The position numbers were made by a program, and so were the translations under genes. 64,000 bases of DNA from a virus: positions 110,249-174,248 of the IMG/VR virus record IMGVR_UViG_3300032163_000001. One strand, 5' to 3'. Shown piece after piece: positions 1 to 64,000 of the stretch; within the stretch, counting starts at the first letter, position 1; the number at the start of each line of letters is the position of its first letter. The notes under the pieces were generated by a model. It ran no database searches, was not told where the DNA came from, and worked only from the letters and a program-made list of their open reading frames with translations.

Positions 1-192
1 GTTATTATGAGAATTCATAAGTGGATTACTATAGCAATGTATTCTCCCGATTTTCAACCTGTTGGAAGAGTGATGACAAATGGTCATATCTTCTTCGTAG
101 TGGACCACCTCAGTTCCACGATGAAACGGTGTAAGAGTTTTGATGAGGCTATGGACAAACTGACAAGAAATATGTTTTGTAATTGAAGACTA

Positions 193-240
193 AAATATAG
201 TGCATCTTGATTGAGACTATTAAGGTGCACTATAGTAGCA
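193..240 (+). promoter_or_regulatory. Inverted repeat (ATATAGTGCA...TGCACTATAG) overlapping a sigma70-like TTGATT-N18-TATAGT; candidate promoter/operator upstream of the first gene
   Basis: 10-bp inverted repeat read directly. -35/-10-like hexamers with 18-nt spacer. Confidence 0.3.
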
Positions 241-405
241 TTCTAATTTTGTTTCAGTAGTAGAAGTAGAGAATTCCAAAACAAATATGAAAGGGGGTGA
301 TGTGAAACTCACAGAAGGAAAAGGGAATAGAGAGGCTAGAGTGTGACTCATAATGAGTCCATATAATTTTCATCAACCGTTATGAGAAAAAGGAGGAAAT
401 TTAGT

Positions 406-1347
406 ATGAAAAAGAATTATTTGTTAGCTTTAGTTTTGGCAGTGGTGCTAATGGCTACACCTGCTATGGCGTGGAACCTTGGCTACTCATTCAGTAGCTC
501 CGACTATAGCCAGACTTCAAGTGGTTGGGTTGGTCCTGGTACGAGTGGAGGTGTCACTACGAACACCGATTCTTTCCATGCTGTTGGGGTTCTTGGCAGT
601 GGTACTGTTTTTGGTAGTAATTACTCTGGTGGTTATGCAGTGACCACGAATATTAATCCGATTTCAGCACCTCCTGGACAAGATCCTAATCCAGGTGGTC
701 ATGAATGGAACGCAACTCAGAACTCTGGTGGAGCAGTAGGCGGGTTCAGTTACTCTATCCAGACTGGAAGTAAGAACTTCCTTTGGATTATCCCCCCTGT
801 AGCTGGAGGCATTGGTGGAACCAAAGGTGATGTTTCTCAGTGGAGTGCTGATGGGTCTAATGTGATTGGTCTAAGTGGAGGACTTACTGGTAGCTATGCT
901 TCACAAAACAGCGCTGCCGGATTCTGTGGTGCGGATGCAGATTTGCTCATTGGCAAGGATAAGAGTCCTGTGACTGGTTTATTCACAGGGAACTCTCTGG
1001 TCAATGGTGGAACCTATTCCTACTCTTACAGAGGTAATGATGGACTTGGCACCAAGTTCATTGGGACTGAGTCTGGTGCCGGTAACTCTGCTAATACAAT
1101 CATTACTGGTGGTATCGGTTCTGGTTATGCAGGTGGGAACGGTCAGACTTTTGGTGGATCGTCCATCAATCCAACCGGACTTCCGCCCAGTGTGCATGCT
1201 TCTACTTCTGGTATGTATGCTGGTCAGTTCTCTTACTCAGGAAATGGGAATGGGAACGTGGCTGGATATAGTCAGTCATATGGTACTGCAATACCCTATG
1301 GTTACGTCTTTGGTACCTACTCTGGTGTTAGTGTAAACATGCCGTAA
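406..1347 (+). CDS. Secreted Gly/Ser/Thr-rich protein with signal peptide (start moved to the ATG at 406 that follows AAAGGAGG)
   Basis: SD AAAGGAGG 7 nt upstream of ATG 406. N-terminus MKKNYLLALVLAVVLMATPAMAW is a signal peptide. Low-complexity G/S/T-rich body. Confidence 0.6.
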   Translation: MKKNYLLALVLAVVLMATPAMAWNLGYSFSSSDYSQTSSGWVGPGTSGGVTTNTDSFHAVGVLGSGTVFGSNYSGGYAVTTNINPISAPPGQDPNPGGHEWNATQNSGGAVGGFSYSIQTGSKNFLWIIPPVAGGIGGTKGDVSQWSADGSNVIGLSGGLTGSYASQNSAAGFCGADADLLIGKDKSPVTGLFTGNSLVNGGTYSYSYRGNDGLGTKFIGTESGAGNSANTIITGGIGSGYAGGNGQTFGGSSINPTGLPPSVHASTSGMYAGQFSYSGNGNGNVAGYSQSYGTAIPYGYVFGTYSGVSVNMP

Positions 1348-1448
1348 ACTTTCACAACTGGGACTTCAATGTCCTAATCTGAAAAGGAGGGAGTTAACTT
1401 CTAGTTGACTCCTTCCTTTACTTTAAGAAAGAGGAGGTAAAAAGAGTT

Positions 1449-2225
1449 ATGAAAAGAATATCTTTATTAATTATGGTTTTGATCATGATGTTCACTACCA
1501 CAGCATTTGCTCAGGTGGGTATCACTAACAGTCAGAACAAACCAGACTATTCCCCAGTGGCCCAAGCTGGAGCTCAATCCACATCTGGAGCTACAGCTGT
1601 TGCCAATCCATCAAGCGTATCTGGAGCTACAGCTAGTTCCAATCCAACAACCATATCTGGAGTTACTAATACTAATACTCCAGTAACTACAGGCATCGGT
1701 GTTGTGGGCGTTGACGTTAAAGTTCTATCTGAGAACCCGGTACAAAATATCCAAAATACTGCTTTCTTTCCTTTACCCATCTCTTTAATTCAAGGTGGTA
1801 GAGTTGGTGATATAACTGATCAGTTACCCAACTTCGCTGGTATGAAGAAGTTAAGAGTTCCTTATATCAGAGAGAATGGTGAAAGAAGAGAAGTTGATTT
1901 AGGGGAAATAGTAAATCCGGATAAGATCGAGACTTTCTCAGGCTGGTTCCTTGACAGGGTATGTCTAGAGGATCTCTGGAAAGACGTTGTAAAGTCCTTT
2001 AGAAAAATGCAGGACAAGGGATGGAATATTGCCAAGATGAGATACCGGGTTTACTATAAAGACAAAGCCAAAGGCGTTGGTGCTAGCCTTGGTGGTAGTG
2101 GTGGTATGTCAACCACATCTAATAGTGGCACTGGTATTCAAGCCTCTGGTGGTGCAACGATTGGATATGCTTCTAGTTGGGCAGATCCAATGTATGTTAT
2201 TACAATTTGTGAAGTCGTACAGTAG
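1449..2225 (+). CDS. Secreted protein with signal peptide and Ser/Thr/Ala repeats
   Basis: SD GAGGAGG. N-terminus MKRISLLIMVLIMMFTTTAFAQ. Repeated SGATA(V/S)(A/S)NP units. Confidence 0.6.
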   Translation: MKRISLLIMVLIMMFTTTAFAQVGITNSQNKPDYSPVAQAGAQSTSGATAVANPSSVSGATASSNPTTISGVTNTNTPVTTGIGVVGVDVKVLSENPVQNIQNTAFFPLPISLIQGGRVGDITDQLPNFAGMKKLRVPYIRENGERREVDLGEIVNPDKIETFSGWFLDRVCLEDLWKDVVKSFRKMQDKGWNIAKMRYRVYYKDKAKGVGASLGGSGGMSTTSNSGTGIQASGGATIGYASSWADPMYVITICEVVQ

Positions 2226-2303
2226 AATCCATTTAGTGGTTAGGGGAGGAGGATTTTAGTTTAATCCTCCTCTTTATTTTCTCTATTTAAGGAGGATGAA
2301 AAT

Positions 2304-2606
2304 ATGAAAAAGGTTGCCTTAGTGCTGTTGATTTTGACGCTGGCAGTAATTACTGGTTATGGTTCAGCGTATGCATTTGATTCACCCAGACATTTCTGCC
2401 ATCATCCTTTTAACATCAAAACATTCACAGGGTTACCTTCTGTATTCATATTACCTACCAACGATCTTTCTGGACTCTACTGGCAATATTTACTCACTAT
2501 AAAACCTGGTCGAAATGGATGGGTTTATAGTGACTTCGCATTGAAGAGTAAGTATCTAGGAAAACCGATCGTAGGTAAAGTTACAAAAGGTAAACCTCTA
2601 AATTAA
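2304..2606 (+). CDS. Small secreted protein (signal peptide)
   Basis: SD GGAGGATG. N-terminus MKKVALVLLILTLAVITGYGSAYA. Confidence 0.5.
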   Translation: MKKVALVLLILTLAVITGYGSAYAFDSPRHFCHHPFNIKTFTGLPSVFILPTNDLSGLYWQYLLTIKPGRNGWVYSDFALKSKYLGKPIVGKVTKGKPLN

Positions 2607-2633
2607 CAACTAATTTGGTTTAGAGGAGGAGTC

Positions 2634-3392
2634 ATGAAAATAAAAATCCTGCTGTTAATTGTAAGTATTCTATTTATGTCAAACGCAGGTTTCGCTTCTG
2701 ATTTAAAAGATTTCCCTAGAGATAACTTCTTTCTCGAAATCTATTTACCTCTAGGTGACGTAGGAAAACCATCACCAAATGCTATAGGTAAGGGGTTGAA
2801 TGGGACTCAGTTAAATAAACAGGATTGTATTGGTCCTGGATTGCTACCTGCTGGAGTTGAGGAATGGATAGTTATAGGAAAGAATAAGAAGGGGAAAGTA
2901 ATTGTACAAGCTTCCCCACCTAAACCTGTTCCTTCACCTCCACTAGTAGTACAAGTGCCACTTCCACCAGTGCCAAAAGTAATACCCACGTTACCTCCCC
3001 CGTTACCTCCCCCGCCACTTCCGCCACTTCTACCACCAAAAGTAATTCCACTAGTAGTTTTACCACCTATCTATTTTGATATAAATAAGAGTATGATAGA
3101 TGCTAGAACTGCAGGCACGCTGGATAAAATTGGTAAGATTTTGAAAGAGAACCCCAAGATGAAAATCGAAATCATGGGACATACTGACGACAGTGGTGTA
3201 GAGGTAGGAAATAAGAAGTTATCCGAGAAGAGAGCACTTTCCGCTCAGAAATATCTCTCCGACAAATTCGGAATTTCAGAAGATCGTTTGATTGCTAAAG
3301 GGTATGGATCAACGAAACCTATCGCTGATAATAAGACTATAGAAGGCCGTAGACAGAATAGGAGAGTTGAATTTCATATTATTGAGAAATAA
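2634..3392 (+). CDS. OmpA/MotB C-terminal-domain (peptidoglycan-binding) protein with signal peptide and proline-rich linker
   Basis: Signal peptide MKIKILLLIVSILFMSNAGFAS. Pro-rich PPLPPPPLPPLLPP linker. C-terminus MGHTDDSGVEVGNKKLSEKRALSAQKYL...GYGSTKPIADNKTIEGRRQNRRVEF matches the OmpA_C consensus (GHTD..G....N..LS..RA..V...L......G.G...P......T..G...NRRVE). Confidence 0.8.
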   Translation: MKIKILLLIVSILFMSNAGFASDLKDFPRDNFFLEIYLPLGDVGKPSPNAIGKGLNGTQLNKQDCIGPGLLPAGVEEWIVIGKNKKGKVIVQASPPKPVPSPPLVVQVPLPPVPKVIPTLPPPLPPPPLPPLLPPKVIPLVVLPPIYFDINKSMIDARTAGTLDKIGKILKENPKMKIEIMGHTDDSGVEVGNKKLSEKRALSAQKYLSDKFGISEDRLIAKGYGSTKPIADNKTIEGRRQNRRVEFHIIEK

Positions 3393-3397
3393 TAGCG

Positions 3398-3428
3398 GGG
3401 GAGGTATGTAATTCCTCCCCTTCTATTA
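3398..3428 (+). terminator. Rho-independent terminator (GGGGGAGG-loop-CCTCCCC + T-rich tail)
   Basis: Perfect 7-8 bp GC stem immediately after the stop of the OmpA-like gene, followed by TTCTATT. Confidence 0.65.
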
Positions 3429-3456
3429 CATATATTAATTTAATGAAAAGGAGGTG
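3424..3456 (+). promoter_or_regulatory. Conserved bipartite motif copy 1: TACATATATTAATT-N5-GAAAAGGAGGTGAAA (putative phage promoter/leader element)
   Basis: One of five near-identical copies (3424, 6208, 30686, 36068, 63148), all on + strand upstream of + strand genes. Confidence 0.5.
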
Positions 3457-3508
3457 AAACCAATAGGTAAATTTTAAACATTAAACATTTATCAAAAAAG
3501 GAGGGAGT

Positions 3509-4288
3509 ATGTTAAGATACTTTGCATTATTTCTAGTTGTTGGATTAATGTTGGGTTGTGTTCATGTGGAAGAAATAACAAAAGAAACTCCGCAGAGAAT
3601 TCTAAGTCCTATAGCGCTGGGAGAAAAGCCTCCAGAGATAGTTGTTGGTTCTAAATTTCTTTATAAAAGGACTAACGCTATTACTGGAGAAAGTATGATA
3701 TTTATTCAATCAATTAAGAATAAAGTTGATTGGATGGGTTCTCCTGCATATGTAGTAGAACTCATGAAAGAAGAAGCACTTCCCAATAAAGGCTACTCAA
3801 CATTTAAGTATGCTTTAATTGATAGTAACTTAAATATGTTAGCTGCTATGAATAAAGAAGGTCAACTTATCGAGGCTGTATCTGGAAATGTTTCAATTGT
3901 AACACCAAAGGGAACTACTATTGATGGACGATCTATAGTAGTCTATAATTGGCCACTTAAAGTCGGTGACGCCTTTTCAGTAACTTATGAGACCTTCAAC
4001 AAATCAGCTAATCAGACTGTAAAAAATACTGACCAAGTAAAAGTTGAGCAGAAAACCATGATTCGGAATTCTAATATTGGTTCTTGGTTAGCATATAAAA
4101 TTCGGCACACCGCTCCTGGGATGATTGAGACTCGTTACTATTCACCAGATCTTGGACTTGAAATTAGACAAGAAGTTAACCAGACAATTGACAATCCTCA
4201 AGGTGCGGGAGTATTTGTAGTTGATATGATTGGTTACTCAATTCCAGGAGTTGGCGAGAAAGGTGAGAAAATCAAACTTCTTAAATAA
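3509..4288 (+). CDS. Putative lipoprotein (lipobox LMLGC)
   Basis: SD AAAAAGGAGGG. N-terminus MLRYFALFLVVGLMLGCVHV has an L-x-G-C lipobox. Confidence 0.55.
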   Translation: MLRYFALFLVVGLMLGCVHVEEITKETPQRILSPIALGEKPPEIVVGSKFLYKRTNAITGESMIFIQSIKNKVDWMGSPAYVVELMKEEALPNKGYSTFKYALIDSNLNMLAAMNKEGQLIEAVSGNVSIVTPKGTTIDGRSIVVYNWPLKVGDAFSVTYETFNKSANQTVKNTDQVKVEQKTMIRNSNIGSWLAYKIRHTAPGMIETRYYSPDLGLEIRQEVNQTIDNPQGAGVFVVDMIGYSIPGVGEKGEKIKLLK

Positions 4289-4289
4289 A

Positions 4290-4500
4290 TACACCCATGG
4301 CTACGCCGGCTGAGGAGAGCCACCTCTAATCGGGCTATGGGTTATATGTCAACTAGAATGTGGTCAGCTGAGAGTAATCCCAGAAAGTTCTAGTTGACGA
4401 TACCATAATAGTCCTATAGACAGTAACTATTCCCTCCTCAAGGTAGACTCAACTCCGCCTTCGAAAGGTCTAGTAGTTACTGCCTATTTTATAAAGATCA
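4290..4500 (+). ncRNA. Structured, GC-richer intergenic element with nested perfect inverted repeats (candidate small RNA or multi-hairpin regulatory region)
   Basis: ACCCATGGC...GCTATGGGT stem enclosing GGCT-gaggag-AGCC. Perfect 11-bp GTCAACTAGAA...TTCTAGTTGAC inverted repeat. No ORF. GC clearly above flanks. Confidence 0.3.
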
Positions 4501-4517
4501 AAGAAGGGGGTGTTTAT

Positions 4518-4709
4518 ATGACTGACAAGGAAAAACTGGTAGGGATACGACAAGCATTGAAAGACATAATTGCCTATCCCAAAAAAGGGGAATCTCGTCG
4601 AACAAGAGACGGTTATCCTTCTGAAATTATTCATGACAAATTTGCGTATGACCGTATTGTGAAATCGTATCGTGATGCACTTAAAAAGGTTCTTCATCAA
4701 TACAAATAA
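4518..4709 (+). CDS. Hypothetical small basic protein
   Basis: SD AAGAAGGGGG. 63-aa ORF. Confidence 0.4.
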   Translation: MTDKEKLVGIRQALKDIIAYPKKGESRRTRDGYPSEIIHDKFAYDRIVKSYRDALKKVLHQYK

Positions 4710-4765
4710 CATCTAAACGGAGGAACCGCATTTTTTTCTAAAATAATATAAATCAAGGAGAAATT

Positions 4766-5161
4766 ATGAGACGTACGAGAATCAAAACTTTTACAATCTC
4801 TGAAATCTTAGACAATATTGATCTTTGTAAAGATAGTATGATATTAGATGAGTTTTCTGTCAATCTAACTCCTAGATTTCTAACTTTTAAAGTAGATGGA
4901 ATAAAATGTCATCACTGCGGATTAGAGGGTAGTTTCTTCTCTTTGGATAAATTTCAGATGGACAAATCTCCTCACTTAAATCTCTATGCTATTAAAGATG
5001 GAAAAGAAGTTTTAATGACATCTGATCATATTATACCGAAATCAAAAGGAGGTAGTAACGGTATAAGTAATAGGCAGTGCCTTTGTCATAAATGTAATGA
5101 GAAGAAAGATCCTGCTGTAAACAAGAAGGGAGAAAAAGATGGAGAAAGATCACGAGTTTAG
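4766..5161 (+). CDS. HNH endonuclease (small, free-standing)
   Basis: CHHCG...DHIIPKSKGGSNGISNRQCLCHKCNEKK is an HNH motif with Zn-binding Cys pairs. SD AAGGAGA. Confidence 0.7.
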   Translation: MRRTRIKTFTISEILDNIDLCKDSMILDEFSVNLTPRFLTFKVDGIKCHHCGLEGSFFSLDKFQMDKSPHLNLYAIKDGKEVLMTSDHIIPKSKGGSNGISNRQCLCHKCNEKKDPAVNKKGEKDGERSRV

Positions 5162-5366
5162 AAATTTATCTACTAATCACAATGTCATTATTTTAAAGTC
5201 GAATTCAAGTATATGTCATTCTAGTTGTCCTTGGAAACGCATGCTAGGTTTTTACTGTTATTTGTTTAATCGTAAGTTAGAAATTAATAATAATGTGGGT
5301 CCATATACAAACCGCTGTTTTGAATGTATTAAGATGGAAAAAAAGAAAGAGAGAATAGTACTATAG
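5139..5366 (+). CDS. Hypothetical Cys-rich small protein (weak)
   Basis: ORF with SD-like AAGGGAG. Overlaps the previous gene end. Low complexity. Confidence 0.25.
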   Translation: MEKDHEFRNLSTNHNVIILKSNSSICHSSCPWKRMLGFYCYLFNRKLEINNNVGPYTNRCFECIKMEKKKERIVL

Positions 5367-5381
5367 AAAGGGAGATGAACG

Positions 5382-5897
5382 ATGCAAAAAGAAGCAGAGG
5401 AGAAAGAATTGGAGAAAGAATTAGAGTTACTAATGAAAGAGGTAAAAACGGTAGTGGATTTTTTCCAAACAAAAACTGGAGAAAAATTGATGAAGATTCT
5501 TCTAGAAAAAACTGAACCAGAAGGGAGAACAAAAGAGTGTCCAAGCATTGATGAAATGTTAGTAGTATCTAAACAGTCCCATGAACGAGTTTATGAAGTT
5601 CTTAAAGATTTTGATTTTAAAGATATGAATTTATTACCAGATCCGCCAAGTTCTCCACTCTTACAAAATCCTCCGCTATTTAGACATATCGCAACTTGCT
5701 ACCATTGTACAATGTGGTTATCTGCTTATAGTAGTCCAACTTCTATTAAAATCCTAGGGGATCTTAAGAAACAATTTAAACCTTCTGAAATAAATAAAGT
5801 TAAAATTATTCTAAGACTTACTAAGAAAATGCAGAATCAAGCCATAGATCTTTTACTTAAAAAGGCAAAAGAAGAAAAAGAAGGAGATAAAAAATGA
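5382..5897 (+). CDS. Hypothetical protein
   Basis: SD AAAGGGAG. 171-aa ORF. Confidence 0.45.
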   Translation: MQKEAEEKELEKELELLMKEVKTVVDFFQTKTGEKLMKILLEKTEPEGRTKECPSIDEMLVVSKQSHERVYEVLKDFDFKDMNLLPDPPSSPLLQNPPLFRHIATCYHCTMWLSAYSSPTSIKILGDLKKQFKPSEINKVKIILRLTKKMQNQAIDLLLKKAKEEKEGDKK

Positions 5898-6157
5898 AAA
5901 AAGTTAGTGTATCTTCTGCACCATGGGGTGATCCATATCCGTGTGGTGATTTAACAGTTGTACGCATTGGTGGGAAAGTAGTAGGTACTACTGTTGGTGG
6001 AGACCCAATAGAAATTAAACAACTTGCTAAAAAGTCCTATGAACTGGGTTTAAAGGATGGTAGAAAAGAAGATAAACAAAATATCAAATCAGAAGATTGT
6101 ACAGGTGCTGCCAAGTGTATAAAATCTTACGAGAAGTTAACACAACCTAAAAAATAA
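5894..6157 (+). CDS. Hypothetical protein
   Basis: SD AAGGAGA. ATGA start/stop overlap with upstream gene. Confidence 0.45.
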   Translation: MKKVSVSSAPWGDPYPCGDLTVVRIGGKVVGTTVGGDPIEIKQLAKKSYELGLKDGRKEDKQNIKSEDCTGAAKCIKSYEKLTQPKK

Positions 6158-6159
6158 GT

Positions 6160-6207
6160 ATTTAGTTTAATTTAGTTTAAACTAAACTATTTAGTTTAAG
6201 TTCTCTT
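6160..6207. repeat. Direct and palindromic repeats of TTTAGTTTAA, including the perfect palindrome TTTAGTTTAAACTAAA (candidate operator/terminator)
   Basis: Three or more copies of TTTAGTTTAA within 45 nt. The 16-nt unit is self-complementary. Confidence 0.4.
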
Positions 6208-6242
6208 GATTTACATATATTAATTTTTGAAAGGAGGAACTA
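6208..6242 (+). promoter_or_regulatory. Conserved bipartite motif copy 2: TACATATATTAATT-N5-GAAAGGAGGAAC
   Basis: See copy 1. Here the GGAGG also serves as SD for ATG 6243. Confidence 0.5.
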
Positions 6243-6437
6243 ATGTGTGTGATAGAAAGTGAACAAGAAATTTGTGGGACTTGTCGTTTTTGGGATTTTT
6301 TACATTACGCTGCAGGTGGTGGAGATAATTTAGATTGTAAAAGGTTTCCAAGGTATGAGGAAAAGGGAAAGTTTGAATCTTGTGGAGAATGGAAATCTAG
6401 AAAGGAAAAACAAATCTTACACGAATCGAAAGAATGA
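6243..6437 (+). CDS. Hypothetical Cys-rich small protein
   Basis: ORF directly after motif/SD. CGTC...C...C pattern. Confidence 0.4.
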   Translation: MCVIESEQEICGTCRFWDFLHYAAGGGDNLDCKRFPRYEEKGKFESCGEWKSRKEKQILHESKE

Positions 6438-6461
6438 TTTATTGAGAGAAGGGAGAATATC

Positions 6462-7151
6462 ATGCAAAAACCAATACTAGACAAAATCATAGTTGTTGAT
6501 ATAGAAACAACTTGTTGGAGACAAGATGAGTGGCCTAAACTTGAAGATGGTTCTAAAGTTAGGAGTGAGATTATTGAAATTGGAATCTGTTTGCTTGATA
6601 TAAGAAGTAAAGTAGTTTCGGAAAATAAAGGTTTTATAATCAAGCCAGAGAGGACAGAAGTTAGTAAGTTCTGTGAAAATTTAACTACTTTAAAACAAGA
6701 AGATGTAGATAAAGGACAGTCTTTGGTATCTGCTATATCAACTATAACAGATATTTACAAAGCTCCTAAAAGAGTGTGGTCTAGTTATGGTTTTTTTGAT
6801 AAAAACCATGTTTCTCAAGAATGCTATGATAAAAGAATTAAATATCCATTCTCACAAAGACACATTAATGTTAAAACTTTATTTGCAGTTAAAAATGAAT
6901 TGCGTGAAGAAGTTGGAATGGCTAGAGCTTTAGACATGTTAAAAATACAACCTATTGGAATACACCATAGAGGAGTAGATGATGCTGCTAATATAGCAAA
7001 GATTCTAGCTGTTACAATCGAAGGGAGAGAAGAAGAGTTTAGAAAACTAATAGAAGAGTTGGAGAAGGAAGATAGAAAATTAAAGGAAGAGTTGAAGCGT
7101 GTTACAAGTGAACGAGATCAATTAAGAATATTACATGAACCATTACCCTAG
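6462..7151 (+). CDS. DEDDh 3'-5' exonuclease (DnaQ/RNase T-like; T4 DexA-like role)
   Basis: Exo I motif VVDIETT. Exo III motif HHRGVDDAANIAKIL. 229 aa with coiled-coil C-terminus. Confidence 0.7.
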   Translation: MQKPILDKIIVVDIETTCWRQDEWPKLEDGSKVRSEIIEIGICLLDIRSKVVSENKGFIIKPERTEVSKFCENLTTLKQEDVDKGQSLVSAISTITDIYKAPKRVWSSYGFFDKNHVSQECYDKRIKYPFSQRHINVKTLFAVKNELREEVGMARALDMLKIQPIGIHHRGVDDAANIAKILAVTIEGREEEFRKLIEELEKEDRKLKEELKRVTSERDQLRILHEPLP

Positions 7152-7206
7152 AAAAAATGAAAGGAGGTATAAATATCGAAAAATTAAAGTAAGGAGGGTA
7201 TAGAAC

Positions 7207-7908
7207 GTGGAAGCAAGACTAAAAATCATTCCTAAATGGACTATCGAAAAAATTGATGGTGGAATTATGATAAATGGCGTGCCCTACAAAGATTATATTA
7301 AAGAAGTTGAAGATCAGCAACTAAGAGCTGAAATAGAACTAGAAGTTAAGAACCAGATTAAAGAAAAGAGAGCAGCCATTTCACACTGTGAACCTAAACA
7401 CAACTCGCTCATCAAAAATGGACCAGCAGGGAAATGTATAATTTTTCCTATAAAGCGAATACGAAAGGAGTATCCAAATATGTCAGTAACAGAGAAAACA
7501 AACGAAGAGAAAATCGTAGAAATGATTATTGACCAGGGACCAATATCAGGGAGAGATATTTCTAAACACCTTGGTATAGAACTATCCTCAATCAGAGCTG
7601 CTGTAAGTAGAATTACCAGATCCGTACCCGATCTTATTGATAAAATTCGAGATGGTACATCAGTTACTTATCTGAAAAATAAACACTCTGGATTTGGTCA
7701 GGAACTGACAGCAAAAGATGTATACGAAAAGTACAGAGAAAGAAGTACGAAGAAAGGCATAAAGAAAGAAGTAAAAACTCCATTTTCTCCAACCCCGTCA
7801 CTTATACCAGAACTTAGTACTTTAATGGGGATACCAAAAGAAGTGAAAGTTACAGTTGAGTTTATTGGACAAATCAATGTAGTTTTTGGATTTAAGAAAT
7901 CTGATTGA
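7207..7908 (+). CDS. Hypothetical protein with possible winged-helix region (GTG start)
   Basis: SD AAGGAGGG 8 nt upstream of GTG. Segment GPISGRDISKHLGIELSSIRAAVSRI is HTH-like. Confidence 0.4.
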   Translation: MEARLKIIPKWTIEKIDGGIMINGVPYKDYIKEVEDQQLRAEIELEVKNQIKEKRAAISHCEPKHNSLIKNGPAGKCIIFPIKRIRKEYPNMSVTEKTNEEKIVEMIIDQGPISGRDISKHLGIELSSIRAAVSRITRSVPDLIDKIRDGTSVTYLKNKHSGFGQELTAKDVYEKYRERSTKKGIKKEVKTPFSPTPSLIPELSTLMGIPKEVKVTVEFIGQINVVFGFKKSD

Positions 7909-7953
7909 GAAGGAGGGTGAACTCAAAATTTCTTTTAGAAGGAGGGGTGTGAC

Positions 7954-8202
7954 ATGATTAAGTTAGGTAGTAAAGTAAGAGATCCGATTACAGGATTGAC
8001 AGGTATTGCAGTAGTACGATCAGAATGGTTGTGGGGATGTGTAAGAATAGGAATACAACCCAATGAGATAAAAGATGGAAAACCTGTCGAGGAAACCTGG
8101 TTCGATGAGAACCGATTGGAAGTAGTCGTTAAAGAAAAAGGAGAAAAATCAAAACTAACTGGTGGTCCCGGAAGAGAGAGTAGAAAAGTAATTGAGGGAT
8201 AA
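7954..8202 (+). CDS. Hypothetical protein
   Basis: SD GGAGGGG. 82 aa. Confidence 0.4.
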   Translation: MIKLGSKVRDPITGLTGIAVVRSEWLWGCVRIGIQPNEIKDGKPVEETWFDENRLEVVVKEKGEKSKLTGGPGRESRKVIEG

Positions 8203-8263
8203 CATAACCTTCCTTATTTTCTCTCTTCATTCTAAAAAAAAAGAGAAAGGAGGTGATATATAA

Positions 8264-8515
8264 ATGGGAGAAATGAAAGTTATGATTCCTTTTAATGATC
8301 CAGAACATCCAAAAGAAGCAGGTCACATCAAAGAAGTATGGGATTCCTCTAAACCTGAAGAAGTACAACATGCGAAGGAAACTTATGAAAAATTTACTAA
8401 AAAAGGCTATCTTGCTTTTAGGGTAAAAAAGAATGGAGAACCTGGAGAAAAGATAAGTAAGTTTGATGCAGATGCTGAAATGATAATTCTCCAACCAATG
8501 TTAGCAGGAGGATAA
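8264..8515 (+). CDS. Hypothetical protein
   Basis: SD AAAGGAGG. 83 aa. Confidence 0.4.
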   Translation: MGEMKVMIPFNDPEHPKEAGHIKEVWDSSKPEEVQHAKETYEKFTKKGYLAFRVKKNGEPGEKISKFDADAEMIILQPMLAGG

Positions 8516-8516
8516 T

Positions 8517-9362
8517 ATGCAAGCTATAATGCTAGCTGCAGATGGTTCATCTGAACTTAATTGTATTGATAAGGAATATCCTTGTTTCAAAAGAGTGAAA
8601 TTACCTGAATCTTCTTACTACAAAGAAGATCAAGATCAAGATAGTCTTGTAGAAGTAGGAGTTATTCAATACAATCAAGTTGGTAGAATTTCATCAACAA
8701 ATTATTTGTTTGAACCAGAAATTAATAGGGATTCTGATTTAGTAATCTATATAGAAGAAGGAGTAAAGGAGGTGAGTGTAAGAGTGGTTTGTAATAATGA
8801 AACTAGTGATAATTCTTGGAGATATTGGACAAATAATACATACACAGCTTATACGTCAGGTGCATTTGTCCAATGGACAACTGATAGTGCTACAGCTAAT
8901 GTTGGTGGTTGCACTTTGGTATGTCAGAAACAACAACTCCGTCAAGAAACAGAAGAACAGAAGTGTGAAAGATTAGTTAAAGAAGAGGTAGCTAAAGAAG
9001 CAGTTAGAGTAGCAGCTGAAGAGTTGAAGAAAGAACAAAAGAGACTAAAAGAACTAAGAGAACTGTCTGAAAAGAGAGCTCTTGAACTTCTCTTAGATAA
9101 TCTCGATGGTAACCAAAAAGAAATTTATGAGAAGACCGGTGCTATTCCTGTTAAACCCCCTTCGGGTAGGCAGTATCAAATAGATGGTAAAAGTGGAACC
9201 ATATATGAATTGAATAGCGCTGGCAAGAAAATAAGTTCAATTTGTATTCATCCTCAACAAAGCTTTCCTCTTGCAGATTCTATCCTTGCTAAAAAATTAA
9301 TGTTTGAAATATGTGAAGAAGAAGCAAGGAAAATAGGTAATTTTTCTGATTGTAGAGCTTAA
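8517..9362 (+). CDS. Hypothetical protein with C-terminal coiled coil
   Basis: SD GGAGGATAATATG. 281 aa. Confidence 0.45.
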   Translation: MQAIMLAADGSSELNCIDKEYPCFKRVKLPESSYYKEDQDQDSLVEVGVIQYNQVGRISSTNYLFEPEINRDSDLVIYIEEGVKEVSVRVVCNNETSDNSWRYWTNNTYTAYTSGAFVQWTTDSATANVGGCTLVCQKQQLRQETEEQKCERLVKEEVAKEAVRVAAEELKKEQKRLKELRELSEKRALELLLDNLDGNQKEIYEKTGAIPVKPPSGRQYQIDGKSGTIYELNSAGKKISSICIHPQQSFPLADSILAKKLMFEICEEEARKIGNFSDCRA

Positions 9363-9396
9363 ATAAGAACTTAAAAAGAGGATTGTTAATACTAGC

Positions 9397-9478
9397 ACAG
9401 TAGGAATTGATAGCGGAAAATATGAGGGAGGATTTCCTATTGTGCTGTTTTCCTCCAGGTTCCTCCCTCATTTTTTTT
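9397..9478. terminator. Bidirectional terminator between convergent genes (nested hairpins GCACAGTAGGAA...TTCCTATTGTGC and ATGAGGGAGG...CCTCCCTCAT + T-run)
   Basis: Perfect 10-12 bp stems. TTTTTTTT follows on + strand and an A-run precedes. Confidence 0.6.
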
Positions 9479-9482
9479 GTTT

Positions 9483-10577
9483 CTAACACGGTAATTTATT
9501 TATAATCTCTTTATTTATTTTTTGTAATAAGAGTTTCCATTCATCTCTGTTAGAGTTAGTTTTAGCATGAGTAGAATGATTTAACCAGATTAGATTTTCT
9601 CTTGAGTCGTTTTGTTTGTTATAGTCTATGTGATGCAGGTGAGCTTCATCTGTTAACAACTCTTCTGTAATTGGATCTATGTTGTTTTGTTCTTGTTTGA
9701 TTTGACTTCGAAAATCTATGTTGAAGAATTTTTCTGTGTAGGGTGCAAATCTTTGTTCTCTATCTTCTATCCATCGATAGTTGTTTGGTCCAGTTCTTTT
9801 TTCTATAACTTCTGGAATTAGTAGTGGACTTTTATACCCATATTTCTCAAACACCTTTTCTTCAGACTTCTTTCTAACTTCAGGGTTAGACATAGCATGT
9901 TTAACTCCATATCTTTCTAAGTTAGTATTTTCTCTTCTCTCTTTAAACTCTTCAACTTGAGAAGGATTTTCTACTCCATATTTTTGAATACAAGTTTCTT
10001 TCTTCTTTTCTTTAATTTTAGATTCTCTTCCCGGATGTCCTTCTTCATAGTTCTTTTCCCAAGTATTTAAACACCTTTCCATAATATCAGGATTTGACAT
10101 CGCGTGTTTAACTCCATATCTTTCTAGATTAGTATTTTCTCTTTTCTTCTTAAATTCTTCAACCTGAGATGCATTTTTAACTCCATATTTCTCTAAAAAT
10201 GTTTGTTTACTCTTTTCTCTGATTTCTCTCCTCTTCATCGCATTATCCACACCATAGCGTTCTAAGTTCGTTCTTTTTGATTTTAAAGGATTGTTATAGG
10301 CGGGAGTTCCATATTTCTTTATTTTTGCTTCTTTCACTAGATTTTTATGAAATTCACTTTTCTGTACACATTTCCCATGGTATTTAAAGTATCCTCTTTC
10401 CATACAATCGAAGTTAGTAGCCTTTTTGCAAACTTCACAAAAACCTTCGTCATCTTTTTTTAAATATAAATCATAATATTCTTGAACTTTACTATGAAGT
10501 TTTTGAATATGCGTAGATAAGCTTCTTAACAATTCAAAATTCTTGTTACAAATTCTACATACTTTTTCACTAGACAT
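9483..10577 (-). CDS. HNH homing endonuclease with tandem YGV-repeat DNA-binding modules
   Basis: C-terminal HHIDYNKQNDSRENLIWLNHSTH is an HNH motif. Three or more repeats of ExYGVxNxSQVEEFK..RENTNLERYGVKHAMSNP. N-terminal Cys cluster. Confidence 0.65.
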   Translation of the reverse strand: MSSEKVCRICNKNFELLRSLSTHIQKLHSKVQEYYDLYLKKDDEGFCEVCKKATNFDCMERGYFKYHGKCVQKSEFHKNLVKEAKIKKYGTPAYNNPLKSKRTNLERYGVDNAMKRREIREKSKQTFLEKYGVKNASQVEEFKKKRENTNLERYGVKHAMSNPDIMERCLNTWEKNYEEGHPGRESKIKEKKKETCIQKYGVENPSQVEEFKERRENTNLERYGVKHAMSNPEVRKKSEEKVFEKYGYKSPLLIPEVIEKRTGPNNYRWIEDREQRFAPYTEKFFNIDFRSQIKQEQNNIDPITEELLTDEAHLHHIDYNKQNDSRENLIWLNHSTHAKTNSNRDEWKLLLQKINKEIINKLPC

Positions 10578-10671
10578 CGAAAAAAATACCTCTTTACTAT
10601 AGATTTTATTATTTGTTCTATAGTAAAGAGGTTGTAACTAACTAGGGTAGTAGAAATCTATAAGTTATTGA

Positions 10672-12651
10672 TTATTTTATGAAAAAGTTTAATTCTATTT
10701 TTTCGACTACTCTTGTAGGCTGAAGCGTCACGTTGATGTGAAATGTCTTTGTCTTCTTTTCATAATCACTAGCCCCTACTTCTACACTATATGAATAGAG
10801 ACCTCTCTTTTTCTTAAGATTTTCTAAGAATTCAACGATGTTACCAGCAACCATGTTCCAAGTAATTTGGTCATTCATTTCAAAAACGAAGAACCGACAA
10901 TAACGTTCTAGAGCTTTCTTACAATAAAGAACCAATCTTACAATATTTAAATCTTGTAAAGCGCTAGCTTTAGCTTGTGTAGTTAACTGACCCCAAACCA
11001 CATATCCTTCGTTAAATTTAACAATTGGGTTCAGTTGCTTCAAATACATTTGATCTCTTTGACCAAGTGAAGGGTTAAATCTTAGTTCTCTAATAGAATC
11101 GATTGCTGCTCGATTAAAGCCAGCTGCTGCATACCACAACTCTGCTACTGCATCATTTCGAGGTAAAATGTAAGACATATGATAAATTGGAGAGAACCAT
11201 ATATTTTGACCAGTAAACTGATCATAAACTTTGCTATATTCTTCGTACAAAGCACAGAAGTAGTTATTAAAAGTATGTACATCTTGTCTCTTACTCATAG
11301 CAGTAAGATAAGTTGGGTTATCTCCATTGTCCAATATAGCTACACAATCTCTTCTAGTCGTAACTAGACTTGAAATAAAAGTTTTAACCTCAGATGGATA
11401 TCCGCAATCAAACACCATATTAAAATAGACTGTTTCTGTGTCTAGAATTGACTCTACACGATCAGTACCATTTTCTACTGAAATTATTGTTCCAGCATAT
11501 CCTTGAGAAAGTAGTTGAGTAGCTTCCTCTTCAACTAGTTTTCCAGTTCCGTCTTTTAAAGCTCCATCAGAACCTTCCTTTAAAGGAAGTGGATTAAGAC
11601 TATTAAAAGGAGCAGCTATATTTCCATACTCTTTCTTGATATAATAATTTACTCCATAAGAAGCATCAAAATAGTCTATTTCACCGATCCAGCCTTTAAT
11701 TGCAGTAGTTAAATCTTTTTCATTAAAAACGTTGATTTGTGTTTTCTCACCTGAAGCTGTACCTAACCAACCATGAATTTTATTTCCTCTTCCATCAATA
11801 GCTATAATTGCAAAGTTAGCATTTCCAGTTTCAACGGCCGTTTGCCACTGAGTAAAATCTTGTTTTGAATCGCTAATAAAAGCACCACCATTTAGAATGT
11901 TAATATCAACGACTCCAATATTTTTGTCGTATATCTTAACTATATCATAATATCCAGAAGAATAGTCTTCGCTTGTTAAAATCATGTCAGCTCTAAGAAC
12001 TGCTGAATAAGTTTTTAACACATAAACAACCCAAATTGAATCTCCCGAGTTGTCAGTTGCACTTGGATCAAAAGATACTTCAAAAGATTCAATTATAGCT
12101 TCGTCTCCATCTGACTGTTTTTCATAGATGTCCATTACATAAACGCCAAATAGAGTTGGATTAGAATGTTCCAGAAATCTTACACCTAAACCGTTATAAT
12201 ATTCTCCTCTACCAATAGGATAGAAAATACAAATTGGATTAACCTCTCCTACTGTTTCTAAAGCAGTGTTGATATCTGTTTTTGTATTGATCGTATCTTC
12301 ATATTCTATTCTAATAGTAGCAGTTGAATCTGAACCAACCATTTCTGAACTAAATTTAATGTTTGCAAAAGTAGCATCAATTGATAAACATCTCATGAAA
12401 TATAGAGAACCAGATTCTCCCAAATAATTATAAGCACAATACAAACCTTGTCCATAATTCTTACCATATAAATTGATGTCGGGAGATCCCCATTCACTAA
12501 CAAGTTCAGATCTGGAGCCAACAAACTTTAATACGTTATCTTCTCCTTTTTCTGTCAAAGCACAAATTAATCCAGTCGTACCAGGAACTGCTTGTACGTA
12601 TGTGCTCAGATCTATGATTTTAGTATAAACCCCTGGTGAAATGTTCGGCAT
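10672..12651 (-). CDS. Contractile tail sheath protein (gp18-like)
   Basis: N-terminus MPNISPGVYTKIIDLS matches the sheath N-terminal signature (T4 gp18 MTLLSPGIELKE). 659 aa. Confidence 0.75.
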   Translation of the reverse strand: MPNISPGVYTKIIDLSTYVQAVPGTTGLICALTEKGEDNVLKFVGSRSELVSEWGSPDINLYGKNYGQGLYCAYNYLGESGSLYFMRCLSIDATFANIKFSSEMVGSDSTATIRIEYEDTINTKTDINTALETVGEVNPICIFYPIGRGEYYNGLGVRFLEHSNPTLFGVYVMDIYEKQSDGDEAIIESFEVSFDPSATDNSGDSIWVVYVLKTYSAVLRADMILTSEDYSSGYYDIVKIYDKNIGVVDINILNGGAFISDSKQDFTQWQTAVETGNANFAIIAIDGRGNKIHGWLGTASGEKTQINVFNEKDLTTAIKGWIGEIDYFDASYGVNYYIKKEYGNIAAPFNSLNPLPLKEGSDGALKDGTGKLVEEEATQLLSQGYAGTIISVENGTDRVESILDTETVYFNMVFDCGYPSEVKTFISSLVTTRRDCVAILDNGDNPTYLTAMSKRQDVHTFNNYFCALYEEYSKVYDQFTGQNIWFSPIYHMSYILPRNDAVAELWYAAAGFNRAAIDSIRELRFNPSLGQRDQMYLKQLNPIVKFNEGYVVWGQLTTQAKASALQDLNIVRLVLYCKKALERYCRFFVFEMNDQITWNMVAGNIVEFLENLKKKRGLYSYSVEVGASDYEKKTKTFHINVTLQPTRVVEKIELNFFIK

Positions 12652-12752
12652 TGCTTTTTCCTTTTTTTTCTAATTGAATTTTTATATTCTAATTAGAGAT
12701 TCCCTTACTTTCTACTATTCTATAAGACTCCTTTAGTAATTGAGTTTCTTTC

Positions 12753-13406
12753 TTAGCAATAAATGTACCAGACCAAAACGAGTTGTCTAGAAGAATCCTT
12801 GTATACTGAAGGAAAAGTAACTCTAGCAAATAAATGAAAGTCTCCGCTAAAACCACCTTGATTACTAACTGCAGTAAATAGCCCAGCTTCATTAATCTGA
12901 TTATTTATTGCATCTTCCTGACCAATTGTAATTAATATTCTTGCGATTAACCAAGAACTAGCATTATAAGTATCTTGTTCAAAGATCACTTCATCAAATA
13001 AATGTTTATAATATCCCTCAGCTCTGAGATCACCACAATGAATATTATCAGTAGGATGAATCATAATTGGTGTAACAAGATCAGTATTCGTGCTGGATGG
13101 TGGAGATGGATCAAATGGATCACCAAAGATCGTGCCTCCACTGCCGAGTCCTAACCAACAAATAAATTCATCAGTAGTTGGGGGTATTTCTGTATTTTCA
13201 GTGTTAAATATTTTACTAGCAACCCATTCTCTTCCTAAATATACTACTAAATTATCTTTCTCAAAAAGTTTCTTTTTTTCTCCATTAATGATTTCGTACA
13301 TCTCAACTTTTCCACGCAATGGAGATTTTCTATCACAGTTAGAGTTAAAATTATCTTCCATTTCAATTCTATCGCGTATAACTATTACCATATCTTTTTC
13401 TTTCAA
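12753..13406 (-). CDS. Hypothetical structural protein
   Basis: 217-aa ORF in the tail module. No recognisable motif. Confidence 0.4.
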   Translation of the reverse strand: MKEKDMVIVIRDRIEMEDNFNSNCDRKSPLRGKVEMYEIINGEKKKLFEKDNLVVYLGREWVASKIFNTENTEIPPTTDEFICWLGLGSGGTIFGDPFDPSPPSSTNTDLVTPIMIHPTDNIHCGDLRAEGYYKHLFDEVIFEQDTYNASSWLIARILITIGQEDAINNQINEAGLFTAVSNQGGFSGDFHLFARVTFPSVYKDSSRQLVLVWYIYC

Positions 13407-13449
13407 AGGTCTCTCCTAAGAAGGATTTATATTTTGTTCTCTGATCCTT

Positions 13450-14265
13450 TTAAAATAGAGCAGTTCCACATCCTTTACAAAACTTTGCGTCACTTTTAGA
13501 TCTTCTTCCACACGTTGGACACATAAGTTTAGTTTTAGTATGAACCGGTTTCTCTACTTTTTTACCATCTTTACTACCTTGTAATCTAATAATTATAACA
13601 TGAGAGTTTGTTTCTAAAGTTTCAACATTAGCAGGATAAAACACTTGTTCTGATTTAGATCCCGGCACGGTTATTCCATCAACATTGCAATTAAAACAAT
13701 TTACTTGTTCTATATTTTTATTTTGAAGATTATTAGAACAATTAAATGTTACGTCTCCCGGACTTCCAGATGTTAAACCTTTACCAACACTATAATTTCC
13801 GCTTGGTCCATATGATATATAAGGAGAATAAGGAGGCCACCAAGGCCAGTAGTAATAATTCCAATCATGATGGTGATAATGATAATCATTAATAACTTGA
13901 GGTTTAGAGGCTTCGAAAGTATACTGAACTCTGATGAGCCCATCATCTAATCTGTTCCCACGAAAGTTTGAAATCTGTTCTGTTTTCTCAATGAACTTAA
14001 ATTTGTTCACAACTCGAAAATCTTTTAAGAAGCCCTCTAAGGGGGTAGTTGAATTTGGTGTAACAATAATTGAACTATCAGAAACATCTATTCCATCAAT
14101 TGAAATTTTAACTAAAGCAGATCTGGTTTCTAAATTTTTAAGTAGTATTTGGTACTCAGAAGTAAATGGGAGTTTGACTACTGACTCTCCATTTTCATCA
14201 AATGTTTCTCTTAAAATTTTTCCATTACACTTAACTGCAACGACGAAACCTATTTTATGTACCAT
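13450..14265 (-). CDS. Hypothetical protein with aromatic-rich segment and C-terminal zinc ribbon (CPTCG...CKGCG)
   Basis: 271 aa. HYHHHDWNYYYWPWWPPYSPY segment. C-x2-C...C-x2-C at the C-terminus. Confidence 0.45.
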   Translation of the reverse strand: MVHKIGFVVAVKCNGKILRETFDENGESVVKLPFTSEYQILLKNLETRSALVKISIDGIDVSDSSIIVTPNSTTPLEGFLKDFRVVNKFKFIEKTEQISNFRGNRLDDGLIRVQYTFEASKPQVINDYHYHHHDWNYYYWPWWPPYSPYISYGPSGNYSVGKGLTSGSPGDVTFNCSNNLQNKNIEQVNCFNCNVDGITVPGSKSEQVFYPANVETLETNSHVIIIRLQGSKDGKKVEKPVHTKTKLMCPTCGRRSKSDAKFCKGCGTALF

Positions 14266-14333
14266 TGTTTTCCTTCCTTTCTTTAGGCTCTCTTGCTCAA
14301 AGCCTGTTTTAGTTTTAAAGCAAGATAGTTAGG

Positions 14334-14678
14334 TTAATTATACAACTTATGTTCTTTATGGTGGCATTTACTGCAAACACATTTCCAGTTCCACTGTTCT
14401 AAAATTGTAAAGTCTTTAGAAATACAATGCATGTTAAATCTTTTCTGTTTGTGCGTCTTTCTATAATCTTCTAAAGAAATTCTACATCCTTCACAAAATG
14501 GTTTTCCAAAGAACTTTCTTGCTTCTTCATGACAATAATCTTTTAATCCACCTTTCCAATTACAACTGTTTTCTCTACTTATTTTAATCTTAACTTCTGA
14601 TTTATTCATACCTTCTTTTGTTTTCTCACTTATCTTCTTTCTTATCCCTTCAGTTCTTATATAAATTCCCTTTGGCAC
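14334..14678 (-). CDS. Small HNH-family endonuclease (NWKGG-type)
   Basis: NWKGG...CHEEARKFFGKPFCEGC...CSKCHHKEH. Confidence 0.55.
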   Translation of the reverse strand: MPKGIYIRTEGIRKKISEKTKEGMNKSEVKIKISRENSCNWKGGLKDYCHEEARKFFGKPFCEGCRISLEDYRKTHKQKRFNMHCISKDFTILEQWNWKCVCSKCHHKEHKLYN

Positions 14679-14886
14679 TTACTCTTCTCCTTTTTAGAAG
14701 ATGTATAATATTCTGGATTTAAACTAAATCGTTTAGAATCCTTCTATCCTATTTAAGTATATGTTCTTTATACTTTTGACAAACAAAAACTGTTTTAGAA
14801 ATAGACTAAAAACACCAATAAAACGGGTAAAAAACAATTTATAATGGAACAAATATGAAATAAAGATTCCAAGGAAAAAAACCTAT

Positions 14887-16107
14887 ATGAAAAACATAGA
14901 CTATAAAAGAGTCAAGCAGTTTATTATTAAAAATTTCCATGATTTGACTACTCGACAAATGTTTGAAATTGTTAAACAATCTCATGGTTATAATTCTAAC
15001 TTTTCATCTTTTAAAGTATATGTTTCAAGACTAAAAAAGACGGTCATAACAAAGGGTAAGAAAAAAGAATTAGACCCATTTCAAAACAAAGTAATGCAAA
15101 TAATGTCTACTCATAAAGTAATGTCTATTATAGATATTTGTGATATGTTATCGTTTCCCCCTAGTTATGTTTTACAAACTGTATCAACTTTAGCTTCTAA
15201 GGGATGTGAGATTTCTTATGATGATCGTAATATTTACTTTGGAGTTGGGTGTGCTTCTATAGGAAAACCTATAGAAAAACCTCTTGAGGAAGATACTGAA
15301 ATAGTTTTTGGTACTCCATCAGATATACATTTTGGATCAAAAGCTTGTCAAATAACTGCTCTAAATGAATTTTGTGAAATATGCAGAAAACAAGGAGTAA
15401 AATATCAGTTTGTAGCTGGAGATGTCTTTGCAGGATTTAATGTTTACAGAGGTCAAGTTTTTGATTTATATGCTATTTCTTCTGACGAACAAGAAGAATC
15501 TACAATAGTAAATCTACCTGAAGGTTTTGAATGGTATATGCTTGGCGGAAATCATGACTACTCATTTATCAAATCTGGTCCGGGGCATAATCCATTTAAT
15601 GTTCTAACTAGTATAAGAAAAGATACACATTATTGCGGGTTTGATGAAGCAGTTGTACCACTGCTTCCAAATGTAGATTTAAAGATGTGGCATCCTTCTG
15701 GAGGAGTTCCTTATGCTTTATCATATAGGTTACAAAAAGGCATAGAACAAATAGCATTTAGTGAACTACAGAATATTTCTAAATCGTTAAAAGAAAAACC
15801 AACTGTTAGGTTTGTTTTAAGTGGTCATCTGCATATACAAATGCAAGCTATGTTTGGAAGTATTTTTGGAGCTCAAGTAGGAGCATTTGAAGGGACTAAT
15901 AATTTGCTAAAAAGAAAGGGAGTAGTTCCTGCAGTAGGAGGATGGATAATTAAAGCGACTTTAGGGAAAAATAATTTACTAAGATGTTTTGAAACAAAGT
16001 TTCATATGTTTGAGGAAATAGAGAACGACTGGAAAAATTATAAACATTATTTATCTAAAGATGAAAGAGAAAGGAAAGAACCAATTTTTAAACAAGAGAA
16101 AAAATGA
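14887..16107 (+). CDS. Calcineurin-like metallophosphoesterase with a roughly 130-aa N-terminal extension
   Basis: Motifs SDIHFG (D-x-H), VAGDVFAG (GD..D) and GGNHDY (GNH[DE]). Confidence 0.6.
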   Translation: MKNIDYKRVKQFIIKNFHDLTTRQMFEIVKQSHGYNSNFSSFKVYVSRLKKTVITKGKKKELDPFQNKVMQIMSTHKVMSIIDICDMLSFPPSYVLQTVSTLASKGCEISYDDRNIYFGVGCASIGKPIEKPLEEDTEIVFGTPSDIHFGSKACQITALNEFCEICRKQGVKYQFVAGDVFAGFNVYRGQVFDLYAISSDEQEESTIVNLPEGFEWYMLGGNHDYSFIKSGPGHNPFNVLTSIRKDTHYCGFDEAVVPLLPNVDLKMWHPSGGVPYALSYRLQKGIEQIAFSELQNISKSLKEKPTVRFVLSGHLHIQMQAMFGSIFGAQVGAFEGTNNLLKRKGVVPAVGGWIIKATLGKNNLLRCFETKFHMFEEIENDWKNYKHYLSKDERERKEPIFKQEKK

Positions 16108-16115
16108 GTAAGTAT

Positions 16116-17225
16116 TTATACTGGTTCTTCTCTTGACCCTAAGTAACAGCCTTTATTCACTCCACTATGGAACCATTTCATATGTCTCATAAGTTCTTCG
16201 TTAGTAGGACCTTCTTCAGATGGTAAATAAGAAACTTCTATGTAAATTTGAGTACATCTACACTCACCATCATAAAATCGAGACATAACATCTCCAAAAT
16301 ATTGTAGAGCATTAACTCCCTCTCCATTTACCCCATCAACAGTCCAAGTATTCCCGGTTTTTGGATTGTCATACCACAGATTTGCTTCCTCAACATAAGA
16401 AGTCTCAAAAGAATGGGCCCCTGATATATATACATGACCTCCAACTTGTATCGCCAAGTTCACGTAACCTGCATGACCTGTATCTACGCTTCTTACTAAA
16501 GCATAAACCTTAACATAATTAATTAATGAACCTTGCGGTATGTTAAAAGACAAAAACCCATATAAATCTTGAGGATCGAAACTACTAACTTCTATATAAA
16601 GTTGAGAAACGTAATATGTTGTTTCAGGACTATCAACCCCATACCCAAATGTATAGTTAGTATGCAAACTATTTATTTCTTCTGGTGTCCAAGGCTCATT
16701 TGTAAACGGATTTATATTTAGTCCCCAGCAAGTTGTTTCCCAATACTCATTGACTGGAAGATACTGTAACATATTACCAAGTCTTACATAAAATTTATCA
16801 CTATTTGATCCAGATAACTGTTGAGCCCGAACATAAATTTTAACAGACTCAATTACTCTATTAATAGGTATATTAAAACTTCCCATTGTAAATTCATCTG
16901 TACCTGCAGAGTCTGTATAATTATAATCATAATCCTCTTCAGGATATTCATTTATAGTTTCATATAGGTAAGATCCTTCTGACGGAGTCCAAGCAACATA
17001 TAAATCAGAAATTGGAAACTGTCGTTGCGTATAGAATGGTTCAGTTATACCGTTTATATAACAATAAGTAGCATCCCCATCGTGATTTCCTATCGGATCA
17101 TCCACAAGAGCATAATTGTAGTTTCCACCAGATCGGAGTTGTATAACATTAACATCAGATGTTGGAACTCTATTTTGAATTTCCATAGTATTATCCCAAC
17201 CAGCAACCTTTATTTTCTCCACCAT
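16116..17225 (-). CDS. Tail fibre/receptor-binding candidate carrying the conserved C-terminal ELMRHMKWFHSGVNKGCYLG motif
   Basis: 369 aa, Tyr/Asn-rich. C-terminal motif is shared with the upstream 824-aa gene. Confidence 0.5.
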   Translation of the reverse strand: MVEKIKVAGWDNTMEIQNRVPTSDVNVIQLRSGGNYNYALVDDPIGNHDGDATYCYINGITEPFYTQRQFPISDLYVAWTPSEGSYLYETINEYPEEDYDYNYTDSAGTDEFTMGSFNIPINRVIESVKIYVRAQQLSGSNSDKFYVRLGNMLQYLPVNEYWETTCWGLNINPFTNEPWTPEEINSLHTNYTFGYGVDSPETTYYVSQLYIEVSSFDPQDLYGFLSFNIPQGSLINYVKVYALVRSVDTGHAGYVNLAIQVGGHVYISGAHSFETSYVEEANLWYDNPKTGNTWTVDGVNGEGVNALQYFGDVMSRFYDGECRCTQIYIEVSYLPSEEGPTNEELMRHMKWFHSGVNKGCYLGSREEPV

Positions 17226-19665
17226 GAAACCATTTAAGATGTCTCATAAGTTCATCCGTAGTGGGAGCCGATGGTGGAGGTGGTGCTTCTGTATATGACC
17301 AAATACTCCCATCTTCTAAACCGGCCCATAATATATCATTTTCAACTTCAAGTGAATAAACGCTCGAATCAAAAGATTGAACATAAATCCAATCTGGATC
17401 ATCAAATCTATAAATCTTAGAATGTGTTTCAGAATTGTGAACACTAACATATAATTTATCATTATAGACAGCAATCTTTGCAGGTATGTTAAAAGGTTCT
17501 TCAAGATCTCCACCAATCTGGGTCCAATCTGTTTCTGATCCACTATATTTTCTAACTACTGTAGGAATTCCGTATGCTCCAGCGACACCGTAAAGTTCAT
17601 CATTAAAAATAATCAAATATTGTCCATAATAGTTATCAGGACTTATTGCTGTCCAAGTTGACTCACCATCAAATCTATAAACTTTTCCCTGATGACCTGC
17701 ACCATAAAGAACAACGAAGTGATTATCAATTGCGGCTAATGATATAATACTAACTTCTGCCCCTAATCTCCCAACAGAAGTCCATACTGGGCCATCATCT
17801 AAACGGTACACTATCCCAGATGGATAAGTTCCCACATATATTTGCCCTTCTCCAGTACCAGTATAGTCAAATTCGATCATACTATAAACAGATTTATTAG
17901 TTGATAAAGTACCTCCAACTTGAGACCATAAATCTGTCCCAGAATCGTACTTATATACTCTTGCATCACTGTCTGTACTACTGTAAATTCCTGTATAAAG
18001 CTCTCCACCATATACCAACAATACATTTGGTCTTTTAGGGGGTTGATGAATCATCAGTGTCCAATCAGGATCGTCAAAACGATACATTTCCATATATTCT
18101 GGAATGTCTACTGCAGTAAAAATGTTGGGAGATAGAAATGCAAAACTATGAACCTCAAATACAGGATATCCTGAGTATAAAGGAGTTCCTCTATTGATAA
18201 ATATAGGTTCAGGAGTTGATTCGTATGACCAAACAGTTCCATCCATTCCAGACCATAGTAATCCATCCCACGCTTTGAAACAATACAGGGAATCATATAT
18301 TTCAAAAATACCAGCTAACTGCTCCCAACTACCTGGAGTTCCTAAATATTTATAAAATTTAATCGGCCAAGGATCATCTCCAAAGCAACCTCCTATATAT
18401 AAGTCAGTACCATCAGAAACAAGTTCTCCATCCCCTCCATCAGCAAAATTTCCAATCTCAGTCCAGTCTGAGGGACCATTATACTTATAAACAAGAAGAG
18501 ACTCTTGATAATGGCAACCATAAAGTTCTCCGTTATGAACTACTAATCGAGAGCCTACTAAGTTTCCACTCTGTGCAACCCAACTACCAGTTACCAGTTT
18601 ATAGACCTTTCCATTGTAACCACCAGCAAATAACTCCCCACCAAAATCTATTAAAGAGTAAATTAAAGTTTCACTATCCACTTGTCCAAGGTCAGTCCAA
18701 GACTCACCATCTAATCTATAAACCTTTCCACTATTCCAGGTTCCAATATGGATTGTTCCATCAAAAACACACATACTACAAACTTCCTCATTAGTTCCAA
18801 TATCTCCTCCCACCTGTGTCCATGTTGTTTCACCCATATACTTGTAAACACGAGCATAATATGTTCCTGGAATTGTGCTTGAAGATGTTCCAACGTAAAG
18901 ATCACCACCGAATTCAACAAATCTATAGGCTGCTTCATATTCTCTAAAAGTACCAACAATTGTCCAAACACCACCATCATATCTATAAACACCAGCTAAG
19001 CTCGCATCGTCTGAACTTGTGCCAGAATATATTTCTCCACCAAAAGAAACAATATCTGACACTCCCCCATATGATAGAACCTCTCCTTTGTAAGTCCATC
19101 CAACAGGTGCTGGTTTTGTGGTAACTTGAGGATGGGATAGACCACTTTCCGGGGAAATTTCCCCTCCATCCAACAATAGTCTAAAATAATAAGTTGTATT
19201 ATAGAGAGCCTTAAGTGGTTGAATTGCAAAATCTATTTCTTGATATCCTATGTCAAAATATTTTGACAATGTTCCACTTTCATAGTAATTACCGTAAAGA
19301 GTACTGTTGCTTAGTTTAAAAGTAGATACTTGAGAAAATTCGTCGCCCTTACCGTTAGCATAAACCCAGTCGTAAGGGTAGGATCCAACATCACTAAAAT
19401 TCACGTCATCAGTACTATATTGCATTGAAACTATACCAGTAGCACCTTCCATCCCAAAGGTATTAACTGCTACCCTGCACCTAATTATGTTGTTATTTTC
19501 GAGTGTGGGTGTTACATTCTCCTCCTCTAATTGTTCAGTAGGTTCGGCTGCATCGTCTTGAAAAAACTTCCAATTGCTTTGAAACTGGGCAAACCAAAAC
19601 CGTAGAGAAGCTGGTGCTTCACCTTCTAATGTAAATGGATTCCACTCAAACTTTCTAATTGGCAT
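17191..19665 (-). CDS. Beta-propeller (kelch-like, YG-repeat) tail fibre protein ending in the ELMRHLKWFHGGENKGCWLG motif
   Basis: 824 aa with many repeats of the G(E/D)LY.G....(V/I)Y(K/R)(Y/F)(D/N) type. Confidence 0.5.
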   Translation of the reverse strand: MPIRKFEWNPFTLEGEAPASLRFWFAQFQSNWKFFQDDAAEPTEQLEEENVTPTLENNNIIRCRVAVNTFGMEGATGIVSMQYSTDDVNFSDVGSYPYDWVYANGKGDEFSQVSTFKLSNSTLYGNYYESGTLSKYFDIGYQEIDFAIQPLKALYNTTYYFRLLLDGGEISPESGLSHPQVTTKPAPVGWTYKGEVLSYGGVSDIVSFGGEIYSGTSSDDASLAGVYRYDGGVWTIVGTFREYEAAYRFVEFGGDLYVGTSSSTIPGTYYARVYKYMGETTWTQVGGDIGTNEEVCSMCVFDGTIHIGTWNSGKVYRLDGESWTDLGQVDSETLIYSLIDFGGELFAGGYNGKVYKLVTGSWVAQSGNLVGSRLVVHNGELYGCHYQESLLVYKYNGPSDWTEIGNFADGGDGELVSDGTDLYIGGCFGDDPWPIKFYKYLGTPGSWEQLAGIFEIYDSLYCFKAWDGLLWSGMDGTVWSYESTPEPIFINRGTPLYSGYPVFEVHSFAFLSPNIFTAVDIPEYMEMYRFDDPDWTLMIHQPPKRPNVLLVYGGELYTGIYSSTDSDARVYKYDSGTDLWSQVGGTLSTNKSVYSMIEFDYTGTGEGQIYVGTYPSGIVYRLDDGPVWTSVGRLGAEVSIISLAAIDNHFVVLYGAGHQGKVYRFDGESTWTAISPDNYYGQYLIIFNDELYGVAGAYGIPTVVRKYSGSETDWTQIGGDLEEPFNIPAKIAVYNDKLYVSVHNSETHSKIYRFDDPDWIYVQSFDSSVYSLEVENDILWAGLEDGSIWSYTEAPPPPSAPTTDELMRHLKWFHGGENKGCWLG

Positions 19666-19681
19666 TAAACTCCACCTTGGC

Positions 19682-20506
19682 CTATCCTACATACTCAATT
19701 GTTATAGCACCAATTTTTACATACTTACTATTTTGACTATACATACGAATTCGTATATTTAAAGTATCTCCTACTGCGAGATTTGAGATCACATTATCAT
19801 CATCAAAAAACTCTGCTGCTATAGTACCTTCTCTTTCTGAAGCCCAATCTCCAGCAGTTTCTGATACTATATCTGTTATACTAGAAGTAGTAGCTGATCC
19901 ATCTTTAGAAAGTATGATATCAATCTTATTATCTGCCGTTGAATCATCTTCTGTACAGATATCAACAATTATTGCAACTATATCATTAAAGTTAAGAAAT
20001 GTTTCAGGAACTCTCCATTGAAAAGAAATATCATAGCTTTGGAAAGTTACTTCATCAGAAACCCACTTATAGAAATTATAATTAAAATCATTATGGGTTT
20101 CCATATCTGTAGTCATATTTCCAATATTTGCACCACCAGGAGATGCAACGAATGTTGCTCCAGCAAATTCTGGAAAAAATACTTCTTTTCTTGAAAATCT
20201 AACATAATCTTTTGTTACATATTTATTTGTAGCACTTGGAGTTTCTTCTCCAGCTAGTGCTGCTTTCTGGTCTGAAGTTGGTCCAACATCTGATACATCT
20301 TTTAAAGCTACATCTAATTTATTAAGGCTTTCACCATGTGAATCTGTATGATCTATATAGTTTTCTTCGGTATATGACCTGCTACCAAAAACAGCATCTA
20401 TTATATCGAAGTTATTATTTAGAACCTGATCCCACGACTCAAAAGTTTCAGGATCTCGGTGAGATGGTTTCCTTAAGTTTAAATCCTCAGTATAGTTTGA
20501 AGACAT
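19682..20506 (-). CDS. Hypothetical tail/baseplate protein
   Basis: 274-aa ORF, tightly packed in the structural operon. Confidence 0.4.
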   Translation of the reverse strand: MSSNYTEDLNLRKPSHRDPETFESWDQVLNNNFDIIDAVFGSRSYTEENYIDHTDSHGESLNKLDVALKDVSDVGPTSDQKAALAGEETPSATNKYVTKDYVRFSRKEVFFPEFAGATFVASPGGANIGNMTTDMETHNDFNYNFYKWVSDEVTFQSYDISFQWRVPETFLNFNDIVAIIVDICTEDDSTADNKIDIILSKDGSATTSSITDIVSETAGDWASEREGTIAAEFFDDDNVISNLAVGDTLNIRIRMYSQNSKYVKIGAITIEYVG

Positions 20507-20534
20507 TTTTATTCTCCTTTACAATTTCCAAAAT

Positions 20535-21437
20535 TTATTCATCTCCGTTTAAGCCATAGTAACGAAAACCATACCACCAAGCACCATAGCCTGGTTTAAA
20601 CCATTTAGTATAGTCATCTGGAAAGTCTGGACTAATCTCAAAAGCTTTGATGTAGTTTGCCTTTTCTCTAGTATTATATTCTTTTTCATTCGAGATATCT
20701 AAAGATACATCAAATACTTCATATCTAGGTTCAACTACAAATAATCTTATTTCACAAATACCGATACCATATAGAGATATATCATCTCTAGGAACTAATC
20801 TTAACTCTAGAGAGCTAATTTCGTTACTAGTAAATTTTCTACTAAAAATTTTTTCCCAAAAGACTGTTTCCCAAGTTGAACTAAAAAATATTTCATCAGG
20901 TTTTAGTACACGCCATGAAGAACCTACTTTAATTATCGCACTTAAAGGAAAACTATTAGGAGGTCCAGATAGTTGTCTACCTCTAACTGCTATATCAATC
21001 CATCTATCTATCGATGAAGTTTCAACATCGTTAAAACCAAACGTAATAGCCTTAGAAGATGGATATTCAAATAAAGGTAGTGTTTGAGAAACGATTGTGA
21101 TTAATCTATTTTCTGAATAATGTTGTATTTCTCTTGGACTTGTTACTAGAGCAATAATTGTAGTATATAATAATTCGGGATAATAATATTGTATATCATG
21201 AGTATTAGTATCATACCAAACTATCGTAAAACTTGGTCCTTCAATATAATGTTGTAAGTCTTGAATAGACTCTTCAGAAACTATACTAAATAACGGTGTT
21301 TCAATATAGTTTTGTAAGTCTTGAATAGACTCTGCAGAAACTATATTAAACAATGGCGCTTCAATATAATTTTGTAAGTCCTCTATATCTATATCTATAG
21401 TAGACGTAGAATCGAGTTCTTCTTCATAAGTAGGCAT
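20535..21437 (-). CDS. Hypothetical structural protein with three tandem 19-20 aa repeats (IQDLQNYIE.PLF.IVS.ES)
   Basis: Protein repeats correspond to roughly 60-bp DNA tandem repeats. Confidence 0.45.
   Translation of the reverse strand: MPTYEEELDSTSTIDIDIEDLQNYIEAPLFNIVSAESIQDLQNYIETPLFSIVSEESIQDLQHYIEGPSFTIVWYDTNTHDIQYYYPELLYTTIIALVTSPREIQHYSENRLITIVSQTLPLFEYPSSKAITFGFNDVETSSIDRWIDIAVRGRQLSGPPNSFPLSAIIKVGSSWRVLKPDEIFFSSTWETVFWEKIFSRKFTSNEISSLELRLVPRDDISLYGIGICEIRLFVVEPRYEVFDVSLDISNEKEYNTREKANYIKAFEISPDFPDDYTKWFKPGYGAWWYGFRYYGLNGDE
21243..21400. repeat. About 2.6 copies of a 60-bp tandem repeat inside the 20535-21437 gene
   Basis: TCAATATA(A/G)T(G/T)TTGTAAGTCTTGAATAGACTCT(T/G)CAGAAACTATA(C/T)TAAA(T/C)AA(C/T)GG(T/C)G(T/C)T repeated head-to-tail. 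Confidence 0.6.
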
Positions 21438-21452
21438 TATAGTATCTCACTT

Positions 21453-22013
21453 TTACTGTAGTTTAATTCTAATTGTACAACCTAAAGTTTCATCTGCAGA
21501 TAATGTTCTACTTTGACTTAGAGCTACATAAGAAATAAGAGGTCCTGCAGTTCCGCTTCCAACTGTAGTTAGAACTGAATAAGTTACGGGTCCCCAACTA
21601 CCACCAGTAGCCTGAAAAATTACTTGTGCAGAAGTAATCATGTAATCTCCAGAATCAAGTTCTAAAGTAGGCCAGCTCGTACTATCTCTCGTTATTTCTT
21701 GTCTCTCATACCCATTAGTTGATGGCTCTCCCATAATATCTGCTAAAGAATCAGTTTCCTCAGGAGTATCATCAACAAGCATGAGATAGAAAGTTGGAGG
21801 AACATTTTGGTCCCTAAAATAAGCATCTAAAAGATTTTCTTCTCCTTCATCTGCTAAAGCATTTTCAGTAGTCCATTTAGCTATAAGTTCCCCATTTTTA
21901 TCTCTATGTTCCCATTCATATACTCCAAGCCAAAAAGGATGTTTCTTTCCATAGAGAACCTGCCTAGTAGCTGCCATCAGTTTTTCTTTAAAATTATTCG
22001 TAAACAACTTCAT
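21453..22013 (-). CDS. Hypothetical structural protein
   Basis: 186-aa ORF. Confidence 0.4.
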   Translation of the reverse strand: MKLFTNNFKEKLMAATRQVLYGKKHPFWLGVYEWEHRDKNGELIAKWTTENALADEGEENLLDAYFRDQNVPPTFYLMLVDDTPEETDSLADIMGEPSTNGYERQEITRDSTSWPTLELDSGDYMITSAQVIFQATGGSWGPVTYSVLTTVGSGTAGPLISYVALSQSRTLSADETLGCTIRIKLQ

Positions 22014-22199
22014 TTTAAACCTCCTATGTTAGTTATAATTTAATCCTCATCTGGATTTAAAGGACCGGAAAAACGAATTACAATATATGATAGTTCATTG
22101 GAATCTCTAACTTTTACATGAAAGTCAGTACTGTCTACTGGATATTTTTCCCAGATTGTACTCTTAATAGTTTCATTAGTTTTTAAAATTGCCATAATA

Positions 22200-24461
22200 T
22201 TACTCCGTTATATGAACACAAGCTTCAAATGTACTGCTACCAACAGGATTAACTACTGATAGTTTTACTAAAAAAACATCCATTCTAGGAAAACTATGGA
22301 CTGGATCTTTTTCGTTAGAAAAAGTGCCATCTCCAAAATCCCAATGAAAATTCAAGGAATCTAGATCTCCAATACAATCATTTGTAAATGATATAGCTAA
22401 AGAACCACTGTTAGAATAACTCCAAGAAGAAACTGGACCATTTAATCTTGGACTAATATATGTATTTGCTGGATTTTCTTCTTCTGATATATTACCATCA
22501 CCAAAAGTCCATCTCCAATCTGTAGGAATTCCAAGAGAAGTATTTGTGAATTGTACTAACAATGGACTATAACCAGATCTTGGATCTCCAGTAAAAGAAG
22601 CTTCTAGTACAAAAATACCTGTTTGAACTTTTACTAAGTCAGTTCCACCAATACAATCGAAGACACCACCCCAGTCAAAACCTAAGGAACCACCTGCTAT
22701 CAATACTTCAATATCACCAGAAGTAGCATCACTATGTCCATTAGTTGGAAGAAGTTCAAACTCAAGTTCAGTAGTAGCATCAGTTTGTACTTGCTGTCGG
22801 TACCAATAGTCACTTGACAAAACTTCAAATTCTAGATCAGAAGTTGTGTCACTCCATGGTGTAATACGACAGTTTAAAGAACTACCAGCATATTGAGTTA
22901 AGAGATATTGTAAAGGTTCATCCCACGCAATTCCAATATCAAAATAAGAACCACAATCATATGTTTCTCTTGAGTATAGAATTGGTTCTATAACACTAGT
23001 ACTATCAAAGCACTCTAATAAAGGAGACGAACAACATGCTAAACTATCAGCTGTTGCCCAATCATAGAATGGAAGTACACATTTAATGTAAAAGATTAAG
23101 TCGTAGAGTCTTACTACATCAAAGAGAGGGTTATCTATAATATAAGCAAATTGGATTCCAAGAAGTCTTGCTCTATAAGGTTTAAATACATTGACTATTC
23201 TTTTAATTTTTGCAAAAGCTCCAACACCTAATACAATTGAAATGATATCAGAAAATTCTGGTCCAATATGAATTTCCACCCATCCTGTTAGATCTTGTAG
23301 TAAATTGGCTAGAAGTTCATATTGTCTTCCAGAAGAGATCCAAGAATCTAAACTACCTTTTAGATCAGAGTTAATAAGCTGTAATTTTTGTCCAGCAGAA
23401 GATTTATCTTGTATAAAGTTTCTTGATCTTATTCTAGTAAAAGTATCGTAAAATTGTTCTATGTGTGATTCTCTATATGCTTTTTCTCCAACTGGATCAT
23501 CTGAATTATATTCTGGATATCCAGCTAAATCTTCGTATTGTTGAGTTATTTGATGAGTATTCGTTAAATCTCCATCGTAACATATATAAAGTGCAGAATC
23601 TGGAGCAGAGTCTGTCCCGTAATTATAGTAATTATTAAAAGTATATATACATGATAAATAAAGTTCTAGTAAAGAAACTGTATAATTTAAATAACTTAGT
23701 CTAACATCTTTCTCTAAATATCGTGTAGAAATCCATTTATCATATTGGTCTTCTACTTTTCTAATAAGAACAGCAAACGCTACTTGCACATTAGATATAT
23801 TAAATGCTGGTCTTAATCCAAAGTAAGGAGATTTAGAAGGAAGAGCTATTTTATTTAAATTAATAAGTTCTAAAATTTGTTCTTTACTTTGCATCCAATG
23901 AGGATCAATATTTATAGTTTCTTCAAAACTGATATCTGGCCAACCAATTATCGAATATTCAGGAAATACTGAAATTCCTCTAAAAATTAGTTCTCCATCT
24001 TCATTCTTTTGTAACCAATATTCAGCTAAATCTGTATCTTTCAAACCATAGTAATCAATAGCACTTTTTATAGCTAGAGGAGTTCCTTTTATTTTATAAA
24101 GATTAACAAGGTCTAGAAAGAAGTTTACTCTAGATGTTAAAGATAAAATGTCAGACGGATATTGAAATCCGAAGCTCTTTATTAATTCATCTAGATATTT
24201 CTGGGGCAAAATAAATGGATCACTGGTATGTTTTTGAATAGTTCCTAGTGTTCGAAAACCAGAATACCAATCTATAAGGAATTTTCGTATTCTTTTATAA
24301 TCTTGCGAATTAAAGCAGGTTTGATCAATTGTTTGTTCAAATAGTGTTCTTGCTTTAGTTCTTTCTGCATCGGACAAAATCTGTAAGGTTCCATCTAAAT
24401 CAGGAACTTGTTGTCCACTTAAGTACTGGAAGATTTTCCAGTAATCTGAGATATTAAACAA
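22200..24461 (-). CDS. Baseplate/tail protein with two C-terminal PKD domains
   Basis: WRWTFGDGNISEEENPANTY and FHWDFGDGTFSNEKDPVHSF match the PKD W.FGDG..S....P.H.Y signature. 753 aa. Confidence 0.55.
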   Translation of the reverse strand: MFNISDYWKIFQYLSGQQVPDLDGTLQILSDAERTKARTLFEQTIDQTCFNSQDYKRIRKFLIDWYSGFRTLGTIQKHTSDPFILPQKYLDELIKSFGFQYPSDILSLTSRVNFFLDLVNLYKIKGTPLAIKSAIDYYGLKDTDLAEYWLQKNEDGELIFRGISVFPEYSIIGWPDISFEETINIDPHWMQSKEQILELINLNKIALPSKSPYFGLRPAFNISNVQVAFAVLIRKVEDQYDKWISTRYLEKDVRLSYLNYTVSLLELYLSCIYTFNNYYNYGTDSAPDSALYICYDGDLTNTHQITQQYEDLAGYPEYNSDDPVGEKAYRESHIEQFYDTFTRIRSRNFIQDKSSAGQKLQLINSDLKGSLDSWISSGRQYELLANLLQDLTGWVEIHIGPEFSDIISIVLGVGAFAKIKRIVNVFKPYRARLLGIQFAYIIDNPLFDVVRLYDLIFYIKCVLPFYDWATADSLACCSSPLLECFDSTSVIEPILYSRETYDCGSYFDIGIAWDEPLQYLLTQYAGSSLNCRITPWSDTTSDLEFEVLSSDYWYRQQVQTDATTELEFELLPTNGHSDATSGDIEVLIAGGSLGFDWGGVFDCIGGTDLVKVQTGIFVLEASFTGDPRSGYSPLLVQFTNTSLGIPTDWRWTFGDGNISEEENPANTYISPRLNGPVSSWSYSNSGSLAISFTNDCIGDLDSLNFHWDFGDGTFSNEKDPVHSFPRMDVFLVKLSVVNPVGSSTFEACVHITE

Positions 24462-25100
24462 TTAACCTTCTCCTCTATACGGAAGTATTTGAACTGAATT
24501 TATAGCCGTATAGTTAAACATATTTTCCACAAGGTAAACTTCATAACAACATTCTAGAACAGATGATGGAGTTGATAATAAAGTTTCATTATCATATAAA
24601 CTAAAAGAGTTATTTATCTTAAGATCTAAATATAAATAAACCATTTTTGATAGTTGAGTTGATAAAGAATTATAGTCAATATCAAGAATGATACTAGCAG
24701 TTGAATCAGCAGTTCTATATTCAAGAAGTTTATCAAGTATTTGTAAGTCATTAATATTAGTTGCATCTGTACTTAAAGAAAAAATATTTGTGTTACAAAC
24801 TGGAGGATCGTCGTCTGCTATAAAATATCTACCAGTAACTGGATAAAGAAGTAATCTGGTTTTTATAATATTAGTCCATGTTCTCGTTGCATCTTCTCTA
24901 TACAAATATCTATATGAAGTATAAATTCTAGGCCAATTATCATCGAACAGCAATCGAATGAAACTTCTATTTTCAGTAAAAAGAGAATCTGGTAATGAAA
25001 CTGGATATGGAACACCAGATTTATTTAGAGCGGTTCTCTTCAAAAAATTAGAGAAATAATACTGCACTTCACCAACTAGTGTATTACTATTTGGAGGCAT
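24462..25100 (-). CDS. Hypothetical structural protein
   Basis: 212-aa ORF. Confidence 0.4.
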   Translation of the reverse strand: MPPNSNTLVGEVQYYFSNFLKRTALNKSGVPYPVSLPDSLFTENRSFIRLLFDDNWPRIYTSYRYLYREDATRTWTNIIKTRLLLYPVTGRYFIADDDPPVCNTNIFSLSTDATNINDLQILDKLLEYRTADSTASIILDIDYNSLSTQLSKMVYLYLDLKINNSFSLYDNETLLSTPSSVLECCYEVYLVENMFNYTAINSVQILPYRGEG

Positions 25101-25899
25101 TAACTTCTTCTCCTACATTTAAGATTTTATTTGCACGTCTGGTTTCCCATTGTTTCTTATAAAATTCGATTGGACGATTTTTTGCTGATATACTCATATT
25201 TTTTCTAGTTTCTTCAGATTTTGGTTTTCCTTTAAGTGCTTTACTAATTTTTTCTCTAATCTGAATGGAACGAGGTCCTGTACGTTTTCCTTTTCTTGCT
25301 TTACTCTTTTTCTCCTTTACTTCTAGTCTACCGGATGTTTCAATTCCTGAGCACTTATTGCACATCTTACTTAATTGCAGTACTTCTCTTTCTCCACATA
25401 TAGGACATAGTTTTCTATTAGTTGTAATACCACCTTTCCAATTTGGATGATTCTCTCTAGAAAAATTTGGTCTTTTCTTTCCTCTCCAAACTTTACTACT
25501 TCTTTCTCTATCTTCTTCAGTAAAAAGATATCCAGAAGAACCTTCACCGCCATCAGTTTGGTTAGTTAAAGGACCTGATTTTAAATCAGATCTACCAATC
25601 ACAGAAATAAGAGACCTTTCTAGTTCAAAAGCTTGTTTTTCATTTACGTTATCTTTGAATTTTATAACAATAGGTTCTAGCCCTTCTTGTATAATTTTTT
25701 TAATCTTGTTAAACTTATGAAAATTTCCAGAATAACATTTATTATAGTTTTTAGCTTCTTTCAAATGAGCTAAATATTGATTCTTTTTTCCTTTTCCTAC
25801 ATAAAATGGTTCATAGTCAAATGAGTATTTATTATAATTATATTTTCCATATTTTCTTGGATCTAAATACATATAAACATAGAAATTATTTAGATCCAT
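25087..25899 (-). CDS. GIY-YIG homing endonuclease (Seg/I-TevI-like)
   Basis: N-terminal FYVYMYLDP...PFYVGKGKKNQYLAH is the classic GIY-YIG motif. NHPNWKGG and CPICGE Zn-finger/NUMOD-like C-terminal half. Confidence 0.8.
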   Translation of the reverse strand: MDLNNFYVYMYLDPRKYGKYNYNKYSFDYEPFYVGKGKKNQYLAHLKEAKNYNKCYSGNFHKFNKIKKIIQEGLEPIVIKFKDNVNEKQAFELERSLISVIGRSDLKSGPLTNQTDGGEGSSGYLFTEEDRERSSKVWRGKKRPNFSRENHPNWKGGITTNRKLCPICGEREVLQLSKMCNKCSGIETSGRLEVKEKKSKARKGKRTGPRSIQIREKISKALKGKPKSEETRKNMSISAKNRPIEFYKKQWETRRANKILNVGEEVNASK

Positions 25900-26482
25900 T
25901 TTCTTCTCCTACACTCAATAAATCTGCAGTAGATAACATATCTAGTATGTGGAGAAAAAAGACTTCAACTGGTAAGTTACTAAAGCTAAAATTAACGTCA
26001 GAATCTGAGCTCCACCTCCCAGGATGATATCGAGTACATTTTTCTAATAAACATACCTGTTCTTCCGTGAAAATTCTCATAAAAACTGACTTATTTTCAC
26101 GAATTATATCGCCAATTAATTGGTCATGCTTAGTATTTGTATATCTACTATTAGTTGGATCTATCCCATATTTGAAACTGTCGTGTAGCACTACAGAAAA
26201 AAGTAAAATATCAGAATCTAAACTTTTTGGAGAAATATTAAAAATTGACAGAAGTTTAACACATGCTACCAACATCTCATGTGTGTGTTCGGCAATACTA
26301 GGAACTGTTGAATCTCTTCTTCGATGATATTTTCCCGTACTACTAGAAAGTCGTTGCCAAACATCTGGAATCTTTTCTTTAAGACCCTTCCAAAGAAGAA
26401 AAGATCTTTCTGTCATATTAGTATATAACAACCCGTCAATCTTCTCCATATAGTCCATAACAGTTCTCCATTCACAATTCAT
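25886..26482 (-). CDS. HD-domain phosphohydrolase (YfbR-like 5'-deoxynucleotidase candidate)
   Basis: SIAEHTHEMLVA and VVLHDSFKYG resemble the YfbR SEHS..VA / ALLHDASE metal-binding motifs. Confidence 0.45.
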   Translation of the reverse strand: MNCEWRTVMDYMEKIDGLLYTNMTERSFLLWKGLKEKIPDVWQRLSSSTGKYHRRRDSTVPSIAEHTHEMLVACVKLLSIFNISPKSLDSDILLFSVVLHDSFKYGIDPTNSRYTNTKHDQLIGDIIRENKSVFMRIFTEEQVCLLEKCTRYHPGRWSSDSDVNFSFSNLPVEVFFLHILDMLSTADLLSVGEENGSK

Positions 26483-26588
26483 TTTATATTTGTTCCAAAA
26501 CTTTAAACAAGTTTAGATTAGACAAAAAATAAGTGGCCTACCTTTTTAGGTTCTTTAAAAAGTAAGCCACTTTTACAATTTAGATCTT

Positions 26589-26978
26589 TCAGTCTTCTTT
26601 AACAATCATATAATCAATCAGCTGTAACTCACTAGCTGAAAGTTTAACATCGGAAAGATCGTCTATTTTAATTGGTCTAATATCAACTTCTATTTCTTCG
26701 TCTAATAACTCTCCTACTTCCTTGTAGAAAATTTGTAAGTTTGAATCTGTAACTACAATTTTTCCCGACTCGTCTTCTGTTCCATATTTTGCAACTAGTT
26801 CAGTCCTAGCTTTTTCAAAAGGTTCTATTTCTTGACTTATTTTTCTTGTATTTCTAAGAATATTATAAGAAGTTTTTACTGGAAGTGAAGTAGTAGTTAA
26901 TTTTTGGAGGACTGAAGAACTTTCTAAAATCTCTCTGATTTTTACTTTCATATTCGTTTTTCTCCTTTCATTATTCAA
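26589..26978 (-). CDS. Hypothetical protein
   Basis: 129-aa ORF. Confidence 0.4.
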   Translation of the reverse strand: MNNERRKTNMKVKIREILESSSVLQKLTTTSLPVKTSYNILRNTRKISQEIEPFEKARTELVAKYGTEDESGKIVVTDSNLQIFYKEVGELLDEEIEVDIRPIKIDDLSDVKLSASELQLIDYMIVKED

Positions 26979-26982
26979 AAAT

Positions 26983-27399
26983 TTACTTAATTAATAGAAT
27001 CAATCCAATACTAAGAATTACAAGTAGAACTCTCTCAATTGTTATTGGTTTAGGTTCTTGTGCTTTAAGTAACTTTTGGTACTGGTCGGATTCGAACTTT
27101 CTAGTTTCTCTTTCTTGAGTAAATTGATTGTGCTCAAAATCTGCCCTTTTCTTTTCAAGATCAATTTCTTGTTTTAATAAGTCTATTTGTTTATCTGTCA
27201 AAGATTGTTCTTGTTTAAACAAATTAATAGTCTTCTGCAATTGTTCACTCGTTAACTTTGCCTTAAGCAAATCCTCTACTTCTTCATTTGACAATACTAC
27301 TTCATTCTCATTTATTCGAGTCCACGCTTGAGCGATTGAAATATTGATTAAGAAGGTTATCAATATCAGACTTATTGAGATGAGTTTTCTGAATTTCAT
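26983..27399 (-). CDS. Secreted/membrane coiled-coil protein
   Basis: N-terminus MKFRKLISISLILITFLINISIAQAW, then coiled coil, then C-terminal hydrophobic segment. Confidence 0.4.
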   Translation of the reverse strand: MKFRKLISISLILITFLINISIAQAWTRINENEVVLSNEEVEDLLKAKLTSEQLQKTINLFKQEQSLTDKQIDLLKQEIDLEKKRADFEHNQFTQERETRKFESDQYQKLLKAQEPKPITIERVLLVILSIGLILLIK

Positions 27400-27679
27400 C
27401 TACTTTTTTCTCCGACTCTTTAATTTGCTTCTGTAATACGATCTTATCCTTTTGAATCTGGTTTATTTGGCTTTGAAGTTTTACTTTATCCTGACTATAG
27501 TTTTGTTCAAATATCTTTCGCTGATCATCAATTTGCTTGACTTTCTTGTTTACTTCCTCCGTGAGTTGCTTCTTCATTAAATTAAGATCGGATCTATGTT
27601 TGAATTCATAATATACAACAAAGACAAGTAATAGAATTATTACCCAAATTATAGGACTCTTCAAAATCTTCGCAATCAT
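27308..27679 (-). CDS. Membrane-anchored coiled-coil protein
   Basis: TM segment IIWVIILLLVFVVYY then heptad-rich region. Overlaps the next gene by 92 nt. Confidence 0.4.
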   Translation of the reverse strand: MIAKILKSPIIWVIILLLVFVVYYEFKHRSDLNLMKKQLTEEVNKKVKQIDDQRKIFEQNYSQDKVKLQSQINQIQKDKIVLQKQIKESEKKVDEIQKTHLNKSDIDNLLNQYFNRSSVDSNK

Positions 27680-27687
27680 AATTTCTC

Positions 27688-28104
27688 CTATTTTATGATA
27701 TGATCAAATAATGCTTTGGCAAGAAGGAAGAAGCCTGAACTACCAATTGATACTATTACTGCATATACAACTAGTTTTCCCTTCATATTACTCACTTCTT
27801 TTCCAAGACTTACAATAGTAGGTTCAACTAGAGAAAGTCTTACATTGTTCAATTCAATTTGCTTCTCCTGAACTCCTACATCAAACTTCAATGGTTCAAG
27901 ATCTAAATGCAATTTTTCAATCACTTCTTTGAGTTCTTCAAATCTTCGTTCTTCCTCTATATTGGATTTGGCTAACTCTGCTAGAATCTGGACATGTGAT
28001 AAATCATTTTGATCCAAGCGGGCATCTACTCTACCAACCCATCTTTCCAGAGAACCGTTTTCAAGTATAATTGTATCTGGATTTATCTTCTTCCTTGCAG
28101 TCAT
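27688..28104 (-). CDS. Hypothetical protein with C-terminal TM segment
   Basis: 138-aa ORF. Confidence 0.4.
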   Translation of the reverse strand: MTARKKINPDTIILENGSLERWVGRVDARLDQNDLSHVQILAELAKSNIEEERRFEELKEVIEKLHLDLEPLKFDVGVQEKQIELNNVRLSLVEPTIVSLGKEVSNMKGKLVVYAVIVSIGSSGFFLLAKALFDHIIK

Positions 28105-28122
28105 ATTTTCCTCTCTCTTTAA

Positions 28123-28437
28123 TTATTCGTTTAATGAAGAAACTCTATCAGAAGAAACTAAATCATAAAGGTCAGAAAGTTTATTTCCAGGAAGATCTTT
28201 ATTAAATTGTTTAGAATAGCTTCTTAAGTTGCCTTCTAGAATTTTTAGTTTTTCAAGGAAGTGATAAATATTTTCTAGTAGTTTTACTTCGATAGGATCT
28301 GGGTCTAGTTTATTTTCTAGATCATCTGTCAACTTTAATAAATATTCAAAACTAGATTTAGACCCTTCCGATACTAAAGATTCTAAAAATAATTGAGCTG
28401 TTCTTCCTGGATTTATTGCCACTTTATTTTCCTCCAT
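28123..28437 (-). CDS. Hypothetical protein
   Basis: 104-aa ORF. Confidence 0.4.
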   Translation of the reverse strand: MEENKVAINPGRTAQLFLESLVSEGSKSSFEYLLKLTDDLENKLDPDPIEVKLLENIYHFLEKLKILEGNLRSYSKQFNKDLPGNKLSDLYDLVSSDRVSSLNE

Positions 28438-28460
28438 ATTTTATAGAACTAGTAACTATT

Positions 28461-30566
28461 CTACCATTCTACTAAAACTAAACCCGAACCTCCTGATGCG
28501 CCTTCACCGTGGGTATGCCCAGCCAGACATCCGCCACCCCCTCCACCACCTGCTCCACTATTTGCGGCAGCTGACTCACCATCGTCTCCATTACCATTAG
28601 AAGACGATGCACCATCACCGCCGGCTCCTCCATTTCCATATAAACCTCCACCACCACCACCACCACCAAAACCATAACTCAGAAAGTTTAATCCACCTCC
28701 ACCGCCAAATCCTATAGTAGATAATGGAGAAGGAAACGGACCTCCGTCACCAGCGGATCCTGTAGGATACCCACTATTACTACCCGCACCTCCACCACTT
28801 CCACCAATTAAAAACACAGTAAAAGCACCAGACTGTCCAGATCCATTGGGATATTGTCCTCCAGAACCAGCTAAATATTGGGGCCCGCCGCCGTTTCCAC
28901 CGTTACCGCTTTCATAAAGTGAACCTTCATGACCTGCTTTTCCTCCATCTGCTATAACAAAGCTGCCAAAAGATGACAGTGATCCAATAGTTTCTTCTGC
29001 ACCTCCAGTTCCAACGATTACAGAAATTTCACTACCTGGAGTTACGTGGACAGGATACCTATACACTACAGCTCCTGATCCTCCGGCACCGCCACCGGAA
29101 TTACCTGGCGGAGCGCCAGCCCCACCGGGTCCACCTCCACCTCCACCACCTAAACAAGTTACATTAACTAGTGATATATTATTTGGAACAGTAAAAGTGC
29201 CACTTACTGTAAATAATTGAGATTGGTTAGACACAGCGTTTCCTCCTGATCTCGAAATTTCATACCAAACACCATTGTAATTTACTAAAGTCAAAGTACT
29301 TCCTGTAACTGCCGTAAAATTTACACCTCCAGAAAGAACTATCAAACTTGGATTATGAACTAAAGTAGTATTACTATTTCCAAAATACAGTGTAATCATT
29401 ATTCCTGAATTGTTTCCTGAAGGAGCACCTGTAAAATTAATTATATTAGTAGACACTGTATTTTGTACTGCAAGAACCCCACAAACGTGACTACCTGATG
29501 ATAAAATGTTCGGAGTAGAAGAATTATCATTAACAATTTTAACAAGGTTTGTATATCCCATAGATAAGTCAAGAGTAGATATCGCTATTCGTAAACTATC
29601 AGAATTATTAATACTCCTAGTAGATGTATAAGAAGGTAGTAAATTTCCTCTAGCTGATTTGCCTATAAAATTTCTCAAATAATCTGTCTCTTGATCTAAT
29701 GCACTAGCAGCAGCAGTCAGACTTATTCCTTGAGTTGCTATTGTAGTAATACTAGTATAATTAGGATCTATATCAGATGCACCAACTGATCCTACATAAG
29801 TTCTTAGTTTAGTTAACTGATCTTCTAAATCTAGACTAAGTATTCCAATACCATCATGATTTAGAACTGGGTGAGAATACATATCATTTGCTAACTGTGT
29901 TAAATCTAATGAACTTCCTCCACCACCTCCACCAAAAGGTTGCCAACCACTAGAAGATCCATAATATACATCATCACTACTTCTAACAATAATAACTCTT
30001 GCGTAATCTCTAAGGAGATCAAATGTTGGTATGTTATCTTCTAAACCAAGGTATAGTTTTGAATAAATTCTTTTAACTGTAGGATTCTCAGGGTCTAAGT
30101 CACTTATAGAAACAGTTGAAAATTGTTCTCCTGGCAAGTTTACAAGAATAGCTTTTAGAAAAACATAAAGACCAGTTGCAAAAGGATTTCTTTGAGAAGG
30201 TTTTAGTATTCTAATTGAAGGCCTTGGTGCTGGTCTAGCCTTTTCATAAACATAATGCATTACTATATAATAGTATCCTGGTTCGTTCCAATATCCCCCA
30301 ACTCCAGGAGAAATATAGTAATCTCCATCTGCCATATCTACTGTACACTCTGATATGGTAATAAAAACGTCATCTTTGAAGAAAGAACCTGATGAGATAA
30401 GTATTTCACTTGTGGAGTCAGGAACTAAACTTACGTCAATTTTATCAGCAGAAAAGATACAATTCTCATAGTTGGAAACTAACCTTGTTAGTCTATTAAC
30501 TACGTTACTGTGGTAACTATCAAAGGGAGAAACTGTACAAGTATGAACAGGATATGGATTTCCCAT
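28461..30566 (-). CDS. Glycine-rich tail fibre protein
   Basis: 701 aa. C-terminal half dominated by GGGGGG/GNGG tracts typical of phage Gly-rich fibre proteins. Confidence 0.5.
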   Translation of the reverse strand: MGNPYPVHTCTVSPFDSYHSNVVNRLTRLVSNYENCIFSADKIDVSLVPDSTSEILISSGSFFKDDVFITISECTVDMADGDYYISPGVGGYWNEPGYYYIVMHYVYEKARPAPRPSIRILKPSQRNPFATGLYVFLKAILVNLPGEQFSTVSISDLDPENPTVKRIYSKLYLGLEDNIPTFDLLRDYARVIIVRSSDDVYYGSSSGWQPFGGGGGGSSLDLTQLANDMYSHPVLNHDGIGILSLDLEDQLTKLRTYVGSVGASDIDPNYTSITTIATQGISLTAAASALDQETDYLRNFIGKSARGNLLPSYTSTRSINNSDSLRIAISTLDLSMGYTNLVKIVNDNSSTPNILSSGSHVCGVLAVQNTVSTNIINFTGAPSGNNSGIMITLYFGNSNTTLVHNPSLIVLSGGVNFTAVTGSTLTLVNYNGVWYEISRSGGNAVSNQSQLFTVSGTFTVPNNISLVNVTCLGGGGGGGPGGAGAPPGNSGGGAGGSGAVVYRYPVHVTPGSEISVIVGTGGAEETIGSLSSFGSFVIADGGKAGHEGSLYESGNGGNGGGPQYLAGSGGQYPNGSGQSGAFTVFLIGGSGGGAGSNSGYPTGSAGDGGPFPSPLSTIGFGGGGGLNFLSYGFGGGGGGGGLYGNGGAGGDGASSSNGNGDDGESAAANSGAGGGGGGGCLAGHTHGEGASGGSGLVLVEW

Positions 30567-30685
30567 TTAACAAAGATCTCCTTTACTAAAAGATTTTTCC
30601 AAGAAACCAAACCATTTTGTTTTTGTTCTAGTCTAATTCTTAAAAAGTTGCGAAAGTTTCTTTTTTAAGAAAGAGTCTTGATTAC

Positions 30686-30718
30686 TATATATATTAATTC
30701 TTGGAAAGGAGGAACACC
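30686..30718 (+). promoter_or_regulatory. Conserved bipartite motif copy 3: TATATATATTAATT-N5-GAAAGGAGGAACACC, placed 55 nt before the MVP-like gene's own SD
   Basis: See copy 1. No ORF follows the internal GGAGG here, so GGAGG is part of the element rather than an SD. Confidence 0.5.
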
Positions 30719-30773
30719 GTATTACTAATTTTTTTACACTCTAAAACTAAACTAAAAGAAGGAGGAAAAAACT

Positions 30774-33245
30774 ATGGCGGCTCCACAAGAAAGTAATGTA
30801 GTATTATCACCAAATGAGTTTGTATTTGTTCAAGACTCTACGAAAGGAGAGATTAAGTGTTTAGCAGGACCTTACAAAACAGGTCTTACTGGTGAAGATT
30901 TTCCAGTCATATTTAATAAAGATTCAAAAAAGTTTGAAAAAGTAGATCTTTACAAAGCTACTCAACTTTTTGCTATTGCACCTGAAGGTTGGTATATTAT
31001 TTTGAAAAATCCAGCTGGACAATACCCTGATCCAGGAAAAGCAAATATCCCTATTCCACTTAATATGGGCAGAAAAATTAACATTCCAGGTCCAGTTAGT
31101 TTTGCTTTATGGCCTGGTCAAATGAAAAAAGTAGTCCAGGGCCATCACCTTCGATCAAATCAATATTTATTAGTTCGAGTTTATGATGAAGGTGAAGCTA
31201 TAAAGAACTTAGATAAAGCAATTATCAAACGAGTAGAAACTGAACCACCAGAGAAAAAAGAAGCTCCTCAAGAATCTAAAGTAGAGAAAAAAGAAGAAAT
31301 CAAAAAATCTGAGTTTGCTGTATCAGATTTAACAATGGGAAAACTTCTAATTATTAAAGGAACAGATGTAGCATTCTATATTCCTCCAACTGGTATTGAA
31401 GTAGTAGCTCCAGAAGATAATAAATATGTTAGAGAAGCAGTAACTTTAGAAACTTTAGAATACTGTATTCTTCTAAATGAAAATGGCAATAAAAGATATA
31501 TCAAAGGTCCAGCTGTAGTTTTTCCAGAACCAACTGAAACTTTCATTCAATCTAATGGAAAGAAAGTATTTAAAGCATATGAACTCAACGAAATATCTGG
31601 TCTTTATCTTAAAGTCATCTCAGCATATAGTGAAGATGATAAAGAATATGAAGTAGGACAAGAATTATTTATCACTGGTGCAGAACAAGCGATTTATTAT
31701 CCAAGACCAGAACATGCGATTATAAAATATGGAGATCAAGAAATCCATCATGGAATTGCTATCCCAGCTGGTGAAGGTAGGTACGTCCTCGATAGACTTA
31801 GTGGGTCAATTTTATTAAAGAAAGGTCCATGTGTTTTTTTACCAGATCCGAGACACCAAGTAATTGTTAGAAGAATTTTAGATTTAAGTACAGTTGATCT
31901 ATGGTATCCGGGGAACCTAGAAGCTAGAGAGTATAACTCTTTTTTATTGAACATGCTGCAAGAAACTAGGGGTTTTGCGCCAAAAGAGGGAGTTAATTAT
32001 ATAGACCAACAAATGTATTCTTCTAGAGTAGCACCTCAAGCAAAAGGTTTTGTGGCTGACGAAGTCAAACGAAAAAATGTATACACACCCCCTCGAACAA
32101 TCACTTTAGATACTAAATATGAAGGAGTTCCAATCATCAAAGTTTGGACCGGTTATGCTGTATTAATAACTAGTAAAACTGGAAAAAGAGAAATGGCTAT
32201 TGGACCAACTCCGGTTTTACTACAATATGATGAAACTTTAGAATTTATGGAACTTTCTACAGGAACTCCAAAAAGTGATACTAACTTACATAAGACTGTT
32301 TACCTTAGAGTGTTAAACAATAAAGTTTCAGACATAGTCAAAGCTGAAACTAAAGATCTTTGTCCCATTAGTATACAAGTTTCATATCGAGTGAATTTTG
32401 AAGGAGAAACTAGTAATTGGTTTAACGTTGAAAACTATGTAAAGTTCTTAACAGATCATTTAAGGTCTTTAATTAGAAGTAATATTAAACAATATGGAAT
32501 TGAAGAGTTCTACTCAAATTCAATTTCTATTGTTAGAGATTGTGTTTTGGGAAAGTCAGATGGAGAAAAGAGACCAGGAAGAGCATTTGATGAAAATGGG
32601 ATGAGAGTTTATGAGTGTGAAGTTTTAAACGTTGAAATTAGTAATGATACTGTTAAAAGGATGTTAACTGATGCTCAAACTGTATCTGTACAAAACACAA
32701 TTAACTTAGCAAAGAGCAGAAGTAATCTATCATTTACGACAGAAAATGAAGATATCAAAAGAAAAATTGAAGGAGAAGTACATAAAAGTTTTATTAGTTC
32801 CTCAGATATAAAGATTGATTCAACAAAGAGGATACTAATAGAAAATTTAGAAAAGATTAAATCATCATATAAAGAAACGATTGAAAATATTAACTACTCT
32901 TTAGAAAAAGTCAAATTAACGGAAGGTGTTACAACTCAAGAGGTTTCCAATCTTAAAATTCGATCCGACTATGATTATAAAGTCAATCAACAAGACCAAA
33001 TCTTAGGACTAGAAAAACTTAAAGCAGAAAACGAAGCTGAAATTAAGAAAGTTGAAGCCGTCTCAAAAGATTTAATTGCAGCTCTGCAGTCTTTTGGTGA
33101 TCAGATTGCTCTAGAGAAAGTTACTCAATCACTAGCTCCTCTGGCTTTACTTGGTGGAGGTTCAATAGCTGACGTAGTTAATAAACTACTAAAAGGAACA
33201 GTTCTTGAAGGGATTTTGGCTAAAAAAGTTAAAGAAGTAACGTAG
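30774..33245 (+). CDS. Major vault protein (MVP) homologue: N-terminal MVP-repeat domains, SPFH/band-7 shoulder, C-terminal cap-helix-like coiled coil
   Basis: Repeats such as LYLKVISAYSEDDKEYEVGQELFITGAEQAIYYPRPEHAII resemble human MVP [41 protein letters not shown]. Shoulder MAIGPTPVLLQYDETLEFMELSTGTPK ... ISIQVSYRVNFE ... FNVENYVKFLTDHLRSLIRSNIKQYGIEEFYSNSISIVRDCVLG resembles MVP [27 protein letters not shown] ... LQLQLAYNWHFE ... [44 protein letters not shown]. C-terminal ALQSFGDQIALEKVTQSLAPLALLGGGS resembles MVP [28 protein letters not shown]. Length 823 aa versus 893 for human MVP. Confidence 0.7.
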   Translation: MAAPQESNVVLSPNEFVFVQDSTKGEIKCLAGPYKTGLTGEDFPVIFNKDSKKFEKVDLYKATQLFAIAPEGWYIILKNPAGQYPDPGKANIPIPLNMGRKINIPGPVSFALWPGQMKKVVQGHHLRSNQYLLVRVYDEGEAIKNLDKAIIKRVETEPPEKKEAPQESKVEKKEEIKKSEFAVSDLTMGKLLIIKGTDVAFYIPPTGIEVVAPEDNKYVREAVTLETLEYCILLNENGNKRYIKGPAVVFPEPTETFIQSNGKKVFKAYELNEISGLYLKVISAYSEDDKEYEVGQELFITGAEQAIYYPRPEHAIIKYGDQEIHHGIAIPAGEGRYVLDRLSGSILLKKGPCVFLPDPRHQVIVRRILDLSTVDLWYPGNLEAREYNSFLLNMLQETRGFAPKEGVNYIDQQMYSSRVAPQAKGFVADEVKRKNVYTPPRTITLDTKYEGVPIIKVWTGYAVLITSKTGKREMAIGPTPVLLQYDETLEFMELSTGTPKSDTNLHKTVYLRVLNNKVSDIVKAETKDLCPISIQVSYRVNFEGETSNWFNVENYVKFLTDHLRSLIRSNIKQYGIEEFYSNSISIVRDCVLGKSDGEKRPGRAFDENGMRVYECEVLNVEISNDTVKRMLTDAQTVSVQNTINLAKSRSNLSFTTENEDIKRKIEGEVHKSFISSSDIKIDSTKRILIENLEKIKSSYKETIENINYSLEKVKLTEGVTTQEVSNLKIRSDYDYKVNQQDQILGLEKLKAENEAEIKKVEAVSKDLIAALQSFGDQIALEKVTQSLAPLALLGGGSIADVVNKLLKGTVLEGILAKKVKEVT

Positions 33246-33253
33246 TAAAAGAA

Positions 33254-33289
33254 TAGGGAGTAAAGGATTAATGTTTCTTTACTCCCTAT
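33254..33289 (+). promoter_or_regulatory. Perfect 11-bp hairpin (AGGGAGTAAAG-loop-CTTTACTCCCT) between the MVP-like and kinase-like genes, sequestering the upstream ATG 33271
   Basis: Read directly. No T-run, so more likely an attenuator/processing structure than a terminator. Confidence 0.35.
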
Positions 33290-33306
33290 TAGAGGGAGGG
33301 GGGCGT

Positions 33307-34074
33307 ATGAATTTAAAAACTTTTTTAGATAGATTCTTTAATAGGTTTAGATTATTTCAGTCTGAAAAACTTTCTCTAAAAACTCTTGTATCAGAATACA
33401 AAAAAGTCGTACATTACATTTTTCTGATACAAGAGAAAGATAAAAAAAGGATTTCAGAACATTTACATGAATGTTTATCAAATTTATCTACTCTCAGATT
33501 TTATACAGATATACTGGAGGGAAACAAATTAAGCAAAGAAACAGATTTTGCAGTAATAGTTGAACTAATAGATTCAACTATCAAACGTATAAACACTCTC
33601 ATTAGTATTACCAGACCAATTGTTATAGATCAGCTCGATATTGGTAGATCAATACATTTTCTTTGTAGGCATTTCGAGAGAAAAGGAAATGTTCAAATTA
33701 AGATGATATCACAAAATAATAAAGAAATTTTCATTACTGACAAAGTTCTAAAGATATCTATATATAGAGTTGTACAAACGTGTATATGGAAATCTATCAA
33801 AGTTTTTGGAGCTACTGTTATTTATGTTAGTTTAGAAAATTCACTCAAAATAACTGTAGAAGATAATGGAAAAGAAGAACCAGTAAATAAAGAATTTTAC
33901 AAAACTTTAAATTTATGGATAAACGAGTTAGTAAAACTTACACGAGGGTCAATCAAAGAAGAACGAACCAAACAAGGTACAAATAAAACAATTATCATAT
34001 GGAATATGGAGAAAATAAAAAGTGAGATAAACCAGTTAATAAAAAAGGAGGAAAACTATAATGAAAACAAATAA
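33307..34074 (+). CDS. Soluble HisKA_3-type histidine-kinase core (DesK/LiaS-like H-box + GHKL ATPase), no sensor/TM domain (start set at ATG 33307 after GGGAGGGGGG)
   Basis: H-box KKRISEHLHECLSNLSTLRF resembles DesK RERIARDLHDTLGQKLSLI. G1 box ITVEDNGKEE (D-x-G). 256 aa. Confidence 0.5.
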   Translation: MNLKTFLDRFFNRFRLFQSEKLSLKTLVSEYKKVVHYIFLIQEKDKKRISEHLHECLSNLSTLRFYTDILEGNKLSKETDFAVIVELIDSTIKRINTLISITRPIVIDQLDIGRSIHFLCRHFERKGNVQIKMISQNNKEIFITDKVLKISIYRVVQTCIWKSIKVFGATVIYVSLENSLKITVEDNGKEEPVNKEFYKTLNLWINELVKLTRGSIKEERTKQGTNKTIIIWNMEKIKSEINQLIKKEENYNENK

Positions 34075-34345
34075 GAAAAAAATGATGGCGATGTTGACAG
34101 AATTTAGTGTATCAACACCTCAGGCAAAGAATGTATTCCTAGTTGGAGATTTTAATCAATGGAATCCAAGTACACATCCATTGAAACAGAAGAAGGGAGG
34201 AATATGGAAGATTACTCTTGCTTTAGATCCAGGGAAACATGAGTATCGATTTCTCATAGATGGACAATGGATAAACGATGTACATTGTTCTTCTTTTGTT
34301 GAGAATCCATTTGGTACAAAGAACTGTTTAAGAATTGTGAGATAG
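34061..34345 (+). CDS. Stand-alone CBM48 / AMPK-beta glycogen-binding-domain protein
   Basis: NVFLVGDFNQWNPSTHPL...GGIWKITLALDPGKHEYRFLIDGQWINDV matches the CBM48 signature (V.L.GSFN.W......L......W.....L..G.H.YKF.VDG.W..D). SD AAGGAGGA. Confidence 0.65.
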   Translation: MKTNKKKMMAMLTEFSVSTPQAKNVFLVGDFNQWNPSTHPLKQKKGGIWKITLALDPGKHEYRFLIDGQWINDVHCSSFVENPFGTKNCLRIVR

Positions 34346-34389
34346 TTCTTCAATCGAAGATAAGGAAAGGAAGGTGAAACCAAAAAATT

Positions 34390-34417
34390 AAGGGGTGACT
34401 TTCAATAGTCACCCCTT
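34390..34417. terminator. Bidirectional terminator (AAGGGGTGACT-ttcaat-AGTCACCCCTT) closing the MVP cassette and the convergent gene
   Basis: Perfect 11-bp stem, A-run upstream and T-rich downstream. Confidence 0.6.
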
Positions 34418-34481
34418 AGTAACATAAATGTAACTGTAATTAGTAATTAATTTGTATTTTGTATTTGTTCATCTTATTTAG

Positions 34482-35186
34482 TTAAATTAGTTTTCTATGT
34501 TCTAAATAAGTTTTTACATCTTCAACAGTAGGATCAATTTTGTTTATTTCTATTATTATCCAACCATCTCTCTCAATCTTATGGTTCCTATGAATATCAG
34601 GCATACCATGGTTATGCCAAAACGTTTTTGGGAATTCTAAATCTATTTTCTTAAGAGGAATGCAAATATCTGTAACAATTCGATAGTCTAGAGACCCGGA
34701 TAGAGAAACTTTATCAATCATATAATTGTTAATAACAGTATCAGTTGGAAATAGATTTCTTAGAAATTCTAGAATTTGAAGCTTTCTTGGATGAATCTTT
34801 GGAGCATGTGGAAAGAGATTATTAGTTTTTTGAATTTTAACCTGTTTTACAACTACATTAGCTTTCTTTTCGAGCTTGGTAAGTTCAGGTTTTTTCTCTA
34901 CAACTTCTCTTTCTATATCTAAAACGTCAGTTTGTGTTAAAGTTAGTTTAGTTAAATCAATATCTTCTACAATTGGATTTTCCTCTGTTTTAGAAAATAA
35001 GTTACCCTTCAAATATCTTTGTCTAGCTTTGTATTCTACACTAGTTATCGGACAATCTGGAAATCTCTCTCTATAAATTGATAAAGAAATTCCATGTTTA
35101 TTTTTCAAGTGCGATGGAGTTATAATAGGGAATTCTTCACCACATATCTGACAAACAACTTTTCCCTTATCTGTCACTTTTTCCAT
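34482..35186 (-). CDS. Ros/MucR-type zinc-finger protein with C-terminal nuclease-like domain (homing-endonuclease-like)
   Basis: VCQICGEEFPIITPSHLKNKHGISLSIYRERF resembles the MucR C.ECGK.FK.LKRHL..HH..SPE.YREKW motif. C-terminal DGWIIIEINKIDPTVEDVKTYLEHRKLI resembles DUF559/Vsr-like HE tails. Confidence 0.45.
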   Translation of the reverse strand: MEKVTDKGKVVCQICGEEFPIITPSHLKNKHGISLSIYRERFPDCPITSVEYKARQRYLKGNLFSKTEENPIVEDIDLTKLTLTQTDVLDIEREVVEKKPELTKLEKKANVVVKQVKIQKTNNLFPHAPKIHPRKLQILEFLRNLFPTDTVINNYMIDKVSLSGSLDYRIVTDICIPLKKIDLEFPKTFWHNHGMPDIHRNHKIERDGWIIIEINKIDPTVEDVKTYLEHRKLI

Positions 35187-35242
35187 TTTCTCTTTACTCC
35201 TTTATTATTAATTTAAGTTTTGTTCAGAAGAAAGGAGAAGAA

Positions 35243-35623
35243 ATGTATCATTATTTAATTACAGTAGGTATTCAAGAAATAGATTCGTCTCTTGCAGGAA
35301 AAATGTATTTAGATAACTTTTTATCATATGATGACAAAGCAAGAAAAAATGTGGAGTCTTGTCAAAAGTTGTCACAAGATCATCTGTTTAAAACCACTCC
35401 AGAACAGTCTGCTGAAATATTTGACTGTAGTAGATTATTAAATGACTTACAAATGATACTAATAAGATGTAAAGTTCAAAACACAATTTTACTACACTAT
35501 ATATCTGAAGATCAATTAGATAAATGCTTTTTCGAAGAATGGGTAATGGTGAACTCTTTAGAAGAACTTAAAAAAGCTCAAGTGGGGAAAGGAGAGGTTC
35601 TCAAAGATGGACATAATTTATAG
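35243..35623 (+). CDS. Hypothetical protein
   Basis: SD AAAGGAGAAGAAATG. 126 aa. Confidence 0.4.
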   Translation: MYHYLITVGIQEIDSSLAGKMYLDNFLSYDDKARKNVESCQKLSQDHLFKTTPEQSAEIFDCSRLLNDLQMILIRCKVQNTILLHYISEDQLDKCFFEEWVMVNSLEELKKAQVGKGEVLKDGHNL

Positions 35624-36017
35624 TTGGCAAGAGTTCGAAAACGACTGTTACGATATCCTAAGACTTTTGTCTAAACTAAAAGAAGTCAAGAACATTTTTG
35701 GAATTCCCAGAGGAGGATTGATACTAGCTGTTAGACTTTCACATTTACTATCAAAACCAGATCACAAAGTACCGTTAATTTTGAGAGATGAAGAAATAGA
35801 ACCAGAAACTCTTATAGTCGACGACATTTCAGACTCAGGAAAAACTTTACTAGAATACTGCTCTTACTACCAAACCAGTTTATCTATTACATTATGGATA
35901 TGTAACGAAACAAAATTTACACCATCGTTCTTTTTAAATACAAAAAACAAGGGTGATTGGATAGTATTTCCATGGGAACAAAACTACCGGGGAACTGCTG
36001 TTGATCCTGAATTGTAA
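35607..36017 (+). CDS. gpt: Xanthine-guanine phosphoribosyltransferase-like (Gpt, type I PRTase)
   Basis: FGIPRGGLILA and PRPP-binding LIVDDISDSGKTL. C-terminal DWIVFPWEQ resembles E. coli Gpt TWIEQPWD. 136 aa. Confidence 0.65.
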   Translation: MDIIYSWQEFENDCYDILRLLSKLKEVKNIFGIPRGGLILAVRLSHLLSKPDHKVPLILRDEEIEPETLIVDDISDSGKTLLEYCSYYQTSLSITLWICNETKFTPSFFLNTKNKGDWIVFPWEQNYRGTAVDPEL

Positions 36018-36067
36018 ACTTTCTCCTAATATTGAACAAATAACCATTATTCTTATGTTGTCTACTA

Positions 36068-36100
36068 CATATATTAATTATTTGAAAGGAGGTGAAAGTA
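36068..36100 (+). promoter_or_regulatory. Conserved bipartite motif copy 4: TACATATATTAATT-N6-GAAAGGAGGTGAAAGT
   Basis: See copy 1. Confidence 0.5.
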
Positions 36101-36131
36101 GTTTTTGAATCCAATTTTTAAGGAGGAGAAA

Positions 36132-36671
36132 ATGAAACATCTTGGTCATATTATTGTTCAAATCTTTAAAGTGGCTGTAGCATTGTTCCTAATCTTGGCG
36201 ATATTTTCTGTGGTCCATGATTATCTAAACTTTTGTGTTCCTGTTCAATTTCAAGACGAACTAGAGAATACTAAAGTTCTTTTAACAAAGATGAAAGTGG
36301 ATCCAAAGAAACTTAATGAGTTTTCAATAGCTGTAAAAACAGCAAGTCGTCTAACTGGATTTGCAGAAGAACTTCTAATAGCTCTGGTCTATACGGAATC
36401 GAGATGGATAACAACCGCTTGTTCTCCTAAGGGCTATAAAGGATTAGCACAAATTCCATATGATTTATGGGATCCTGATATTAATGTTTTGACTGGAGCT
36501 AAAGAACTAGCGAAAAAACTGATTCAATCAAAAGGTGATCTAAAACAAGCTCTAATGCGATACAAAGGTTATAAAGATTTAGACTGTAAGGAGGGAAAAG
36601 AAGATGCAGAAAGAGTTATTAGAATCGCAAGAGATCTTAGAAATTCGAAAGTCCGCGGCGGAGAAATCTGA
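36132..36671 (+). CDS. Lytic transglycosylase (SLT-domain) with N-terminal TM anchor; endolysin or virion-associated lysin candidate (start set to ATG 36132)
   Basis: ALVYTESRWITTACSPKGYKGLAQIP matches the SLT E.S....A.S..GA.GLMQI motif. N-terminal hydrophobic IFKVAVALFLILAIFSVV. SD AAGGAGGAG. Confidence 0.65.
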   Translation: MKHLGHIIVQIFKVAVALFLILAIFSVVHDYLNFCVPVQFQDELENTKVLLTKMKVDPKKLNEFSIAVKTASRLTGFAEELLIALVYTESRWITTACSPKGYKGLAQIPYDLWDPDINVLTGAKELAKKLIQSKGDLKQALMRYKGYKDLDCKEGKEDAERVIRIARDLRNSKVRGGEI

Positions 36672-36693
36672 AGATATTATAGGAGGGACGAAA

Positions 36694-36888
36694 ATGTTCT
36701 TACAAAGACTCTCAGAAAGAATCCAAAAGGGGGGTTTCTGGTTTCTTTTGATCCTGTTAGCGGGAATTCTAATTGGATCTTTTGGTATGTTCAAATACCA
36801 CAAATCGCAATTAAAGAATGCTACAACATTAAGTGGTATTCTCATTGATGGAGTAGCTTACGATTTGAAAAAGAGAAACCCTTTCTAA
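36694..36888 (+). CDS. Small single-TM membrane protein, holin/spanin-like (start set to ATG 36694 after GGAGGG)
   Basis: MFLQRLSERIQKGGFWFLLILLAGILIGSFGMFKYHK. Lies directly downstream of the lysin gene. Confidence 0.45.
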   Translation: MFLQRLSERIQKGGFWFLLILLAGILIGSFGMFKYHKSQLKNATTLSGILIDGVAYDLKKRNPF

Positions 36889-36899
36889 AGTAAATTTTC

Positions 36900-37375
36900 G
36901 TAATGGTGAGGCCCATAATTGTTGATGTTTGGAAATGCTACTCCGCCACAGGGCACCCAAGATCTATTGGGGTAGACACCTTGGACTCGAAAAGTCCGTC
37001 GAGCTTCACCATTACGATTTGATCCGAATAAAGAATGAGAGGATGCCTGGTAAATGTATTATCAAATAAGTATGGGTTGATACCCTCCTGCGGGCATCAT
37101 CTCTAGAAAAGAAAGGCAGTGCGGTTTGGGGTGAGTATACAAACCTGCGTTTGAATCAGGAGACAGACGCACAAAACCAAGGAGGAAGGAACAGTAGGGA
37201 AAGCCGAATGCGAGATTATACCGGGAGATGACCCTGGCGGGCTCTGCATTAAATACTGCCTTGGGTGTTCTGGCCCACTCATTAGACCAGTCAAGACTCC
37301 TTAATTGAGAAAGACACCTATCGGTGAAAATCCGGTCACTGCCTTGTATTTATTTTATTTTTAGAGAAGAAAGGA
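36900..37375 (+). ncRNA. GC-rich, ORF-free island of about 480 nt; candidate structured RNA of unknown class
   Basis: GC roughly 45% against about 31% in the flanks. No ORF of 60 aa or more on + strand. Multiple short GC stems (CCTG..CAGG, GGACTCGAAAAGTCC). Confidence 0.3.
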
Positions 37376-37382
37376 GGAAGCA

Positions 37383-37640
37383 TTGGATATTACTGAAGAA
37401 ATTATTGAAGCTATAGATAACTGGCAAAATGATCCAAGTTGTCATCAACTAACATGTGGAAATAATTCAAATCACAAACCTCTTGTAATAGTTAAAGAAG
37501 AATCTGGTAAGATTTTTTTAAAGTGTATGAATTGTGATTACAAACAAGATCATGTGCCTGAATCTATAAAAAATTGGTGGAATGAAAAATCCGAAGTAAA
37601 TCATAAAGATTCAAATAAATTGGTTTGGAACAAACTTTAA
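37383..37640 (+). CDS. Small zinc-ribbon protein (TTG start)
   Basis: SD AAAGGAGGAAG then TTG. CHQLTCG...CMNCDY. Confidence 0.4.
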   Translation: MDITEEIIEAIDNWQNDPSCHQLTCGNNSNHKPLVIVKEESGKIFLKCMNCDYKQDHVPESIKNWWNEKSEVNHKDSNKLVWNKL

Positions 37641-37754
37641 ACAAGTAAAGGTAGAAAGCAGATAGGTTGGCACCTAATATGGAAAATAAACTTTCTTCCA
37701 GAAAGGTTAAAAAACGCTGTAGAATCTACTATCAATAAAAGCAATCTACCTGTC

Positions 37755-37807
37755 GTTAAACAAGTAGAGGACGCGGAATTAGATACCTCTACTTGTTTAA
37801 CTTTTTC
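37755..37807 (+). terminator. Rho-independent terminator: perfect 16-bp stem GTTAAACAAGTAGAGG / CCTCTACTTGTTTAAC + TTTTT
   Basis: Read directly. 15-nt loop and T5 tail. Confidence 0.65.
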
Positions 37808-37823
37808 AGGGAGTTTCTAAAGT

Positions 37824-38360
37824 ATGCATTTAGTTGGGATCATCGGTAAAAAAGGAAGTGGGAAATCCGAGTGTTCAAAAATTTTGTGTGAAAAATATAG
37901 TTTTCAGAGGACTTCGTTCGCTGATAAACTTAAGCAAACTGTATCAGATCTTTTCGATATTCCCTTAAACTTTCTTTATGATCCCAAACTTAAAGAAACG
38001 TATGATAATAGATGGGGAAAAACTTACAGAGAAATTATGCAACTTTTTGGTACCGAAGTTGGTAGATGTATTTATAATGACATATGGGTGTATCACGTTG
38101 AGAAACACTTATTACAAAATCCTGATCTTAGTTTTGTTATAGATGACGTTAGATTTAAAAATGAAGCTGTTTTAATCAAAAAACTCAATGGTTTATTAAT
38201 AAAAGTAGTGCGACCATCTAATGACATTCAAAAAGATTTTCATAAATCAGAAACAGAACAAGATGAAATTGAAGTAGATATAACTATCTTAAATAACTCA
38301 TCTAAAGAAGATCTATATAATACAGTCAATCAAGTTTACCTTGAATTTTGTAACAAATAA
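37824..38360 (+). CDS. Deoxynucleoside monophosphate kinase (T4 gp1-like)
   Basis: P-loop GIIGKKGSGKS. FADKLK, REIMQLFGTEVG and LIKVVRP align with T4 gene 1 (VIHVVRP). Confidence 0.65.
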   Translation: MHLVGIIGKKGSGKSECSKILCEKYSFQRTSFADKLKQTVSDLFDIPLNFLYDPKLKETYDNRWGKTYREIMQLFGTEVGRCIYNDIWVYHVEKHLLQNPDLSFVIDDVRFKNEAVLIKKLNGLLIKVVRPSNDIQKDFHKSETEQDEIEVDITILNNSSKEDLYNTVNQVYLEFCNK

Positions 38361-38428
38361 AATTATATCAGATATCTATAGCACTAAAACTATTGTAAAG
38401 ATAATACGTTGAAAGGGAGGTGAAAACA

Positions 38429-39352
38429 TTGAGCTTAAATGAATTAATAGGTAGAAAATCAGTTGGTCGTCCTTGTGTCCCTACTTTAAATTTCATAGTA
38501 GGAAATAGACAATGTAACATGGAGTGTAAATATTGTATTTCTAAAATGACGAAGGCTGAGTTATCTAAACGAGGAGAGGTTTCTCCTTTATGGTATAGAA
38601 ATAGACGTTTAGCTTTTAGCGTAGCAAAGAAGTTTAGTACTGATACAGTGTTAATCACAGGAAAAGGAGAACCAACTATCTGGAAAACAGAATTACTAGA
38701 TACTATAGCAAGAGCTAGTGACGAAGGATTTATTACAGAACTTCAAACAAATGGAGTTTTATTAGATGAATCTTATTGTATTCATCTTGCTGGAGCAGGT
38801 CTTAATACTATAGCTATTAGTAGAGTCACAGTTGATACAGCTACGAATAATTGGATATGTGATCCTATACATTTTAGTACTCCAAATTTACACCAGTTAA
38901 TTCCAATGATCCAAAGACTTGAAATAAAGATGAACATTCGAATTACTTTTGTAGCTATGAAAGGTTACAATGACTCAGTTGAAAAGATAGAGAAAACATG
39001 TCTTTGGGCTTTATCGAATGGAGTTAAACAAGTTACTATTAGAAGAATGGGGATGCCAAATCTTAGTTCAATTGAAAGTTTAGATAGTGCATTCGAGATC
39101 GAAAAATTTGTAACAGATAACCTTGTTCCAGATGAAGAATGGAAAAAGATCATAGATTTCTTTATGAAAGAATACACTATTTTAAGAGTTTTTGACTGGG
39201 GCTCAATCAGCTGGTCTATTAATGGAGTCCAGTGTTTAATAGCTGATTGTTTAACAGTGCCAGGATTAGATGGCACAATCAGGTATCTTATATATTATCC
39301 TGATGGTCATTTAAGATATAGTTGGGAACACGATTCTACAATAATTTTTTGA
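38429..39352 (+). CDS. Radical SAM enzyme (CxxxCxxC; viperin/MoaA-like core), function unknown; start uncertain (TTG 38429 or GTG 38420)
   Basis: RQCNMECKYC, GKGEP glycine motif, LQTNGVLLDE and LNTIAISRVTVD resemble viperin IVSNGSLIRE / LDILAISCDSFD and MoaA. Confidence 0.6.
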   Translation: MSLNELIGRKSVGRPCVPTLNFIVGNRQCNMECKYCISKMTKAELSKRGEVSPLWYRNRRLAFSVAKKFSTDTVLITGKGEPTIWKTELLDTIARASDEGFITELQTNGVLLDESYCIHLAGAGLNTIAISRVTVDTATNNWICDPIHFSTPNLHQLIPMIQRLEIKMNIRITFVAMKGYNDSVEKIEKTCLWALSNGVKQVTIRRMGMPNLSSIESLDSAFEIEKFVTDNLVPDEEWKKIIDFFMKEYTILRVFDWGSISWSINGVQCLIADCLTVPGLDGTIRYLIYYPDGHLRYSWEHDSTIIF

Positions 39353-39386
39353 CAGGTAGACTAACAAATCATTCGACTTCTAATAC

Positions 39387-39460
39387 TCAGGAGTCGTCTA
39401 ATTTAGGCAGGACATTTGACTTTGAATCAAAAAATAAAGGTTCGATTCCTTTCTCCTGAA
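39387..39460 (+). tRNA. tRNA-Gln (anticodon UUG)
   Basis: Acceptor TCAGGAG/CTCCTGA perfect 7 bp. D-arm GTCT..GGAC. Anticodon arm TTTGA-CTTTGAA-TCAAA (U33, anticodon TTG, A37). T-arm AAAGG-TTCGATT-CCTTT. No encoded CCA. Confidence 0.75.
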
Positions 39461-39539
39461 TAGTGGTAGGTTATTAGAAGTTGATGTTCCTACCTCTTAT
39501 TATAGAACAAATAACTAAATTCTATGATAGGAGAGAAAA

Positions 39540-40160
39540 ATGGATATATGCAGTTATGGTTGTGGATTAGAAGCAAAATATACTTTAAAAAACGGAAAGT
39601 TTTGTTGCGAACGAAGTTGTAATCAATGCCCTGAAGTAAGAAAGAAGAATAGTCTTTCTTTAAAAACAAGTTCTCATTATATTAGATTTAACCCAAGTAA
39701 AATAATGGATACTTGTACTTTTTGTAATAAATCAATTCCATATCCTTCAAAAAAAGGACACGAAAAGAGCTGTTATTTAAATCCAAACAACTTAAAATTA
39801 TGTATAGTTTGTGAAAAACCCATTAAGAACTATAAGTTTAATATAACATGTTCCCATATATGTGCAAATGGACACTTTAAACAAAATACAAAAAATGGAA
39901 TTCATTGTGATGAATACAGAAGAATCTGTTTTAAGTATCACAAAAAAGAATGCATTATATGTGGTGAAAGTAATATTGTACATGCTCACCATTTAGATAA
40001 AAATAAAGAAAATAACTCTCCCAAAAACTTAATTCCCTTATGTCCTACTCACCATTATTATATGCATTGTAAACTTAAAGAATTAATAATCAATAAAATC
40101 GAGTCTTATTTAAGAGAGTGGGAAAACTCAATGTTACTCTCAACCAAAATCATAATATAA
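39540..40160 (+). CDS. HNH homing endonuclease with N-terminal C-x-YGCG zinc-finger module
   Basis: ICGESNIVHAHHLDKNKENNSPKNLIPLCPTHH is an HNH motif. N-terminal MDICSYGCGLEAKYTLKNGKFCCERSCNQCPEVRKK is shared with the 48857-49615 gene. Confidence 0.65.
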   Translation: MDICSYGCGLEAKYTLKNGKFCCERSCNQCPEVRKKNSLSLKTSSHYIRFNPSKIMDTCTFCNKSIPYPSKKGHEKSCYLNPNNLKLCIVCEKPIKNYKFNITCSHICANGHFKQNTKNGIHCDEYRRICFKYHKKECIICGESNIVHAHHLDKNKENNSPKNLIPLCPTHHYYMHCKLKELIINKIESYLREWENSMLLSTKIII

Positions 40161-40177
40161 AAAAAGGAGGGTATGAA

Positions 40178-40573
40178 ATGTGTTTGAATCTTACAGTAAA
40201 AAGAATAGCTGAAAAAGATATTAAAGTTTGGAAAGTTTTTAGAAAAGAAGACCGTGAAGAAATATCTTTCTTATTTAGAAATATCAATGGAGGCAAGTTA
40301 TATGGCAACTGTTTTCCAGTTCCTAAAGAACTCCCAGAAGTATCATATGGATACCATGCATTTTTGAGCGAAGAAGCAGCTAAAGATTATATAGCATCCA
40401 TGTCTGTAGCTTTATGGGATCATAAAGACTTTGTTATAAAAGAGTTCTACATAAAGGAAGAAGACGAATATGAAATTGGATTCATACCATGGCCTTTTAA
40501 AGGATCAGGATTACAGAGTGTAAGATCTAAAAAGTTGTTTGCTCAAGAACAACTGCAAGAAGAAACAAAATAA
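40178..40573 (+). CDS. Hypothetical protein (start set to ATG 40178 after GGAGGG)
   Basis: 131-aa ORF. Confidence 0.4.
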   Translation: MCLNLTVKRIAEKDIKVWKVFRKEDREEISFLFRNINGGKLYGNCFPVPKELPEVSYGYHAFLSEEAAKDYIASMSVALWDHKDFVIKEFYIKEEDEYEIGFIPWPFKGSGLQSVRSKKLFAQEQLQEETK

Positions 40574-40602
40574 AGTATAGAAATTTTAGAAGGAGAAAAG
40601 AG

Positions 40603-40890
40603 ATGGCTAAATTTATAGACTTTGTTGATAAGAAATTTATATGTGATAACTGCAAAAAAGTTATTCAAGGAAAAGAAATTGTCTTAGAATTAGCTCCAAC
40701 TAATTTTGATATATTAACTCCTCTTCACCCACTCATTTTTATTGATAAAGATGGGATTATCAAAGGAGGTTCTAAATTTGCAGACGGGTCTATTGGGGAC
40801 CAAATATTGAACTGTCCAAAATGTAATTACCCTCATTTATATGGATTTACACCATATGAAGAGAAAACATTAAAAGAGATGGGTCGGTAA
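40603..40890 (+). CDS. Small zinc-ribbon protein
   Basis: CDNCKK...CPKCNYPH. The stop codon overlaps the tRNA 5' end. Confidence 0.4.
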   Translation: MAKFIDFVDKKFICDNCKKVIQGKEIVLELAPTNFDILTPLHPLIFIDKDGIIKGGSKFADGSIGDQILNCPKCNYPHLYGFTPYEEKTLKEMGR

Positions 40891-40957
40891 GCTTAACTGG
40901 TTAAACTGCTGGACTCCAAATCCAGTCTTCGGGGTTCGAATCCTCGCCGGCCTGCCA
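40881..40957 (+). tRNA. tRNA-Trp (anticodon CCA)
   Basis: Anticodon arm CTGGA-CTCCAAA-TCCAG. T-arm CGGGG-TTCGAAT-CCTCG. Acceptor GGGTCGG/CCGGCCT (2 G-U pairs). Discriminator G and encoded CCA. D-arm is atypical. Confidence 0.65.
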
Positions 40958-40977
40958 ATAAAAGAGGAGGTGAAAAT

Positions 40978-42141
40978 ATGATAATTAATTCGATTCTTGA
41001 CAACGATTTATACAAGTTCACAATGCAACAAGCCGTTTGCCAACTGTATCCATCTGCTCACGCTAGATACGAATTTATTAACAGAGGCAAAACGATATTT
41101 CCACCTGACTTTGATCGTAAATTAGAAAGTGAAGTTAGATATTTTAGTGAATTTAAACTTGGTAAATATGAAAGGCATTTTCTTAATGATATCTATTTTC
41201 TTTATCCTCCCTATATAGACTTCCTTGATGGTTATAAATATAATCCAAGCGAAGTTCAAATAGAACAAAAGCATGGGGATTTAAAGTTAATAGTTGAAGG
41301 TCCTTGGTATAGGGCTATTTTATGGGAAGTACCTCTACTTGCTTTAATCAGTGAACTGTACTTTAAAGAAATAGGGGATATTGGTCCTTTCGCAGGTTAT
41401 GAATCAATAGCTAAAGGAAAAGCAGCTAGATTAAGAGATATTGGTGCTAAATTTGCTGACTTCGGAACTAGGAGAAGGTATTCCTATGAAGTTCAAAACC
41501 ATGTCATTGGGGCTTTAGAAAGTGGAGGAGGTATCTTCTTTAATGGAACTAGTAACGTTTATTTTGCTATGCAACATCAAGTTAGGGCAATAGGCACTCA
41601 GGCGCATGAGTGGATGATGTTTCATGCGTCACAATATGGTTTTCATCTAGCTAACCAGATTTCGATGGAAAAATGGGTGGACACTTATCAAGGAGACTTA
41701 GGTATTGCTTTAGCTGATACTTATACTTCAGATGCTTTTTTCAAGTCGTTTAATACAAAGTTCTCTAAACTTTATGATGGCGTGAGACAAGACTCTGGAG
41801 ATCCAATAGAATTTGCAGATAAAGCAATTAAACATTATGAAAAATTAAGAATAGACCCAACAACTAAAACCATTGTTTTTAGTGATGGGTTAGATGTAAA
41901 CAAAGTAGAAGAAATTGAGAAACACTGTAGAGGAAAGATTAGGACTTCCTACGGGATAGGGACTAACCTAACGAATGACGTAGGAGTCAAACCTTTAAAT
42001 ATTGTTATAAAAATGACTGCGTGTAAATCTACTCTTAGTGATCCTTGGACTAATACATGCAAATTGTCTGACGTTCCCACTAAATATACTGGAGATCCTG
42101 AAATGATAAAACTATGTAAACAAGTTTTGGAGATACAATAG
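40978..42141 (+). CDS. pncB: Nicotinate phosphoribosyltransferase (PncB)
   Basis: DNDLYKFTMQQAV, GPWYRAILWEVPLLALISE, FGTRRRYSYEVQ, IGTQAHEWMMFH, VRQDSGDP and KPLNIVIKM align motif-for-motif with E. coli PncB. SD AGAGGAGG. Confidence 0.8.
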   Translation: MIINSILDNDLYKFTMQQAVCQLYPSAHARYEFINRGKTIFPPDFDRKLESEVRYFSEFKLGKYERHFLNDIYFLYPPYIDFLDGYKYNPSEVQIEQKHGDLKLIVEGPWYRAILWEVPLLALISELYFKEIGDIGPFAGYESIAKGKAARLRDIGAKFADFGTRRRYSYEVQNHVIGALESGGGIFFNGTSNVYFAMQHQVRAIGTQAHEWMMFHASQYGFHLANQISMEKWVDTYQGDLGIALADTYTSDAFFKSFNTKFSKLYDGVRQDSGDPIEFADKAIKHYEKLRIDPTTKTIVFSDGLDVNKVEEIEKHCRGKIRTSYGIGTNLTNDVGVKPLNIVIKMTACKSTLSDPWTNTCKLSDVPTKYTGDPEMIKLCKQVLEIQ

Positions 42142-42154
42142 GAGGAAAAACAAA

Positions 42155-43039
42155 ATGCAAAACCTAGTAGAAAAATTTCGAAAAGCTGGATTAAGTACTG
42201 TGATCTTAAAAGAACCTATACGTCGTCAAGGAAGAGGAATGGAAGATATTGTTCAAATAGACATCCAAAGAAACGTTAAAGGTTTTAACCGACGCGAAAG
42301 ATTTAGACTTTACCCTGGTGATAAAAGTAATATAATTCAAGTTCGAAACATTGATCCTAATCTCAAACAACTCGTACTTTTCGTTAAAGAGCCAGTTCGA
42401 GAGTTTGATAACGTTACTCAATTAAACAGTTTTACCACATTTAAAAGAGTCAAAGAAGAAGCAGAGAAAAGTCTCCATAAACCTGTTAGAATTTTTAAAG
42501 TTGGAAACGAAGCACATGTAGTTATGAAAACTTCAGAAGGTGTTCGTTATTTCCTCTGTGGAGTAGATGAGCGACAACTATTTATTGCTCAGTTAACTGG
42601 ACCAGCAACTACTGTAGAAGAGGCAAGAAAACTTCTTGGAAAAACTGTTCAATTTGCAGATGGAAAAAGACGAGGAAGTTCAGTAGATAGACAGGGAGAA
42701 TGGTTCTTCTTAGAAACGAAACAAAGTACTAGAGACGAAATTGAAAGAGCAATTAGAGGAACTAGAACTGCTATTCAGCGGAAAGTCGCTATTGGTAGAT
42801 TTTTGGGTCGTCCTAGCACTAATCTCCATATAGTCGATGAACTAGTTATTCTTCCTTTTCAGACAGTCACTAACCGTGATCCAAATAGGTTACAGAGACG
42901 TCAAGTATTTGTTCGAGGATCTATTCGACATAGAGATCACAAAACTGTTAAATTTTCTAATTGGAGAGAGGTAATTGCTAACAACGAATCACAATCTACT
43001 GCTCGAGGAAGTGCTTCTGGAGTTTTTTGGGTAGACTAA
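42155..43039 (+). CDS. Hypothetical protein co-transcribed with pncB
   Basis: SD AGGAGGAAAAACAAAATG. 294 aa, Arg-rich. No NMNAT (H/T)xGH or Nudix box seen. Confidence 0.45.
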   Translation: MQNLVEKFRKAGLSTVILKEPIRRQGRGMEDIVQIDIQRNVKGFNRRERFRLYPGDKSNIIQVRNIDPNLKQLVLFVKEPVREFDNVTQLNSFTTFKRVKEEAEKSLHKPVRIFKVGNEAHVVMKTSEGVRYFLCGVDERQLFIAQLTGPATTVEEARKLLGKTVQFADGKRRGSSVDRQGEWFFLETKQSTRDEIERAIRGTRTAIQRKVAIGRFLGRPSTNLHIVDELVILPFQTVTNRDPNRLQRRQVFVRGSIRHRDHKTVKFSNWREVIANNESQSTARGSASGVFWVD

Positions 43040-43074
43040 ATATCTTTTTATTTTATTAATAAAGGAGAAGAACT

Positions 43075-43464
43075 ATGACAATATCAAAAGGAATATGTAT
43101 TACTGATGAGTTTAAAGATGCAGTTTTCTATGCAGCTCACTCAATTTGTCCATGTGAAGATTGTACTCAAACACTAATATTTGAGTATGATAAGGAATTC
43201 AATTTAGTAAGTTTAGAAGTTGATGCTACTTTTGAAAATTATGATCTTTTTGGATTTAACTGGCGTTCAAAATCAAAGTCAGAACTTCTTTACAGAATTT
43301 GGCGACGAATCAAAATTCCCTTTATGTTTTTCTTTACTGGAAGAATGAGTTTACGACATAGCTTTATGTTTAAAACCGAACACATTGAAGACTACATCAA
43401 AGCTTTACAAGAAGGTTATGAAAAAGTAAAACAATACAAAAAAGAACAGGAGGACAAAAAATGA
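43075..43464 (+). CDS. Hypothetical protein
   Basis: SD AAAGGAGAAGAACTATG. Confidence 0.4.
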   Translation: MTISKGICITDEFKDAVFYAAHSICPCEDCTQTLIFEYDKEFNLVSLEVDATFENYDLFGFNWRSKSKSELLYRIWRRIKIPFMFFFTGRMSLRHSFMFKTEHIEDYIKALQEGYEKVKQYKKEQEDKK

Positions 43465-43973
43465 AAGCGGAACCCTATCCGTCGTTATCAAAAACTTTGA
43501 GGGAGAAAAGTCTTTTAAAGAAACTAGAAAAACAGTATGAAACTTATCCAACGTTATTATCTGGTATTGCTAAAGAGCTTGGGTTAAATGAGAAAGAAAT
43601 TCTCAAATGGGCAAGACAAAAGCATGGACTCAGGTTTAGAACTTGGGCGATTAAAAATGGTCCAGAAGTTATCGGATCAGTTACGTCTATTTTAAGACCT
43701 TGGCCTAAAAACAAAGATGACAAAGATCCGCAAAGGTTTACTATGCAACTTTGTTTTCTTTCTAAAGAGGATCTCTTTTCAAAATTCGATGGTCATAGAT
43801 GGGCGTGCCAAAAGTTATTTAAACATGAACCTAACAAACCACTTATGGTTATAAATAAACCATTTAAAGAAGCTAAAGCAGCAATTAAAGAGATCATAAT
43901 GGAAGAAATTAATAAACGAAGACAGTACAAAAAATATTTTAAGTTACCTGATTCTAAAATAGACGTTGTCTAA
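43461..43973 (+). CDS. Hypothetical protein
   Basis: ATGA overlap with upstream gene. 170 aa. Confidence 0.4.
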   Translation: MKAEPYPSLSKTLREKSLLKKLEKQYETYPTLLSGIAKELGLNEKEILKWARQKHGLRFRTWAIKNGPEVIGSVTSILRPWPKNKDDKDPQRFTMQLCFLSKEDLFSKFDGHRWACQKLFKHEPNKPLMVINKPFKEAKAAIKEIIMEEINKRRQYKKYFKLPDSKIDVV

Positions 43974-44060
43974 CAAATCATTTTGGGAGGTTATCTTTAT
44001 GGAAGATCCTTTGTCACAATGTCATCTCTTTCTGCAGTTTCTAAAAAGAAAGGAGGAAGT

Positions 44061-44261
44061 ATGAATTTAGAATCTTTCTTTATTCCAGTCAAAATAGAAG
44101 GAGTTGCTTTAGTTTATGCAAAGTCAGGAATAAAAGCAGAAAAAATTCTTAAAGATAGTAACGTAGTAGTTGCTGGTAACAAGATGTGTAAGAACTTTGA
44201 AATAAAGCAACTTGCTCCAGTAATGACAAGAGATCAGTTTGACAACACGCAAGGAGATTAG
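44061..44261 (+). CDS. Hypothetical small protein (start set to ATG 44061 after AAAGGAGGAAG)
   Basis: 66-aa ORF. Confidence 0.35.
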   Translation: MNLESFFIPVKIEGVALVYAKSGIKAEKILKDSNVVVAGNKMCKNFEIKQLAPVMTRDQFDNTQGD

Positions 44262-44263
44262 TT

Positions 44264-44548
44264 ATGGTTAAAGAAAATGGACGACACTGGTTTAGAATCA
44301 CAGGTTACAAAGCTCATGTTGGCACGAATAGAGAAGACACAGTATGTATCTTTATTTATGAAAGAGGTTTACTGGAAGCTTTGGACCGCTACAAAACTAT
44401 TCCAGGAATTAAAAAGAAAATTAGTTCTACAAAATTTCCAGATATTACTCCTCTATCTGAAGCAGAACAATTTATCCTTGAAGAGAAAATCAAGATGAGC
44501 AATGTAACTTTAGAAAGAGCCAAAGAAACATGGTTCTTCTTAAATTAA
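44264..44548 (+). CDS. Hypothetical protein
   Basis: SD AAGGAGA. 94 aa. Confidence 0.4.
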   Translation: MVKENGRHWFRITGYKAHVGTNREDTVCIFIYERGLLEALDRYKTIPGIKKKISSTKFPDITPLSEAEQFILEEKIKMSNVTLERAKETWFFLN

Positions 44549-44572
44549 GATTATTAAAGGAGGTGAATAACA

Positions 44573-44908
44573 ATGGCAGATGATGATATAGATATAGGAT
44601 TTATCGAAGTTGAAGAGTGGGGAAGAACAGAAATTGCAGTCTATAAGAAAATAGCTTTAAGTAGCAAAGCTCTCTTAGCTATATCAATGATGGAGAGATG
44701 GGGACTAGTAGCTGGAGAACCAGATGGAGAAGATTCAGCGGGGAGAAGTAAATTAAATCTTATGCCTGTAAAACAACTTGTTGAAAGAGCGTGTGAAACT
44801 GCTGATATCGCTTTTAAGGAATTCAAGGAAAGGAAATGGATACTAGATTTACCAGCACCAAAGATAACTAAAAAAGAGCCACTAACATCAAGAGCATCAA
44901 AAGAATAG
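44573..44908 (+). CDS. Hypothetical acidic protein
   Basis: SD AAGGAGGTG. 111 aa. Confidence 0.4.
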   Translation: MADDDIDIGFIEVEEWGRTEIAVYKKIALSSKALLAISMMERWGLVAGEPDGEDSAGRSKLNLMPVKQLVERACETADIAFKEFKERKWILDLPAPKITKKEPLTSRASKE

Positions 44909-44920
44909 CTTTAACGAAAA

Positions 44921-44952
44921 AATAGGTCTAGGATTTTACTCCTAGACCTATT
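44921..44952. terminator. Bidirectional terminator (AATAGGTCTAGGA-ttttac-TCCTAGACCTATT) between convergent + and - operons
   Basis: Perfect 13-bp stem flanked by A-run and T-run. Confidence 0.65.
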
Positions 44953-44991
44953 TAACCATTTTACTACATTAAATTTTTTGTTTCTCTAGAA

Positions 44992-46446
44992 TTAGTCACC
45001 AATCTCTAGAGCACAGATTCCAAGCACACGAACTAGAGCTGTAGCATATCGGGAAAGAATCGTTAAGCTGGGAGTTGCTCCTAGTGGCCATGGATGTAAC
45101 ACTGCTGGAACGTATGGGCTGTAGAAGTAAACGCTCTTAAGTTCATCTGGACTCTTAAGAACTACAACCATAGTACCTTGTGTAACTACTGCAGATGTTA
45201 ACACTTTCCATTTTCCACCAGCTAACGTAGCTGCTCTGTATCCAAGTTCTCCATCAAGAACTGAAGTTCCAGTATAAACAAATGAGTTAATATCTTCAAG
45301 AATAGCAGCATCCAATGGGTTAACAGCAATTGTATTTCCACCTTCAATATTAGTATCAGTATAGATTCTGGCAGAAAGACCATTTAGTACAGGAATAATG
45401 TTTTCATGCCAGTATTTTGGTCCCCAGAGATATCCACCTGGAGGCGTTCTATCGAAACCAGAAATATGGTTACTTGGATTCAATCTGGTGTTAGCAGTAA
45501 TCAATGAATTTATGATCTCTCTATCAATATCAAGAGCAATTTGTAGACCAAGTAGATTAACAATTTCTGCCTGAACAGAGACATCAAATAATGCTCTCAT
45601 GTCCTGTTCCATGTTGATTGACCAGTTAGCAGAAATCTGTCGATCTTTTGCATAAAGACGAATCTTATCTACAGTTAAAGTGATTTTTGGATTAACTTTA
45701 TTTTCCTCAAGAGAACAAGTCACCTGGTAACGAACAGAAGTAATATCACTACTTGCACTAGAAATAGAAACTGTTCCATTTAGATAATCAACTTTTCCAG
45801 AAATAACGTCATCTGGAAATGAAAGGCTAAATCTAACACTCTGAGAAAAATGACCTTCAACTGCTGGAATTATAGAAACATTAACAAAATGAGTTCCATC
45901 ATGACTTATACCTGTGATTTCGAAATCTCTTTCAAGATGAGCATCAGCTGAGGTAATTCCAGCTACTCCAAGAATATCATAGTTAATACTAGGAACATCC
46001 ACATGCGCAGTAAAAGGAATTCCAATAGAAGGACCACCAGAAATATCTGTATCAGTAACTGGTGCTGCAGCTGCTGTTCCACCGTAAGGAGTAAAAGTAG
46101 CTCTAATAAAAGCTTTCACGCATTCTGGTTTATCCATTGGAGAAACCGTAACTAATTCTTTAGCAATCAATTTTGGATAGAAAACTCGAAGAATAGGCAA
46201 GGTCAAAGTTTCGTAAGGGTTAATCTGGAACATAGAGTTTTCAAGTAAGCTAATTCTAGTGTTCTCAGCTAACAGTTTAAAAACTTCCTGATCTTGTTTA
46301 TTCGTAATTGATTCGGCTAAAGAAGTAACGTATGCGGAAAATGCCGCATCATCAACCAAAACCGCTTTTAAATTACCGGGTTTGGAAGGATCGATCCCTG
46401 ACAACTTCTTAGTTGTTTTGTAAGCTTCCATTAAAATATGCTTCAT
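44992..46446 (-). CDS. Major capsid protein (T4 gp23-like)
   Basis: TLPILRVFYPKLIAKELVTVSPMDKPECVKAFIRATF resembles T4 gp23 AVMGMVRRAIPNLIAFDICGVQPMNSPTGQVFALRAVY. LGLQIALDIDREIINSL resembles LATEIMLEINREVVDWI. YFYSPYVPAV resembles IYYAPYVAL. 484 aa. Confidence 0.75.
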   Translation of the reverse strand: MKHILMEAYKTTKKLSGIDPSKPGNLKAVLVDDAAFSAYVTSLAESITNKQDQEVFKLLAENTRISLLENSMFQINPYETLTLPILRVFYPKLIAKELVTVSPMDKPECVKAFIRATFTPYGGTAAAAPVTDTDISGGPSIGIPFTAHVDVPSINYDILGVAGITSADAHLERDFEITGISHDGTHFVNVSIIPAVEGHFSQSVRFSLSFPDDVISGKVDYLNGTVSISSASSDITSVRYQVTCSLEENKVNPKITLTVDKIRLYAKDRQISANWSINMEQDMRALFDVSVQAEIVNLLGLQIALDIDREIINSLITANTRLNPSNHISGFDRTPPGGYLWGPKYWHENIIPVLNGLSARIYTDTNIEGGNTIAVNPLDAAILEDINSFVYTGTSVLDGELGYRAATLAGGKWKVLTSAVVTQGTMVVVLKSPDELKSVYFYSPYVPAVLHPWPLGATPSLTILSRYATALVRVLGICALEIGD

Positions 46447-46463
46447 GTTATACTCCTCCCTCT

Positions 46464-46883
46464 TTAGTAACTTCTACTAATTGTTTTGTTTGAGATTTTT
46501 AAAATATCTTGTAAATATGAAGAAATCTTTTCCTCTGGTAACTTTTCTATAATTCTTAATAAAACAACCACTTCGTTCTTCAAAGATCTATTGTACTCAA
46601 ATTTTACAAAGTCAATATTAGATATCGCATCAAAGATATTCTTTATTTTTTTCTCTTTCTCATATATTCCAGTTAATCTTTCAAGTTCAGATTTTTCTTT
46701 AGATATCTTTTTCTGATTATTTTCAAACTCAAAAACAAGTGTATTCTTCTCTTCAACTCTTTTAGAAACTACCCCATCAAGTAATGGTGTAACTAAAGAA
46801 AGTATTCTATCTGATAGTAAAACTTTCTGTTGATCAATATTACTATCAATAACATCAGGGACAGAAGATTCAACTATTCTCAT
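46464..46883 (-). CDS. Coiled-coil protein, scaffold candidate
   Basis: 139 aa, heptad-rich. Sits between protease and MCP like T4 gp22. Confidence 0.4.
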   Translation of the reverse strand: MRIVESSVPDVIDSNIDQQKVLLSDRILSLVTPLLDGVVSKRVEEKNTLVFEFENNQKKISKEKSELERLTGIYEKEKKIKNIFDAISNIDFVKFEYNRSLKNEVVVLLRIIEKLPEEKISSYLQDILKISNKTISRSY

Positions 46884-47188
46884 ACTTCAACACCTAACTT
46901 AGATAGTAGTTTAGATCGAAGATTCGAATTTTCAGAACTCAAGTAAGAGGCTTTTTTTGATAAAGAGTTCTTTAGGAAAGAAATCTTCTCTAATACCTCA
47001 TTCTGTTTCTTTATCTTTTCTTTGATCTTTAAAATCTCTGTTTCTTCTATTTTAACTTTTTCATTAATTTGTAATCTTTTGTCTAACTTCGATATAGAAA
47101 AAACAGCATCTACAATACTTGAGATCAGTTCCTTCTTCTTTTGTATATGTTCTAGACCTGAAAACGATTCAGAGTTTACAATCTTCAT
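46880..47188 (-). CDS. Coiled-coil protein, scaffold candidate
   Basis: 102 aa, heptad-rich. Confidence 0.4.
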   Translation of the reverse strand: MKIVNSESFSGLEHIQKKKELISSIVDAVFSISKLDKRLQINEKVKIEETEILKIKEKIKKQNEVLEKISFLKNSLSKKASYLSSENSNLRSKLLSKLGVEV

Positions 47189-47279
47189 ACTTCCCTCAGT
47201 CAGTTTCTAATCAAAAAATTTTATTATTTAGAATGATTCTTATATAATCTAGTTCGTTTCTTTATGCTATTCCTCTCTT

Positions 47280-47939
47280 TTAGATCCACTTTTTACAAAA
47301 TCTGATTATCTTTTTTTCTACTAGTTTATCGAAATAGTTAGGTAAGAAGCAAACACCATATATACAAACCAAATCTTTAGTCTCTCTTAATATAGATGAT
47401 TCAAACCTCATCTCGCTAAAATTTACTATTGCAGAAGAGTGACTTGGTAAAGAAACTGCATCATAACAAATAATAGTTAACGGAGATTTTACTATAGAAG
47501 CATCTGCCCGTTTTTCTAACTCAGCCATCCCTCTCATACTAATCCCTACTCCCGTTTTATCATGTAACAAACCTAACAAAGTTCTTCCATTTTCAGTACG
47601 TAAAGTTTCAAGTTCTCCAATAACTTTATTTCCATCTAGTTCATATTCTCGGACTATATGAGATGCTTCTTTTAAAGCTACAGTAGTTTGTCTTACTCCA
47701 TCGTATTCATCATTTCCCATTGGAAATGGATGATCTAATTCTCCATAAAAAGATCTTCTTTCCATTCTTGGTCTACACTCTTTCAGTGCTTCCATAACAA
47801 CACTACTGGGGTATATTCTCTTATTTTGATTCTTTTCGTCTACTGTCTGAAGTATCATTCTAAAAAAAGCTTTATTAGGGCTAGATTTAATTACTTCTGC
47901 TTCTTGGAAAATAGCTTGCTCAATTATAAAATTAGCCAT
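47280..47939 (-). CDS. Prohead core protease (T4 gp21-like)
   Basis: NQNKRIYPSSVVMEALKE...FYGELDHPFPMGND resembles T4 gp21 NRNKRLYPKRILEKAVKD...ALGELNHPPRANVD. GISMRGMAEL resembles GVSSRGLGSL. Confidence 0.7.
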   Translation of the reverse strand: MANFIIEQAIFQEAEVIKSSPNKAFFRMILQTVDEKNQNKRIYPSSVVMEALKECRPRMERRSFYGELDHPFPMGNDEYDGVRQTTVALKEASHIVREYELDGNKVIGELETLRTENGRTLLGLLHDKTGVGISMRGMAELEKRADASIVKSPLTIICYDAVSLPSHSSAIVNFSEMRFESSILRETKDLVCIYGVCFLPNYFDKLVEKKIIRFCKKWI

Positions 47940-48840
47940 TTTGAATACTACCTCCAGTTTCCTTTTCCTCTTTAGGTCTGTAATAGAACTTTAGAATCTC
48001 GTAAACTCTTTCAATAAATTCGTAAAATAGTACTATAATATCATTTATCTTCTCTTTAAAAGAAGGTAAATTATCAATTACAACTCTAAATAATTCTATC
48101 GATTTTGAAACATAATCTCTCAAAACTAGAACTTTTTCATCAGTTGCAGTTGATAAATAATTTTCTAAAGCTAGTAATCTAGAAAAGATCTTTTTTAATT
48201 CAAACACTTTTCCAGGATCAGAAAACTGTTCTTGCGAAGTCATATCCATTTCTGAAGGATCTGGATCTCCTGGTGTATTCATATCAGCTTCAGGAGCAGG
48301 GGGAGTTCCACCAAAAGAACCAGGAGGAGCATCTGGATCTTCTTGTTCTACGATCTTTATTCCATAAACTTCAATTCCACCAGCTAAAGAATGTGGTAGT
48401 TCTCTTTCATACTCTTCGTCTGCTTCTGGACTTACATCTCTATAAACAGAAGGAGAAGGAAAAGCTGGAATTTCTTGTACATATTCATCACCTTCACCAT
48501 CTCCTATCCTTCTATCTAAATCATCCATAGCCTTTTTGGAACAACCAGGACACATACCATCACTTACTCCACCTTCAGCACCTTCACTATCTTTAGTACC
48601 CATATCCGCGCCACACCATCCACACTTGACTTTGATTTCAGCTTCACTCTGAACTAACTCTTTATCTTCATCAGTATCTACAATCTTAGGTATAGCATTT
48701 TGGGCATCCTTTGGTAAGGGAGGAGCATCTTTATACGTAGTCATTGGTCTTTCATCTTGAACATAAGGAACATCATCTACTACTGCATCTAATTCTAGTA
48801 AAATCTTAAATACTTTATCTAACATTACTTCTGTTATCAT
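47932..48840 (-). CDS. Acidic protein with Zn-ribbon (CGWCG...CPGC); prohead core/internal protein candidate
   Basis: 302 aa, Asp/Glu/Pro-rich. Lies between portal and protease. Confidence 0.4.
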   Translation of the reverse strand: MITEVMLDKVFKILLELDAVVDDVPYVQDERPMTTYKDAPPLPKDAQNAIPKIVDTDEDKELVQSEAEIKVKCGWCGADMGTKDSEGAEGGVSDGMCPGCSKKAMDDLDRRIGDGEGDEYVQEIPAFPSPSVYRDVSPEADEEYERELPHSLAGGIEVYGIKIVEQEDPDAPPGSFGGTPPAPEADMNTPGDPDPSEMDMTSQEQFSDPGKVFELKKIFSRLLALENYLSTATDEKVLVLRDYVSKSIELFRVVIDNLPSFKEKINDIIVLFYEFIERVYEILKFYYRPKEEKETGGSIQNG

Positions 48841-48856
48841 AGGATTTCTCCCAAAT

Positions 48857-49615
48857 CTAAAAACTTTTTATTTTATTATATAGTGCACCTTTATCATTTA
48901 ACTCATTTTCCCAAATAATTAAACAATCAAATCCATATTTTCTAAAGTGATCAATTCTATCTTGTTCATGTTCTTTATTAGTAAAAAAATCTTTATATTT
49001 TTTTCTTCTACGTTCTTCTCCATGAAAATAATCTCCAAAAAATTCTATTATTTGCTTCTTTCCATTGATATTGATCCAATCTGGATTTCTACCTCCAATC
49101 CAAACTTGAAAGTCTCCAACATATTTGAATTCATCTGGTTTAATAGTTCGAATCATATTATCAACTAAAAGTTCAGTGTCGTTTGGTTTTCTTTCACATG
49201 CCTTAAAAACTTTTCGGAAAAGATCTTCTTTTTCTTCATCTGTTTTATTTTTCCAAGAATCTTTTTGTGCTTTTGAATTTCTAGTTCTTTCTTCTGGTCT
49301 ATTCATTGCTTCTTTAAGATTCTTTCTCTTTTCTGGATCTTGCCAAGCTTCTTTCATTATTCCTGACATTTCTATTCTCTTTTCTGGATCTTGCCAAGCT
49401 TCTTTTAGTGACTTTAATTTTCTCTCTTTTACTTCAAGTCTGTTTAATGCATCTACTCTATTTTTTCTCTTTACTAGATTTTTCCAAGTTACTTTTATTA
49501 CTTCTGAATGCTTCTTTCTATTAACTGGACAAGAATTATGATGTTTACTACAGCACCATTTACCATTCTTGAACTGGTATTTCGATTCTTGTCCACATCC
49601 ATATTCACAAATCAT
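48857..49615 (-). CDS. Homing-endonuclease-like protein: N-terminal C-x-YGCG zinc-finger module + C-terminal Vsr/PD-(D/E)XK-like tail
   Basis: MICEYGCGQESKYQFKNGKWCCSKHHNSCPVNRKK parallels the 39540 gene. C-terminal IDHFRKYGFDCLIIWENEL. Confidence 0.55.
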   Translation of the reverse strand: MICEYGCGQESKYQFKNGKWCCSKHHNSCPVNRKKHSEVIKVTWKNLVKRKNRVDALNRLEVKERKLKSLKEAWQDPEKRIEMSGIMKEAWQDPEKRKNLKEAMNRPEERTRNSKAQKDSWKNKTDEEKEDLFRKVFKACERKPNDTELLVDNMIRTIKPDEFKYVGDFQVWIGGRNPDWININGKKQIIEFFGDYFHGEERRRKKYKDFFTNKEHEQDRIDHFRKYGFDCLIIWENELNDKGALYNKIKSF

Positions 49616-49617
49616 TT

Positions 49618-51591
49618 CTAAAACCCGCCTGTAGTTGGTCCTTCAATCCCACCTAATCCGCCAAGACCACCAAGACCACCCATACCTCCCATTCCTGTTG
49701 TTGAGTTCTCTTCTTCTTCACTTCGAGATTTTAAGTTTCTATCAATTTTCTCAGCAGTTTTAAAGTTATCTATTTCTACCCAGTCAATACCACTTAAATA
49801 TTTCTTCTTCGACCATGCTTGCGGAACTCCAAGTTCTGCTAAAGATTTAATTAGCTCAGATACATCTCTAATATATTTAGATTCTCTCTCAAATTGAAGA
49901 GATTTCGGAGGAAGAAATGCAACTATAATATCTGATGTCTCTAGTGCTTCTTCTGGATCAATTATCGAAACACACTTCCTTACTAAATCAGTTATCTGAC
50001 TAGACATATATTTTTGGTGGTGAATTACAGTTCTAGCAAAAAGAACATTCTCTTCTGATAGAGTACTTTTATTTGATAAGTTTTCCTCCAAGCCAATAAA
50101 TGCAGGGGGAACACCTAAAGAAGCAACTATAGAATCTCTAATAAATTTAAGTTCTTCAACTTTGCTTCTAGTCTCAACATTTCCTTCATTGAATGTAGAA
50201 ATATCCACGAATGGTTTTCCATCTTTTTGAGGAATATAAACATCTTCAAAAGTTGAAATCATCGAAGGAATAGTATCTATTGTTCCAAAAGAATCTAGAC
50301 TAATTTTTCTCTTTTTCATTTCTTCTCGAAGTTTTTCAATCTGTTTCTTAGCATCTCGAGGTAAACCAATTTCAATACTAATCTTTCTTTTTTCTGTAGA
50401 TCTATTTAATCTATGTATAACTAAAGCAGTTTCCATAGCTATTAATAGTTTTGCAGAAAACTGACATGTATCAAAAACAGATTCACCATAGGGGTAGTAT
50501 TTAGTAGATGGAACTAAAAAATGTTGCATTCTCTCAGGTGGAATATATCTAATATCAACTTGAGTATAGTTAGTTCCAGCTTTCGAAATCATCGCGTGAA
50601 GTAGTAATCTAATTTCATCTGCAGATCCTGGAATATTTTTAGCTTCAGGAATTTTCTTTTCAATCTTCTGTAAAATAGAAGAACATAATTGATTAACTAA
50701 TTGATCTTGTATCATAACTTGAGGAACAAATGTCATTAGTGGAAAAACTAAATATCCAAAACAAATAGGAAACGCCTCACTTTGAAGTTTTACTACTTGC
50801 CTTGGTTCATAAAATAAAAGCTTTAAGTCAGATAGTTTCTCACCTTTTGATTTTTCTTTTTTATCTTTATCCTCAGTGTTTAATTGTTGAGATTTATTTC
50901 TAGATTCGTTTAATAATGAAAAATCTAAATTTATTTTAAAATTAATGTCATTTACTTCTTGTTCAATTTTCTCAATATTTTCTTCTTTATCATCTCTATT
51001 AGTTAAAATTGCTTCTGTAAATGACTTATCTTCAGTAACAATAGATTTGCTAAGTAAAGCTGTTTTAGAATCCGCTATTTCACTAAAGAAATCTCCAAAC
51101 TTTAGAGTATTCTTAACAACCATTGTCAAATGTTTTTCAAGGTCTAATTTATCTATTACTTCTCTAACGCTTTGAACCTTTTTAGTATCGTTTTCTAGGA
51201 AAGTTTTAGCTTTAACTTCAAGAGCAACTTTTGTTATATCGTCAGGTGATATTATATTATCTACAATAACATTAAGAGCTCTATAACAATAGTTAATATG
51301 TGTTACTATAGCCTCATAAGTTTTATACCTCATGACTCTTATATTTTGTCCAAAAGCAGCAGGAGATACTCCAGTTTGTCCAAAACCCATTAGATTTTGG
51401 TTACTCAAATTACTACCAACAGTTGTTTGAGAAATTAACGTCTTTACTAAATCTATATATGAATTTCTACTAGTTTGAGTTCTAAACAAAGAAATCTCTT
51501 TAGAAGCCAGATCTAGTTTAACATCAATCTCAGAAGTCTTCGCGCCTGTGATCGCAGTTTTAAGTTGATTATATTTATCTTTAAGGCTCAT
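49618..51591 (-). CDS. Portal protein (T4 gp20-like)
   Basis: HRLNRSTEKRKISIEIGLPRDAKKQIEKLREEMKKR resembles T4 gp20 [37 protein letters not shown]. 657 aa. Position in head module. Confidence 0.6.
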   Translation of the reverse strand: MSLKDKYNQLKTAITGAKTSEIDVKLDLASKEISLFRTQTSRNSYIDLVKTLISQTTVGSNLSNQNLMGFGQTGVSPAAFGQNIRVMRYKTYEAIVTHINYCYRALNVIVDNIISPDDITKVALEVKAKTFLENDTKKVQSVREVIDKLDLEKHLTMVVKNTLKFGDFFSEIADSKTALLSKSIVTEDKSFTEAILTNRDDKEENIEKIEQEVNDINFKINLDFSLLNESRNKSQQLNTEDKDKKEKSKGEKLSDLKLLFYEPRQVVKLQSEAFPICFGYLVFPLMTFVPQVMIQDQLVNQLCSSILQKIEKKIPEAKNIPGSADEIRLLLHAMISKAGTNYTQVDIRYIPPERMQHFLVPSTKYYPYGESVFDTCQFSAKLLIAMETALVIHRLNRSTEKRKISIEIGLPRDAKKQIEKLREEMKKRKISLDSFGTIDTIPSMISTFEDVYIPQKDGKPFVDISTFNEGNVETRSKVEELKFIRDSIVASLGVPPAFIGLEENLSNKSTLSEENVLFARTVIHHQKYMSSQITDLVRKCVSIIDPEEALETSDIIVAFLPPKSLQFERESKYIRDVSELIKSLAELGVPQAWSKKKYLSGIDWVEIDNFKTAEKIDRNLKSRSEEEENSTTGMGGMGGLGGLGGLGGIEGPTTGGF

Positions 51592-52046
51592 TATCTAGTT
51601 TCTCCTATTGAAGGTTCAATCTCAATTTCTTTTCCCATTAGATTCTCTGTCGCAGTTTCTTTAATTTTATCATTCTCATAGTATCCACTAAAAAGTTCTA
51701 AAATATTAAACATCAACGTCTTATCATCACCAAAGAAATTTGAGAGTTCTTTCACAAGAGATGGACCAAGAAGTTTTAAAACAAGACTACAAAATTCTTT
51801 TGATACCGCTTTGTACTCTATTTCATTAATAGACATTGCTTCTATAGAATATATCATTATTCTATCTTTGTAAATCATATCGTAAGCTTTTTTAGAAAAG
51901 TATTCTAAAGTAGCTAAATAAGAATCAGACTTTTCAATAGAAAAAGTTCGACTCTTTTTTTCCATTTCTCGAGCTTTAAAAAAGATATAAGATACTGTTC
52001 CAGTTATAATACACAATGACATTACTAAATATAAAAAATCAACCAT
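51591..52046 (-). CDS. Membrane-anchored hypothetical protein (N-terminal TM)
   Basis: 151 aa. ATG overlaps portal stop. Confidence 0.4.
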   Translation of the reverse strand: MVDFLYLVMSLCIITGTVSYIFFKAREMEKKSRTFSIEKSDSYLATLEYFSKKAYDMIYKDRIMIYSIEAMSINEIEYKAVSKEFCSLVLKLLGPSLVKELSNFFGDDKTLMFNILELFSGYYENDKIKETATENLMGKEIEIEPSIGETR

Positions 52047-52059
52047 TTCTTTCTCCTTC

Positions 52060-52311
52060 TCATTGATCAGTTATAATATCTTGAATTTCTTCTTTCTTGA
52101 TTCCACTTTGTTGAAGATCTTCTGTTACTTTAATTCCATTCACTTTTGATGGTCTCAAAACTAAACTACATGAACTAGTCTCTAGTATAACTATATTGCC
52201 AGAAACAAACAAAGAAGAAAGGGATTTTGAATATTCTAACATAGTACTTTCATCTTCGTCAAATAGTTCCTCTGACGGTGAAGAATCAAATATAATCTTA
52301 ATTTTCTTCAT
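52060..52311 (-). CDS. Hypothetical small acidic protein
   Basis: 83 aa. Confidence 0.35.
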   Translation of the reverse strand: MKKIKIIFDSSPSEELFDEDESTMLEYSKSLSSLFVSGNIVILETSSCSLVLRPSKVNGIKVTEDLQQSGIKKEEIQDIITDQ

Positions 52312-52467
52312 AATATCGTTCCTTAACCCATTTTTTCAGAATTCTATATTTGGTTTTTGTTCACAAAAGAAACGAAAATCTTATCACAGAGATAACGATA
52401 AAAAAGAGGGATCTCCTTTTTATAGAAAGATCCCTCTTGTTTAAAACTATATTTTTATTACTTATTC

Positions 52468-53505
52468 TTAGACAACTTCATCTTCTTCAAAGAAGAAGTT
52501 TAAAGCTTCTTTACATTCTTCTATACCACATCTATCTTTATCTAATTTATCTTCTGGCATAGACTTTGGAGTACCAGGAGGAGTATCCTCTTTTATTTCT
52601 TTATCTACATCAATTTCTTCTTCTGGACCCTCTTCTTCTCCCTCTGGTTCTTCCTCTGGTTCTTCCTCATCTGCTTCCCCTAGTTTTTTTTGGGCAATAT
52701 GACCTGCTGCTCCTCCAGCCACTGCTCCAGGTAGTCCTCCAGCCATTGCTCCAAGAGCTGCACCTCCAACCGCCCCGGCGATGCCTTCTTTTATCACTTC
52801 TTCATCTTCAAGTTCAGCTATTAATTTCTCGATAATAGCTTTTTCTGCATCATCTTCAGATGGTGCTCCTTTAGGTTTGGCTTCGGTTCCGCCTTCGTCT
52901 TCTTGCTGTCCAATAAGATCCTCTGCCTCTTCTACTTCTTTTTCTTCCTCATCTTCTTCTTCAGGTCCTTCTTCTTCAGGTCCTTCTTCCCCTTCTTCGT
53001 CTTTTGCCTCTTTTACTTCTTCTGGTTTTTCTTCCTCTGCTTCTTTATCTTTATCCTCTTCCTCTTTTGAAGGTTCTTCGTCAATCTGTTCTTTAAAAAT
53101 TTTGTATGCTTCTAGAACTTCTTTATCCTCTTCTCCTTCTTCTTCTTTTTCATCTTCTTTCTCTTCATCAGGTTCTGCATCTTCACTAAGTTCATCTTTT
53201 ACTGCTTTAACACCTTCCGGAGGTTTAGCCTCAGTTCCACCTTCATCTTCTTGCCGATCAATAAGTTCTTCATTTTGTTCTCTAAAATAGAACCTCTCTA
53301 AAATAGAAGAAACATTCACGTGAGTTTCAAGTTCTCCTTTTCCCGGATAATCTAAAACTTTTTTAATTGGAGGCGTAGTAATATCAAATTGAGAAGTATC
53401 ATATTCAGAAACCTCTTTAATCGCCTCTTTTAACAAACTTATGTAAGAAACTTTCTTTGTTGTCATTGTATATTTCCTCCTAACATAGAATTCTGAAGTG
53501 TTCAT
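52468..53505 (-). CDS. Extremely acidic Glu/Asp-rich protein with internal repeats (QEDEGGTEAKP x2) and Gly/Ala-rich patch; scaffold/internal-head or DNA-mimic candidate
   Basis: 345 aa with roughly 40% E+D. Head-module position upstream of portal. Confidence 0.45.
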   Translation of the reverse strand: MNTSEFYVRRKYTMTTKKVSYISLLKEAIKEVSEYDTSQFDITTPPIKKVLDYPGKGELETHVNVSSILERFYFREQNEELIDRQEDEGGTEAKPPEGVKAVKDELSEDAEPDEEKEDEKEEEGEEDKEVLEAYKIFKEQIDEEPSKEEEDKDKEAEEEKPEEVKEAKDEEGEEGPEEEGPEEEDEEEKEVEEAEDLIGQQEDEGGTEAKPKGAPSEDDAEKAIIEKLIAELEDEEVIKEGIAGAVGGAALGAMAGGLPGAVAGGAAGHIAQKKLGEADEEEPEEEPEGEEEGPEEEIDVDKEIKEDTPPGTPKSMPEDKLDKDRCGIEECKEALNFFFEEDEVV

Positions 53506-53551
53506 TTGTATTTTGTTCTGATCGTAGGAAAGATCAAAGGTCAGTTTGTTT

Positions 53552-55030
53552 CTAAAAGAGGTTCCTCTGTCCTAACCCACCAAATGACAATGTTGGATCT
53601 GAAGTTGGGTCTGGTTTATTACTATTAGAAACTTTTGAAGCCGTTAGAAATTTAAAACAATTAAAATCTACTGTAAAATCTAAAGCTATATTAGTTTTTC
53701 CAGATCTATTCTTTCCTACTTTCATATGAACTAGATTCTCTTTTTGTTCGTCTAGAGCTAGCAAACCTATAAAATCTGCATGCTCAACTTTCTTAATCGA
53801 TTCAGATATTTGATCTAAGTTTAAGTTTCTAGAATCTTGTATCCTATACGCTGATCTTCCTAGTTGTGTAGCTGTTATAACTGGAATATTATAATGAACA
53901 GCAATAGTCTTTAAATCCAATGTTATCTGACCAAGTTCTATTCTATATAAATCAAATTTATAATCACAACTTAATAAATCTAGATAGTCAACATACAACC
54001 CTTTAATCGAATCTTTCCCATATTCGGATATTGTATCATCTAAAACCATCATGATATCAATACAACTAATTTTTGTTGGAGGAAAATATTTCATAATAAC
54101 ATTACTATCATTTCTATTTAAAAGACCTTTTAAATAAGACTTGATATCCAATCCACTAGAAATATCTCTTATAGCTTGAGCTGGACCTTTATTTGTTAGA
54201 CATTGATAAATTCTTTGCAAAGACTCATCTATTGTATTTTCTAAAGTGATATAAACGTAAGTTTTAAATTTACCTTTTTCTGCGTTTGGGTTTGGATTTA
54301 CTGCTGCGTTTATTATAAAGTTATCTAACAAAGTAGACTTTCCAGATCCAGAACCTCCTCCAAAAACATATAATCTTGACGGTTCAAACCCTCCATTAGT
54401 TAATATTTCAGTATCAAATATTGGAAAACCTGTTGGAGTTGTATTTTTTCTTTCATACTTCTTTCGTATCAATTCTATAACAGATGAATAATCATCTTTA
54501 ACTAAATCTAATGATGAAGAAGCTTCGATAGCTGCAAATCTATTGTTATCCATCATCTTTGTATACAGTTCTTTAATCACTACTTCATAATCCATTACTA
54601 CATCATCAATTGAGTCAAACGAACCATTTTTTATAGTATCAACAAAAGTGTTTAGTTTATCGTAATTTGAAAATAAAGAGAATAATTTCTTTCTAATTCT
54701 TACTTGTTTTACATTATCAAGTAAAACTAACTCATTAATTTCTTCATCTAATTTAGTATGTAAAAAGTCAGAAAACTGTTTATATTTCTCACTATAACAT
54801 AAGCTATCAACTATATTCAAATCTCCTTTATCTTCTAGCTTCATTTCACATATTTTACATAGACAATCTACTTTATTTCTAACTATAACTGGGATACCCA
54901 AAGAATCTTTCTCTTTAAAGAAATTAACAATTTCAAGAATATCCCTAAATAAGACTTTATCTTTTCTTATCTTTTCATGTGCAGAAAAAACTAAAGAAAA
55001 ACAATTATTTAGAAAAAACTCTGTTAGCAC
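53552..55030 (-). CDS. Replicative DNA helicase (DnaB/T4 gp41-like)
   Basis: Walker A GGGSGSGKST, RecA-like C-terminal domain. 492 aa. Confidence 0.65.
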   Translation of the reverse strand: MLTEFFLNNCFSLVFSAHEKIRKDKVLFRDILEIVNFFKEKDSLGIPVIVRNKVDCLCKICEMKLEDKGDLNIVDSLCYSEKYKQFSDFLHTKLDEEINELVLLDNVKQVRIRKKLFSLFSNYDKLNTFVDTIKNGSFDSIDDVVMDYEVVIKELYTKMMDNNRFAAIEASSSLDLVKDDYSSVIELIRKKYERKNTTPTGFPIFDTEILTNGGFEPSRLYVFGGGSGSGKSTLLDNFIINAAVNPNPNAEKGKFKTYVYITLENTIDESLQRIYQCLTNKGPAQAIRDISSGLDIKSYLKGLLNRNDSNVIMKYFPPTKISCIDIMMVLDDTISEYGKDSIKGLYVDYLDLLSCDYKFDLYRIELGQITLDLKTIAVHYNIPVITATQLGRSAYRIQDSRNLNLDQISESIKKVEHADFIGLLALDEQKENLVHMKVGKNRSGKTNIALDFTVDFNCFKFLTASKVSNSNKPDPTSDPTLSFGGLGQRNLF

Positions 55031-55042
55031 AAGAATCTCCTT

Positions 55043-55288
55043 TCATAATTTTACACTAGGACTAAGAGCGACATCTATAGTTTCTGAAGATAATTCACCT
55101 ACCTCTCCTTTTGAAACTATTAGTCCAGGTTTTCCCCACCGGTTTTTTAAAACCTTATCTCCACATAATATCAAATCAGCTTGATAAATTATACTATCTT
55201 TCATCCCCTTATAGTTCTCTATAGCTACCAATCCATGTCTCTCTATTAGTTCTGATCTCTCAATAAAAAGTACAGTTCCCTCTTTCAT
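55043..55288 (-). CDS. Hypothetical small protein
   Basis: 81 aa. Confidence 0.35.
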   Translation of the reverse strand: MKEGTVLFIERSELIERHGLVAIENYKGMKDSIIYQADLILCGDKVLKNRWGKPGLIVSKGEVGELSSETIDVALSPSVKL

Positions 55289-55298
55289 AAATCTCCTT

Positions 55299-56687
55299 TC
55301 ATATTTTTAAACCAGGGGTAAAAAGTAAAGTTTCACCCGTCAAATCAGTAAATTCATCTTTAGATAGAAACTTTTTTATTATATAATAGCAAAATTCTTC
55401 ATCTAAATTAGTTAACATTTCAATAGACTTTAAGATACTATTAGATTTTGATGTTTGTTTCTTAGTTACTTTTCCGTCATTCATATCAGAAACGATACTA
55501 GATGCTTTTCTATTAAATTCTTCAAGATTTCCACTTTCGTAAATTGCATATATACTAAGCGCTTGTTCCCTAAGAAAATCTTGTATCTTAGAATACATAT
55601 AGAGGGTTTGTAACATTGAATATATTTTCACTCTTTCAAAGAAAGTTCCAGTTTCTTCAGAATATACTTGTTCCATTTTAATATCTTTAAAGCCAAATTT
55701 ACAAAGTTCTTGTAGTGATTCTCTATATACATCTATCACTTTCTTTTCTCCCCAGTATCTCATTTCTAGAGAAGAAGATCTTATATTTAATCTTTTTACT
55801 TTACCATCTTCTAAAATTGGCAGAAGTCTCCCTATCATTAATCCTTTAAAAACCCCTGAAGAATCATACGTTATTTCTAGATCTATTTCGTGAACTTTTT
55901 GGACGTGTAATTTAAACAGTTCATAGAAAAAAATATCTCTAAAACCAGCTCCACCAAGAATATGAAAATATAGTTTCTTTCTATCAAACTTTTTAGCTCT
56001 ATTTATAAGAGGAATTAGAGGTAGAACATAAATGATACATGGAATACCAGTGTCTGATGCCATATTAGCTACAATGCCACCAGTAGCATGATACTTAAAT
56101 TTATTAAATAAATCATTCTCATCTAAGATTTTAGTATAAATTTCCCACAACTTGGGTGTTCTAAAATGGTGAATATAAATTATTTTTTCTCTAGCATCAT
56201 CTGGTAAATTAGATGCTTCAATATACGACTTTTCATTCATCTTATAAACATCATCAAAAGATTCAAAAATCTTGCATCCTGGTCCTGGAGGGATATCTAA
56301 GATAAAAGCTCGATCATAAACATCTTTATGAACTTGTACAAATTCATAATAAATTTTATGTAGAAGCTCAATTTCTCTTTTATCTAACAAACCAATTGAT
56401 GCTTGGAAACCTCCTGAGTCTGTCATAAAAATACAGTTATCAAGAAATCCATAACCCCTACACTTTTTAAAAAGAGCAGCTTCTTGTTCGGCATATTTTG
56501 AATGATTTTTTCTCCCTCCAAAACCACTTCCAAATGAATGTAAAAACTTATCACATGTTGAAAGAAAGAAATCATTCAAAGTTTTTTTAGTGAAATTATT
56601 ATCAAACTCCTTACTCTTAGTAATAAAGGAATCCATAAAGTCAGCTAAGGTTTCAAACCCTGCACATGTAAAGCCACAATTAGTCAC
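55299..56687 (-). CDS. dpdA: tRNA-guanine transglycosylase-family protein, DpdA-like DNA 7-deazaguanine transglycosylase
   Basis: IFMTDSGGFQASI matches the TGT catalytic ILTDSGGFQVFSL motif. ATGGIVANM resembles YAVGGLAVGE. 462 aa. Adjacent to queE. Confidence 0.65.
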   Translation of the reverse strand: MTNCGFTCAGFETLADFMDSFITKSKEFDNNFTKKTLNDFFLSTCDKFLHSFGSGFGGRKNHSKYAEQEAALFKKCRGYGFLDNCIFMTDSGGFQASIGLLDKREIELLHKIYYEFVQVHKDVYDRAFILDIPPGPGCKIFESFDDVYKMNEKSYIEASNLPDDAREKIIYIHHFRTPKLWEIYTKILDENDLFNKFKYHATGGIVANMASDTGIPCIIYVLPLIPLINRAKKFDRKKLYFHILGGAGFRDIFFYELFKLHVQKVHEIDLEITYDSSGVFKGLMIGRLLPILEDGKVKRLNIRSSSLEMRYWGEKKVIDVYRESLQELCKFGFKDIKMEQVYSEETGTFFERVKIYSMLQTLYMYSKIQDFLREQALSIYAIYESGNLEEFNRKASSIVSDMNDGKVTKKQTSKSNSILKSIEMLTNLDEEFCYYIIKKFLSKDEFTDLTGETLLFTPGLKI

Positions 56688-56969
56688 TTAATTTCCTCCT
56701 ACCATCTTTCCATAGATTTCACCTTCTTTTAAAACCTTTAAAATTTTCTTACCATTCATAACAGCTTGCCCACCATACTTCGCAAAAATGACTATATCCC
56801 CAGGTTTCAATATAGATACAACTTTTGGACCAACAGAAAGCACGTATCCATAGCATTGTGGTCTACTACTAACAGTTTCTGGGATGACTATACCACCCTC
56901 GCTAATTTCTTCTACTTCTTCTAGTACATCAACAACAACATGATCATTTAAAGCTTCGATTGTCTTCAT
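56688..56969 (-). CDS. groES: Co-chaperonin GroES (Cpn10) homologue
   Basis: EEISEGGIVIPETVSSRPQCYGYVLSVG and LKPGDIVIFAKYGG align with E. coli GroES [27 protein letters not shown] and VKVGDIVIFNDGYG. 93 aa. Confidence 0.75.
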   Translation of the reverse strand: MKTIEALNDHVVVDVLEEVEEISEGGIVIPETVSSRPQCYGYVLSVGPKVVSILKPGDIVIFAKYGGQAVMNGKKILKVLKEGEIYGKMVGGN

Positions 56970-56978
56970 CTTTTCCTC

Positions 56979-57653
56979 CTATGTGAAATTATAGACAATA
57001 TGCATTCTATCCGAAATGCAAAAGTTATACTTTTCTGCCATGTCTAAAACAACTTCAGAATTACCAATTAGTTCATCTCTAGTCTTTCCTTGTGGCATAA
57101 GATAAACTCTAAGGTTTGGAAAATTTAGCACCTTCAAGAAATCTAAATATTCATAAATCAACTCTTTATCTTCACATACTAATTTAATATAAACTCGTTC
57201 ATCATTCATTATTTCTTTACTTAGTTTCATATAGAAACCAAGATCTTCGTTTGTAAATATTTTAGGAGACAATATAAATCGAACCTTTTTCACTGGATCT
57301 ACTTTCTTAATTAAACCAACTAAATTACAACCATTAGTCTCTACATTATAAATTGGAGCATTTACACCATTTATTAAAGATATTGTCTGATTTAAATTTA
57401 AGTTAAAAGTTGGTTCTCCACCTGTAATCAATAACCCACAATTATGTTCATCTACAATATTCTGGATATCTCTTAGAGCATAATCTGCTTCATTAGAAAT
57501 CCTCATCTTAACTAAAGTATCACAAAATGGACATGGTGTTCCTGCAGATACTCTTGAGCACCTCTTAAATCTAAGAATTATCATTGGTTGTCCTACATCT
57601 TTTCCTTCTCCTTGAAAACTTAGAAAATTTTCTATAAGTCTAACCTTTGACAT
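56979..57653 (-). CDS. queE: 7-carboxy-7-deazaguanine synthase (QueE, radical SAM)
   Basis: N-terminal ENFLSFQGEGKDVGQPMIILRFKRC matches QueE EMFQTLQGEGYFTGVPAIFIRLQGC. Cys cluster C-x8-C-x2-C then CDT. Confidence 0.7.
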   Translation of the reverse strand: MSKVRLIENFLSFQGEGKDVGQPMIILRFKRCSRVSAGTPCPFCDTLVKMRISNEADYALRDIQNIVDEHNCGLLITGGEPTFNLNLNQTISLINGVNAPIYNVETNGCNLVGLIKKVDPVKKVRFILSPKIFTNEDLGFYMKLSKEIMNDERVYIKLVCEDKELIYEYLDFLKVLNFPNLRVYLMPQGKTRDELIGNSEVVLDMAEKYNFCISDRMHIVYNFT

Positions 57654-57666
57654 AATTTCTCCTTTC

Positions 57667-60600
57667 TCAAAACTTTAAGATGTTTTCATTTCTTCCTATT
57701 AACGGTTCTAGCATCAGTTTATATCTGTCAACCCATGAAAACTTAATCATTTCTTTTATATCTATATTGTAATAATTTGGTAGAGAAAGTTCTTCATCCG
57801 GTAAACATATAACATCTAACTTCTTATTTTTAGATAAAAATTCTTTACTGTATCGTTCTAAAACTTCTTTAGGAGCTATTTGATCATTTATTCCATTTAT
57901 CTTAAATAAATATCCTTTCGAACCATGAGCAAATATTTGATATTCTAAAACATTCCAGTTCAAAAAACCAATTACGTTTTGCGGAATCCTTTTATAATCA
58001 TCTAAATCTTTAGTAAAAGATGCTGGTCTAGCTACACTTTTTTCTCCTCCAGTAACTCTCTGAAAAAATTCTGTTTCTTTTGAATCAATAAATTTTTTAG
58101 TTGCAAACATAGAAAACTTTTCCGACTTCAAAATTAAATCTAAAAGTTCTTTTAGACATTCTTTTGTATAACTTGGATAATCGGATCTTTTAGTATCTAA
58201 ACCCATACTTTTAATTTCATCTGTTTCTGTCCCTTCTTCAGAGATAATGTATATAGAATAATGTTTTTTACTTAAAAATAATCCTCTCTTAATAACTAGT
58301 TCATTCTTTAAATCTAATCTATTATATTGTAAACTAACATTATGCTTTTCAACAAGTTTCTCTACAACATCTTTATTTAAATAAGATCGAATTTGATCAC
58401 ATAAAACTTTTACTTCTGCAACTTTCTCATTTTCATTCTTTCCTTTAATTAAAGAATCTAGACTTAAAAATACAGAATCAGTATCACCAGTAATAACATG
58501 TTCAATCTTTCTATCTAATTCTCCAAACATTTCTTTTTTATTTAATCTAGTTTGTTCAATGTCTTTTTTGACTCTTAGAGATTCAACAAATACGTCAGAA
58601 GAAACAATAGTTGATTTTAAAAATTCTTGACCACTTAAAGTAATACTTATTGCGCAATCTATATTATAAAATCTATAAGCTGCATTACCAAGAACTCCAT
58701 ACATAGCATTCGCTAAAACTTTAAAAACTAACTGTCTAACTTCATACAATTCTTCTTCAGATTTATTCTTTGCTTGTTTTGCTTCGAACATTTTCTTCTT
58801 AACTACTTTTCTAGATTGTAAAATATATTCTAATATTTCACTATAAAATGATAATTCGGTTCTATGAGGTTTAAAGAAACATCCATTTATTGTATATGTT
58901 AAATTAGATTCTATAATTTTCTCTATCAATTGTTCTCTAGTAATTTCCATTTCTTGAAGAGTTAAGTCAGGATCTAATATAACAGAAAGTTTCTCTGGTA
59001 ATTTTTCTGGTTGATAAATAAGATCATACCCAAGTGTATGGTCCTTAAGCTTCATAACAATTGTATTAAAACCAACATTAAATGTTTGAATTATACTAGG
59101 ATATAGTGATGTAAAATCAAAATCAACTATCCATTCATGTAAACCAACCTTAGGTTCTTTTACATAAGCTCCTGCAAAAGCTTCATCTTTTAACTGAACA
59201 TTTGCATTTCTAGAAGCATACCCTTTGGATTTTAACCAAGAAGATACTAAAGAATCTAATTGACCCATTGCATTTAGCGCTGATTGAAACGTACACTTAC
59301 ATATCTTTTTTAACTCACTAGCTAAAGAAATATGTTTAACTTTATCTTCTAATTTAACTGTTAGTAAAACGTCTCTTCTATTGTATTCAATCGCTTTATT
59401 TACATCATCTCTAAACATCTGGGAGAAGTTTGATCCACTATCTAATTTACTTTCTTTTAGTTCTATCTGTGCTATCGTTCCAAGTCTATAGTTTTCTTTC
59501 TTTGTAGGTGTAAAAGTCCTGTATAAAGTTAACTGGTCAAGAATTATAAAACCATAAATATCTGCGTAACCCTTATCTCCATCAATATTTACTTCTCCAA
59601 GTTTAGATAGAAGATCTTTGTTTATACCTAATTTTTCACATCGATTAGTTAAATATGGAATATCAAACCATGAAAGATTCCAACCAGTTATAACGTCTGG
59701 ATCTATTACTTTAATATCCTTTATGAATGTAGTGAGCAAATCTTTTTCACTTTTAAACACAAGAATTTCATCTGATGCTTTTATAGCTTGAAGAGAAGTA
59801 TCTTTTAAAAGAATTCTATTATCCATAACATACGTTACAATTTTATCTTTATAACCATAACTAATCATACAAACTGGATCTTTTGCTTCAGCAATATTAG
59901 GGAACTCTTTCTTAATACTATACACTTCTATATCTAAAAACATTATATTAAGATCCAAATTCTCTTCTTCTGGTTTTTGGATATAATAGTCATTAGAATG
60001 TTTAGTTACTAATTTGAAATCTCCATCATAAGTAACTTCATGGTCAAGTCCATACTTTTCTCTGTATAAAACTTTCATCTGAAATAGTTCATCATACTTC
60101 ATTACTTTTTTAGCTAAAACACCATCAGGTACTTTATAACAATAATAATCATCATTCTCCCTATGAAAAACTTTCTTACTATCTTTATCTTTAAAGATAT
60201 AAAGAACTTGGTTACTTCTATGTAAATATTGAATATCTAAAAGTTTGTAGTCTTTAGTGTAAAACTTATCTTCTATTTTATAAAAATGAATTCCCTTCTT
60301 TTCTAACTTTTCTACTTTCATAGAAGAAGATACAATTCCAGGAATACCCAAATATGCAGATACATATCTCATATCTTGATCAAACTTTTCTTCAAAACTT
60401 CTATTCCTAGAAACATATGAAGGATGGACCGTAAAAAATACGTCATGTTCTTTCCATCGAAACATCTTTCCTCTGAAGCTTGTTATATGAGCATCTTTAT
60501 CAAAAATCTCAAATGCTTTTCCTGCAGTCCCTCCCATTAGAACAATTAGCTTGGCATTACTACACTGTTCTATGATCTTAAAGCAATTTTCTTTACAAAG

Positions 60601-60909
60601 ATCTATAGTTCGATCACTTGGATTTATAGTTGTTTTTCTTTCTTTATCTAATGTCTGACAAAGAACTACGTTCGTCAAAAGATACTTAACACTGTTAAGT
60701 TTATACATACTAAAATATTTTCGAAATAATTGTCCAGTTTTTCCTATAAGTGGAACTTCTTTTTCAACCTCATCTTTCCCTGGATTCTCTGCAACAAAAA
60801 TTACTTTTATTTGATCAAAAGATTCTGCATTTGTTTCAAGTATACAAGACTTCTCTCCAAATAATTCACATGAAGAACAATCAGCAAAACTATTTTTAAT
60901 ACTAAACAT
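57667..60909 (-). CDS. Family B DNA polymerase with N-terminal family-4 uracil-DNA-glycosylase-like domain
   Basis: ITGDTDSVF (Pol C motif YGDTDS). DIEVYS exo I. N-terminal roughly 170 aa carry CSSCELFGEKSC, AENPGKDE (UDG4 GE.PG..ED) and VHPSYV (HPS). Confidence 0.8.
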   Translation of the reverse strand: MFSIKNSFADCSSCELFGEKSCILETNAESFDQIKVIFVAENPGKDEVEKEVPLIGKTGQLFRKYFSMYKLNSVKYLLTNVVLCQTLDKERKTTINPSDRTIDLCKENCFKIIEQCSNAKLIVLMGGTAGKAFEIFDKDAHITSFRGKMFRWKEHDVFFTVHPSYVSRNRSFEEKFDQDMRYVSAYLGIPGIVSSSMKVEKLEKKGIHFYKIEDKFYTKDYKLLDIQYLHRSNQVLYIFKDKDSKKVFHRENDDYYCYKVPDGVLAKKVMKYDELFQMKVLYREKYGLDHEVTYDGDFKLVTKHSNDYYIQKPEEENLDLNIMFLDIEVYSIKKEFPNIAEAKDPVCMISYGYKDKIVTYVMDNRILLKDTSLQAIKASDEILVFKSEKDLLTTFIKDIKVIDPDVITGWNLSWFDIPYLTNRCEKLGINKDLLSKLGEVNIDGDKGYADIYGFIILDQLTLYRTFTPTKKENYRLGTIAQIELKESKLDSGSNFSQMFRDDVNKAIEYNRRDVLLTVKLEDKVKHISLASELKKICKCTFQSALNAMGQLDSLVSSWLKSKGYASRNANVQLKDEAFAGAYVKEPKVGLHEWIVDFDFTSLYPSIIQTFNVGFNTIVMKLKDHTLGYDLIYQPEKLPEKLSVILDPDLTLQEMEITREQLIEKIIESNLTYTINGCFFKPHRTELSFYSEILEYILQSRKVVKKKMFEAKQAKNKSEEELYEVRQLVFKVLANAMYGVLGNAAYRFYNIDCAISITLSGQEFLKSTIVSSDVFVESLRVKKDIEQTRLNKKEMFGELDRKIEHVITGDTDSVFLSLDSLIKGKNENEKVAEVKVLCDQIRSYLNKDVVEKLVEKHNVSLQYNRLDLKNELVIKRGLFLSKKHYSIYIISEEGTETDEIKSMGLDTKRSDYPSYTKECLKELLDLILKSEKFSMFATKKFIDSKETEFFQRVTGGEKSVARPASFTKDLDDYKRIPQNVIGFLNWNVLEYQIFAHGSKGYLFKINGINDQIAPKEVLERYSKEFLSKNKKLDVICLPDEELSLPNYYNIDIKEMIKFSWVDRYKLMLEPLIGRNENILKF

Positions 60910-60912
60910 TAT

Positions 60913-61440
60913 TTATCCCCTAATAATTGAGAAATGTTCAGATATGAAACTTTTGATTTTTATTTGAATTCCTTCTTCTTTCTTCTTCTTTAAGTTCTTA
61001 ATTGCCTTAGCTTTTTCTGGTTTCAAAAGTCCAAGAGAGTCATAGATAGATTTTTTAGAATCTTCATCTTCTCTATCTATAATACTAGACAACAAATTTA
61101 TATCACAACCTTTTAATGTAGGAAATTTCTTCCTCAAAGCTTGAAATAAATCACTATTTTTTTTCGAACTAAAAAATGACAAATTATTTCTTCTAACTCT
61201 AAAGTCTATAATACACTTTTTGATAAACTTAAATAGATCTTCTTTCTCTAGATAAAACACTCCAACATTATTAAAATACTTATCTAAATAATGGTTAAGT
61301 TGTCCATACAACAAAAACATTGAAATAATTCTATTATTACTTATTGGAGAATTGTACTTTAAGAAAACTTCTTTTTGTGGAATTTCTGAAGTTCTACTCC
61401 CGTCAAACAACCATTGGTTAAAGACTTCGTATTCATTCAT
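60913..61440 (-). CDS. Hypothetical protein
   Basis: 175 aa. Confidence 0.4.
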   Translation of the reverse strand: MNEYEVFNQWLFDGSRTSEIPQKEVFLKYNSPISNNRIISMFLLYGQLNHYLDKYFNNVGVFYLEKEDLFKFIKKCIIDFRVRRNNLSFFSSKKNSDLFQALRKKFPTLKGCDINLLSSIIDREDEDSKKSIYDSLGLLKPEKAKAIKNLKKKKEEGIQIKIKSFISEHFSIIRG

Positions 61441-62374
61441 TACTCTCTTCTTTCATAATCCTTATTATATTGTTATAGAAATTATTAATAAGATCCTGAT
61501 TTAATAAGTTAGGAACTGTATCAAGAAAATCAATCCTTAATTCTGATCCTGCAGGGTATAAAAAAGGTTTTGGTAGTAACTCAGGATATGAGAACTTATC
61601 TGGAGCAATAACAGATGTGTTATTCATAACTGCTTCTAGAGCTTGATATCCAAATGTATCTTCATTAGTAGTGATTAATAAAACTTTTCCTTGCGATAGA
61701 AATTTATAATATTCTTTCCATGTTGAACATTCTTTTCTTACTATTTTAGTTTTCAAACTCTTCTCAATAAAACGTTCTAACCTTTTATTGACTTTCTGCC
61801 TACACGGTCTAGAAACCGAAATTATATCATATATCTTCTTTTCTTTAAACGTTTTAAAAGGGGGTTTTGGAAGACCTACAACTTCAGTATTTTTCCATCC
61901 TAGTTTTTCTTGGTGATATTTAGTTGCTACAAACACTTTTTTAAACAATTTTGAATGTCCAGTTTCTACTAACCATTTACTTTTTCTAACTGGAGCAAAA
62001 TAATCAAACGCATTTTTAGATGTTGCGTGACAGAACGCAAAACAATTTTTCATTGGTTTATGATACAAGACATTCGAAAACAAACCAGGAAAAGAAATAT
62101 CAGCTAAAAAGAGAATATCATCATTTTCTAATCTTATATTTAGAAACTGGTGAATTTGTTGATATTCAAAAGAAATAGATTGTTCAACTGGAGAAAATAA
62201 CCTTTTATCCCTATTATCTTCATAATCAGTAAGAGACTCTCCTAAAACAACAACTTCATCAAAATGTTTTATAAACTCTTTAAAAAATTCTCTATGCCAC
62301 CATTCTTGATATCTCATTTTAGCTGGAAACTGAGGAACAAAAATTATTCTGGACATATGATAAAGTTTCTCCAT
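61433..62374 (-). CDS. GT-B fold glycosyltransferase (GT4-like C-terminal E.FG...LEA motif)
   Basis: NEDTFGYQALEAVMNNTSVIAP. 313 aa. Confidence 0.55.
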   Translation of the reverse strand: MEKLYHMSRIIFVPQFPAKMRYQEWWHREFFKEFIKHFDEVVVLGESLTDYEDNRDKRLFSPVEQSISFEYQQIHQFLNIRLENDDILFLADISFPGLFSNVLYHKPMKNCFAFCHATSKNAFDYFAPVRKSKWLVETGHSKLFKKVFVATKYHQEKLGWKNTEVVGLPKPPFKTFKEKKIYDIISVSRPCRQKVNKRLERFIEKSLKTKIVRKECSTWKEYYKFLSQGKVLLITTNEDTFGYQALEAVMNNTSVIAPDKFSYPELLPKPFLYPAGSELRIDFLDTVPNLLNQDLINNFYNNIIRIMKEESNE

Positions 62375-62580
62375 TCTTCAGGAATACAATTACTTTTGAA
62401 TTCATTTGTAACAAACCAGTAGTTCTCTTTTTCGTTTAATGTTAGTTCAGTTAGTCCTTTAAATGTTTTAATTAATATTTTGTTACCAATTTCTTTAATT
62501 ACATCTAATTCAATATTGACTGGTCTAGTAAGCCAAGTTTCTACTTTCAACACTTTCTTTGAAGTTTTTAAGGATATCAT
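62344..62580 (-). CDS. Hypothetical small protein
   Basis: 78 aa. Confidence 0.35.
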   Translation of the reverse strand: MISLKTSKKVLKVETWLTRPVNIELDVIKEIGNKILIKTFKGLTELTLNEKENYWFVTNEFKSNCIPEEWRNFIICPE

Positions 62581-62597
62581 TGATCCTCCTTAATATC

Positions 62598-63095
62598 TTA
62601 TTTTACTAGCCACTTACACCGCCCTTCAAATAAGTAATATTTACCATCATTCGTCCACAAATCTTTTTGAGATGGATACACTTCATCTAACACTTCTTTC
62701 TTCTTCATCCAATGTTCAACTTCAAAACAATATGGTGCTTGCATATTTATTGAATAGAAAATAACATCAAGACCTGAACGAAGCATGCTTTCTCCTATTG
62801 CACCCCATCTTCTGTGTTGGTAATGACCAGCTTCAGTAGGGTCTGGAAAATAGAGAGTAGTTTTAGGGTTTATGAAAACTGGTGGGATTGAAGCTGTAAA
62901 GTACTGAGAAGTTACATTGTTAAACTTAGACTTAAGAGAAAGAGCTTCTTCTCTTCTAATTATATCAATATTAGTATCTGTATAAACTATACAAATACTT
63001 CTAGACTCATTTGATATGACTGAGAAACAACCAATTAGTTCATCATCAGCGTGGGGAGCCACAATCACAATTCTGTTATTTTCTTCTTTCACCAT
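62598..63095 (-). CDS. PIG-L/LmbE-family N-acetylglucosaminyl deacetylase
   Basis: IVIVAPHADDELIGCFSVI matches the PIG-L AHPDDE..G motif. 165 aa. Confidence 0.6.
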   Translation of the reverse strand: MVKEENNRIVIVAPHADDELIGCFSVISNESRSICIVYTDTNIDIIRREEALSLKSKFNNVTSQYFTASIPPVFINPKTTLYFPDPTEAGHYQHRRWGAIGESMLRSGLDVIFYSINMQAPYCFEVEHWMKKKEVLDEVYPSQKDLWTNDGKYYLFEGRCKWLVK

Positions 63096-63147
63096 TAATC
63101 TCCTTCCTTTATTTTATTCTAAAATTTTCAGTAACTATCGCACTAAC

Positions 63148-63180
63148 CATATATATTAATTACTGAGGAGGCAAACAATC
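63148..63180 (+). promoter_or_regulatory. Conserved bipartite motif copy 5: ACATATATATTAATT-N4-GAGGAGGCAAAC (divergent region)
   Basis: See copy 1. Confidence 0.45.
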
Positions 63181-63205
63181 TTTTTTGTTAAAGGAGGTGT
63201 TTCAG

Positions 63206-63484
63206 ATGAGAGCTTTTGTACTTCCAGATTCTAAATTAAGACAGGATGGAGATTGGAAATTTGTGCCAATCGGAAAGGGCAAAGCACTGGAAATATTGTC
63301 ACATGGTTTTGCATCTATAGTCCAAGATCCAGAAATATCTGACTTAATAGAAGATTATCTGGGAATTACTTTACCTTCTCCAAAAGATAATATATTTATG
63401 AAGAAAGGTGATAAGGCTATAGTAGTTGGAAAAAGTAAACCAAAACCCCAACTCCAATGCTTTCTCCTGACCAAAGAGAACTGA
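63206..63484 (+). CDS. Hypothetical protein (start set to ATG 63206 after AAAGGAGG)
   Basis: 92 aa. Confidence 0.4.
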   Translation: MRAFVLPDSKLRQDGDWKFVPIGKGKALEILSHGFASIVQDPEISDLIEDYLGITLPSPKDNIFMKKGDKAIVVGKSKPKPQLQCFLLTKEN

Positions 63485-63488
63485 AAAA

Positions 63489-63550
63489 AGAGTATAGTTG
63501 TATCCACATATTTTTTTAGTAAGGATACAACTATACTCTCTAAATTTTTT
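63489..63550. terminator. Bidirectional terminator: perfect 17-bp stem AGAGTATAGTTGTATCC / GGATACAACTATACTCT flanked by A6 and T8
   Basis: Read directly. Lies between convergent genes. Confidence 0.7.
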
Positions 63551-63570
63551 TGTGTCAATTCCTATCTTTT

Positions 63571-63990
63571 TTATATATGGGGTAAAGTCTGTATAATAGC
63601 ATATAATTCAAGTTTACAACTTAAGTGGGTCATAAAATCTCCCCATAAACTAGATATAAAAGTTTTATCTGTATACCATAAAACAGCAACTCCCTCAACA
63701 CAGCCTTTTTTTACAATATCATAATGAGTTACTATTCCATCACTAATCATACCAGTTACATTTCTTAGAGACTGAATATCATTTGTAAACATTTTCATAT
63801 TTTTACATTCTTCAGTAATAGTTAAGACAAGAGAATCTAAATCACTTAAAGACTGATCACATATTATTCCTACATACATAGGCCAACCTTCAAGTATATA
63901 CTTTCTAACTATAAGAGGAGAATAATTCTTATCTAATAACCTAGTTGATACACCTTCATCATTTCTTCCCAGCGAATGTGCAGGATTCAT
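63571..63990 (-). CDS. Hypothetical protein
   Basis: 139-aa ORF. No motif recognised. Confidence 0.4.
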   Translation of the reverse strand: MNPAHSLGRNDEGVSTRLLDKNYSPLIVRKYILEGWPMYVGIICDQSLSDLDSLVLTITEECKNMKMFTNDIQSLRNVTGMISDGIVTHYDIVKKGCVEGVAVLWYTDKTFISSLWGDFMTHLSCKLELYAIIQTLPHI

Positions 63991-64000
63991 TGTTTTCCTC

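Follow-up and report, generated by a model that had tools for sequence, protein, structure and literature searches.

An AT-rich element of an uncultured jumbo myovirus and its relatives, probably an early promoter read by a virion RNA polymerase

Location and setting of the element

The window analysed here, a 64,000-nt stretch of phage DNA, contains five exact matches to the core sequence ATATATTAATT, all of them on the plus strand and intergenic (class A in Table 1). Each is followed after 5–9 nt by GGAGG, for which the chance expectation is 0, and the composite pattern ATATATTAATT-N2-8-RRAGGAGG returns four matches in the window against 0.00 expected from 100 dinucleotide shuffles. A sequence-only reading of the same DNA had listed near-identical copies at 3424, 6208, 30686, 36068 and 63148; all five exist, with small offsets, their 14-mers starting at 3427, 6212, 30686, 36066 and 63148. 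The literal form given there, TACATATATTAATT-N4-6-GAAAGGAGG, holds at 36066 only, the other copies having TAT or CAT where it has TAC, a spacer of 3–5 nt, or GAGGAGG.

A search of both strands of the whole 111,530-bp source contig yielded ten exact copies of ATATATTAATT and one with a single mismatch, against 0 exact and 0.8 one-mismatch matches in first-order Markov shuffles of the contig. All 11 copies lie on the plus strand in intergenic DNA, pointing at a plus-strand gene start 14–150 nt downstream, and no minus-strand copy was found in the window or the contig, which agrees with the earlier remark that the minus-strand structural genes lack the element. The 11 copies sit behind terminators or within divergent regions and precede arrays of small ORFs or units of accessory genes, and none stands before a structural gene. 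The terminator-like hairpin directly upstream of copy 1 ends the unit of the preceding OmpA-domain gene, so that this copy opens a new transcription unit.

Table 1. Class A and class B elements in the window, with associated genes and features
Feature	Position	Strand	Sequence and context
Terminator-like hairpin	3397..3418	+	GGGGGAGG..CCTCC; directly upstream of copy 1
Class A copy 1	3427..3454	+	TACATATATTAATT-taat-GAAAAGGAGG; predicted start G 3445; SD-like box orphan
Gene after copy 1 (259 aa, lipoprotein-like)	ATG 3509	+	Real SD
Class A copy 2	6212..6237	+	TACATATATTAATT-ttt-GAAAGGAGG; GGAGG is the real SD
Gene after copy 2 (64 aa, Cys-rich)	ATG 6243	+	Predicted leader 14 nt; DnaQ-like exonuclease gene next
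Class B	10610..10618	-	32 nt upstream of DUF7487 homing-endonuclease-like gene (9483-10577, minus strand)
Class B	14847..14855	+	31 nt upstream of metallophosphatase gene (14887)
Class B	26487..26495	-	28 nt upstream of minus-strand 190-aa gene, structural block
Class B variant	30620..30628	-	GAACAAAAA; 53 nt upstream of first minus-strand tail-fibre-like gene
Class A copy 3	30686..30712	+	TATATATATTAATT-ctt-GGAAAGGAGG; SD-like box orphan
Gene after copy 3 (MVP-like)	start 30774	+	Own SD
Class B	36034..36042	+	GAACAAATA, AR9-late-like AACA element; 32 nt upstream of copy 4; SLT gene downstream
Class A copy 4	36066..36092	+	TACATATATTAATT-attt-GAAAGGAGG; SD-like box orphan
Gene after copy 4 (SLT transglycosylase)	ATG 36132	+	
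Class B	39505..39513	+	26 nt upstream of HNH endonuclease gene (39540)
Class B variant	52354..52362	-	GAACAAAAA; 42 nt upstream of minus-strand 83-aa gene, head module
Class A copy 5	63148..63171	+	CATATATATTAATT-act-GAGGAGG; SD-like box orphan; divergent intergenic region
Gene after copy 5 (92 aa)	ATG 63206	+	

Structural and late-type genes are preceded by a second motif, class B (GAACAAATA-NN-AA). No class A element accompanies the structural genes, which have GAACAAATA or GAATA(A/T)A motifs in its place. In divergent regions of this phage and of its relatives the two classes stand back to back, as do the class B variant at 30620..30628 and class A copy 3. The class B element just upstream of copy 4 leaves the SLT gene preceded by both promoter types.

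The main option of the sequence-only reading was a phage-specific promoter of the middle or late class, with a phage sigma factor or activator as its reader. T4 gp55 acting on TATAAATA is a case of this type. A phage-specific promoter is indeed the best account of the element, but its class is most likely early, since it precedes small and accessory genes while the structural genes carry the AR9-late-like GAACAAATA, and its reader is likely of another kind (see below). The late promoters and early-promoter/stem-loop cassettes of T4 do resemble the element in being AT-rich and much repeated, in that the -10 region alone suffices, and possibly in having spread as cassettes. Its AT-rich -10-type sequence without a -35 element, the agreement of TATATTAA with the T4 late box at 5 of 8 positions and a distantly T4-like PolB, closest to T4-like polymerases, all suit a middle or late promoter of this type. 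Nevertheless, we consider such a promoter very unlikely: every structural gene lacks the element, the genes that follow it are of the kind typical of early regions, T4 late promoters have a conserved block half as long, and no sigma-, gp55-, gp33- or MotA/AsiA-like protein was detected when the window was scanned with PHROGs and Pfam or among the Pfam hits of the whole contig.

Conservation among uncultured relatives

Relatives were gathered by scanning IMG/VR with a 15-mer of the element, which returned 120 loci, 32 of them encoding homologues (29–62% identity) of the sheath, PolB, baseplate and other proteins of this phage. The same 15–20 nt recur at 38 or more loci from uncultured phages with proteins just 40–60% identical to those of this phage, which marks them as a clade-wide signal; the GC content of the related loci ranges from 0.23 to 0.42. 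A consensus built from 45 unique copies in 38 related loci reads CTATATATATTAATTA.TGAa, and an SD and start codon follow 30 of 37 relatives' copies, mostly 39–58 nt downstream.

Within the contig the conserved block is aCTAtATATATTAATTa, followed by purine-rich sequence. The AT-rich part is invariant over 14–16 nt, and the constrained portion can be written as cTA(T/C)ATATATTAATT, 3–4 nt, G(A). The conserved G, that of a TGA, lies 3–4 nt past the 14-mer and is the predicted transcription start; its distance from TATATATTA is mostly 6 nt, with three or four copies at 7 nt. No conservation was found around -35, either in the copies of this phage or in the 45 from relatives. The earlier suggestion that the whole unit is conserved fails at clade level: the AT-rich core and the start-site G(A) are kept, and GGAGG follows the core in 0 of the 45 relatives' copies.

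Mapped promoters and RNA polymerases of jumbo phages

The closest counterparts of the element are the early promoters of jumbo phages that encode their own RNA polymerases. A review credits every one of these phages with an AT-rich motif, about 10 nt long and near -10, in front of the early operons (PMC7598289); in phiKZ-related jumbo phages such as phiKZ and phiR1-37 the motif is highly conserved and the start site lies about 6 nt downstream of it (PMC7598289; PMC5312081). In phage AR9, dRNA-seq and primer extension mapped early promoters of the form AAATATATATTAT-(6N)-G+1, which are read by the virion RNA polymerase, with early transcription independent of the host enzyme; late promoters have the form AACA-(6N)-TA/G, early and late genes often occupy different strands, and certain genes have promoters of both types (PMC5312081).

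Comparison with the annotated AR9 promoters (KU878088.1) showed that the element shares with those of AR9/PBS1 the 10-nt core ATATATATTA, an AT-rich spacer, a T-G-A with its G as the start, which here is predicted, and the lack of a -35 element. Dozens of directional copies per genome stand before early operons, often opposite the strand of the virion genes; a companion late motif begins with AACA, here class B; and AR9 and this phage's relatives have a promoter-to-ATG distance of about 40–55 nt. The two differ in that the core runs on as TTAATTA here and as TTAT in AR9, the G is one nucleotide closer in most copies (6 nt against 7 nt), and the predicted initial transcribed sequence of this phage is a perfect SD. 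With phiKZ-related jumbo phages the element shares its promoter architecture, recognised by bioinformatics, and its clade likewise has beta/beta'-like RNA polymerase genes, whereas the motif sequence varies from phage to phage and the present clade is uncultured and seen in metagenomes only. Homologues of AR9 proteins on the contig (21–29% identity) comprise the sheath, major capsid protein, portal, protease, DnaB and parts of PolB; the host is probably a diderm bacterium rather than Bacillus.

No RNA polymerase gene was found on the 111.5-kb contig in precomputed Pfam hits or in PHROGs and Pfam scans. Contigs that carry both the motif and homologous proteins encode beta'-like genes with NADFDGD, of two paralogous types; those with both types, whose proteins are 40–60% identical, include 3300021511_000003, 3300028897_000348, 3300025713_000650 and 3300001782_000005. 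In several relatives a class A element precedes the type-1 beta' operon by about 2.1 kb. The left end of our contig shows synteny with genes that lie downstream of the type-2 beta' gene in relatives, at a distance of about 3.5 kb. A candidate polymerase subunit of this phage itself is P0248, a 903-aa beta' protein with NADFDGD and Pfam Rpb1 domains, whose database entry gives a longest_contig of 185,628 and the sources jgi/lgn/ena. Five proteins identical to those of this phage share that exact value and those sources; by these matching database values P0248 would lie on a 185,628-bp contig holding proteins of this phage.

These comparisons bear directly on the possibility that host RNA polymerase, carrying its primary sigma factor, uses the element as a strong early promoter built on an extended AT-rich -10 (TATATT) without a -35, as happens in hosts with promoters of that kind. 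TATATT does match TATAAT at five of six positions, with the G 7–8 nt downstream, host polymerase serves the early genes of many phages, and the 111.5-kb contig lacks a polymerase gene. We nonetheless regard a host promoter as improbable. Beyond the absence of -35 conservation (TTGATT occurs in two copies, only 4–6 bp from TATATT), sigma-70-type matches are not enriched in a consensus scan (78 found against 73.6 expected). Furthermore, the block is far richer in information than a -10 hexamer, and its invariance over 15–20 nt among phages with 40–60% protein identity and a GC content of 0.23–0.42 would be unexpected across different hosts. Moreover, the clade encodes two RNA polymerases, and AR9, which infects Bacillus, uses the same core without the host enzyme.

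Overall, the element is probably an early promoter of an uncultured jumbo myovirus of the RNA polymerase-encoding group that includes phiKZ, AR9 and their relatives, read by a virion RNA polymerase. As its reader we infer, by analogy, a virion-packaged multisubunit RNA polymerase rather than a phage sigma factor or activator, since no sigma-like gene was found and the clade encodes two RNA polymerase beta' paralogues; this assignment is likely.

The GGAGG half and a possible role for orphan boxes

Of the 11 copies on the contig, 8 have GGAGG no more than 16 nt from the core, against 0 of 45 in relatives; purines make up a fraction of 0.90 of the first 12 nt here, compared with 0.68 in relatives and 0.50 in background. 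On this comparison the GGAGG half lies outside the clade-wide promoter. It is the ordinary SD of this phage: GGAGG occurs 216 times on the two strands of the contig, and in an 82-kb merged segment 59 of 173 occurrences sit 3–12 nt before an ORF start. The same 8 of 11 copies carry GAAAGGAGG or GGAGG, GAAAGGAGG being the full complement of the anti-SD CCUCCUUUC at the 3' end of 16S rRNA (PMC10783764). Four of these eight boxes are working SDs, in copies that directly abut a start codon (6215, 67686, 70663 and 73883), and four are orphans (3450, 30708, 36088 and 63167) without a start codon at working distance, the sole candidates nearby being TTG codons 12–14 nt away. The sequence-only reading was right that four of the five window copies lack a start codon after GGAGG (only copy 6212 has an ATG, 5 nt on) and that the genes concerned have their own SD further downstream, which lies 40–70 nt on in all four.

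An element acting at the RNA level, either a site for a RegB-like endonuclease within GGAG or a structured leader, was also among the options raised from the sequence. GGAG is the target of RegB in T4 early mRNAs, and four boxes are unused for initiation. Both forms are extremely unlikely, however: what the clade conserves is the AT-rich DNA block and not GGAGG, which is a generic SD in this phage, the predicted leaders are no more stable than shuffled sequences (z of -0.6 to +1.0 for 10 of 11), and an Rfam search gave no match at the elements.

A further explanation concerns the orphan boxes only, being compatible with the promoter reading and competing solely with a stabilising role: a unit of about 30–40 nt may be a mobile or duplicated promoter-plus-SD cassette, normally abutting a start codon, which in some cases landed before a gene with an existing leader and SD, leaving its GGAGG as a functionless relic. 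The four copies that abut start codons fit this origin, as do the lack of GGAGG at the same position in relatives and the flanks that pairs of copies share beyond the core (TCTTGATT..GGAGGAAC at 6212 and 30686, GGAGGTGAAA at 3427 and 36066). Unselected relics should decay, yet 8 of 11 copies retain an intact GGAGG, and the orphan boxes complement the anti-SD perfectly or nearly so. In addition, a relative (L033) whose MVP is 87% identical has an identical copy 3 element and an unchanged SD-like box, although the rest of the leader carries several substitutions. We hold the relic explanation possible but lean against it.

A precedent for an SD used otherwise is the STAB-SD of the Bacillus thuringiensis cry3A mRNA, together with other polypurine 5' stabilisers of Bacillus, as described in PMC12970973 and PMC2358910 (citing Agaisse & Lereclus 1996 and Hue et al. 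1995). The precedent and the present case both involve an SD-like polypurine sequence complementary to the 16S rRNA 3' end, far from the start codon and unused for initiation, at or near the mRNA 5' end, a position that the four orphan units would fit with their predicted 5' ends. The cry3A 5' end arises by processing of a longer transcript, whereas the predicted 5' end in this phage would be a primary one.

Taken together, the promoter determinant would be cTA(T/C)ATATATTAATT near -10, without a -35 element, plus a start G (TGA) 3–4 nt downstream. If AR9 and phiKZ are a guide, its reader would be an RNA polymerase that is packaged in the virion and enters the cell along with the phage DNA. 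This enzyme would transcribe the plus-strand small and accessory units, among them the lipoprotein, exonuclease, MVP and SLT cassettes, while at the structural genes GAACAAATA-NN-AA would be the counterpart of the AR9 late promoter, read by a non-virion polymerase. GGAGG would then belong to the predicted transcript, whose opening 9–10 nt, 5'-G(A)AAGGAGG, are fully complementary to the 3' end of 16S rRNA. Four units use this box as the working SD of a gene whose predicted leader is very short. Four others would carry it as an orphan 5'-terminal SD, and our best guess, modelled on STAB-SD and standby sites, is that binding of a 30S subunit there shields the early mRNA or primes it. Such orphan boxes may, speculatively, stabilise mRNA or load ribosomes, and a perfect anti-SD complement at the predicted mRNA 5' end would be an unusual trait of this phage.

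Copies and anatomy of the repeated element

The sequence-only reading had described five near-identical copies of a bipartite element upstream of plus-strand genes, and all five were recovered as 14-mers (Table). They share the exact AT-rich core ATATATTAATT (hereafter class A), which matches exactly at five places in the window, every one of them intergenic and on the plus strand; the minus strand has no copy. The 111,530-bp metagenome source contig (ENA ERZ27247924 k141_4250956), fully reassembled from overlapping loci, contains 10 exact copies and one single-mismatch copy (TACATATATTAATA, window-equivalent position 73880, in coordinates that continue the window numbering onto the contig), all on the plus strand, against 0 exact and 0.8 one-mismatch matches in Markov shuffles of the contig. 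Each of the 11 copies lies 14-150 nt upstream of the start of a plus-strand gene, behind terminator-like hairpins (e.g. 3397-3418) or in divergent intergenic regions. Alignment of the copies reveals a conserved block, aCTA(T/C)ATATATTAATTa, with no conservation around -35, and a first G located 3-4 nt (at most 6) past the 14-mer and followed by a purine run.

The second half of the claimed bipartite element proved less general. The pattern ATATATTAATT-N2-8-RRAGGAGG yields four matches against 0.00 expected from shuffles, and the literal pattern originally put forward fits a single copy in the window and returns eight unrelated single matches in IMG/VR, indicating that the GGAGG half is not a clade-wide signal. 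A GGAGG box is present in 8 of the 11 copies, the other three having merely purine-rich sequence there, and its distance from the core varies from 5 to 9 nt, which argues against one rigid bipartite binding site. The observation that GGAGG is not used as a Shine-Dalgarno (SD) sequence in four of the five window copies was borne out: a working SD occurs only at 6212, with an ATG 5 nt later, and the genes behind the other four have a second SD 40-70 nt further downstream. Small leader ORFs behind these four orphan boxes (GGAGG without a start codon at working distance) were ruled out, as no ATG, GTG or TTG is found 4-11 nt past them. Extra SD-like boxes, with an ATG after 1-2 nt and very short ORFs, are present in the leaders of two copies outside the window.

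Three direct repeats of TTTAGTTTAA, which include the perfect 16-bp palindrome TTTAGTTTAAACTAAA, lie at 6158-6200 immediately upstream of copy 2 and may represent a putative regulator binding site; they are absent at the other class A copies, and hence do not constitute a general operator. The sequence AAACTAAACTAAA recurs in the leader of copy 3 (30744-30756).

Table. Features of the window and adjoining contig (window or window-equivalent coordinates; L numbers are database loci)
Feature	Position	Strand	Remarks
Class A 14-mers, copies 1-5	3427, 6212, 30686, 36066, 63148	+	
Working-SD boxes (4)	6215, 67686, 70663, 73883	+	predicted leaders 14-29 nt
Orphan boxes (4)	3430, 30689, 36069, 63151	+	no working start codon
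Extra SD-like boxes in leaders	66404-66483, 67200-67349 (L028)		GGAGGTATG (12-codon ORF); GGAGGTGATGATTAAATAG
Class B sites	10610-10618, 14847-14855, 26487-26495, 30620-30628, 36034-36042, 39505-39513, 52354-52362	-, +, -, -, +, +, -	
Class B variants	12683-12692, 63113-63122	-, -	
Homing-endonuclease-type genes (DUF7487/DUF559, HNH, GIY-YIG)	9483-10577, 4766-5161, 25087-25899, 39540-40160, L329:7232-8104	-, +, -, +, 	many such genes, free-standing
MVP-like gene	30774-33245	+	MVP shoulder and vault repeat domains
GC-rich non-coding stretches	4289-4469, 36890-37102, 37283-37382, 37641-37823		obvious internal complementarity; inside AT-rich plus-strand units
tRNA-Gln (TTG), tRNA-Trp (CCA)	39387-39460, 40881-40957		inside plus-strand accessory-gene block
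QueE-like gene	56979-57653	-	
Family B DNA polymerase	57667-60909	-	N-terminal UDG-superfamily domain
QueC	~65.6-66.3 kb (L028:12372-13097)		

Conservation in uncultured relatives and likeness to AR9 promoters

A scan of IMG/VR with the 15-mer CTATATATATTAATT identified at least 120 loci. Among the matches listed, 32 loci encode homologues (29-62% identity) of the sheath, PolB, baseplate, metallophosphatase and other proteins of this phage; at such protein distance, neutral intergenic DNA is no longer alignable. The 45 unique copies in 38 related loci, also among the matches listed, define the consensus CTATATATATTAATTA.TGAa, in which the search imposed no selection on the bases past the 15-mer. 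Behind 30 of 37 copies in relatives there is an SD with a start codon, typically 39-58 nt downstream. GGAGG, which the sequence-only reading took as part of the conserved unit, occurs within 16 nt of the core in 0 of these 45 copies, so the box is peculiar to this phage with its near kin. One relative has an 87% identical major-vault-protein-like (MVP-like) protein; there the whole element, box included, is unchanged, and substitutions fall in the remaining leader.

The closest known counterpart is found in the Bacillus jumbo phage AR9, whose early promoters, AAATATATATTAT-(6N)-G+1, and late promoters, AACA-(6N)-TA/G, were defined by dRNA-seq and primer extension, early transcription being the work of the virion RNA polymerase (PMC5312081). 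Extraction of 23 annotated AR9 promoters gave the consensus AAaTaTATATTATaat..tGa. Class A and the AR9 early promoter have in common the ten-base ATATATATTA, an AT-rich spacer and a T-G-A, which in class A marks the predicted start, although in most class A copies the G is one position closer, AR9 spacing being kept in three or four. According to a review, an AT-rich motif near -10 precedes early operons in every RNAP-encoding jumbo phage and is attributed to the virion RNAP (PMC7598289).

A host sigma-70 promoter acting from its -10 alone is a possible but unlikely alternative, given that the conserved block is too long, has no -35, matches AR9 and is kept across phages of very different GC content (0.23-0.42 in the related loci) and presumably different hosts; a sigma-70 consensus scan detected no enrichment. 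A reading as gp55-type late promoter conflicts both with the kind of genes downstream of class A and with the absence of any sigma-like gene in PHROGs and Pfam scans of the window and in the Pfam hits for the contig. Two further candidates were rejected: an SPO1 gp28-type promoter with AGGAGA as -35, for which the spacing to downstream T-runs is inconsistent among copies, and a SigE/SigK-like CATA-type -10, since CATA is missing in several copies. An RNA processing site or leader hairpin, both entertained from the sequence alone, is not supported: folding predictions gave significant stability for one leader alone, the 149-nt one of the unit at 67185 (z = -2.4), and Rfam shows no match at the elements.

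A second motif, viral RNA polymerases and the source phage

A second motif (class B), (TTTTA)GAACAAATA usually followed by NN-AA, is located 15-55 nt before the starts of genes of the structural block, homing-endonuclease genes (directly upstream of several) and a few others, on either strand. It resembles the AR9 late motif in AACA plus six bases, with AA where AR9 has TA/G. Class A and class B stand back to back in three divergent regions (-95/-54, 30628/30689 and 66339/66387), and the transglycosylase (SLT) gene is preceded by both; in AR9, early and late genes often occupy opposite strands, and continuously expressed genes have both promoter types (PMC5312081). Class B is also kept in relatives, often back to back with class A, its reverse orientation (TTTGTTCT) frequently appearing just upstream of class A. 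Weaker variants, TTAGAATA(A/T)A, in which AATA replaces AACA, lie before the sheath gene and before the PolB/replication block. The latter has two candidate signals, a class-B-like TTAGAATAAAATAAA at 63113-63122 and a sigma-70-like TTGTTT-17-TATATA within 63096-63184 on the minus strand, which overlaps copy 5.

The loci retrieved with the 15-mer include beta and beta'-like RNA polymerase genes. A beta' alignment that contains NADFDGD, used as query, returned 80 IMG/VR loci encoding two paralogous types, of ~1000 aa and ~900 aa, several of which share contigs with loci having class A and homologous proteins (3300021511_000003, 3300028897_000348, 3300025713_000650 and 3300001782_000005). Compared with annotated RNAP beta' subunits of cultured phages whose genomes measure ~150-220 kb (Cobetia, Acinetobacter, Fusobacterium and Rhizobium phages among them), these proteins show 24-28% identity. 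The type-1 beta' operon has class A ~2.1 kb upstream in several relatives, as would suit a non-virion polymerase expressed early. In a few loci class B stands before operons with type-2 beta', a weak point because some of the matches there, at position ~4100 of the type-2 loci, are a coding motif (SEQIFGP) and were rejected as promoters. No RNAP gene was found in the Pfam annotations of the 111.5-kb contig, walked to both ends. Five proteins identical to those of this phage are, however, recorded on a longer, 185,628-bp contig, and P0248, a 903-aa type-2 beta' (NADFDGD; Rpb1 Pfam domains), agrees with them exactly in longest-contig value and sources. The left end of our contig, lengthened by 1.7 kb, is syntenic with genes ~3.5 kb downstream of type-2 beta' in many relatives; the shared contig record and this synteny indirectly point to P0248 as a candidate for the phage's own beta'.

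Megablast of the window against cultured phages gave no near match. The window encodes structural proteins (tail sheath, tail-fibre-like proteins, portal, protease and major capsid protein), a DnaB-type helicase, a family B DNA polymerase whose N-terminus carries a UDG-like domain, an MVP-like protein, the SLT transglycosylase and two tRNAs, the only Rfam matches. AR9 sheath, major capsid, portal, protease, DnaB and both PolB parts have homologues on the contig (21-29% identity), and the best full-length cultured-phage matches of the sheath (24-30%) are phiR1-37, AR9/PBS1 and Staphylococcus jumbo phages. Among these best matches, phiR1-37, AR9/PBS1 and S6 are deoxyuridine-DNA phages, and in AR9 the AACA late promoter is recognised only in the form of template-strand uracil. 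Together with the PolB UDG domain, sheath kinship and this promoter reading raise the possibility that DNA in the clade contains uracil or is modified in some other way. The QueE-like and QueC genes, plus PTPS in relatives, suggest genes for 7-deazaguanine (queuosine-precursor) DNA modification.

The MVP-like protein has 6806 matches among bacteria and phages at E<=1e-50 and says little about the phage backbone. Its gene lies here under the predicted early-type promoter; other phages have canonical sigma-70-type promoters upstream, as in the relatives found with MVP at 38-50% identity (L009-L026), where TTGATT-17-TGnTATAAT precedes the gene without class A. Class A is likewise absent from the relatives at 62-63% identity (L032, L034, L035), two of which (L032, L034) carry GC-rich structured intergenic blocks beside MVP comparable to the four GC-rich stretches of the window. 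None of the latter matches Rfam, even with the threshold relaxed to E<=0.1, and they may be ncRNAs of unknown type or intron remnants. L164 (ENA ERZ25039519 contig_16283 = CAVXWK010000001.1, 2.97 Mb), from the chromosome of a Thermodesulfobacteriota (Syntrophales-like) MAG, encodes in a stretch rich in mobile elements a homologue, 67% identical, of a small protein from the baseplate region of this phage; combined with the OmpA-domain and lipoprotein genes of the window, this is a weak hint of a deltaproteobacterial-type diderm host.

A predicted early promoter and its Shine-Dalgarno half

Start sites, timing, polymerase and SD function are all deduced here from sequence, and on this basis the AT-rich block is most likely an early promoter read by a virion-packaged viral RNA polymerase. 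Transcription would start at the G, or at the following A, producing units of small ORFs and accessory functions that end at intrinsic terminators, and structural genes would be driven by the AACA-type class B. The transcript 5' end would read 5'-G(A)AAGGAGG, a full complement of the 16S rRNA 3' end CCUCCUUUC (PMC10783764). A start codon behind the box would result in an mRNA with a minimal leader, and its absence in an orphan 5'-terminal SD.

Bacillus mRNAs gain stability from SD-like polypurine stretches at the 5' end, STAB-SD and related cases being cited in two papers (PMC12970973, PMC2358910). By analogy, our best guess is that the orphan boxes provide STAB-SD-like mRNA stabilisation or a standby site. 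An equally simple explanation sees in them what is left of a duplicated promoter-plus-SD cassette, in support of which pairs of copies have common flanks extending past the core. Returning to a functional box, we regard as rather doubtful a more specific scheme in which the early promoter is fused to a perfect anti-SD complement, every transcript of the injected polymerase would start 5'-GAAAGGAGG, and a 30S subunit would dock at that end within seconds, leading to ultra-short-leader translation or, at the four orphans, to a 5' shield or standby platform. If true, this platform could keep early mRNAs, made by a polymerase uncoupled from host ribosomes, from terminating prematurely or undergoing 5'-end-dependent decay, and would be a promoter-embedded viral counterpart of STAB-SD.

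This kind of element is already known, and over-represented motifs routinely reveal it in jumbo phages that encode an RNAP. What is new is its assignment to a large uncultured clade, the striking likeness of its core to that of AR9 although the proteins are ~25% identical, and the perfect SD apparently fused to the predicted start site in this phage. A core nearly unchanged at such protein distance suggests that the promoter specificity of the virion RNAP is ancient and slow-changing. The results outline a regulatory logic for a large giant-phage family known only from metagenomes, in which a pair of viral RNA polymerases goes with a predicted early and a candidate late promoter. The 15-mer offers a cheap marker for such phages and their early genes, candidate host-takeover functions, and the putative 5'-terminal SD box a testable example of promoter and ribosome-binding functions in one unit.

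Follow-up and report, generated by a model that had tools for sequence, protein, structure and literature searches.

Two adjacent genes on the minus strand of an uncultured T4-like phage encode proteins that end in almost the same short peptide, which raises the question of what this peptide does and with which partner. The DNA stretch analysed here (the window) comprises 64 kb of a 111–185-kb contig, and its context is that of a T4-like myovirus (gp23-like capsid, gp20-like portal, and sheath). Both open reading frames, ORF824 (17191–19665) and ORF369 (16116–17225), were confirmed on the minus strand. The gene order is ORF274, ORF824, ORF369, and the same order occurs at four other loci (L001, L003, L012, and L013). 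The relevant features are as follows.

20535..22013, minus strand: ORF300 and ORF186 (Gp80 'fiber I'-like), upstream fibre-module genes, given as context (gene order; Pfam match for ORF186)
19682..20506, minus strand: ORF274, short fibre protein and proposed anchor fibre, with a phage-specific N-terminal region of ~100 residues and a C-terminal knob
19685..20194, minus strand: knob domain of ORF274 (residues ~105–274), proposed socket; also found at the end of genes that lie directly upstream of tail genes
17191..19665, minus strand: ORF824, with an N-terminal shuffled domain of ~185 residues, two Kelch-like beta-propellers, a Pro-rich linker, and the tail (translation; propeller homologues)
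17194..17265, minus strand: tail module of ORF824, PTTDELMRHLKWFHGGENKGCWLG, preceded by a PPPPSA linker; copy of direct repeat D2 at 17195–17266
16116..17225, minus strand: ORF369, with two CBM-like beta-sandwich domains and the tail
16137..16208, minus strand: tail module of ORF369, PTNEELMRHMKWFHSGVNKGCYLG, followed by SREEPV; copy of direct repeat D2 at 16138–16209

The tail as a conserved terminal module

The near-identity of the two C-termini described in the sequence-only reading is real. ORF824 ends in PPPPSAPTTDELMRHLKWFHGGENKGCWLG and ORF369 in SEEGPTNEELMRHMKWFHSGVNKGCYLGSREEPV, each followed by the stop codon, and the sole significant similarity between the two proteins lies in these final ~29 residues (19/29 identical; BLASTP, E 4e-11). 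Regular-expression and profile scans of all six frames found exactly two copies of this tail in the window. The tail of ORF369 is predicted by AF2 to form a beta-hairpin from the strands KWFH and VNKGC (pLDDT about 75–78).

The domains preceding the two tails differ. The N-terminal domain of ORF824 recurs in other proteins (P0055, P0062, P0064, P0067, and a 653-residue gene product at L003), where it is placed N-terminally, in the middle of the protein, or just ahead of the tail. Further relatives match residues 190–495 (P0003) or 487–824 (P0073) of ORF824; P0003 combines propeller 1 of ORF824, an ORF369-like domain, and one tail. The probable start of ORF369, as in public gene calls, is the ATG at 17186 (MEIQN..., 356 residues); this codon sits 4 nt past the ORF824 stop codon, and the longer 369-residue frame overlaps the ORF824 tail. 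ORF369 had been described as a fibre, but it is not fibrous: its last domain (residues 215–369) is predicted to be a jelly-roll beta-sandwich (AF2 with a 36-row alignment, pLDDT 83), and internal similarity suggests that a second beta-sandwich arose by internal duplication. Fold searches with the jelly-roll gave weak resemblance to CBM16/CBM22 and matches to uncharacterised phage tail and structural proteins. A word-indexed homologue search with ORF369 returned ORF369 alone, and hmmscan assigned no Pfam family to ORF274, ORF824, or ORF369.

When the motif was sought in homologous fibres of related phages, it was found there and far beyond. A three-sequence tail profile gave 36 matches at E<=1e-3 among 1.84e9 proteins; 34 of these matches, in proteins of 64–2433 residues, end within about 6 residues of the C-terminus; two profile matches (P0077 and P0086) proved to be internal repeats unrelated to the family. 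Scanning 185,579 genomes with a degenerate DNA pattern added 35 tail copies, each ending an ORF, and 28 of these are in metagenome-assembled genomes labelled as CPR groups. Flavobacteriaceae matches in that scan were false positives (QLMSHGKWF strings within tiny ORFs). The tail lies at the extreme C-terminus of both window proteins and of about 70 others; only at L012 is it N-terminal, in the gene that follows the knob gene (GTG start, ribosome-binding site AAAGGAGG). The upstream domains are mutually unrelated and include NHL and Kelch-like propellers, BNR plus DUF2341, PKD, BACON, DNRLRE, LamG, M23 peptidase, and MG2. The tail of ~28 residues is therefore a conserved family, terminal in position and independent of the domains that precede it.

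The consensus that follows the Pro-rich linker is PT.[DE][EQ][LI]MR[HG].KWF..G..[KQ]G.[WY]LG. Invariant across the family are the Pro of PT, Trp, Phe, and one Gly, and Met and Arg are nearly so. The Cys of NKGC, which had been taken as invariant, is shared by the two window copies only; elsewhere this position is Phe, Met, Tyr, Ala, Pro, Asn, or another residue, and the His is often Gly. A metal-binding or disulfide role for His/His/Cys was rejected because none of these residues is conserved in the family, and a CaaX-like reading of the terminal CWLG because other members extend beyond that point. Similarity within tail pairs of one genome ranges from 0.54 to 0.96, compared with a mean of 0.55 between genomes, and pairs within a genome are not always closer.

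The tail is an undescribed terminal module. Neither it nor the knob corresponds to a family in Pfam, NCBIfam, or PHROGs, and a literature search with the tail motif strings found no paper. A word-indexed search with the three-sequence alignment yielded no candidates, IMG/VR scans with the tail alignment and two degenerate DNA patterns returned nothing or solely the contig already known, and the phage-type pattern [DE]LMRHxKWF had no match in the metagenome scan or in the 185,579 species genomes.

Genomic coupling of the tail to an upstream knob

Wherever the flanking sequence is long enough, the gene directly upstream of the tail gene almost always ends in a knob of ~170 residues, homologous to that of ORF274; this applies to four phage lineages as well as to CPR chromosomes. 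An ORF274-type knob is found in this position in the window and at L001, L003/L004, L005, L008–10, L012, L034, L037, L038, L049, L051, L053, L056, L061, and L064, and full-length homologues of ORF274 (45–59% identity) lie directly upstream of tail-bearing genes at L003, L012, L013, L014, and L015. Intergenic gaps between the two genes are about −1 to 30 nt, except at L008 and L049, where 1–1.6 kb intervene. Two adjacent tail-bearing genes, as in the window, recur at L003/L004 and L006, so that one knob gene can be followed by several tail genes. In CPR genomes, the knob forms the end of a secreted protein A, which has a signal peptide; the giant protein B, which is membrane-anchored and has an N-terminal transmembrane (TM) segment, ends in the tail.

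The coupling was also seen in the reverse direction. Knob homologues in metagenomes served as the starting point; among the loci that match the full knob domain and extend 3 kb or more downstream, the next gene ends in the tail in 4/4 cases (L013, L017, L018, and L021), of which L013 is the weak one (tail E 1.5e-4). At L027, where the knob-like match is weak and partial (62 residues, E 2e-5), about 3.9 kb of downstream sequence contains no tail. At L011, a T4-like relative carrying the tail protein P0070, the upstream gene encodes a collagen-like protein, and hhalign found no relationship between its C-terminal globular domain and the knob profile.

Knob and tail also fall into matching classes: knobs ending in ..Y[VI]G occur with tails ending in ..KGC[WY]LG (4 phage loci), ..Y[ND]R[SGK]L with ..FWW (11/11), and ..YLAK[FY] or YVSTN with ..QPFTF (3/3). 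The tail is thus genomically coupled to the knob, and the classes of the two co-vary. Adjacency and class co-variation could instead both reflect co-inheritance of an operon, and because many CPR loci are orthologous, the independent observations are few (about 4–5 phage lineages plus the CPR clade).

The knob is predicted to be all-beta. The single-sequence AF2 model of ORF274 is unreliable (pLDDT 40), so that no binding groove can be located on the knob. ORF274 matched no Pfam family at E<=0.1 and no PHROG at E<=0.01 by hmmscan (published T4gp10-like assignments used HHpred), it has no relative in INPHARED by tblastn, and the knob profile gave chance-level matches only against PDB sequences. 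Among the genes further upstream, ORF186 matches Pfam PF23140 (Gp80; E 3.7e-12).

A docking role and its alternatives

The near-constant placement of the tail gene after the knob gene makes a plug-and-socket pair the most likely explanation. With moderate confidence, we propose that the tail would act as an autonomous docking plug and that its socket would be the knob ending the product of the upstream gene. ORF274 would then be a short anchor fibre, probably trimeric, with the knob at its end, attached to the baseplate through its phage-specific N-terminal region of ~100 residues. ORF824, with its two beta-propellers, and ORF369, with its two CBM-like beta-sandwiches, would be receptor-binding proteins that have no virion-attachment domain of their own and that each hang on the knob by the tail. 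The result would be a branched fibre whose binding heads could be exchanged by recombination while the tail is retained. We infer the physical binding of tail and knob, the trimeric state of the fibre, and the location of these proteins in the virion. Docking was among the options first offered for the shared peptide and is the one favoured by the comparative evidence, but the likely partner would be the distal knob of ORF274 rather than a baseplate protein.

The tail occurs both in virion proteins, which are assembled in the cytoplasm, and in extracytoplasmic cell proteins, which argues for a role in protein–protein assembly rather than as a sorting signal. C-terminal sorting signals (LPXTG, PEP-CTERM and relatives, and the T9SS CTD) were also rejected on other grounds: the tail has no hydrophobic stretch, sorting-domain models of NCBIfam and Pfam gave no match at the C-termini of tail proteins, and the tail is present in phage proteins, which are not exported. 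Also counted on the side of docking were the structured beta-hairpin predicted by AF2 after the linker, the position independence of the tail (L012), and the precedent of experimentally validated docking peptides in Klebsiella phages (PMC6872550, PMC13352976).

Among the alternatives is a self-assembly tag, which would act independently of the knob by trimerising monomeric binding domains carried on Pro-rich linkers. We regard this as unlikely. The model would be the foldon of T4 fibritin, a C-terminal element of about 27–28 residues in which an extended Pro-containing segment is followed by a beta-hairpin. The tail resembles it in size (about 28 residues), in its location at the very end of phage fibre-module proteins, and in the hairpin predicted after an extended Pro-rich segment; the N-terminal placement at L012 is compatible with such a tag, and oligomerisation would give avidity to the upstream propeller and CBM-like domains. 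However, the tail has no sequence similarity to fibritin or to any PDB chain (the tail profile gave chance-level matches only against all PDB chain sequences, best E 0.6), and it follows beta-propeller or beta-sandwich domains, with no coiled coil or other trimeric segment ahead of it. Moreover, a tag of this kind leaves unexplained the near-obligatory knob neighbourhood and the co-variation of knob and tail classes, and the tail is genomically coupled to a domain of a second protein.

Direct binding of the aromatic and basic tail (MRHxKWF...FWW or WLGWR) to the CPR envelope is an alternative to which we give the same low weight. The ligand would be a wall polymer, the S-layer, the membrane interface, or a host knob protein; the cell protein B would fasten its distal end by the tail, and the phage proteins would stick to the host by theirs. 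The tail is common to phage proteins and extracytoplasmic CPR proteins and, like interfacial peptides, is rich in Trp, Phe, Arg, and Lys; in addition, the host-contacting part of phage receptor-binding proteins is usually C-terminal. Against this, phage tails form a sequence class of their own that accompanies a phage-type knob and does not copy the cellular classes, phages encode their own knob directly upstream, and the variable upstream domains (propellers, CBM-like, BACON, and LamG) already look like receptor binders.

A signal for a protease, folding factor, or assembly chaperone, removed from or dispensable in the mature protein, is very improbable. Its candidate folding factor would be the cyclophilin that follows the A/B pair in CPR genomes, where a cyclophilin-type PPIase with an N-terminal TM segment is encoded immediately downstream of gene B at L008, L017, and probably L018. 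A conserved Pro (P-T) opens the tail motif, and tailspikes and fibres can carry C-terminal chaperone domains such as the intramolecular chaperone Peptidase_S74. However, phage loci encode no PPIase beside the pair, conservation covers the whole peptide rather than just a cleavage site, and one tail is N-terminal (L012). The chaperone or cleavage option of the sequence-only reading gains no support: the module has only about 28 residues, with no Peptidase_S74 or other catalytic domain, whereas an autoproteolytic domain of the Peptidase_S74 type would have ~100–150, and no Pfam, NCBIfam, or PHROG model matched the C-terminus of any tail-bearing protein.

Least probable of all, and barely tenable, is that the repeat has been kept as DNA homology for swapping fibre modules, the peptide being incidental. 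The repeat of roughly 70 bp noted earlier exists, although its approximate coordinates were shifted and slightly short: the copies of D2 are direct, 72 nt long (16138–16209 and 17195–17266), 79% identical, and 1057 nt apart. Module shuffling among tail-bearing genes is clear, as P0003 illustrates, and counts in favour of a recombination linker. The DNA identity, however, is explained by selection on the peptide. The longest exact run in the alignment is 15 nt, and among 14 codons for identical residues that are able to vary synonymously, 5 differ between the two tail copies, which indicates that the DNA similarity is a product of protein conservation in an AT-rich genome and not of recent gene conversion. 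Across genomes, the peptide is kept where the DNA has fully diverged, with 40–60% amino-acid identity in the peptide still present between phage and CPR proteins; the constraint thus acts on the protein. In addition, ORF369 would be lost if the two direct repeats recombined.

Relation to known docking systems and to CPR bacteria

The proposed docking of tail on knob has counterparts in several known systems. In the Klebsiella and E. coli phages KP32, KP34, K1-5/SP6, and G7C, a T4gp10-like branching domain on the primary receptor-binding protein (RBP1) is paired with a conserved docking peptide on the secondary one (RBP2; PMC6872550), and binding of the two has been experimentally validated for Klebsiella phages (PMC6872550, PMC13352976). 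As in these anchor-branch systems, the genes for secondary RBPs, one or several, come immediately after a primary fibre or spike gene; their products have only a short conserved terminal peptide in common and exchange other domains freely, and peptide and partner domain form group-specific pairs. Whereas the known docking peptides are N-terminal, with lengths of 7 and 11 residues reported for K1-5/SP6-type phages, the peptide here has about 28 residues and is C-terminal at all but one locus. The socket would be a knob at the distal C-terminal end, for which Pfam/PHROG profiles showed no T4 gp10 similarity, the pair is also present in cellular (CPR) surface proteins, and docking is proposed from sequence.

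The T4-like myovirus context also recalls the gp37–gp38 pair, in which a fibre gene is likewise followed by a separate specificity-determining adhesin gene. gp38 is a small protein with glycine-rich motifs that attaches by its N-terminal domain, whereas the two adhesin candidates here are large, consist of several domains, and carry the peptide at the C-terminus; in both cases, the products would bind the distal end of the fibre. In T2/T6/S16-type phages, gp38 is encoded directly downstream of the long-tail-fibre gene gp37, and its product sits on the fibre tip (PMC3157838). The proteins of the window are unrelated in sequence to gp37 and gp38 (no Pfam matches for ORF274, ORF824, or ORF369, and no INPHARED tblastn match for ORF274). 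The tail–knob system would therefore be analogous to the Klebsiella anchor-branch systems and the T2 gp37/gp38 pair without being a member of either.

Cellulosomes offer a cellular parallel, in which many unrelated catalytic or binding proteins bear one small conserved terminal module, the dockerin, which fits into the beta-sandwich socket of a scaffold protein, with matching plug and socket types. M23 peptidase, LamG, and CBM-like cargo occurs in the CPR and phage versions of the tail–knob pair. Dockerins have about 70 residues with duplicated Ca-binding loops, whereas the tail has about 28 residues and no duplicated repeat, and each scaffold protein here carries one socket rather than an array. 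No Pfam match to dockerin or cohesin was found in ORF274, ORF824, ORF369, or ten other family members.

The presence of the same pair in CPR bacteria indicates that the phage system is homologous to a host-type surface-assembly system, and this homology points to a CPR host for the phage. More tentatively, tail and knob may constitute an undescribed, cohesin–dockerin-like plug-and-socket system for surface assembly that is native to CPR/Patescibacteria, and phages may have taken the pair over for branched fibres with swappable heads. In the CPR cell, B would capture the secreted fibre protein A through its tail, or A would capture B through its knob. A search of the literature on CPR phages in general found nothing specific.

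If the tail docks on the knob, the two would make up a new and portable pair for docking phage receptor-binding proteins, in which the peptide is C-terminal rather than N-terminal and its partner is a distal knob and not a T4gp10-like domain; docking pairs of such a kind have already been exploited for re-programming host range (PMC13352976). Docking would also provide homology-based evidence for a large T4-like phage infecting CPR bacteria, and if the system is native to these bacteria, the tail–knob pair would be a sequence marker placing otherwise unplaceable phages, including this ~111–185-kb T4-like one, with CPR hosts. To our knowledge, few phages have been confidently assigned to CPR bacteria, and little is known of the surface machinery by which these bacteria attach to their hosts. 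Docking of tail on knob would reveal that CPR bacteria have a conserved surface structure built from two proteins, whose cargo domains (LamG arrays, M23 peptidase, and collagen-like fibres) would be what an episymbiont might use on its host cell.

The fibre cluster and its shared C-terminal peptide

The window is a portion of an uncultured T4-like myovirus genome (source contig, 111-185 kb; GC of the window, 33%), with a capsid protein of at most 25% identity to that of any deposited phage.

Features of the window
10672-12651, tail sheath
16116-17225, minus strand, ORF369, fibre-cluster gene
17191-19665, minus strand, ORF824, fibre-cluster gene
19682-20506, minus strand, ORF274, gene directly upstream of ORF824
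20535-21437, minus strand, ORF300, fibre-cluster gene
44992-46446, gp23-type major capsid protein
49618-51591, gp20-type portal
57667-60909, minus strand, family-B DNA polymerase (1080 aa)

The order of the minus-strand tail-fibre cluster is ORF186 (Gp80 'fiber I'-like), ORF300, ORF274, ORF824, and ORF369, with the pair of interest at its end. ORF300 opens with three repeats of ~20 residues in tandem (IQDLQNYIE.PLF.IVS.ES), and its beta-rich C-terminal domain has a sequence pattern like that of the ORF369 sandwich domains described below. Elsewhere, an 823-aa ORF (30774-33245, plus strand) combines a vault repeat (PF17795) with a Major Vault Protein shoulder domain (PF11978, E 3e-27), which is unusual for a phage genome; the N-terminus of the polymerase, fused to the exonuclease and polymerase domains, is a domain of the uracil-DNA-glycosylase superfamily (PF03167, E 1.4e-16); and a nicotinate phosphoribosyltransferase gene for NAD salvage (40978-42141, plus strand) adjoins tRNA-Gln(TTG) and tRNA-Trp(CCA) (39387-39460, 40881-40957). 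Two putative homing endonuclease genes interrupt the structural region (25087-25899 and 9483-10577, both minus strand): one of GIY-YIG (LEM-3-like) type within the tail module, and one of DUF7487+HNH type adjoining the sheath gene. A 271-aa ORF (13450-14265, minus strand) has a stretch extremely rich in aromatics and His (DYHYHHHDWNYYYWPWWPPYSPYISY) and a C-terminal zinc ribbon.

The sequence-only reading had proposed a common C-terminal peptide on the two adjacent genes, and this is confirmed. ORF824 ends in ...PTTDELMRHLKWFHGGENKGCWLG and ORF369 in ...PTNEELMRHMKWFHSGVNKGCYLGSREEPV; apart from this peptide of ~28 residues (19/29 identical, E 4e-11), here termed the tail, the two proteins have no significant similarity, and the peptide occurs exactly twice in all six frames of the window. 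The underlying DNA repeat is 72 nt long (16138-16209 and 17195-17266; 79% identity; longest exact run, 15 nt), and synonymous differences are present at 5 of the 14 identical-residue codons able to vary synonymously, so that conservation of the peptide accounts for the likeness of the DNA. The most likely start of ORF369 is at 17186, which gives 356 aa and lies four bases past the ORF824 stop.

ORF824 consists of an N-terminal ~185-residue domain, two Kelch-like beta-propellers that match numerous LamG/Kelch-type proteins, a PPPPSA linker, and the tail. For ORF369 residues 215-369, an AF2 model from a 36-row alignment (mean pLDDT 83) contains a jelly-roll beta-sandwich, after which the tail is predicted to form a beta-hairpin with KWFH and VNKGC strands (pLDDT about 75-78). 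The sandwich model has a weak likeness to CBM16 and CBM22, and further matches are with uncharacterised tail and structural proteins of phages. ORF824 and ORF369 are not classical fibres, and have the look of heads that bind carbohydrates or surfaces.

The tail as a protein family

A profile of three tails (ORF824, ORF369, and P0003) was searched against 1.84 billion representative proteins (E<=1e-3), resulting in 36 matches; 34 of them, in proteins of 64-2433 residues, stop no more than about 6 residues short of the C-terminus, and the remaining two are unrelated internal repeats. Together with the 35 true loci of the genome scan described below, this makes the motif far more general than the window alone could reveal. 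The domains upstream of the tail are mutually unrelated, and include NHL and Kelch-like propellers, BNR plus DUF2341, PKD, BACON, DNRLRE, LamG arrays, M23 peptidase, and MG2. In a close relative, P0003 (locus L001), a propeller with 73% identity to ORF824 propeller 1 is fused to a single ORF369-like domain, and the protein ends in ...PPPPPPGPTNDELMRHLKWFDSSGVFRGCWLGDNEE.

In the consensus, a Pro-rich linker leads into PT.[DE][EQ][LI]MR[HG].KWF..G..[KQ]G.[WY]LG[WS]R. Invariant positions in the alignment of 30 sequences are limited to P, W, F, and one G, and M and R come close; the Cys and His singled out from the window sequence are not kept across the family. Searches of Pfam, NCBIfam, PHROG, PDB sequences, and the accessible literature gave no match to the motif. 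Two adjacent tail-ended genes are also found in an unrelated ~60-kb phage contig (L003/L004), where a lysis cassette follows, and in a short contig (L006). The phage-type flavour [DE]LMRHxKWF...C[WY]LG is nearly absent from IMG/VR, and absent from the 185,579 species genomes scanned.

Knob genes beside tail genes in phages and CPR genomes

Where the flanking sequence is long enough, tail genes are almost always accompanied by a second element, the knob, which is the C-terminal ~170-residue domain of ORF274. A full-length ORF274 homologue (51% identity) lies directly upstream of the tail genes in L003, a partial homologue lies upstream in L001, and a knob ends the gene upstream of tail proteins P0080 (L005) and P0084 (L008). 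The ORF274 N-terminal ~100 residues are conserved only among phage homologues. In L005, a very long collagen-like (G-x-T repeat) protein with a terminal knob (1-6185) precedes an M23 peptidoglycan peptidase that has a signal peptide and bears the tail (6190-8625); this pair may represent a cell-wall hydrolase displayed on a fibre, belonging to a CPR (Patescibacteria) organism or its phage. Knob-tail intergenic gaps are very short. In L008 a 1.6-kb insertion separates the two genes; it comprises an AAA_15/AAA_21 ATPase gene and a 158-aa gene (1189-2812), and may as a whole be of defence type.

In the reverse test, the search began from the knob alignment and downstream genes were checked for the tail. 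IMG/VR yielded one locus (L012), in which the motif is in the very next gene, at its N-terminus; this gene has a GTG start with a AAAGGAGG ribosome-binding site. Metagenomes yielded 15 loci; four of these combined a full-domain knob match with 3 kb or more of downstream sequence, and in all four (L013, with a weak tail match of E 1.5e-4, L017, L018, and L021) the tail ends the next gene. L027, whose knob-like match is both weak and partial (62 aa, E 2e-5), has no tail in about 3.9 kb downstream, and the other loci do not extend far enough to count. In L011, a T4-like relative, the gene before the tail gene encodes a collagen-like protein whose globular end has no detectable knob similarity. 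Two consecutive knob-fibre paralogues precede the tail gene in L013 (5597-7243) and L020 (1021-2701), a mirror image of the one knob and two tails of the window.

A degenerate DNA pattern for Q-x-MRHGKWF was also scanned against the species genomes, yielding 42 loci, 35 of them true; seven Flavobacteriaceae/Bacteroidetes and edge matches were false or unresolved. By MAG label, the true loci belong to Ca. Dojkabacteria (12), 'Ca. Saccharibacteria' (14), Microgenomates (1), Patescibacteria (1), unclassified 'bacterium' (4), 'Gammaproteobacteria' (2), and 'Nanoarchaeia' (1). In every locus reaching far enough upstream (L034, L037, L038, L049, L051, L053, L056, L061, L064, and frameshifted L054), the preceding gene ends in a knob. 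The knob-ended cellular protein (gene A) has a signal peptide, and its tail-ended neighbour (gene B) is anchored by an N-terminal transmembrane segment and continues through a large ectodomain to a tail of the form GPTMDQIMRHGKWF..G.KQ.FWW.. or ..QPFTF at the very end. L008, L017, L018, and L021 are chromosomal, with leucyl-tRNA synthetase, Obg, cyclophilin, ComEA, and ComEC among the neighbours. Synteny of the pair with membrane-anchored cyclophilin PPIase, ComEA, and ComEC (L008 10225-13307, L017 16089-19216, L018 8043-11148) suggests a conserved surface or competence neighbourhood.

Three lines of evidence together suggest that this phage may infect a CPR bacterium: homologues of the knob and tail are present in the chromosomes of CPR-labelled MAGs (28/35 true matches of the genome scan); P0004, the top-ranking homologue of the ORF824 propellers outside phages, has a type-IV-pilin-like N-terminus, which is typical of CPR proteins; and the window GC lies in the range of Dojkabacteria contigs (32-41%).

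Proposed docking and alternative readings

Knob and tail C-termini fall into corresponding classes.

Knob and tail C-termini by class
Knob ..Y[VI]G; tail ..KGC[WY]LG; 4 phage loci
Knob ..Y[ND]R[SGK]L; tail ..FWW; 11/11 loci
Knob ..YLAK[FY] or YVSTN; tail ..QPFTF; 3/3 loci

Such co-variation would be expected of co-evolving partners, but is confounded by shared descent, and the CPR loci are largely orthologous, so that they provide few independent observations of the pairing.

The tail is the sole constant element among otherwise shuffled proteins, is terminal though not strictly at the C-terminus, occurs both in CPR surface proteins, which are assembled extracellularly, and in virion proteins, which are assembled in the cytoplasm, and is tied to one partner domain encoded directly upstream. 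Of the roles first proposed for it, a docking peptide is the best supported, with about an even chance of being correct, and the simplest reading of tail and knob is as a plug-and-socket pair. ORF274 would be an anchor fibre with a phage-specific N-terminal region, and ORF824 and ORF369 would hang by their tails from its distal knob.

Two other readings, a foldon-like self-assembly tag and an envelope-binding or receptor-mimicry peptide, are both unlikely, and to a similar degree; each explains the coupling to the knob less well than docking does. Two further proposals of the sequence-only reading also account less well for this coupling: a processing or chaperone signal is quite improbable, and a DNA recombination linker is the least credible.

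The proposed docking pair would work like Klebsiella phage anchor-branch RBP systems, in which RBP2 has a conserved docking peptide that attaches to a branching domain of RBP1 (PMC6872550, PMC13352976), and like the T2-type gp37-gp38 arrangement (PMC3157838); cohesin-dockerin is a looser functional likeness. The pair does not appear to belong to any of the three: its peptide lies at the opposite terminus, and family searches (Pfam, PHROG) linked neither partner to the families that define them. The docking principle is already known; the knob and tail sequence families appear to be undescribed.

What the first reader, a model, noticed from the sequence alone, without database searches (positions are those of the whole stretch)
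30686..34417. Self-contained plus-strand cassette: MVP-like + sensor-less HisKA_3 histidine-kinase core + stand-alone CBM48 domain
The cassette is bounded upstream by one copy of the conserved TACATATATTAATT…GAAAGGAGG element and downstream by a perfect-stem bidirectional terminator (34390-34417). It encodes three genes:
- the MVP-like protein;
- a 256-aa protein with a DesK/LiaS-type H-box (KKRISEHLHECLSNLSTLRF) and a GHKL G1 box (ITVEDNGKE) but no membrane/sensor domain;
- a 94-aa protein that is essentially only a CBM48/AMPK-beta glycogen-binding domain.

None of the three is a canonical phage function. A soluble orphan kinase core could phosphorylate, or act as a phosphatase on, a host NarL/LiaR-family regulator. 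CBM48 suggests targeting to a polysaccharide (glycogen, cell wall glycan) or to the vault-like shell. The grouping suggests a functional unit: a vault-like compartment with a cargo/adaptor and a signalling enzyme. A perfect hairpin (33254-33289) between genes 1 and 2 hides an alternative start and may set the expression ratio.
Basis: partly seen in the sequence, partly recalled or inferred. Interest (0 to 1): 0.85.

Follow-up and report, generated by a model that had tools for sequence, protein, structure and literature searches.

The report
Phage accessory island: vault protein, pseudokinase, glycogen-binder
A giant bacteriophage carries three bacterial-type genes side by side (a major-vault-protein homolog, a catalytically dead histidine-kinase core and a small glycogen-binding domain), but related phages carry them separately, so this is a mix-and-match accessory island, not one machine.

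Summary
The 823-aa protein is a full-length bacterial-type major vault protein (MVP). The 94-aa protein is a stand-alone CBM48 with AMPK-beta-like sugar-contact residues. The middle protein (255 aa, start 33307) has a DesK-like DHp+CA histidine-kinase fold.

The "kinase" has lost nearly every ATP/Mg2+ motif residue: N-box Glu to Thr, Asn to Lys, second G1 Gly to Glu, G2 Gly to Asn. Its only relatives share this loss, and one has also lost the phospho-acceptor His. It is a pseudokinase, most likely a non-catalytic binder of a host HisKA_3 kinase or NarL-type regulator.

Comparative genomics does not support a functional unit. The trio occurs only in very close relatives. A sister lineage has the pseudokinase alone at the same locus. 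About 25 other jumbo-phage MVP loci and two bacterial MVP loci have neither partner. The CBM48's closest homologs are bacterial chromosomal genes next to peptide deformylase.

Phage MVPs were already reported in 2023. The flanking promoter-like motif and both hairpins are real. The terminator's U-tract serves the convergent minus-strand gene, and the "hidden alternative start" is not conserved.

The only new item is a small phage-specific pseudokinase family. Interest is moderate to low.

The parts
30686..30712 (+). Promoter-like phage motif (ACTATATATATTAATT-N4-GGAAAGGAGG) upstream of the MVP gene
   Evidence: Core ATATATTAATT: 5 exact copies (3430, 6215, 30689, 36069, 63151), all + strand and intergenic, against 0.36 expected. 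The stretch AGTCTTGrTTACTATATATATTAAT is invariant in relatives L026 and L028. It does not fit sigma-70 spacing (and inspection). Promoter function is inferred.
30774..33245 (+). Bacterial-type major vault protein (MVP) homolog, 823 aa, preceded by SD AAGGAGG at 30759-65
   Evidence: Pfam MVP_shoulder 3.1e-27 and Vault_3 1.3e-6. phmmer to human/rat MVP 5.5e-10, collinear 471-689 to 477-707. More than 6800 homologs, about 50% identical in bacterial MAGs. The AF2 model is confident only for the shoulder (516-622) and a 137-residue cap helix. The top 12 Foldseek hits are all vault MVP, over 543-588 columns.
33252..33290 (+). Stable intercistronic hairpin directly after the MVP stop codon (perfect 14-bp core, 33252-33265/33277-33290; 16 pairs in the MFE fold; no U-tract)
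   Evidence: dG -23.7, z -4.5. The stem is identical in L021 and L027, with one loop change. No covariation is available. A role as attenuator or 3'-end stabiliser is inferred.
33307..34074 (+). Sensor-less, degenerate HisKA_3-type histidine-kinase core (pseudokinase), 255 aa
   Evidence: NCBIfam MctS 7.9e-14 and UhpB 3.9e-7 over the kinase core. phmmer gives 3510 hits. AF2 pLDDT 86.6; the fold is closest to DesKC, HK853 and DivL. Motif audit: H54 kept, E158T, N162K, H166V, G190E, G202N, R208L, G225T.
34061..34345 (+). Stand-alone CBM48 / AMPK-beta-like glycogen-binding domain, 94 aa, overlapping gene 2 by 14 nt
   Evidence: Pfam AMPK1_CBM 1.5e-13 and CBM_48 1.7e-12. In the alignment to the AMPK beta-2 CBM, FNQW/FNNW, YRF/YKF, DGQW/DGQW and FGTKN/LGTIN match. 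Stand-alone bacterial homologs of 93-99 aa are 60-70% identical.
34387..34420 (.). Perfect-stem hairpin terminator between the cassette and the convergent gene 34482-35186
   Evidence: The U-tract lies on the minus-strand RNA only. Two compensatory pair changes (A-T to G-C, A-T to T-A) in L028 keep the stem.
28461..30566 (-). Left anchor of the island: glycine-rich tail-fibre-like gene, transcribed divergently
   Evidence: Pfam Gly_rich_2 2.1e-9; PHROG tail fibre families. Conserved as left neighbour in L026 and L028-30.
34482..35186 (-). Right anchor of the island: Ros/MucR-type zinc-finger protein, convergent
   Evidence: Pfam ROS_MUCR 4.1e-5, just below its cutoff. Conserved as right neighbour in L021, L027 and L028-31 at 56-98% identity.

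Best explanation
The region is a variable accessory-gene island of a jumbo myovirus. It sits between the tail-fibre gene and a Ros/MucR-like gene and is probably driven by a phage-specific promoter motif that precedes several plus-strand gene blocks. It holds three bacterial-derived genes that are co-oriented and probably co-transcribed but have separate histories and are not an obligate unit.

(1) A full-length bacterial-type MVP. It presumably self-assembles through its SPFH-like shoulder and long cap helix into a cage-like homo-oligomer. Its role is unknown, as it is in bacteria.

(2) A histidine-kinase-derived pseudokinase. It keeps the DesK-like DHp hairpin and CA fold but cannot bind Mg-ATP. 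It most likely acts without catalysis, by heterodimerising with a host HisKA_3 kinase or sequestering a NarL/LiaR-type response regulator, and so blunts a host stress response during infection.

(3) A host-derived stand-alone CBM48 that binds host alpha-glucan (glycogen).

Shown here: the domains, the motif loss, the synteny pattern and purifying selection. Inferred: the promoter role, MVP assembly, the decoy mechanism and glycogen binding.
For: Phage context: tail sheath, major head protein, portal, DnaB and DNA polymerase. The MVP matches the megaphage records LR756500/501.

Island variability at one locus:
- window: MVP + pHK + CBM48;
- L021: the same plus an 81-aa ORF;
- L027: the trio, with MVP 84%, pHK 50-52% and CBM48 70% identical;
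- L028-31: pHK alone between the same tail-fibre and Ros-like anchors.

MVP without partners: 20 + 3 phage loci and 2 bacterial chromosomes.

CBM48 origin: the closest non-phage homologs (66-69%) lie in 42-45% GC bacterial contigs, including a Syntrophaceae MAG, always upstream of def.

Pseudokinase: motif audit. Relatives P0123 and P0125 share the losses, P0125 is His to Ser, and the replacement segment LNKE..L.L.I..LV.L..G.IK is conserved within the family. dN/dS is 0.32-0.52, so the gene is under purifying selection but is the most relaxed gene of the locus. No receiver domain was found in the 64-kb window.

Precedents: phage PIT4 targets host two-component systems (PMC10714779, abstract as listed). 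DivL is an HK-derived pseudokinase that signals by binding; its fold is also among the matches.
Against: No binding partner is identified, and the decoy mechanism is pure inference.

The trio stays intact between lineages whose pHK has diverged to 50% identity. Genes 2 and 3 overlap by 14 nt in the window. Some lineage-specific cooperation, especially between pHK and CBM48, is therefore not excluded.

Only 64 kb of a contig of at least 185 kb was examined, so a response regulator could lie elsewhere.

ATP binding by divergent GHKL domains cannot be ruled out from sequence alone.

The MVP N-terminal repeats were modelled poorly (pLDDT below 50), so cage assembly is unverified.
Confidence: 0.55

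Rival explanations
1. The three genes form one functional unit: a vault-like compartment (MVP) with a CBM48 cargo/adaptor and an encapsulated or attached signalling enzyme.
For: The genes are co-oriented and tightly packed behind one promoter-like motif and before one terminator. The trio is retained in L021/L022 and in the more divergent L027. Eukaryotic vaults do house enzymes, PARP4 and TEP1 (PMC12280208; bioRxiv 10.64898/2026.05.01.722283).
Against: L028-31 keep pHK without MVP or CBM48 at the same locus. 23 other phage MVP loci and 2 bacterial MVP loci lack both partners within 6-8 kb. Bacterial CBM48 homologs are never next to an MVP or HK. MVP has about half the synonymous divergence of its neighbours, which suggests a separate history. 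pHK and CBM48 share no terminal peptide, and the C-terminal helix of pHK is not conserved in P0123 or P0125.
Confidence: 0.1
2. Gene 2 is a catalytically competent orphan enzyme. It would act as a kinase, or as a dedicated phosphatase, on a host NarL/LiaR-type response regulator.
For: The H-box His is retained in the window protein and in P0123. G1 Asp186 and Gly188 are retained. The DHp+CA fold is intact. Many histidine kinases are bifunctional phosphatases (established knowledge; DesK phosphatase-state structures are among the fold matches).
Against: N-box Glu (72/72) is replaced by Thr and Asn (71/72) by Lys. The second G1 Gly, the G2 Gly, R208 and G225 are also replaced, and the ATP-lid region is shortened by about 8 residues. 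Family member P0125 has Ser in place of His. The positions equivalent to the HisKA_3 phosphatase motif DxxxQ read ExxxN, DxxxS and DxxxL, so they are not conserved.
Confidence: 0.15
3. pHK and CBM48 form a two-protein module that is independent of MVP. The CBM48 would dock on the kinase-like domain, as the AMPK beta-CBM docks on the alpha kinase lobe, and tether it to glycogen.
For: The two genes are adjacent, and translationally coupled, in the window and L021 (14-nt overlap). They are also adjacent in L027. The CBM48 is closest to the AMPK-beta CBM among solved structures after one pullulanase.
Against: L028-31 have pHK without CBM48. Bacterial CBM48 homologs have no HK neighbour. The analogy to AMPK rests on recalled knowledge and was not tested.
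Confidence: 0.12
4. The genes are decaying passengers without function.
For: pHK has lost its catalytic motifs and is very AT-rich (26% GC). It is the fastest-evolving gene of the locus.
Against: All ORFs are intact in every relative. dN/dS is 0.28-0.52, below 1. The family keeps its own conserved motif in place of the ATP lid. All three genes have strong SD sequences.
Confidence: 0.05

Closest known systems
Phage and bacterial MVP homologs (Caudoviricetes ctOa11 / ct2Ri15, bioRxiv 10.1101/2023.11.10.566534; bacterial MVPs, bioRxiv 10.1101/872010)
   Same: Length of about 810-830 aa. Vault repeat, SPFH-like shoulder and long cap helix. Closest to bacterial rather than eukaryotic MVPs. No TEP1 or PARP4 partner. 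Variable gene neighbourhood.
   Different: This copy is in a jumbo myovirus whose MVP matches those of the LR756500/501 megaphages at 42% identity. The basic 'keyhole-loop' NAD+-pocket residues of human MVP are mostly not conserved here: 1 of 5.
DesK / LiaS / NarX-type HisKA_3 sensor histidine kinases
   Same: DHp helical hairpin with an ...RI..(L)H(D/E)... H-box, followed by a GHKL alpha/beta CA domain. DesKC is the best structural match.
   Different: No TM or sensor domain. N-box Glu/Asn, G1 Gly2, G2 and the conserved Arg are lost. The ATP lid is shortened. No cognate regulator is nearby. The gene is phage-encoded.
DivL of Caulobacter (histidine-kinase-derived pseudokinase that signals by binding DivK~P)
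   Same: A histidine-kinase fold retained for non-catalytic protein binding. DivL appears among the fold matches (bioRxiv 10.1101/812529, abstract as listed).
   Different: DivL is a HisKA-type, membrane-anchored, multi-PAS protein that has lost the His (Tyr instead) but keeps a CA domain. Here the His is mostly kept and the CA motifs are lost. No homology beyond the superfamily level.
AMPK beta-subunit CBM and the N-terminal CBM48 of GlgB/pullulanase; bacterial stand-alone 'isoamylase early set domain-containing protein'
   Same: CBM48 fold signature with the Trp/Lys(Arg)/Trp/Leu(Phe)/Asn sugar-contact positions. Bacterial homologs of the same 93-99 aa stand-alone size are 60-70% identical.
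   Different: Phage-encoded and not fused to any catalytic or scaffold domain. The bacterial homologs sit upstream of peptide deformylase.
Phage PIT4 (P. aeruginosa phage LSL4), a small early protein that perturbs host two-component systems (PMC10714779)
   Same: Functional analogy only: a phage protein aimed at host histidine-kinase signalling.
   Different: No sequence or fold relation was tested. PIT4 is not HK-derived.

Membership tests
Major vault protein (MVP) | MVP shoulder (SPFH-like) domain | tested here: met
   Pfam PF11978 E=3.1e-27, 95.4 bits against a cutoff of 25, covering profile positions 2-117 of 118. AF2 pLDDT is 70-89 over residues 516-622.
Major vault protein (MVP) | N-terminal vault repeat domains | tested here: inconclusive
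   One Vault_3 match sits just at the cutoff (28.9 against 28.8 bits). There is a weak collinear match of residues 229-351 to human 280-403. Foldseek alignments to vault MVP span 543-588 columns. The AF2 model of residues 66-515 is mostly below pLDDT 50.
Major vault protein (MVP) | Long cap-helix after the shoulder | tested here: met
   AF2 predicts a single helix at 625-761 (137 residues, pLDDT about 75-89).
Major vault protein (MVP) | Assembly into a closed 39-fold half-vault cage | not testable with these tools
   Needs expression and EM.
Major vault protein (MVP) | Basic NAD+/ADP-ribose pocket of human MVP (R504, K506, R507, H509, R511) | tested here: not met
   In the phmmer alignment these positions map to T498, K500, S501, N504 and H506, so only K506 is conserved. 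Loop alignment is uncertain. The source paper notes variable conservation even among animals.
HisKA_3 sensor histidine kinase | DHp domain with a phospho-acceptor His in the H-box | tested here: met
   H54 aligns with the invariant His (72/72). AF2 helices 24-71 and 77-102 form the hairpin. The Pfam HisKA_3 model itself gives no hit, and family member P0125 has Ser at this position.
HisKA_3 sensor histidine kinase | N-box Glu/Asn that coordinate Mg-ATP | tested here: not met
   E158 (72/72) is replaced by Thr and N162 (71/72) by Lys. P0123 and P0125 have the same class of change.
HisKA_3 sensor histidine kinase | G1 (DxGxG) and G2 (GxG) boxes and the ATP lid | tested here: not met
   D186 and G188 are kept, but G190 is Glu (68/71 Gly), G202 is Asn (70/71) and G225 is Thr (68/71). 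The lid is about 8 residues shorter.
HisKA_3 sensor histidine kinase | Overall DHp+CA fold | tested here: met
   AF2 pLDDT 86.6, pTM 0.72. Foldseek probability 1.00 to DesKC (5iuk, 3gie, 3ehj), HK853 and the VraS CA domain. NCBIfam MctS 7.9e-14 over the core, far below the family's full-length cutoff.
HisKA_3 sensor histidine kinase | Input (TM or sensor) domain and a cognate NarL-type regulator gene | tested here: not met
   Only about 23 N-terminal residues (one amphipathic helix) precede the DHp. No receiver domain is detectable in the 64-kb window with CheY, NarL or P0129-REC queries. The rest of the phage genome was not available.
HisKA_3 sensor histidine kinase | Phosphatase motif DxxxQ next to the His | tested here: not met
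   The window protein reads H-E-C-L-S-N, P0123 H-D-C-I-S-S and P0125 S-D-C-L-S-L. The motif definition comes from recalled literature on NarX.
CBM48 / AMPK-beta glycogen-binding module | Domain signature above curated thresholds | tested here: met
   PF16561 51.2 bits (cutoff 26.8); PF02922 47.9 bits (cutoff 22.4). PDB hits to AMPK beta-1/2 CBM, pullulanase and GlgB.
CBM48 / AMPK-beta glycogen-binding module | Carbohydrate-contact residues (AMPK beta-1 W100, K126, W133, L146, N150; numbering recalled) | tested here: met
   The alignment to the beta-2 CBM gives W/W, K to R, W/W, L to F and N/N.
CBM48 / AMPK-beta glycogen-binding module | Actual binding of glycogen or alpha-glucan | not testable with these tools
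   Needs a polysaccharide pull-down or ITC.

The most novel reading that the evidence does not exclude
In this phage lineage the MVP homolog builds a vault-like cage inside the infected cell. The pseudokinase and the CBM48 protein are its lineage-specific cargo or adaptors, for example tethering the cage to host glycogen granules or trapping a host response regulator inside it. That would be a virus-made vault compartment with dedicated clients.
Probability: 0.07. Interest if true: 0.85.

Novelty: new variant of a known kind. Interest (0 to 1): 0.36.

Why it matters
Vault function is a long-standing puzzle, so any genetically linked client of an MVP would be valuable. Here the linkage fails the comparative test, and this locus does not open that question.

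The new item is narrower. It is a small phage-restricted family of histidine-kinase-derived pseudokinases: three 50%-identity clusters among 1.84 billion representatives. The family is under purifying selection and keeps the DHp/CA fold while it has lost the ATP-binding motifs. If these proteins act as decoys against host HisKA_3/NarL signalling, which often governs envelope stress, they would be a new way for phages to silence two-component systems.

The locus also adds to evidence that MVP homologs are common in jumbo and mega-phages, including the 735-kb record LR756501. It shows a phage borrowing a host glycogen-binding module.

Tried and rejected
- PHROGs and PADLOC scans of the three proteins gave no hits.
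- Single-sequence scans of IMG/VR for pHK and CBM48 relatives found none.
- phmmer of pHK against PDB sequences gave only spurious eS25 hits. The fold search was needed.
- A search for a receiver domain in the window gave only noise.
- An Rfam scan for a vault-RNA-like or other RNA found only two tRNAs.
- NAD+/ADP-ribose 'sponge' idea for the phage MVP, prompted by the nearby NAPRTase and by NAD+ binding in the human MVP shoulder: the pocket residues are not conserved, so the idea was dropped as unsupported.
- Codon-bias explanation for the low dS of MVP: MVP ranks 25th of 70 on a capsid/sheath-referenced index with ENC 38, which is unexceptional. Not supported.
- The full-length AF2 model of MVP was poor (pLDDT 54.5), so the repeat count and lateral interfaces could not be assessed.
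- An exact look-up of the window's own MVP contig failed, so the sample and the rest of the genome stay unknown.
- A sigma-70 reading of the upstream motif was rejected. No -35/-10 pair at proper spacing was found, and promoter-like hits were no more frequent than in shuffled sequence.

Full report
**Setting**

The window is part of a large tailed phage. It encodes a tail sheath, major head protein, portal, DnaB helicase and family-B-like DNA polymerase and two tRNAs. The MVP gene's only matches among deposited phage genomes are the 462-735 kb megaphage records LR756500, LR756501 and LR756503, at 42% protein identity. A sequence identical to the MVP is recorded on a 185.6-kb contig.

The cassette lies between a divergently transcribed glycine-rich tail-fibre-like gene (28461-30566, minus strand) and a convergent Ros/MucR-type zinc-finger gene (34482-35186, minus strand).

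**Checking the observation**

- Three plus-strand ORFs are present: 30774-33245, 33271/33307-34074 and 34061-34345.
- The conserved start of gene 2 is ATG 33307, 8 nt after GGAGG. The 50%-identical relative P0123 starts at the equivalent Met. In that relative the ATG inside the hairpin loop is out of frame and meets a stop after seven codons. The 'hidden alternative start' is therefore not a conserved feature.
- The upstream element is real. The core ATATATTAATT occurs five times in 64 kb against 0.36 expected. All copies are on the plus strand, all are intergenic and all lie ahead of plus-strand genes. Four of the five are followed within 3-5 nt by GAAAGGAGG.
- The stretch AGTCTTGrTTACTATATATATTAAT is invariant in relatives L026 and L028. 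It does not fit sigma-70 geometry. I read it as a phage-specific promoter class, which is an inference.
- Both hairpins are far more stable than shuffled controls.
- The downstream hairpin carries its U-tract only on the minus-strand transcript. It is first of all the terminator of the convergent gene. Two compensatory base-pair changes in L028 show that the stem is under selection.

**Gene 1: the MVP homolog**

- It has a full-length MVP shoulder domain (3.1e-27) and one vault repeat at threshold.
- It matches human and rat MVP collinearly (5.5e-10).
- It has more than 6800 homologs. Most are about 50% identical proteins of bacterial MAGs (Desulfobacterales, Myxococcota, Anaerolineae and others), which JGI annotates as 'major vault protein'.
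- The AF2 model is poor overall (pLDDT 54.5). It is confident for the shoulder and for a 137-residue cap helix.
- The twelve best PDB fold matches are all vault MVP chains, over 543-588 aligned columns. The next matches are SPFH cage formers: flotillin, HflK/C and stomatin.
- Phage MVPs were described in a 2023 preprint, which also noted that their neighbourhoods differ. Bacterial MVPs were described in 2019.
- The basic NAD+ pocket residues of human MVP are mostly not conserved here.

**Gene 2: a histidine-kinase-derived pseudokinase**

- Pfam alone would have failed it: HATPase_c E=0.083, HisKA 0.18, no HisKA_3 hit.
- NCBIfam full-length kinase models align to its whole length: MctS 7.9e-14 and UhpB 3.9e-7.
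- An exhaustive phmmer search of 1.84 billion representatives gives 3510 hits. They are almost all C-terminal cores of HisKA_3 kinases.
- An AF2 model is confident (pLDDT 86.6, pTM 0.72). It shows an N-terminal helix, a DHp hairpin, an alpha/beta CA domain and an extra C-terminal helix.
- Its best PDB matches are DesKC, then HK853, DivL and the VraS CA domain.
- A column audit against 72 canonical homologs shows that the catalytic apparatus is gone: N-box Glu (72/72) to Thr, Asn (71/72) to Lys, His166 to Val, second G1 Gly (68/71) to Glu, G2 Gly (70/71) to Asn, Arg208 (68/71) to Leu and Gly225 (68/71) to Thr. The lid is also shortened.
- The phospho-acceptor His is kept, but the neighbouring Asp is Glu.
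- Only two other 50%-identity clusters belong to the family. P0123 (52%) has the same substitutions. P0125 (28%) additionally has Ser in place of the His.
- All three members share their own conserved segment where the lid and G2 box used to be.
- dN/dS is 0.32 against the 96% relative and 0.52 against the 50% relative. The gene is under purifying selection but is the fastest-evolving gene of the locus.
- No receiver domain is detectable in the window.
- The simplest reading is a non-catalytic, binding-only derivative of a host kinase. It could be a decoy for a HisKA_3 kinase or a NarL-type regulator. This mechanism is inferred, not shown.

**Gene 3: the CBM48**

- It passes both CBM48 models comfortably.
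- It aligns with the AMPK beta CBM with the sugar-contact Trp, Lys(Arg), Trp, Leu(Phe) and Asn positions in place.
- Its closest non-phage relatives (60-70% identity) are stand-alone 93-99 aa proteins on bacterial chromosomal contigs of 42-45% GC, including a Syntrophaceae MAG. They lie among Fe-S, redox and FUR genes, always just upstream of peptide deformylase.
- This suggests capture from a host-like bacterium. Some of these bacterial contigs come from the same ENA accession series as the phage relatives. That is only weak host evidence.

**Is it a unit?**

- The trio is present in the 96% strain variant (L021/L022, which also has an extra 81-aa ORF before the terminator). It is also present in L027, with MVP 84%, pHK 50% and CBM48 70% identical.
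- In the sister lineage L028-L031 the same two anchor genes (57% and 56% identical) and the same promoter-like motif and terminator flank the pseudokinase alone.
- Next-nearest MVP phages (62-63% identity, L023-25) and 20 further jumbo-phage loci have MVP but neither partner within 6-8 kb.
- Two bona fide bacterial chromosomes have a solitary MVP.
- MVP also shows about half the synonymous divergence of its neighbours (dS 0.27-0.28 against 0.54-0.77). This holds against both L026 and L027 and occurs without unusual codon bias. It hints at a separate, more recent exchange history.
- The locus therefore behaves as a mix-and-match accessory island. The pseudokinase is the component found in all three lineages at this locus, whereas MVP and CBM48 are absent from one of them.

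**Verdict**

The domain calls hold, but the active kinase and the vault-plus-cargo unit do not. MVP in phages is already known, and stand-alone CBM48 proteins are common in bacteria. The one new item is a tiny phage-specific family of HK-derived pseudokinases. Interest is moderate to low. The exciting reading, a phage vault with dedicated clients, is not excluded for this lineage but is improbable.

Noticed in passing
window 3430, 6215, 30689, 36069, 63151 (+): ATATATTAATT, usually followed by GAAAGGAGG, occurs 5 times against 0.36 expected. It is found only on the plus strand and in intergenic gaps ahead of plus-strand gene blocks. It is a likely phage-specific promoter class that the minus-strand structural and replication genes do not use.
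   Followed up: partly
window 30774-33245 vs L026 and L027: MVP has about half the synonymous divergence (dS 0.27-0.28) of the flanking genes (0.54-0.77) in two related contigs. Its codon usage is unexceptional. This may reflect recent recombinational exchange of the MVP gene alone.
   Followed up: partly
L021 3044-3289 (absent from window between 34355 and 34356): A 96%-identical strain variant carries an extra 81-aa ORF between the CBM48 gene and the terminator. The window has a clean deletion of about 240 bp, or the relative has an insertion.
   Followed up: no
window 34061-34345 vs L021: All 7 nucleotide differences in the CBM48 gene between the two strains are non-synonymous (6 aa changes, dS = 0). 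The count is too small to be significant, but it is suggestive of diversifying pressure.
   Followed up: no
window 40978-42141 (+), 35607-36017 (+): A nicotinate phosphoribosyltransferase (Pfam NAPRTase 1.8e-62) and a small phosphoribosyltransferase-domain protein are present. This is phage NAD+ salvage, possibly a counter to NAD+-depleting defences.
   Followed up: no
window 37824-38360, 38420-39352, 36132-36671 (+): A dNMP kinase, a radical-SAM protein and an SLT lytic transglycosylase lie in the plus-strand accessory block downstream of the cassette. tRNA-Gln is at 39387-39460 and tRNA-Trp at 40881-40957.
   Followed up: no
window 34482-35186 (-): This convergent 234-aa protein has an N-terminal Ros/MucR-type zinc finger (E=4e-5, just under the cutoff) and an uncharacterised C-terminal half. 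It is the conserved right anchor of the island in all relatives (56-98% identity).
   Followed up: partly
L028 862-895: In the lineage that lacks MVP, the MVP-type SD and ATG are followed by a 10-codon mini-ORF (MVIKFLQKGG) just before the pseudokinase gene. This may be a scar of an MVP deletion or a leader peptide.
   Followed up: no
L001 (LR756501.1, 735 kb) 7992-10421; L002 (LR756500.1) 8001-10484: The largest deposited phage genomes encode MVP homologs (42% identical) in unannotated records. MVP appears widespread in mega- and jumbo phages: 18 further IMG/VR contigs were found.
   Followed up: partly
window 28461-30566 (-): The tail-fibre-like protein has a long C-terminal glycine-rich domain (Gly_rich_2) with poly-Gly runs. 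Its N-terminus is conserved in relatives, while the rest diverges fast (67-70% identity, dS 0.77).
   Followed up: no
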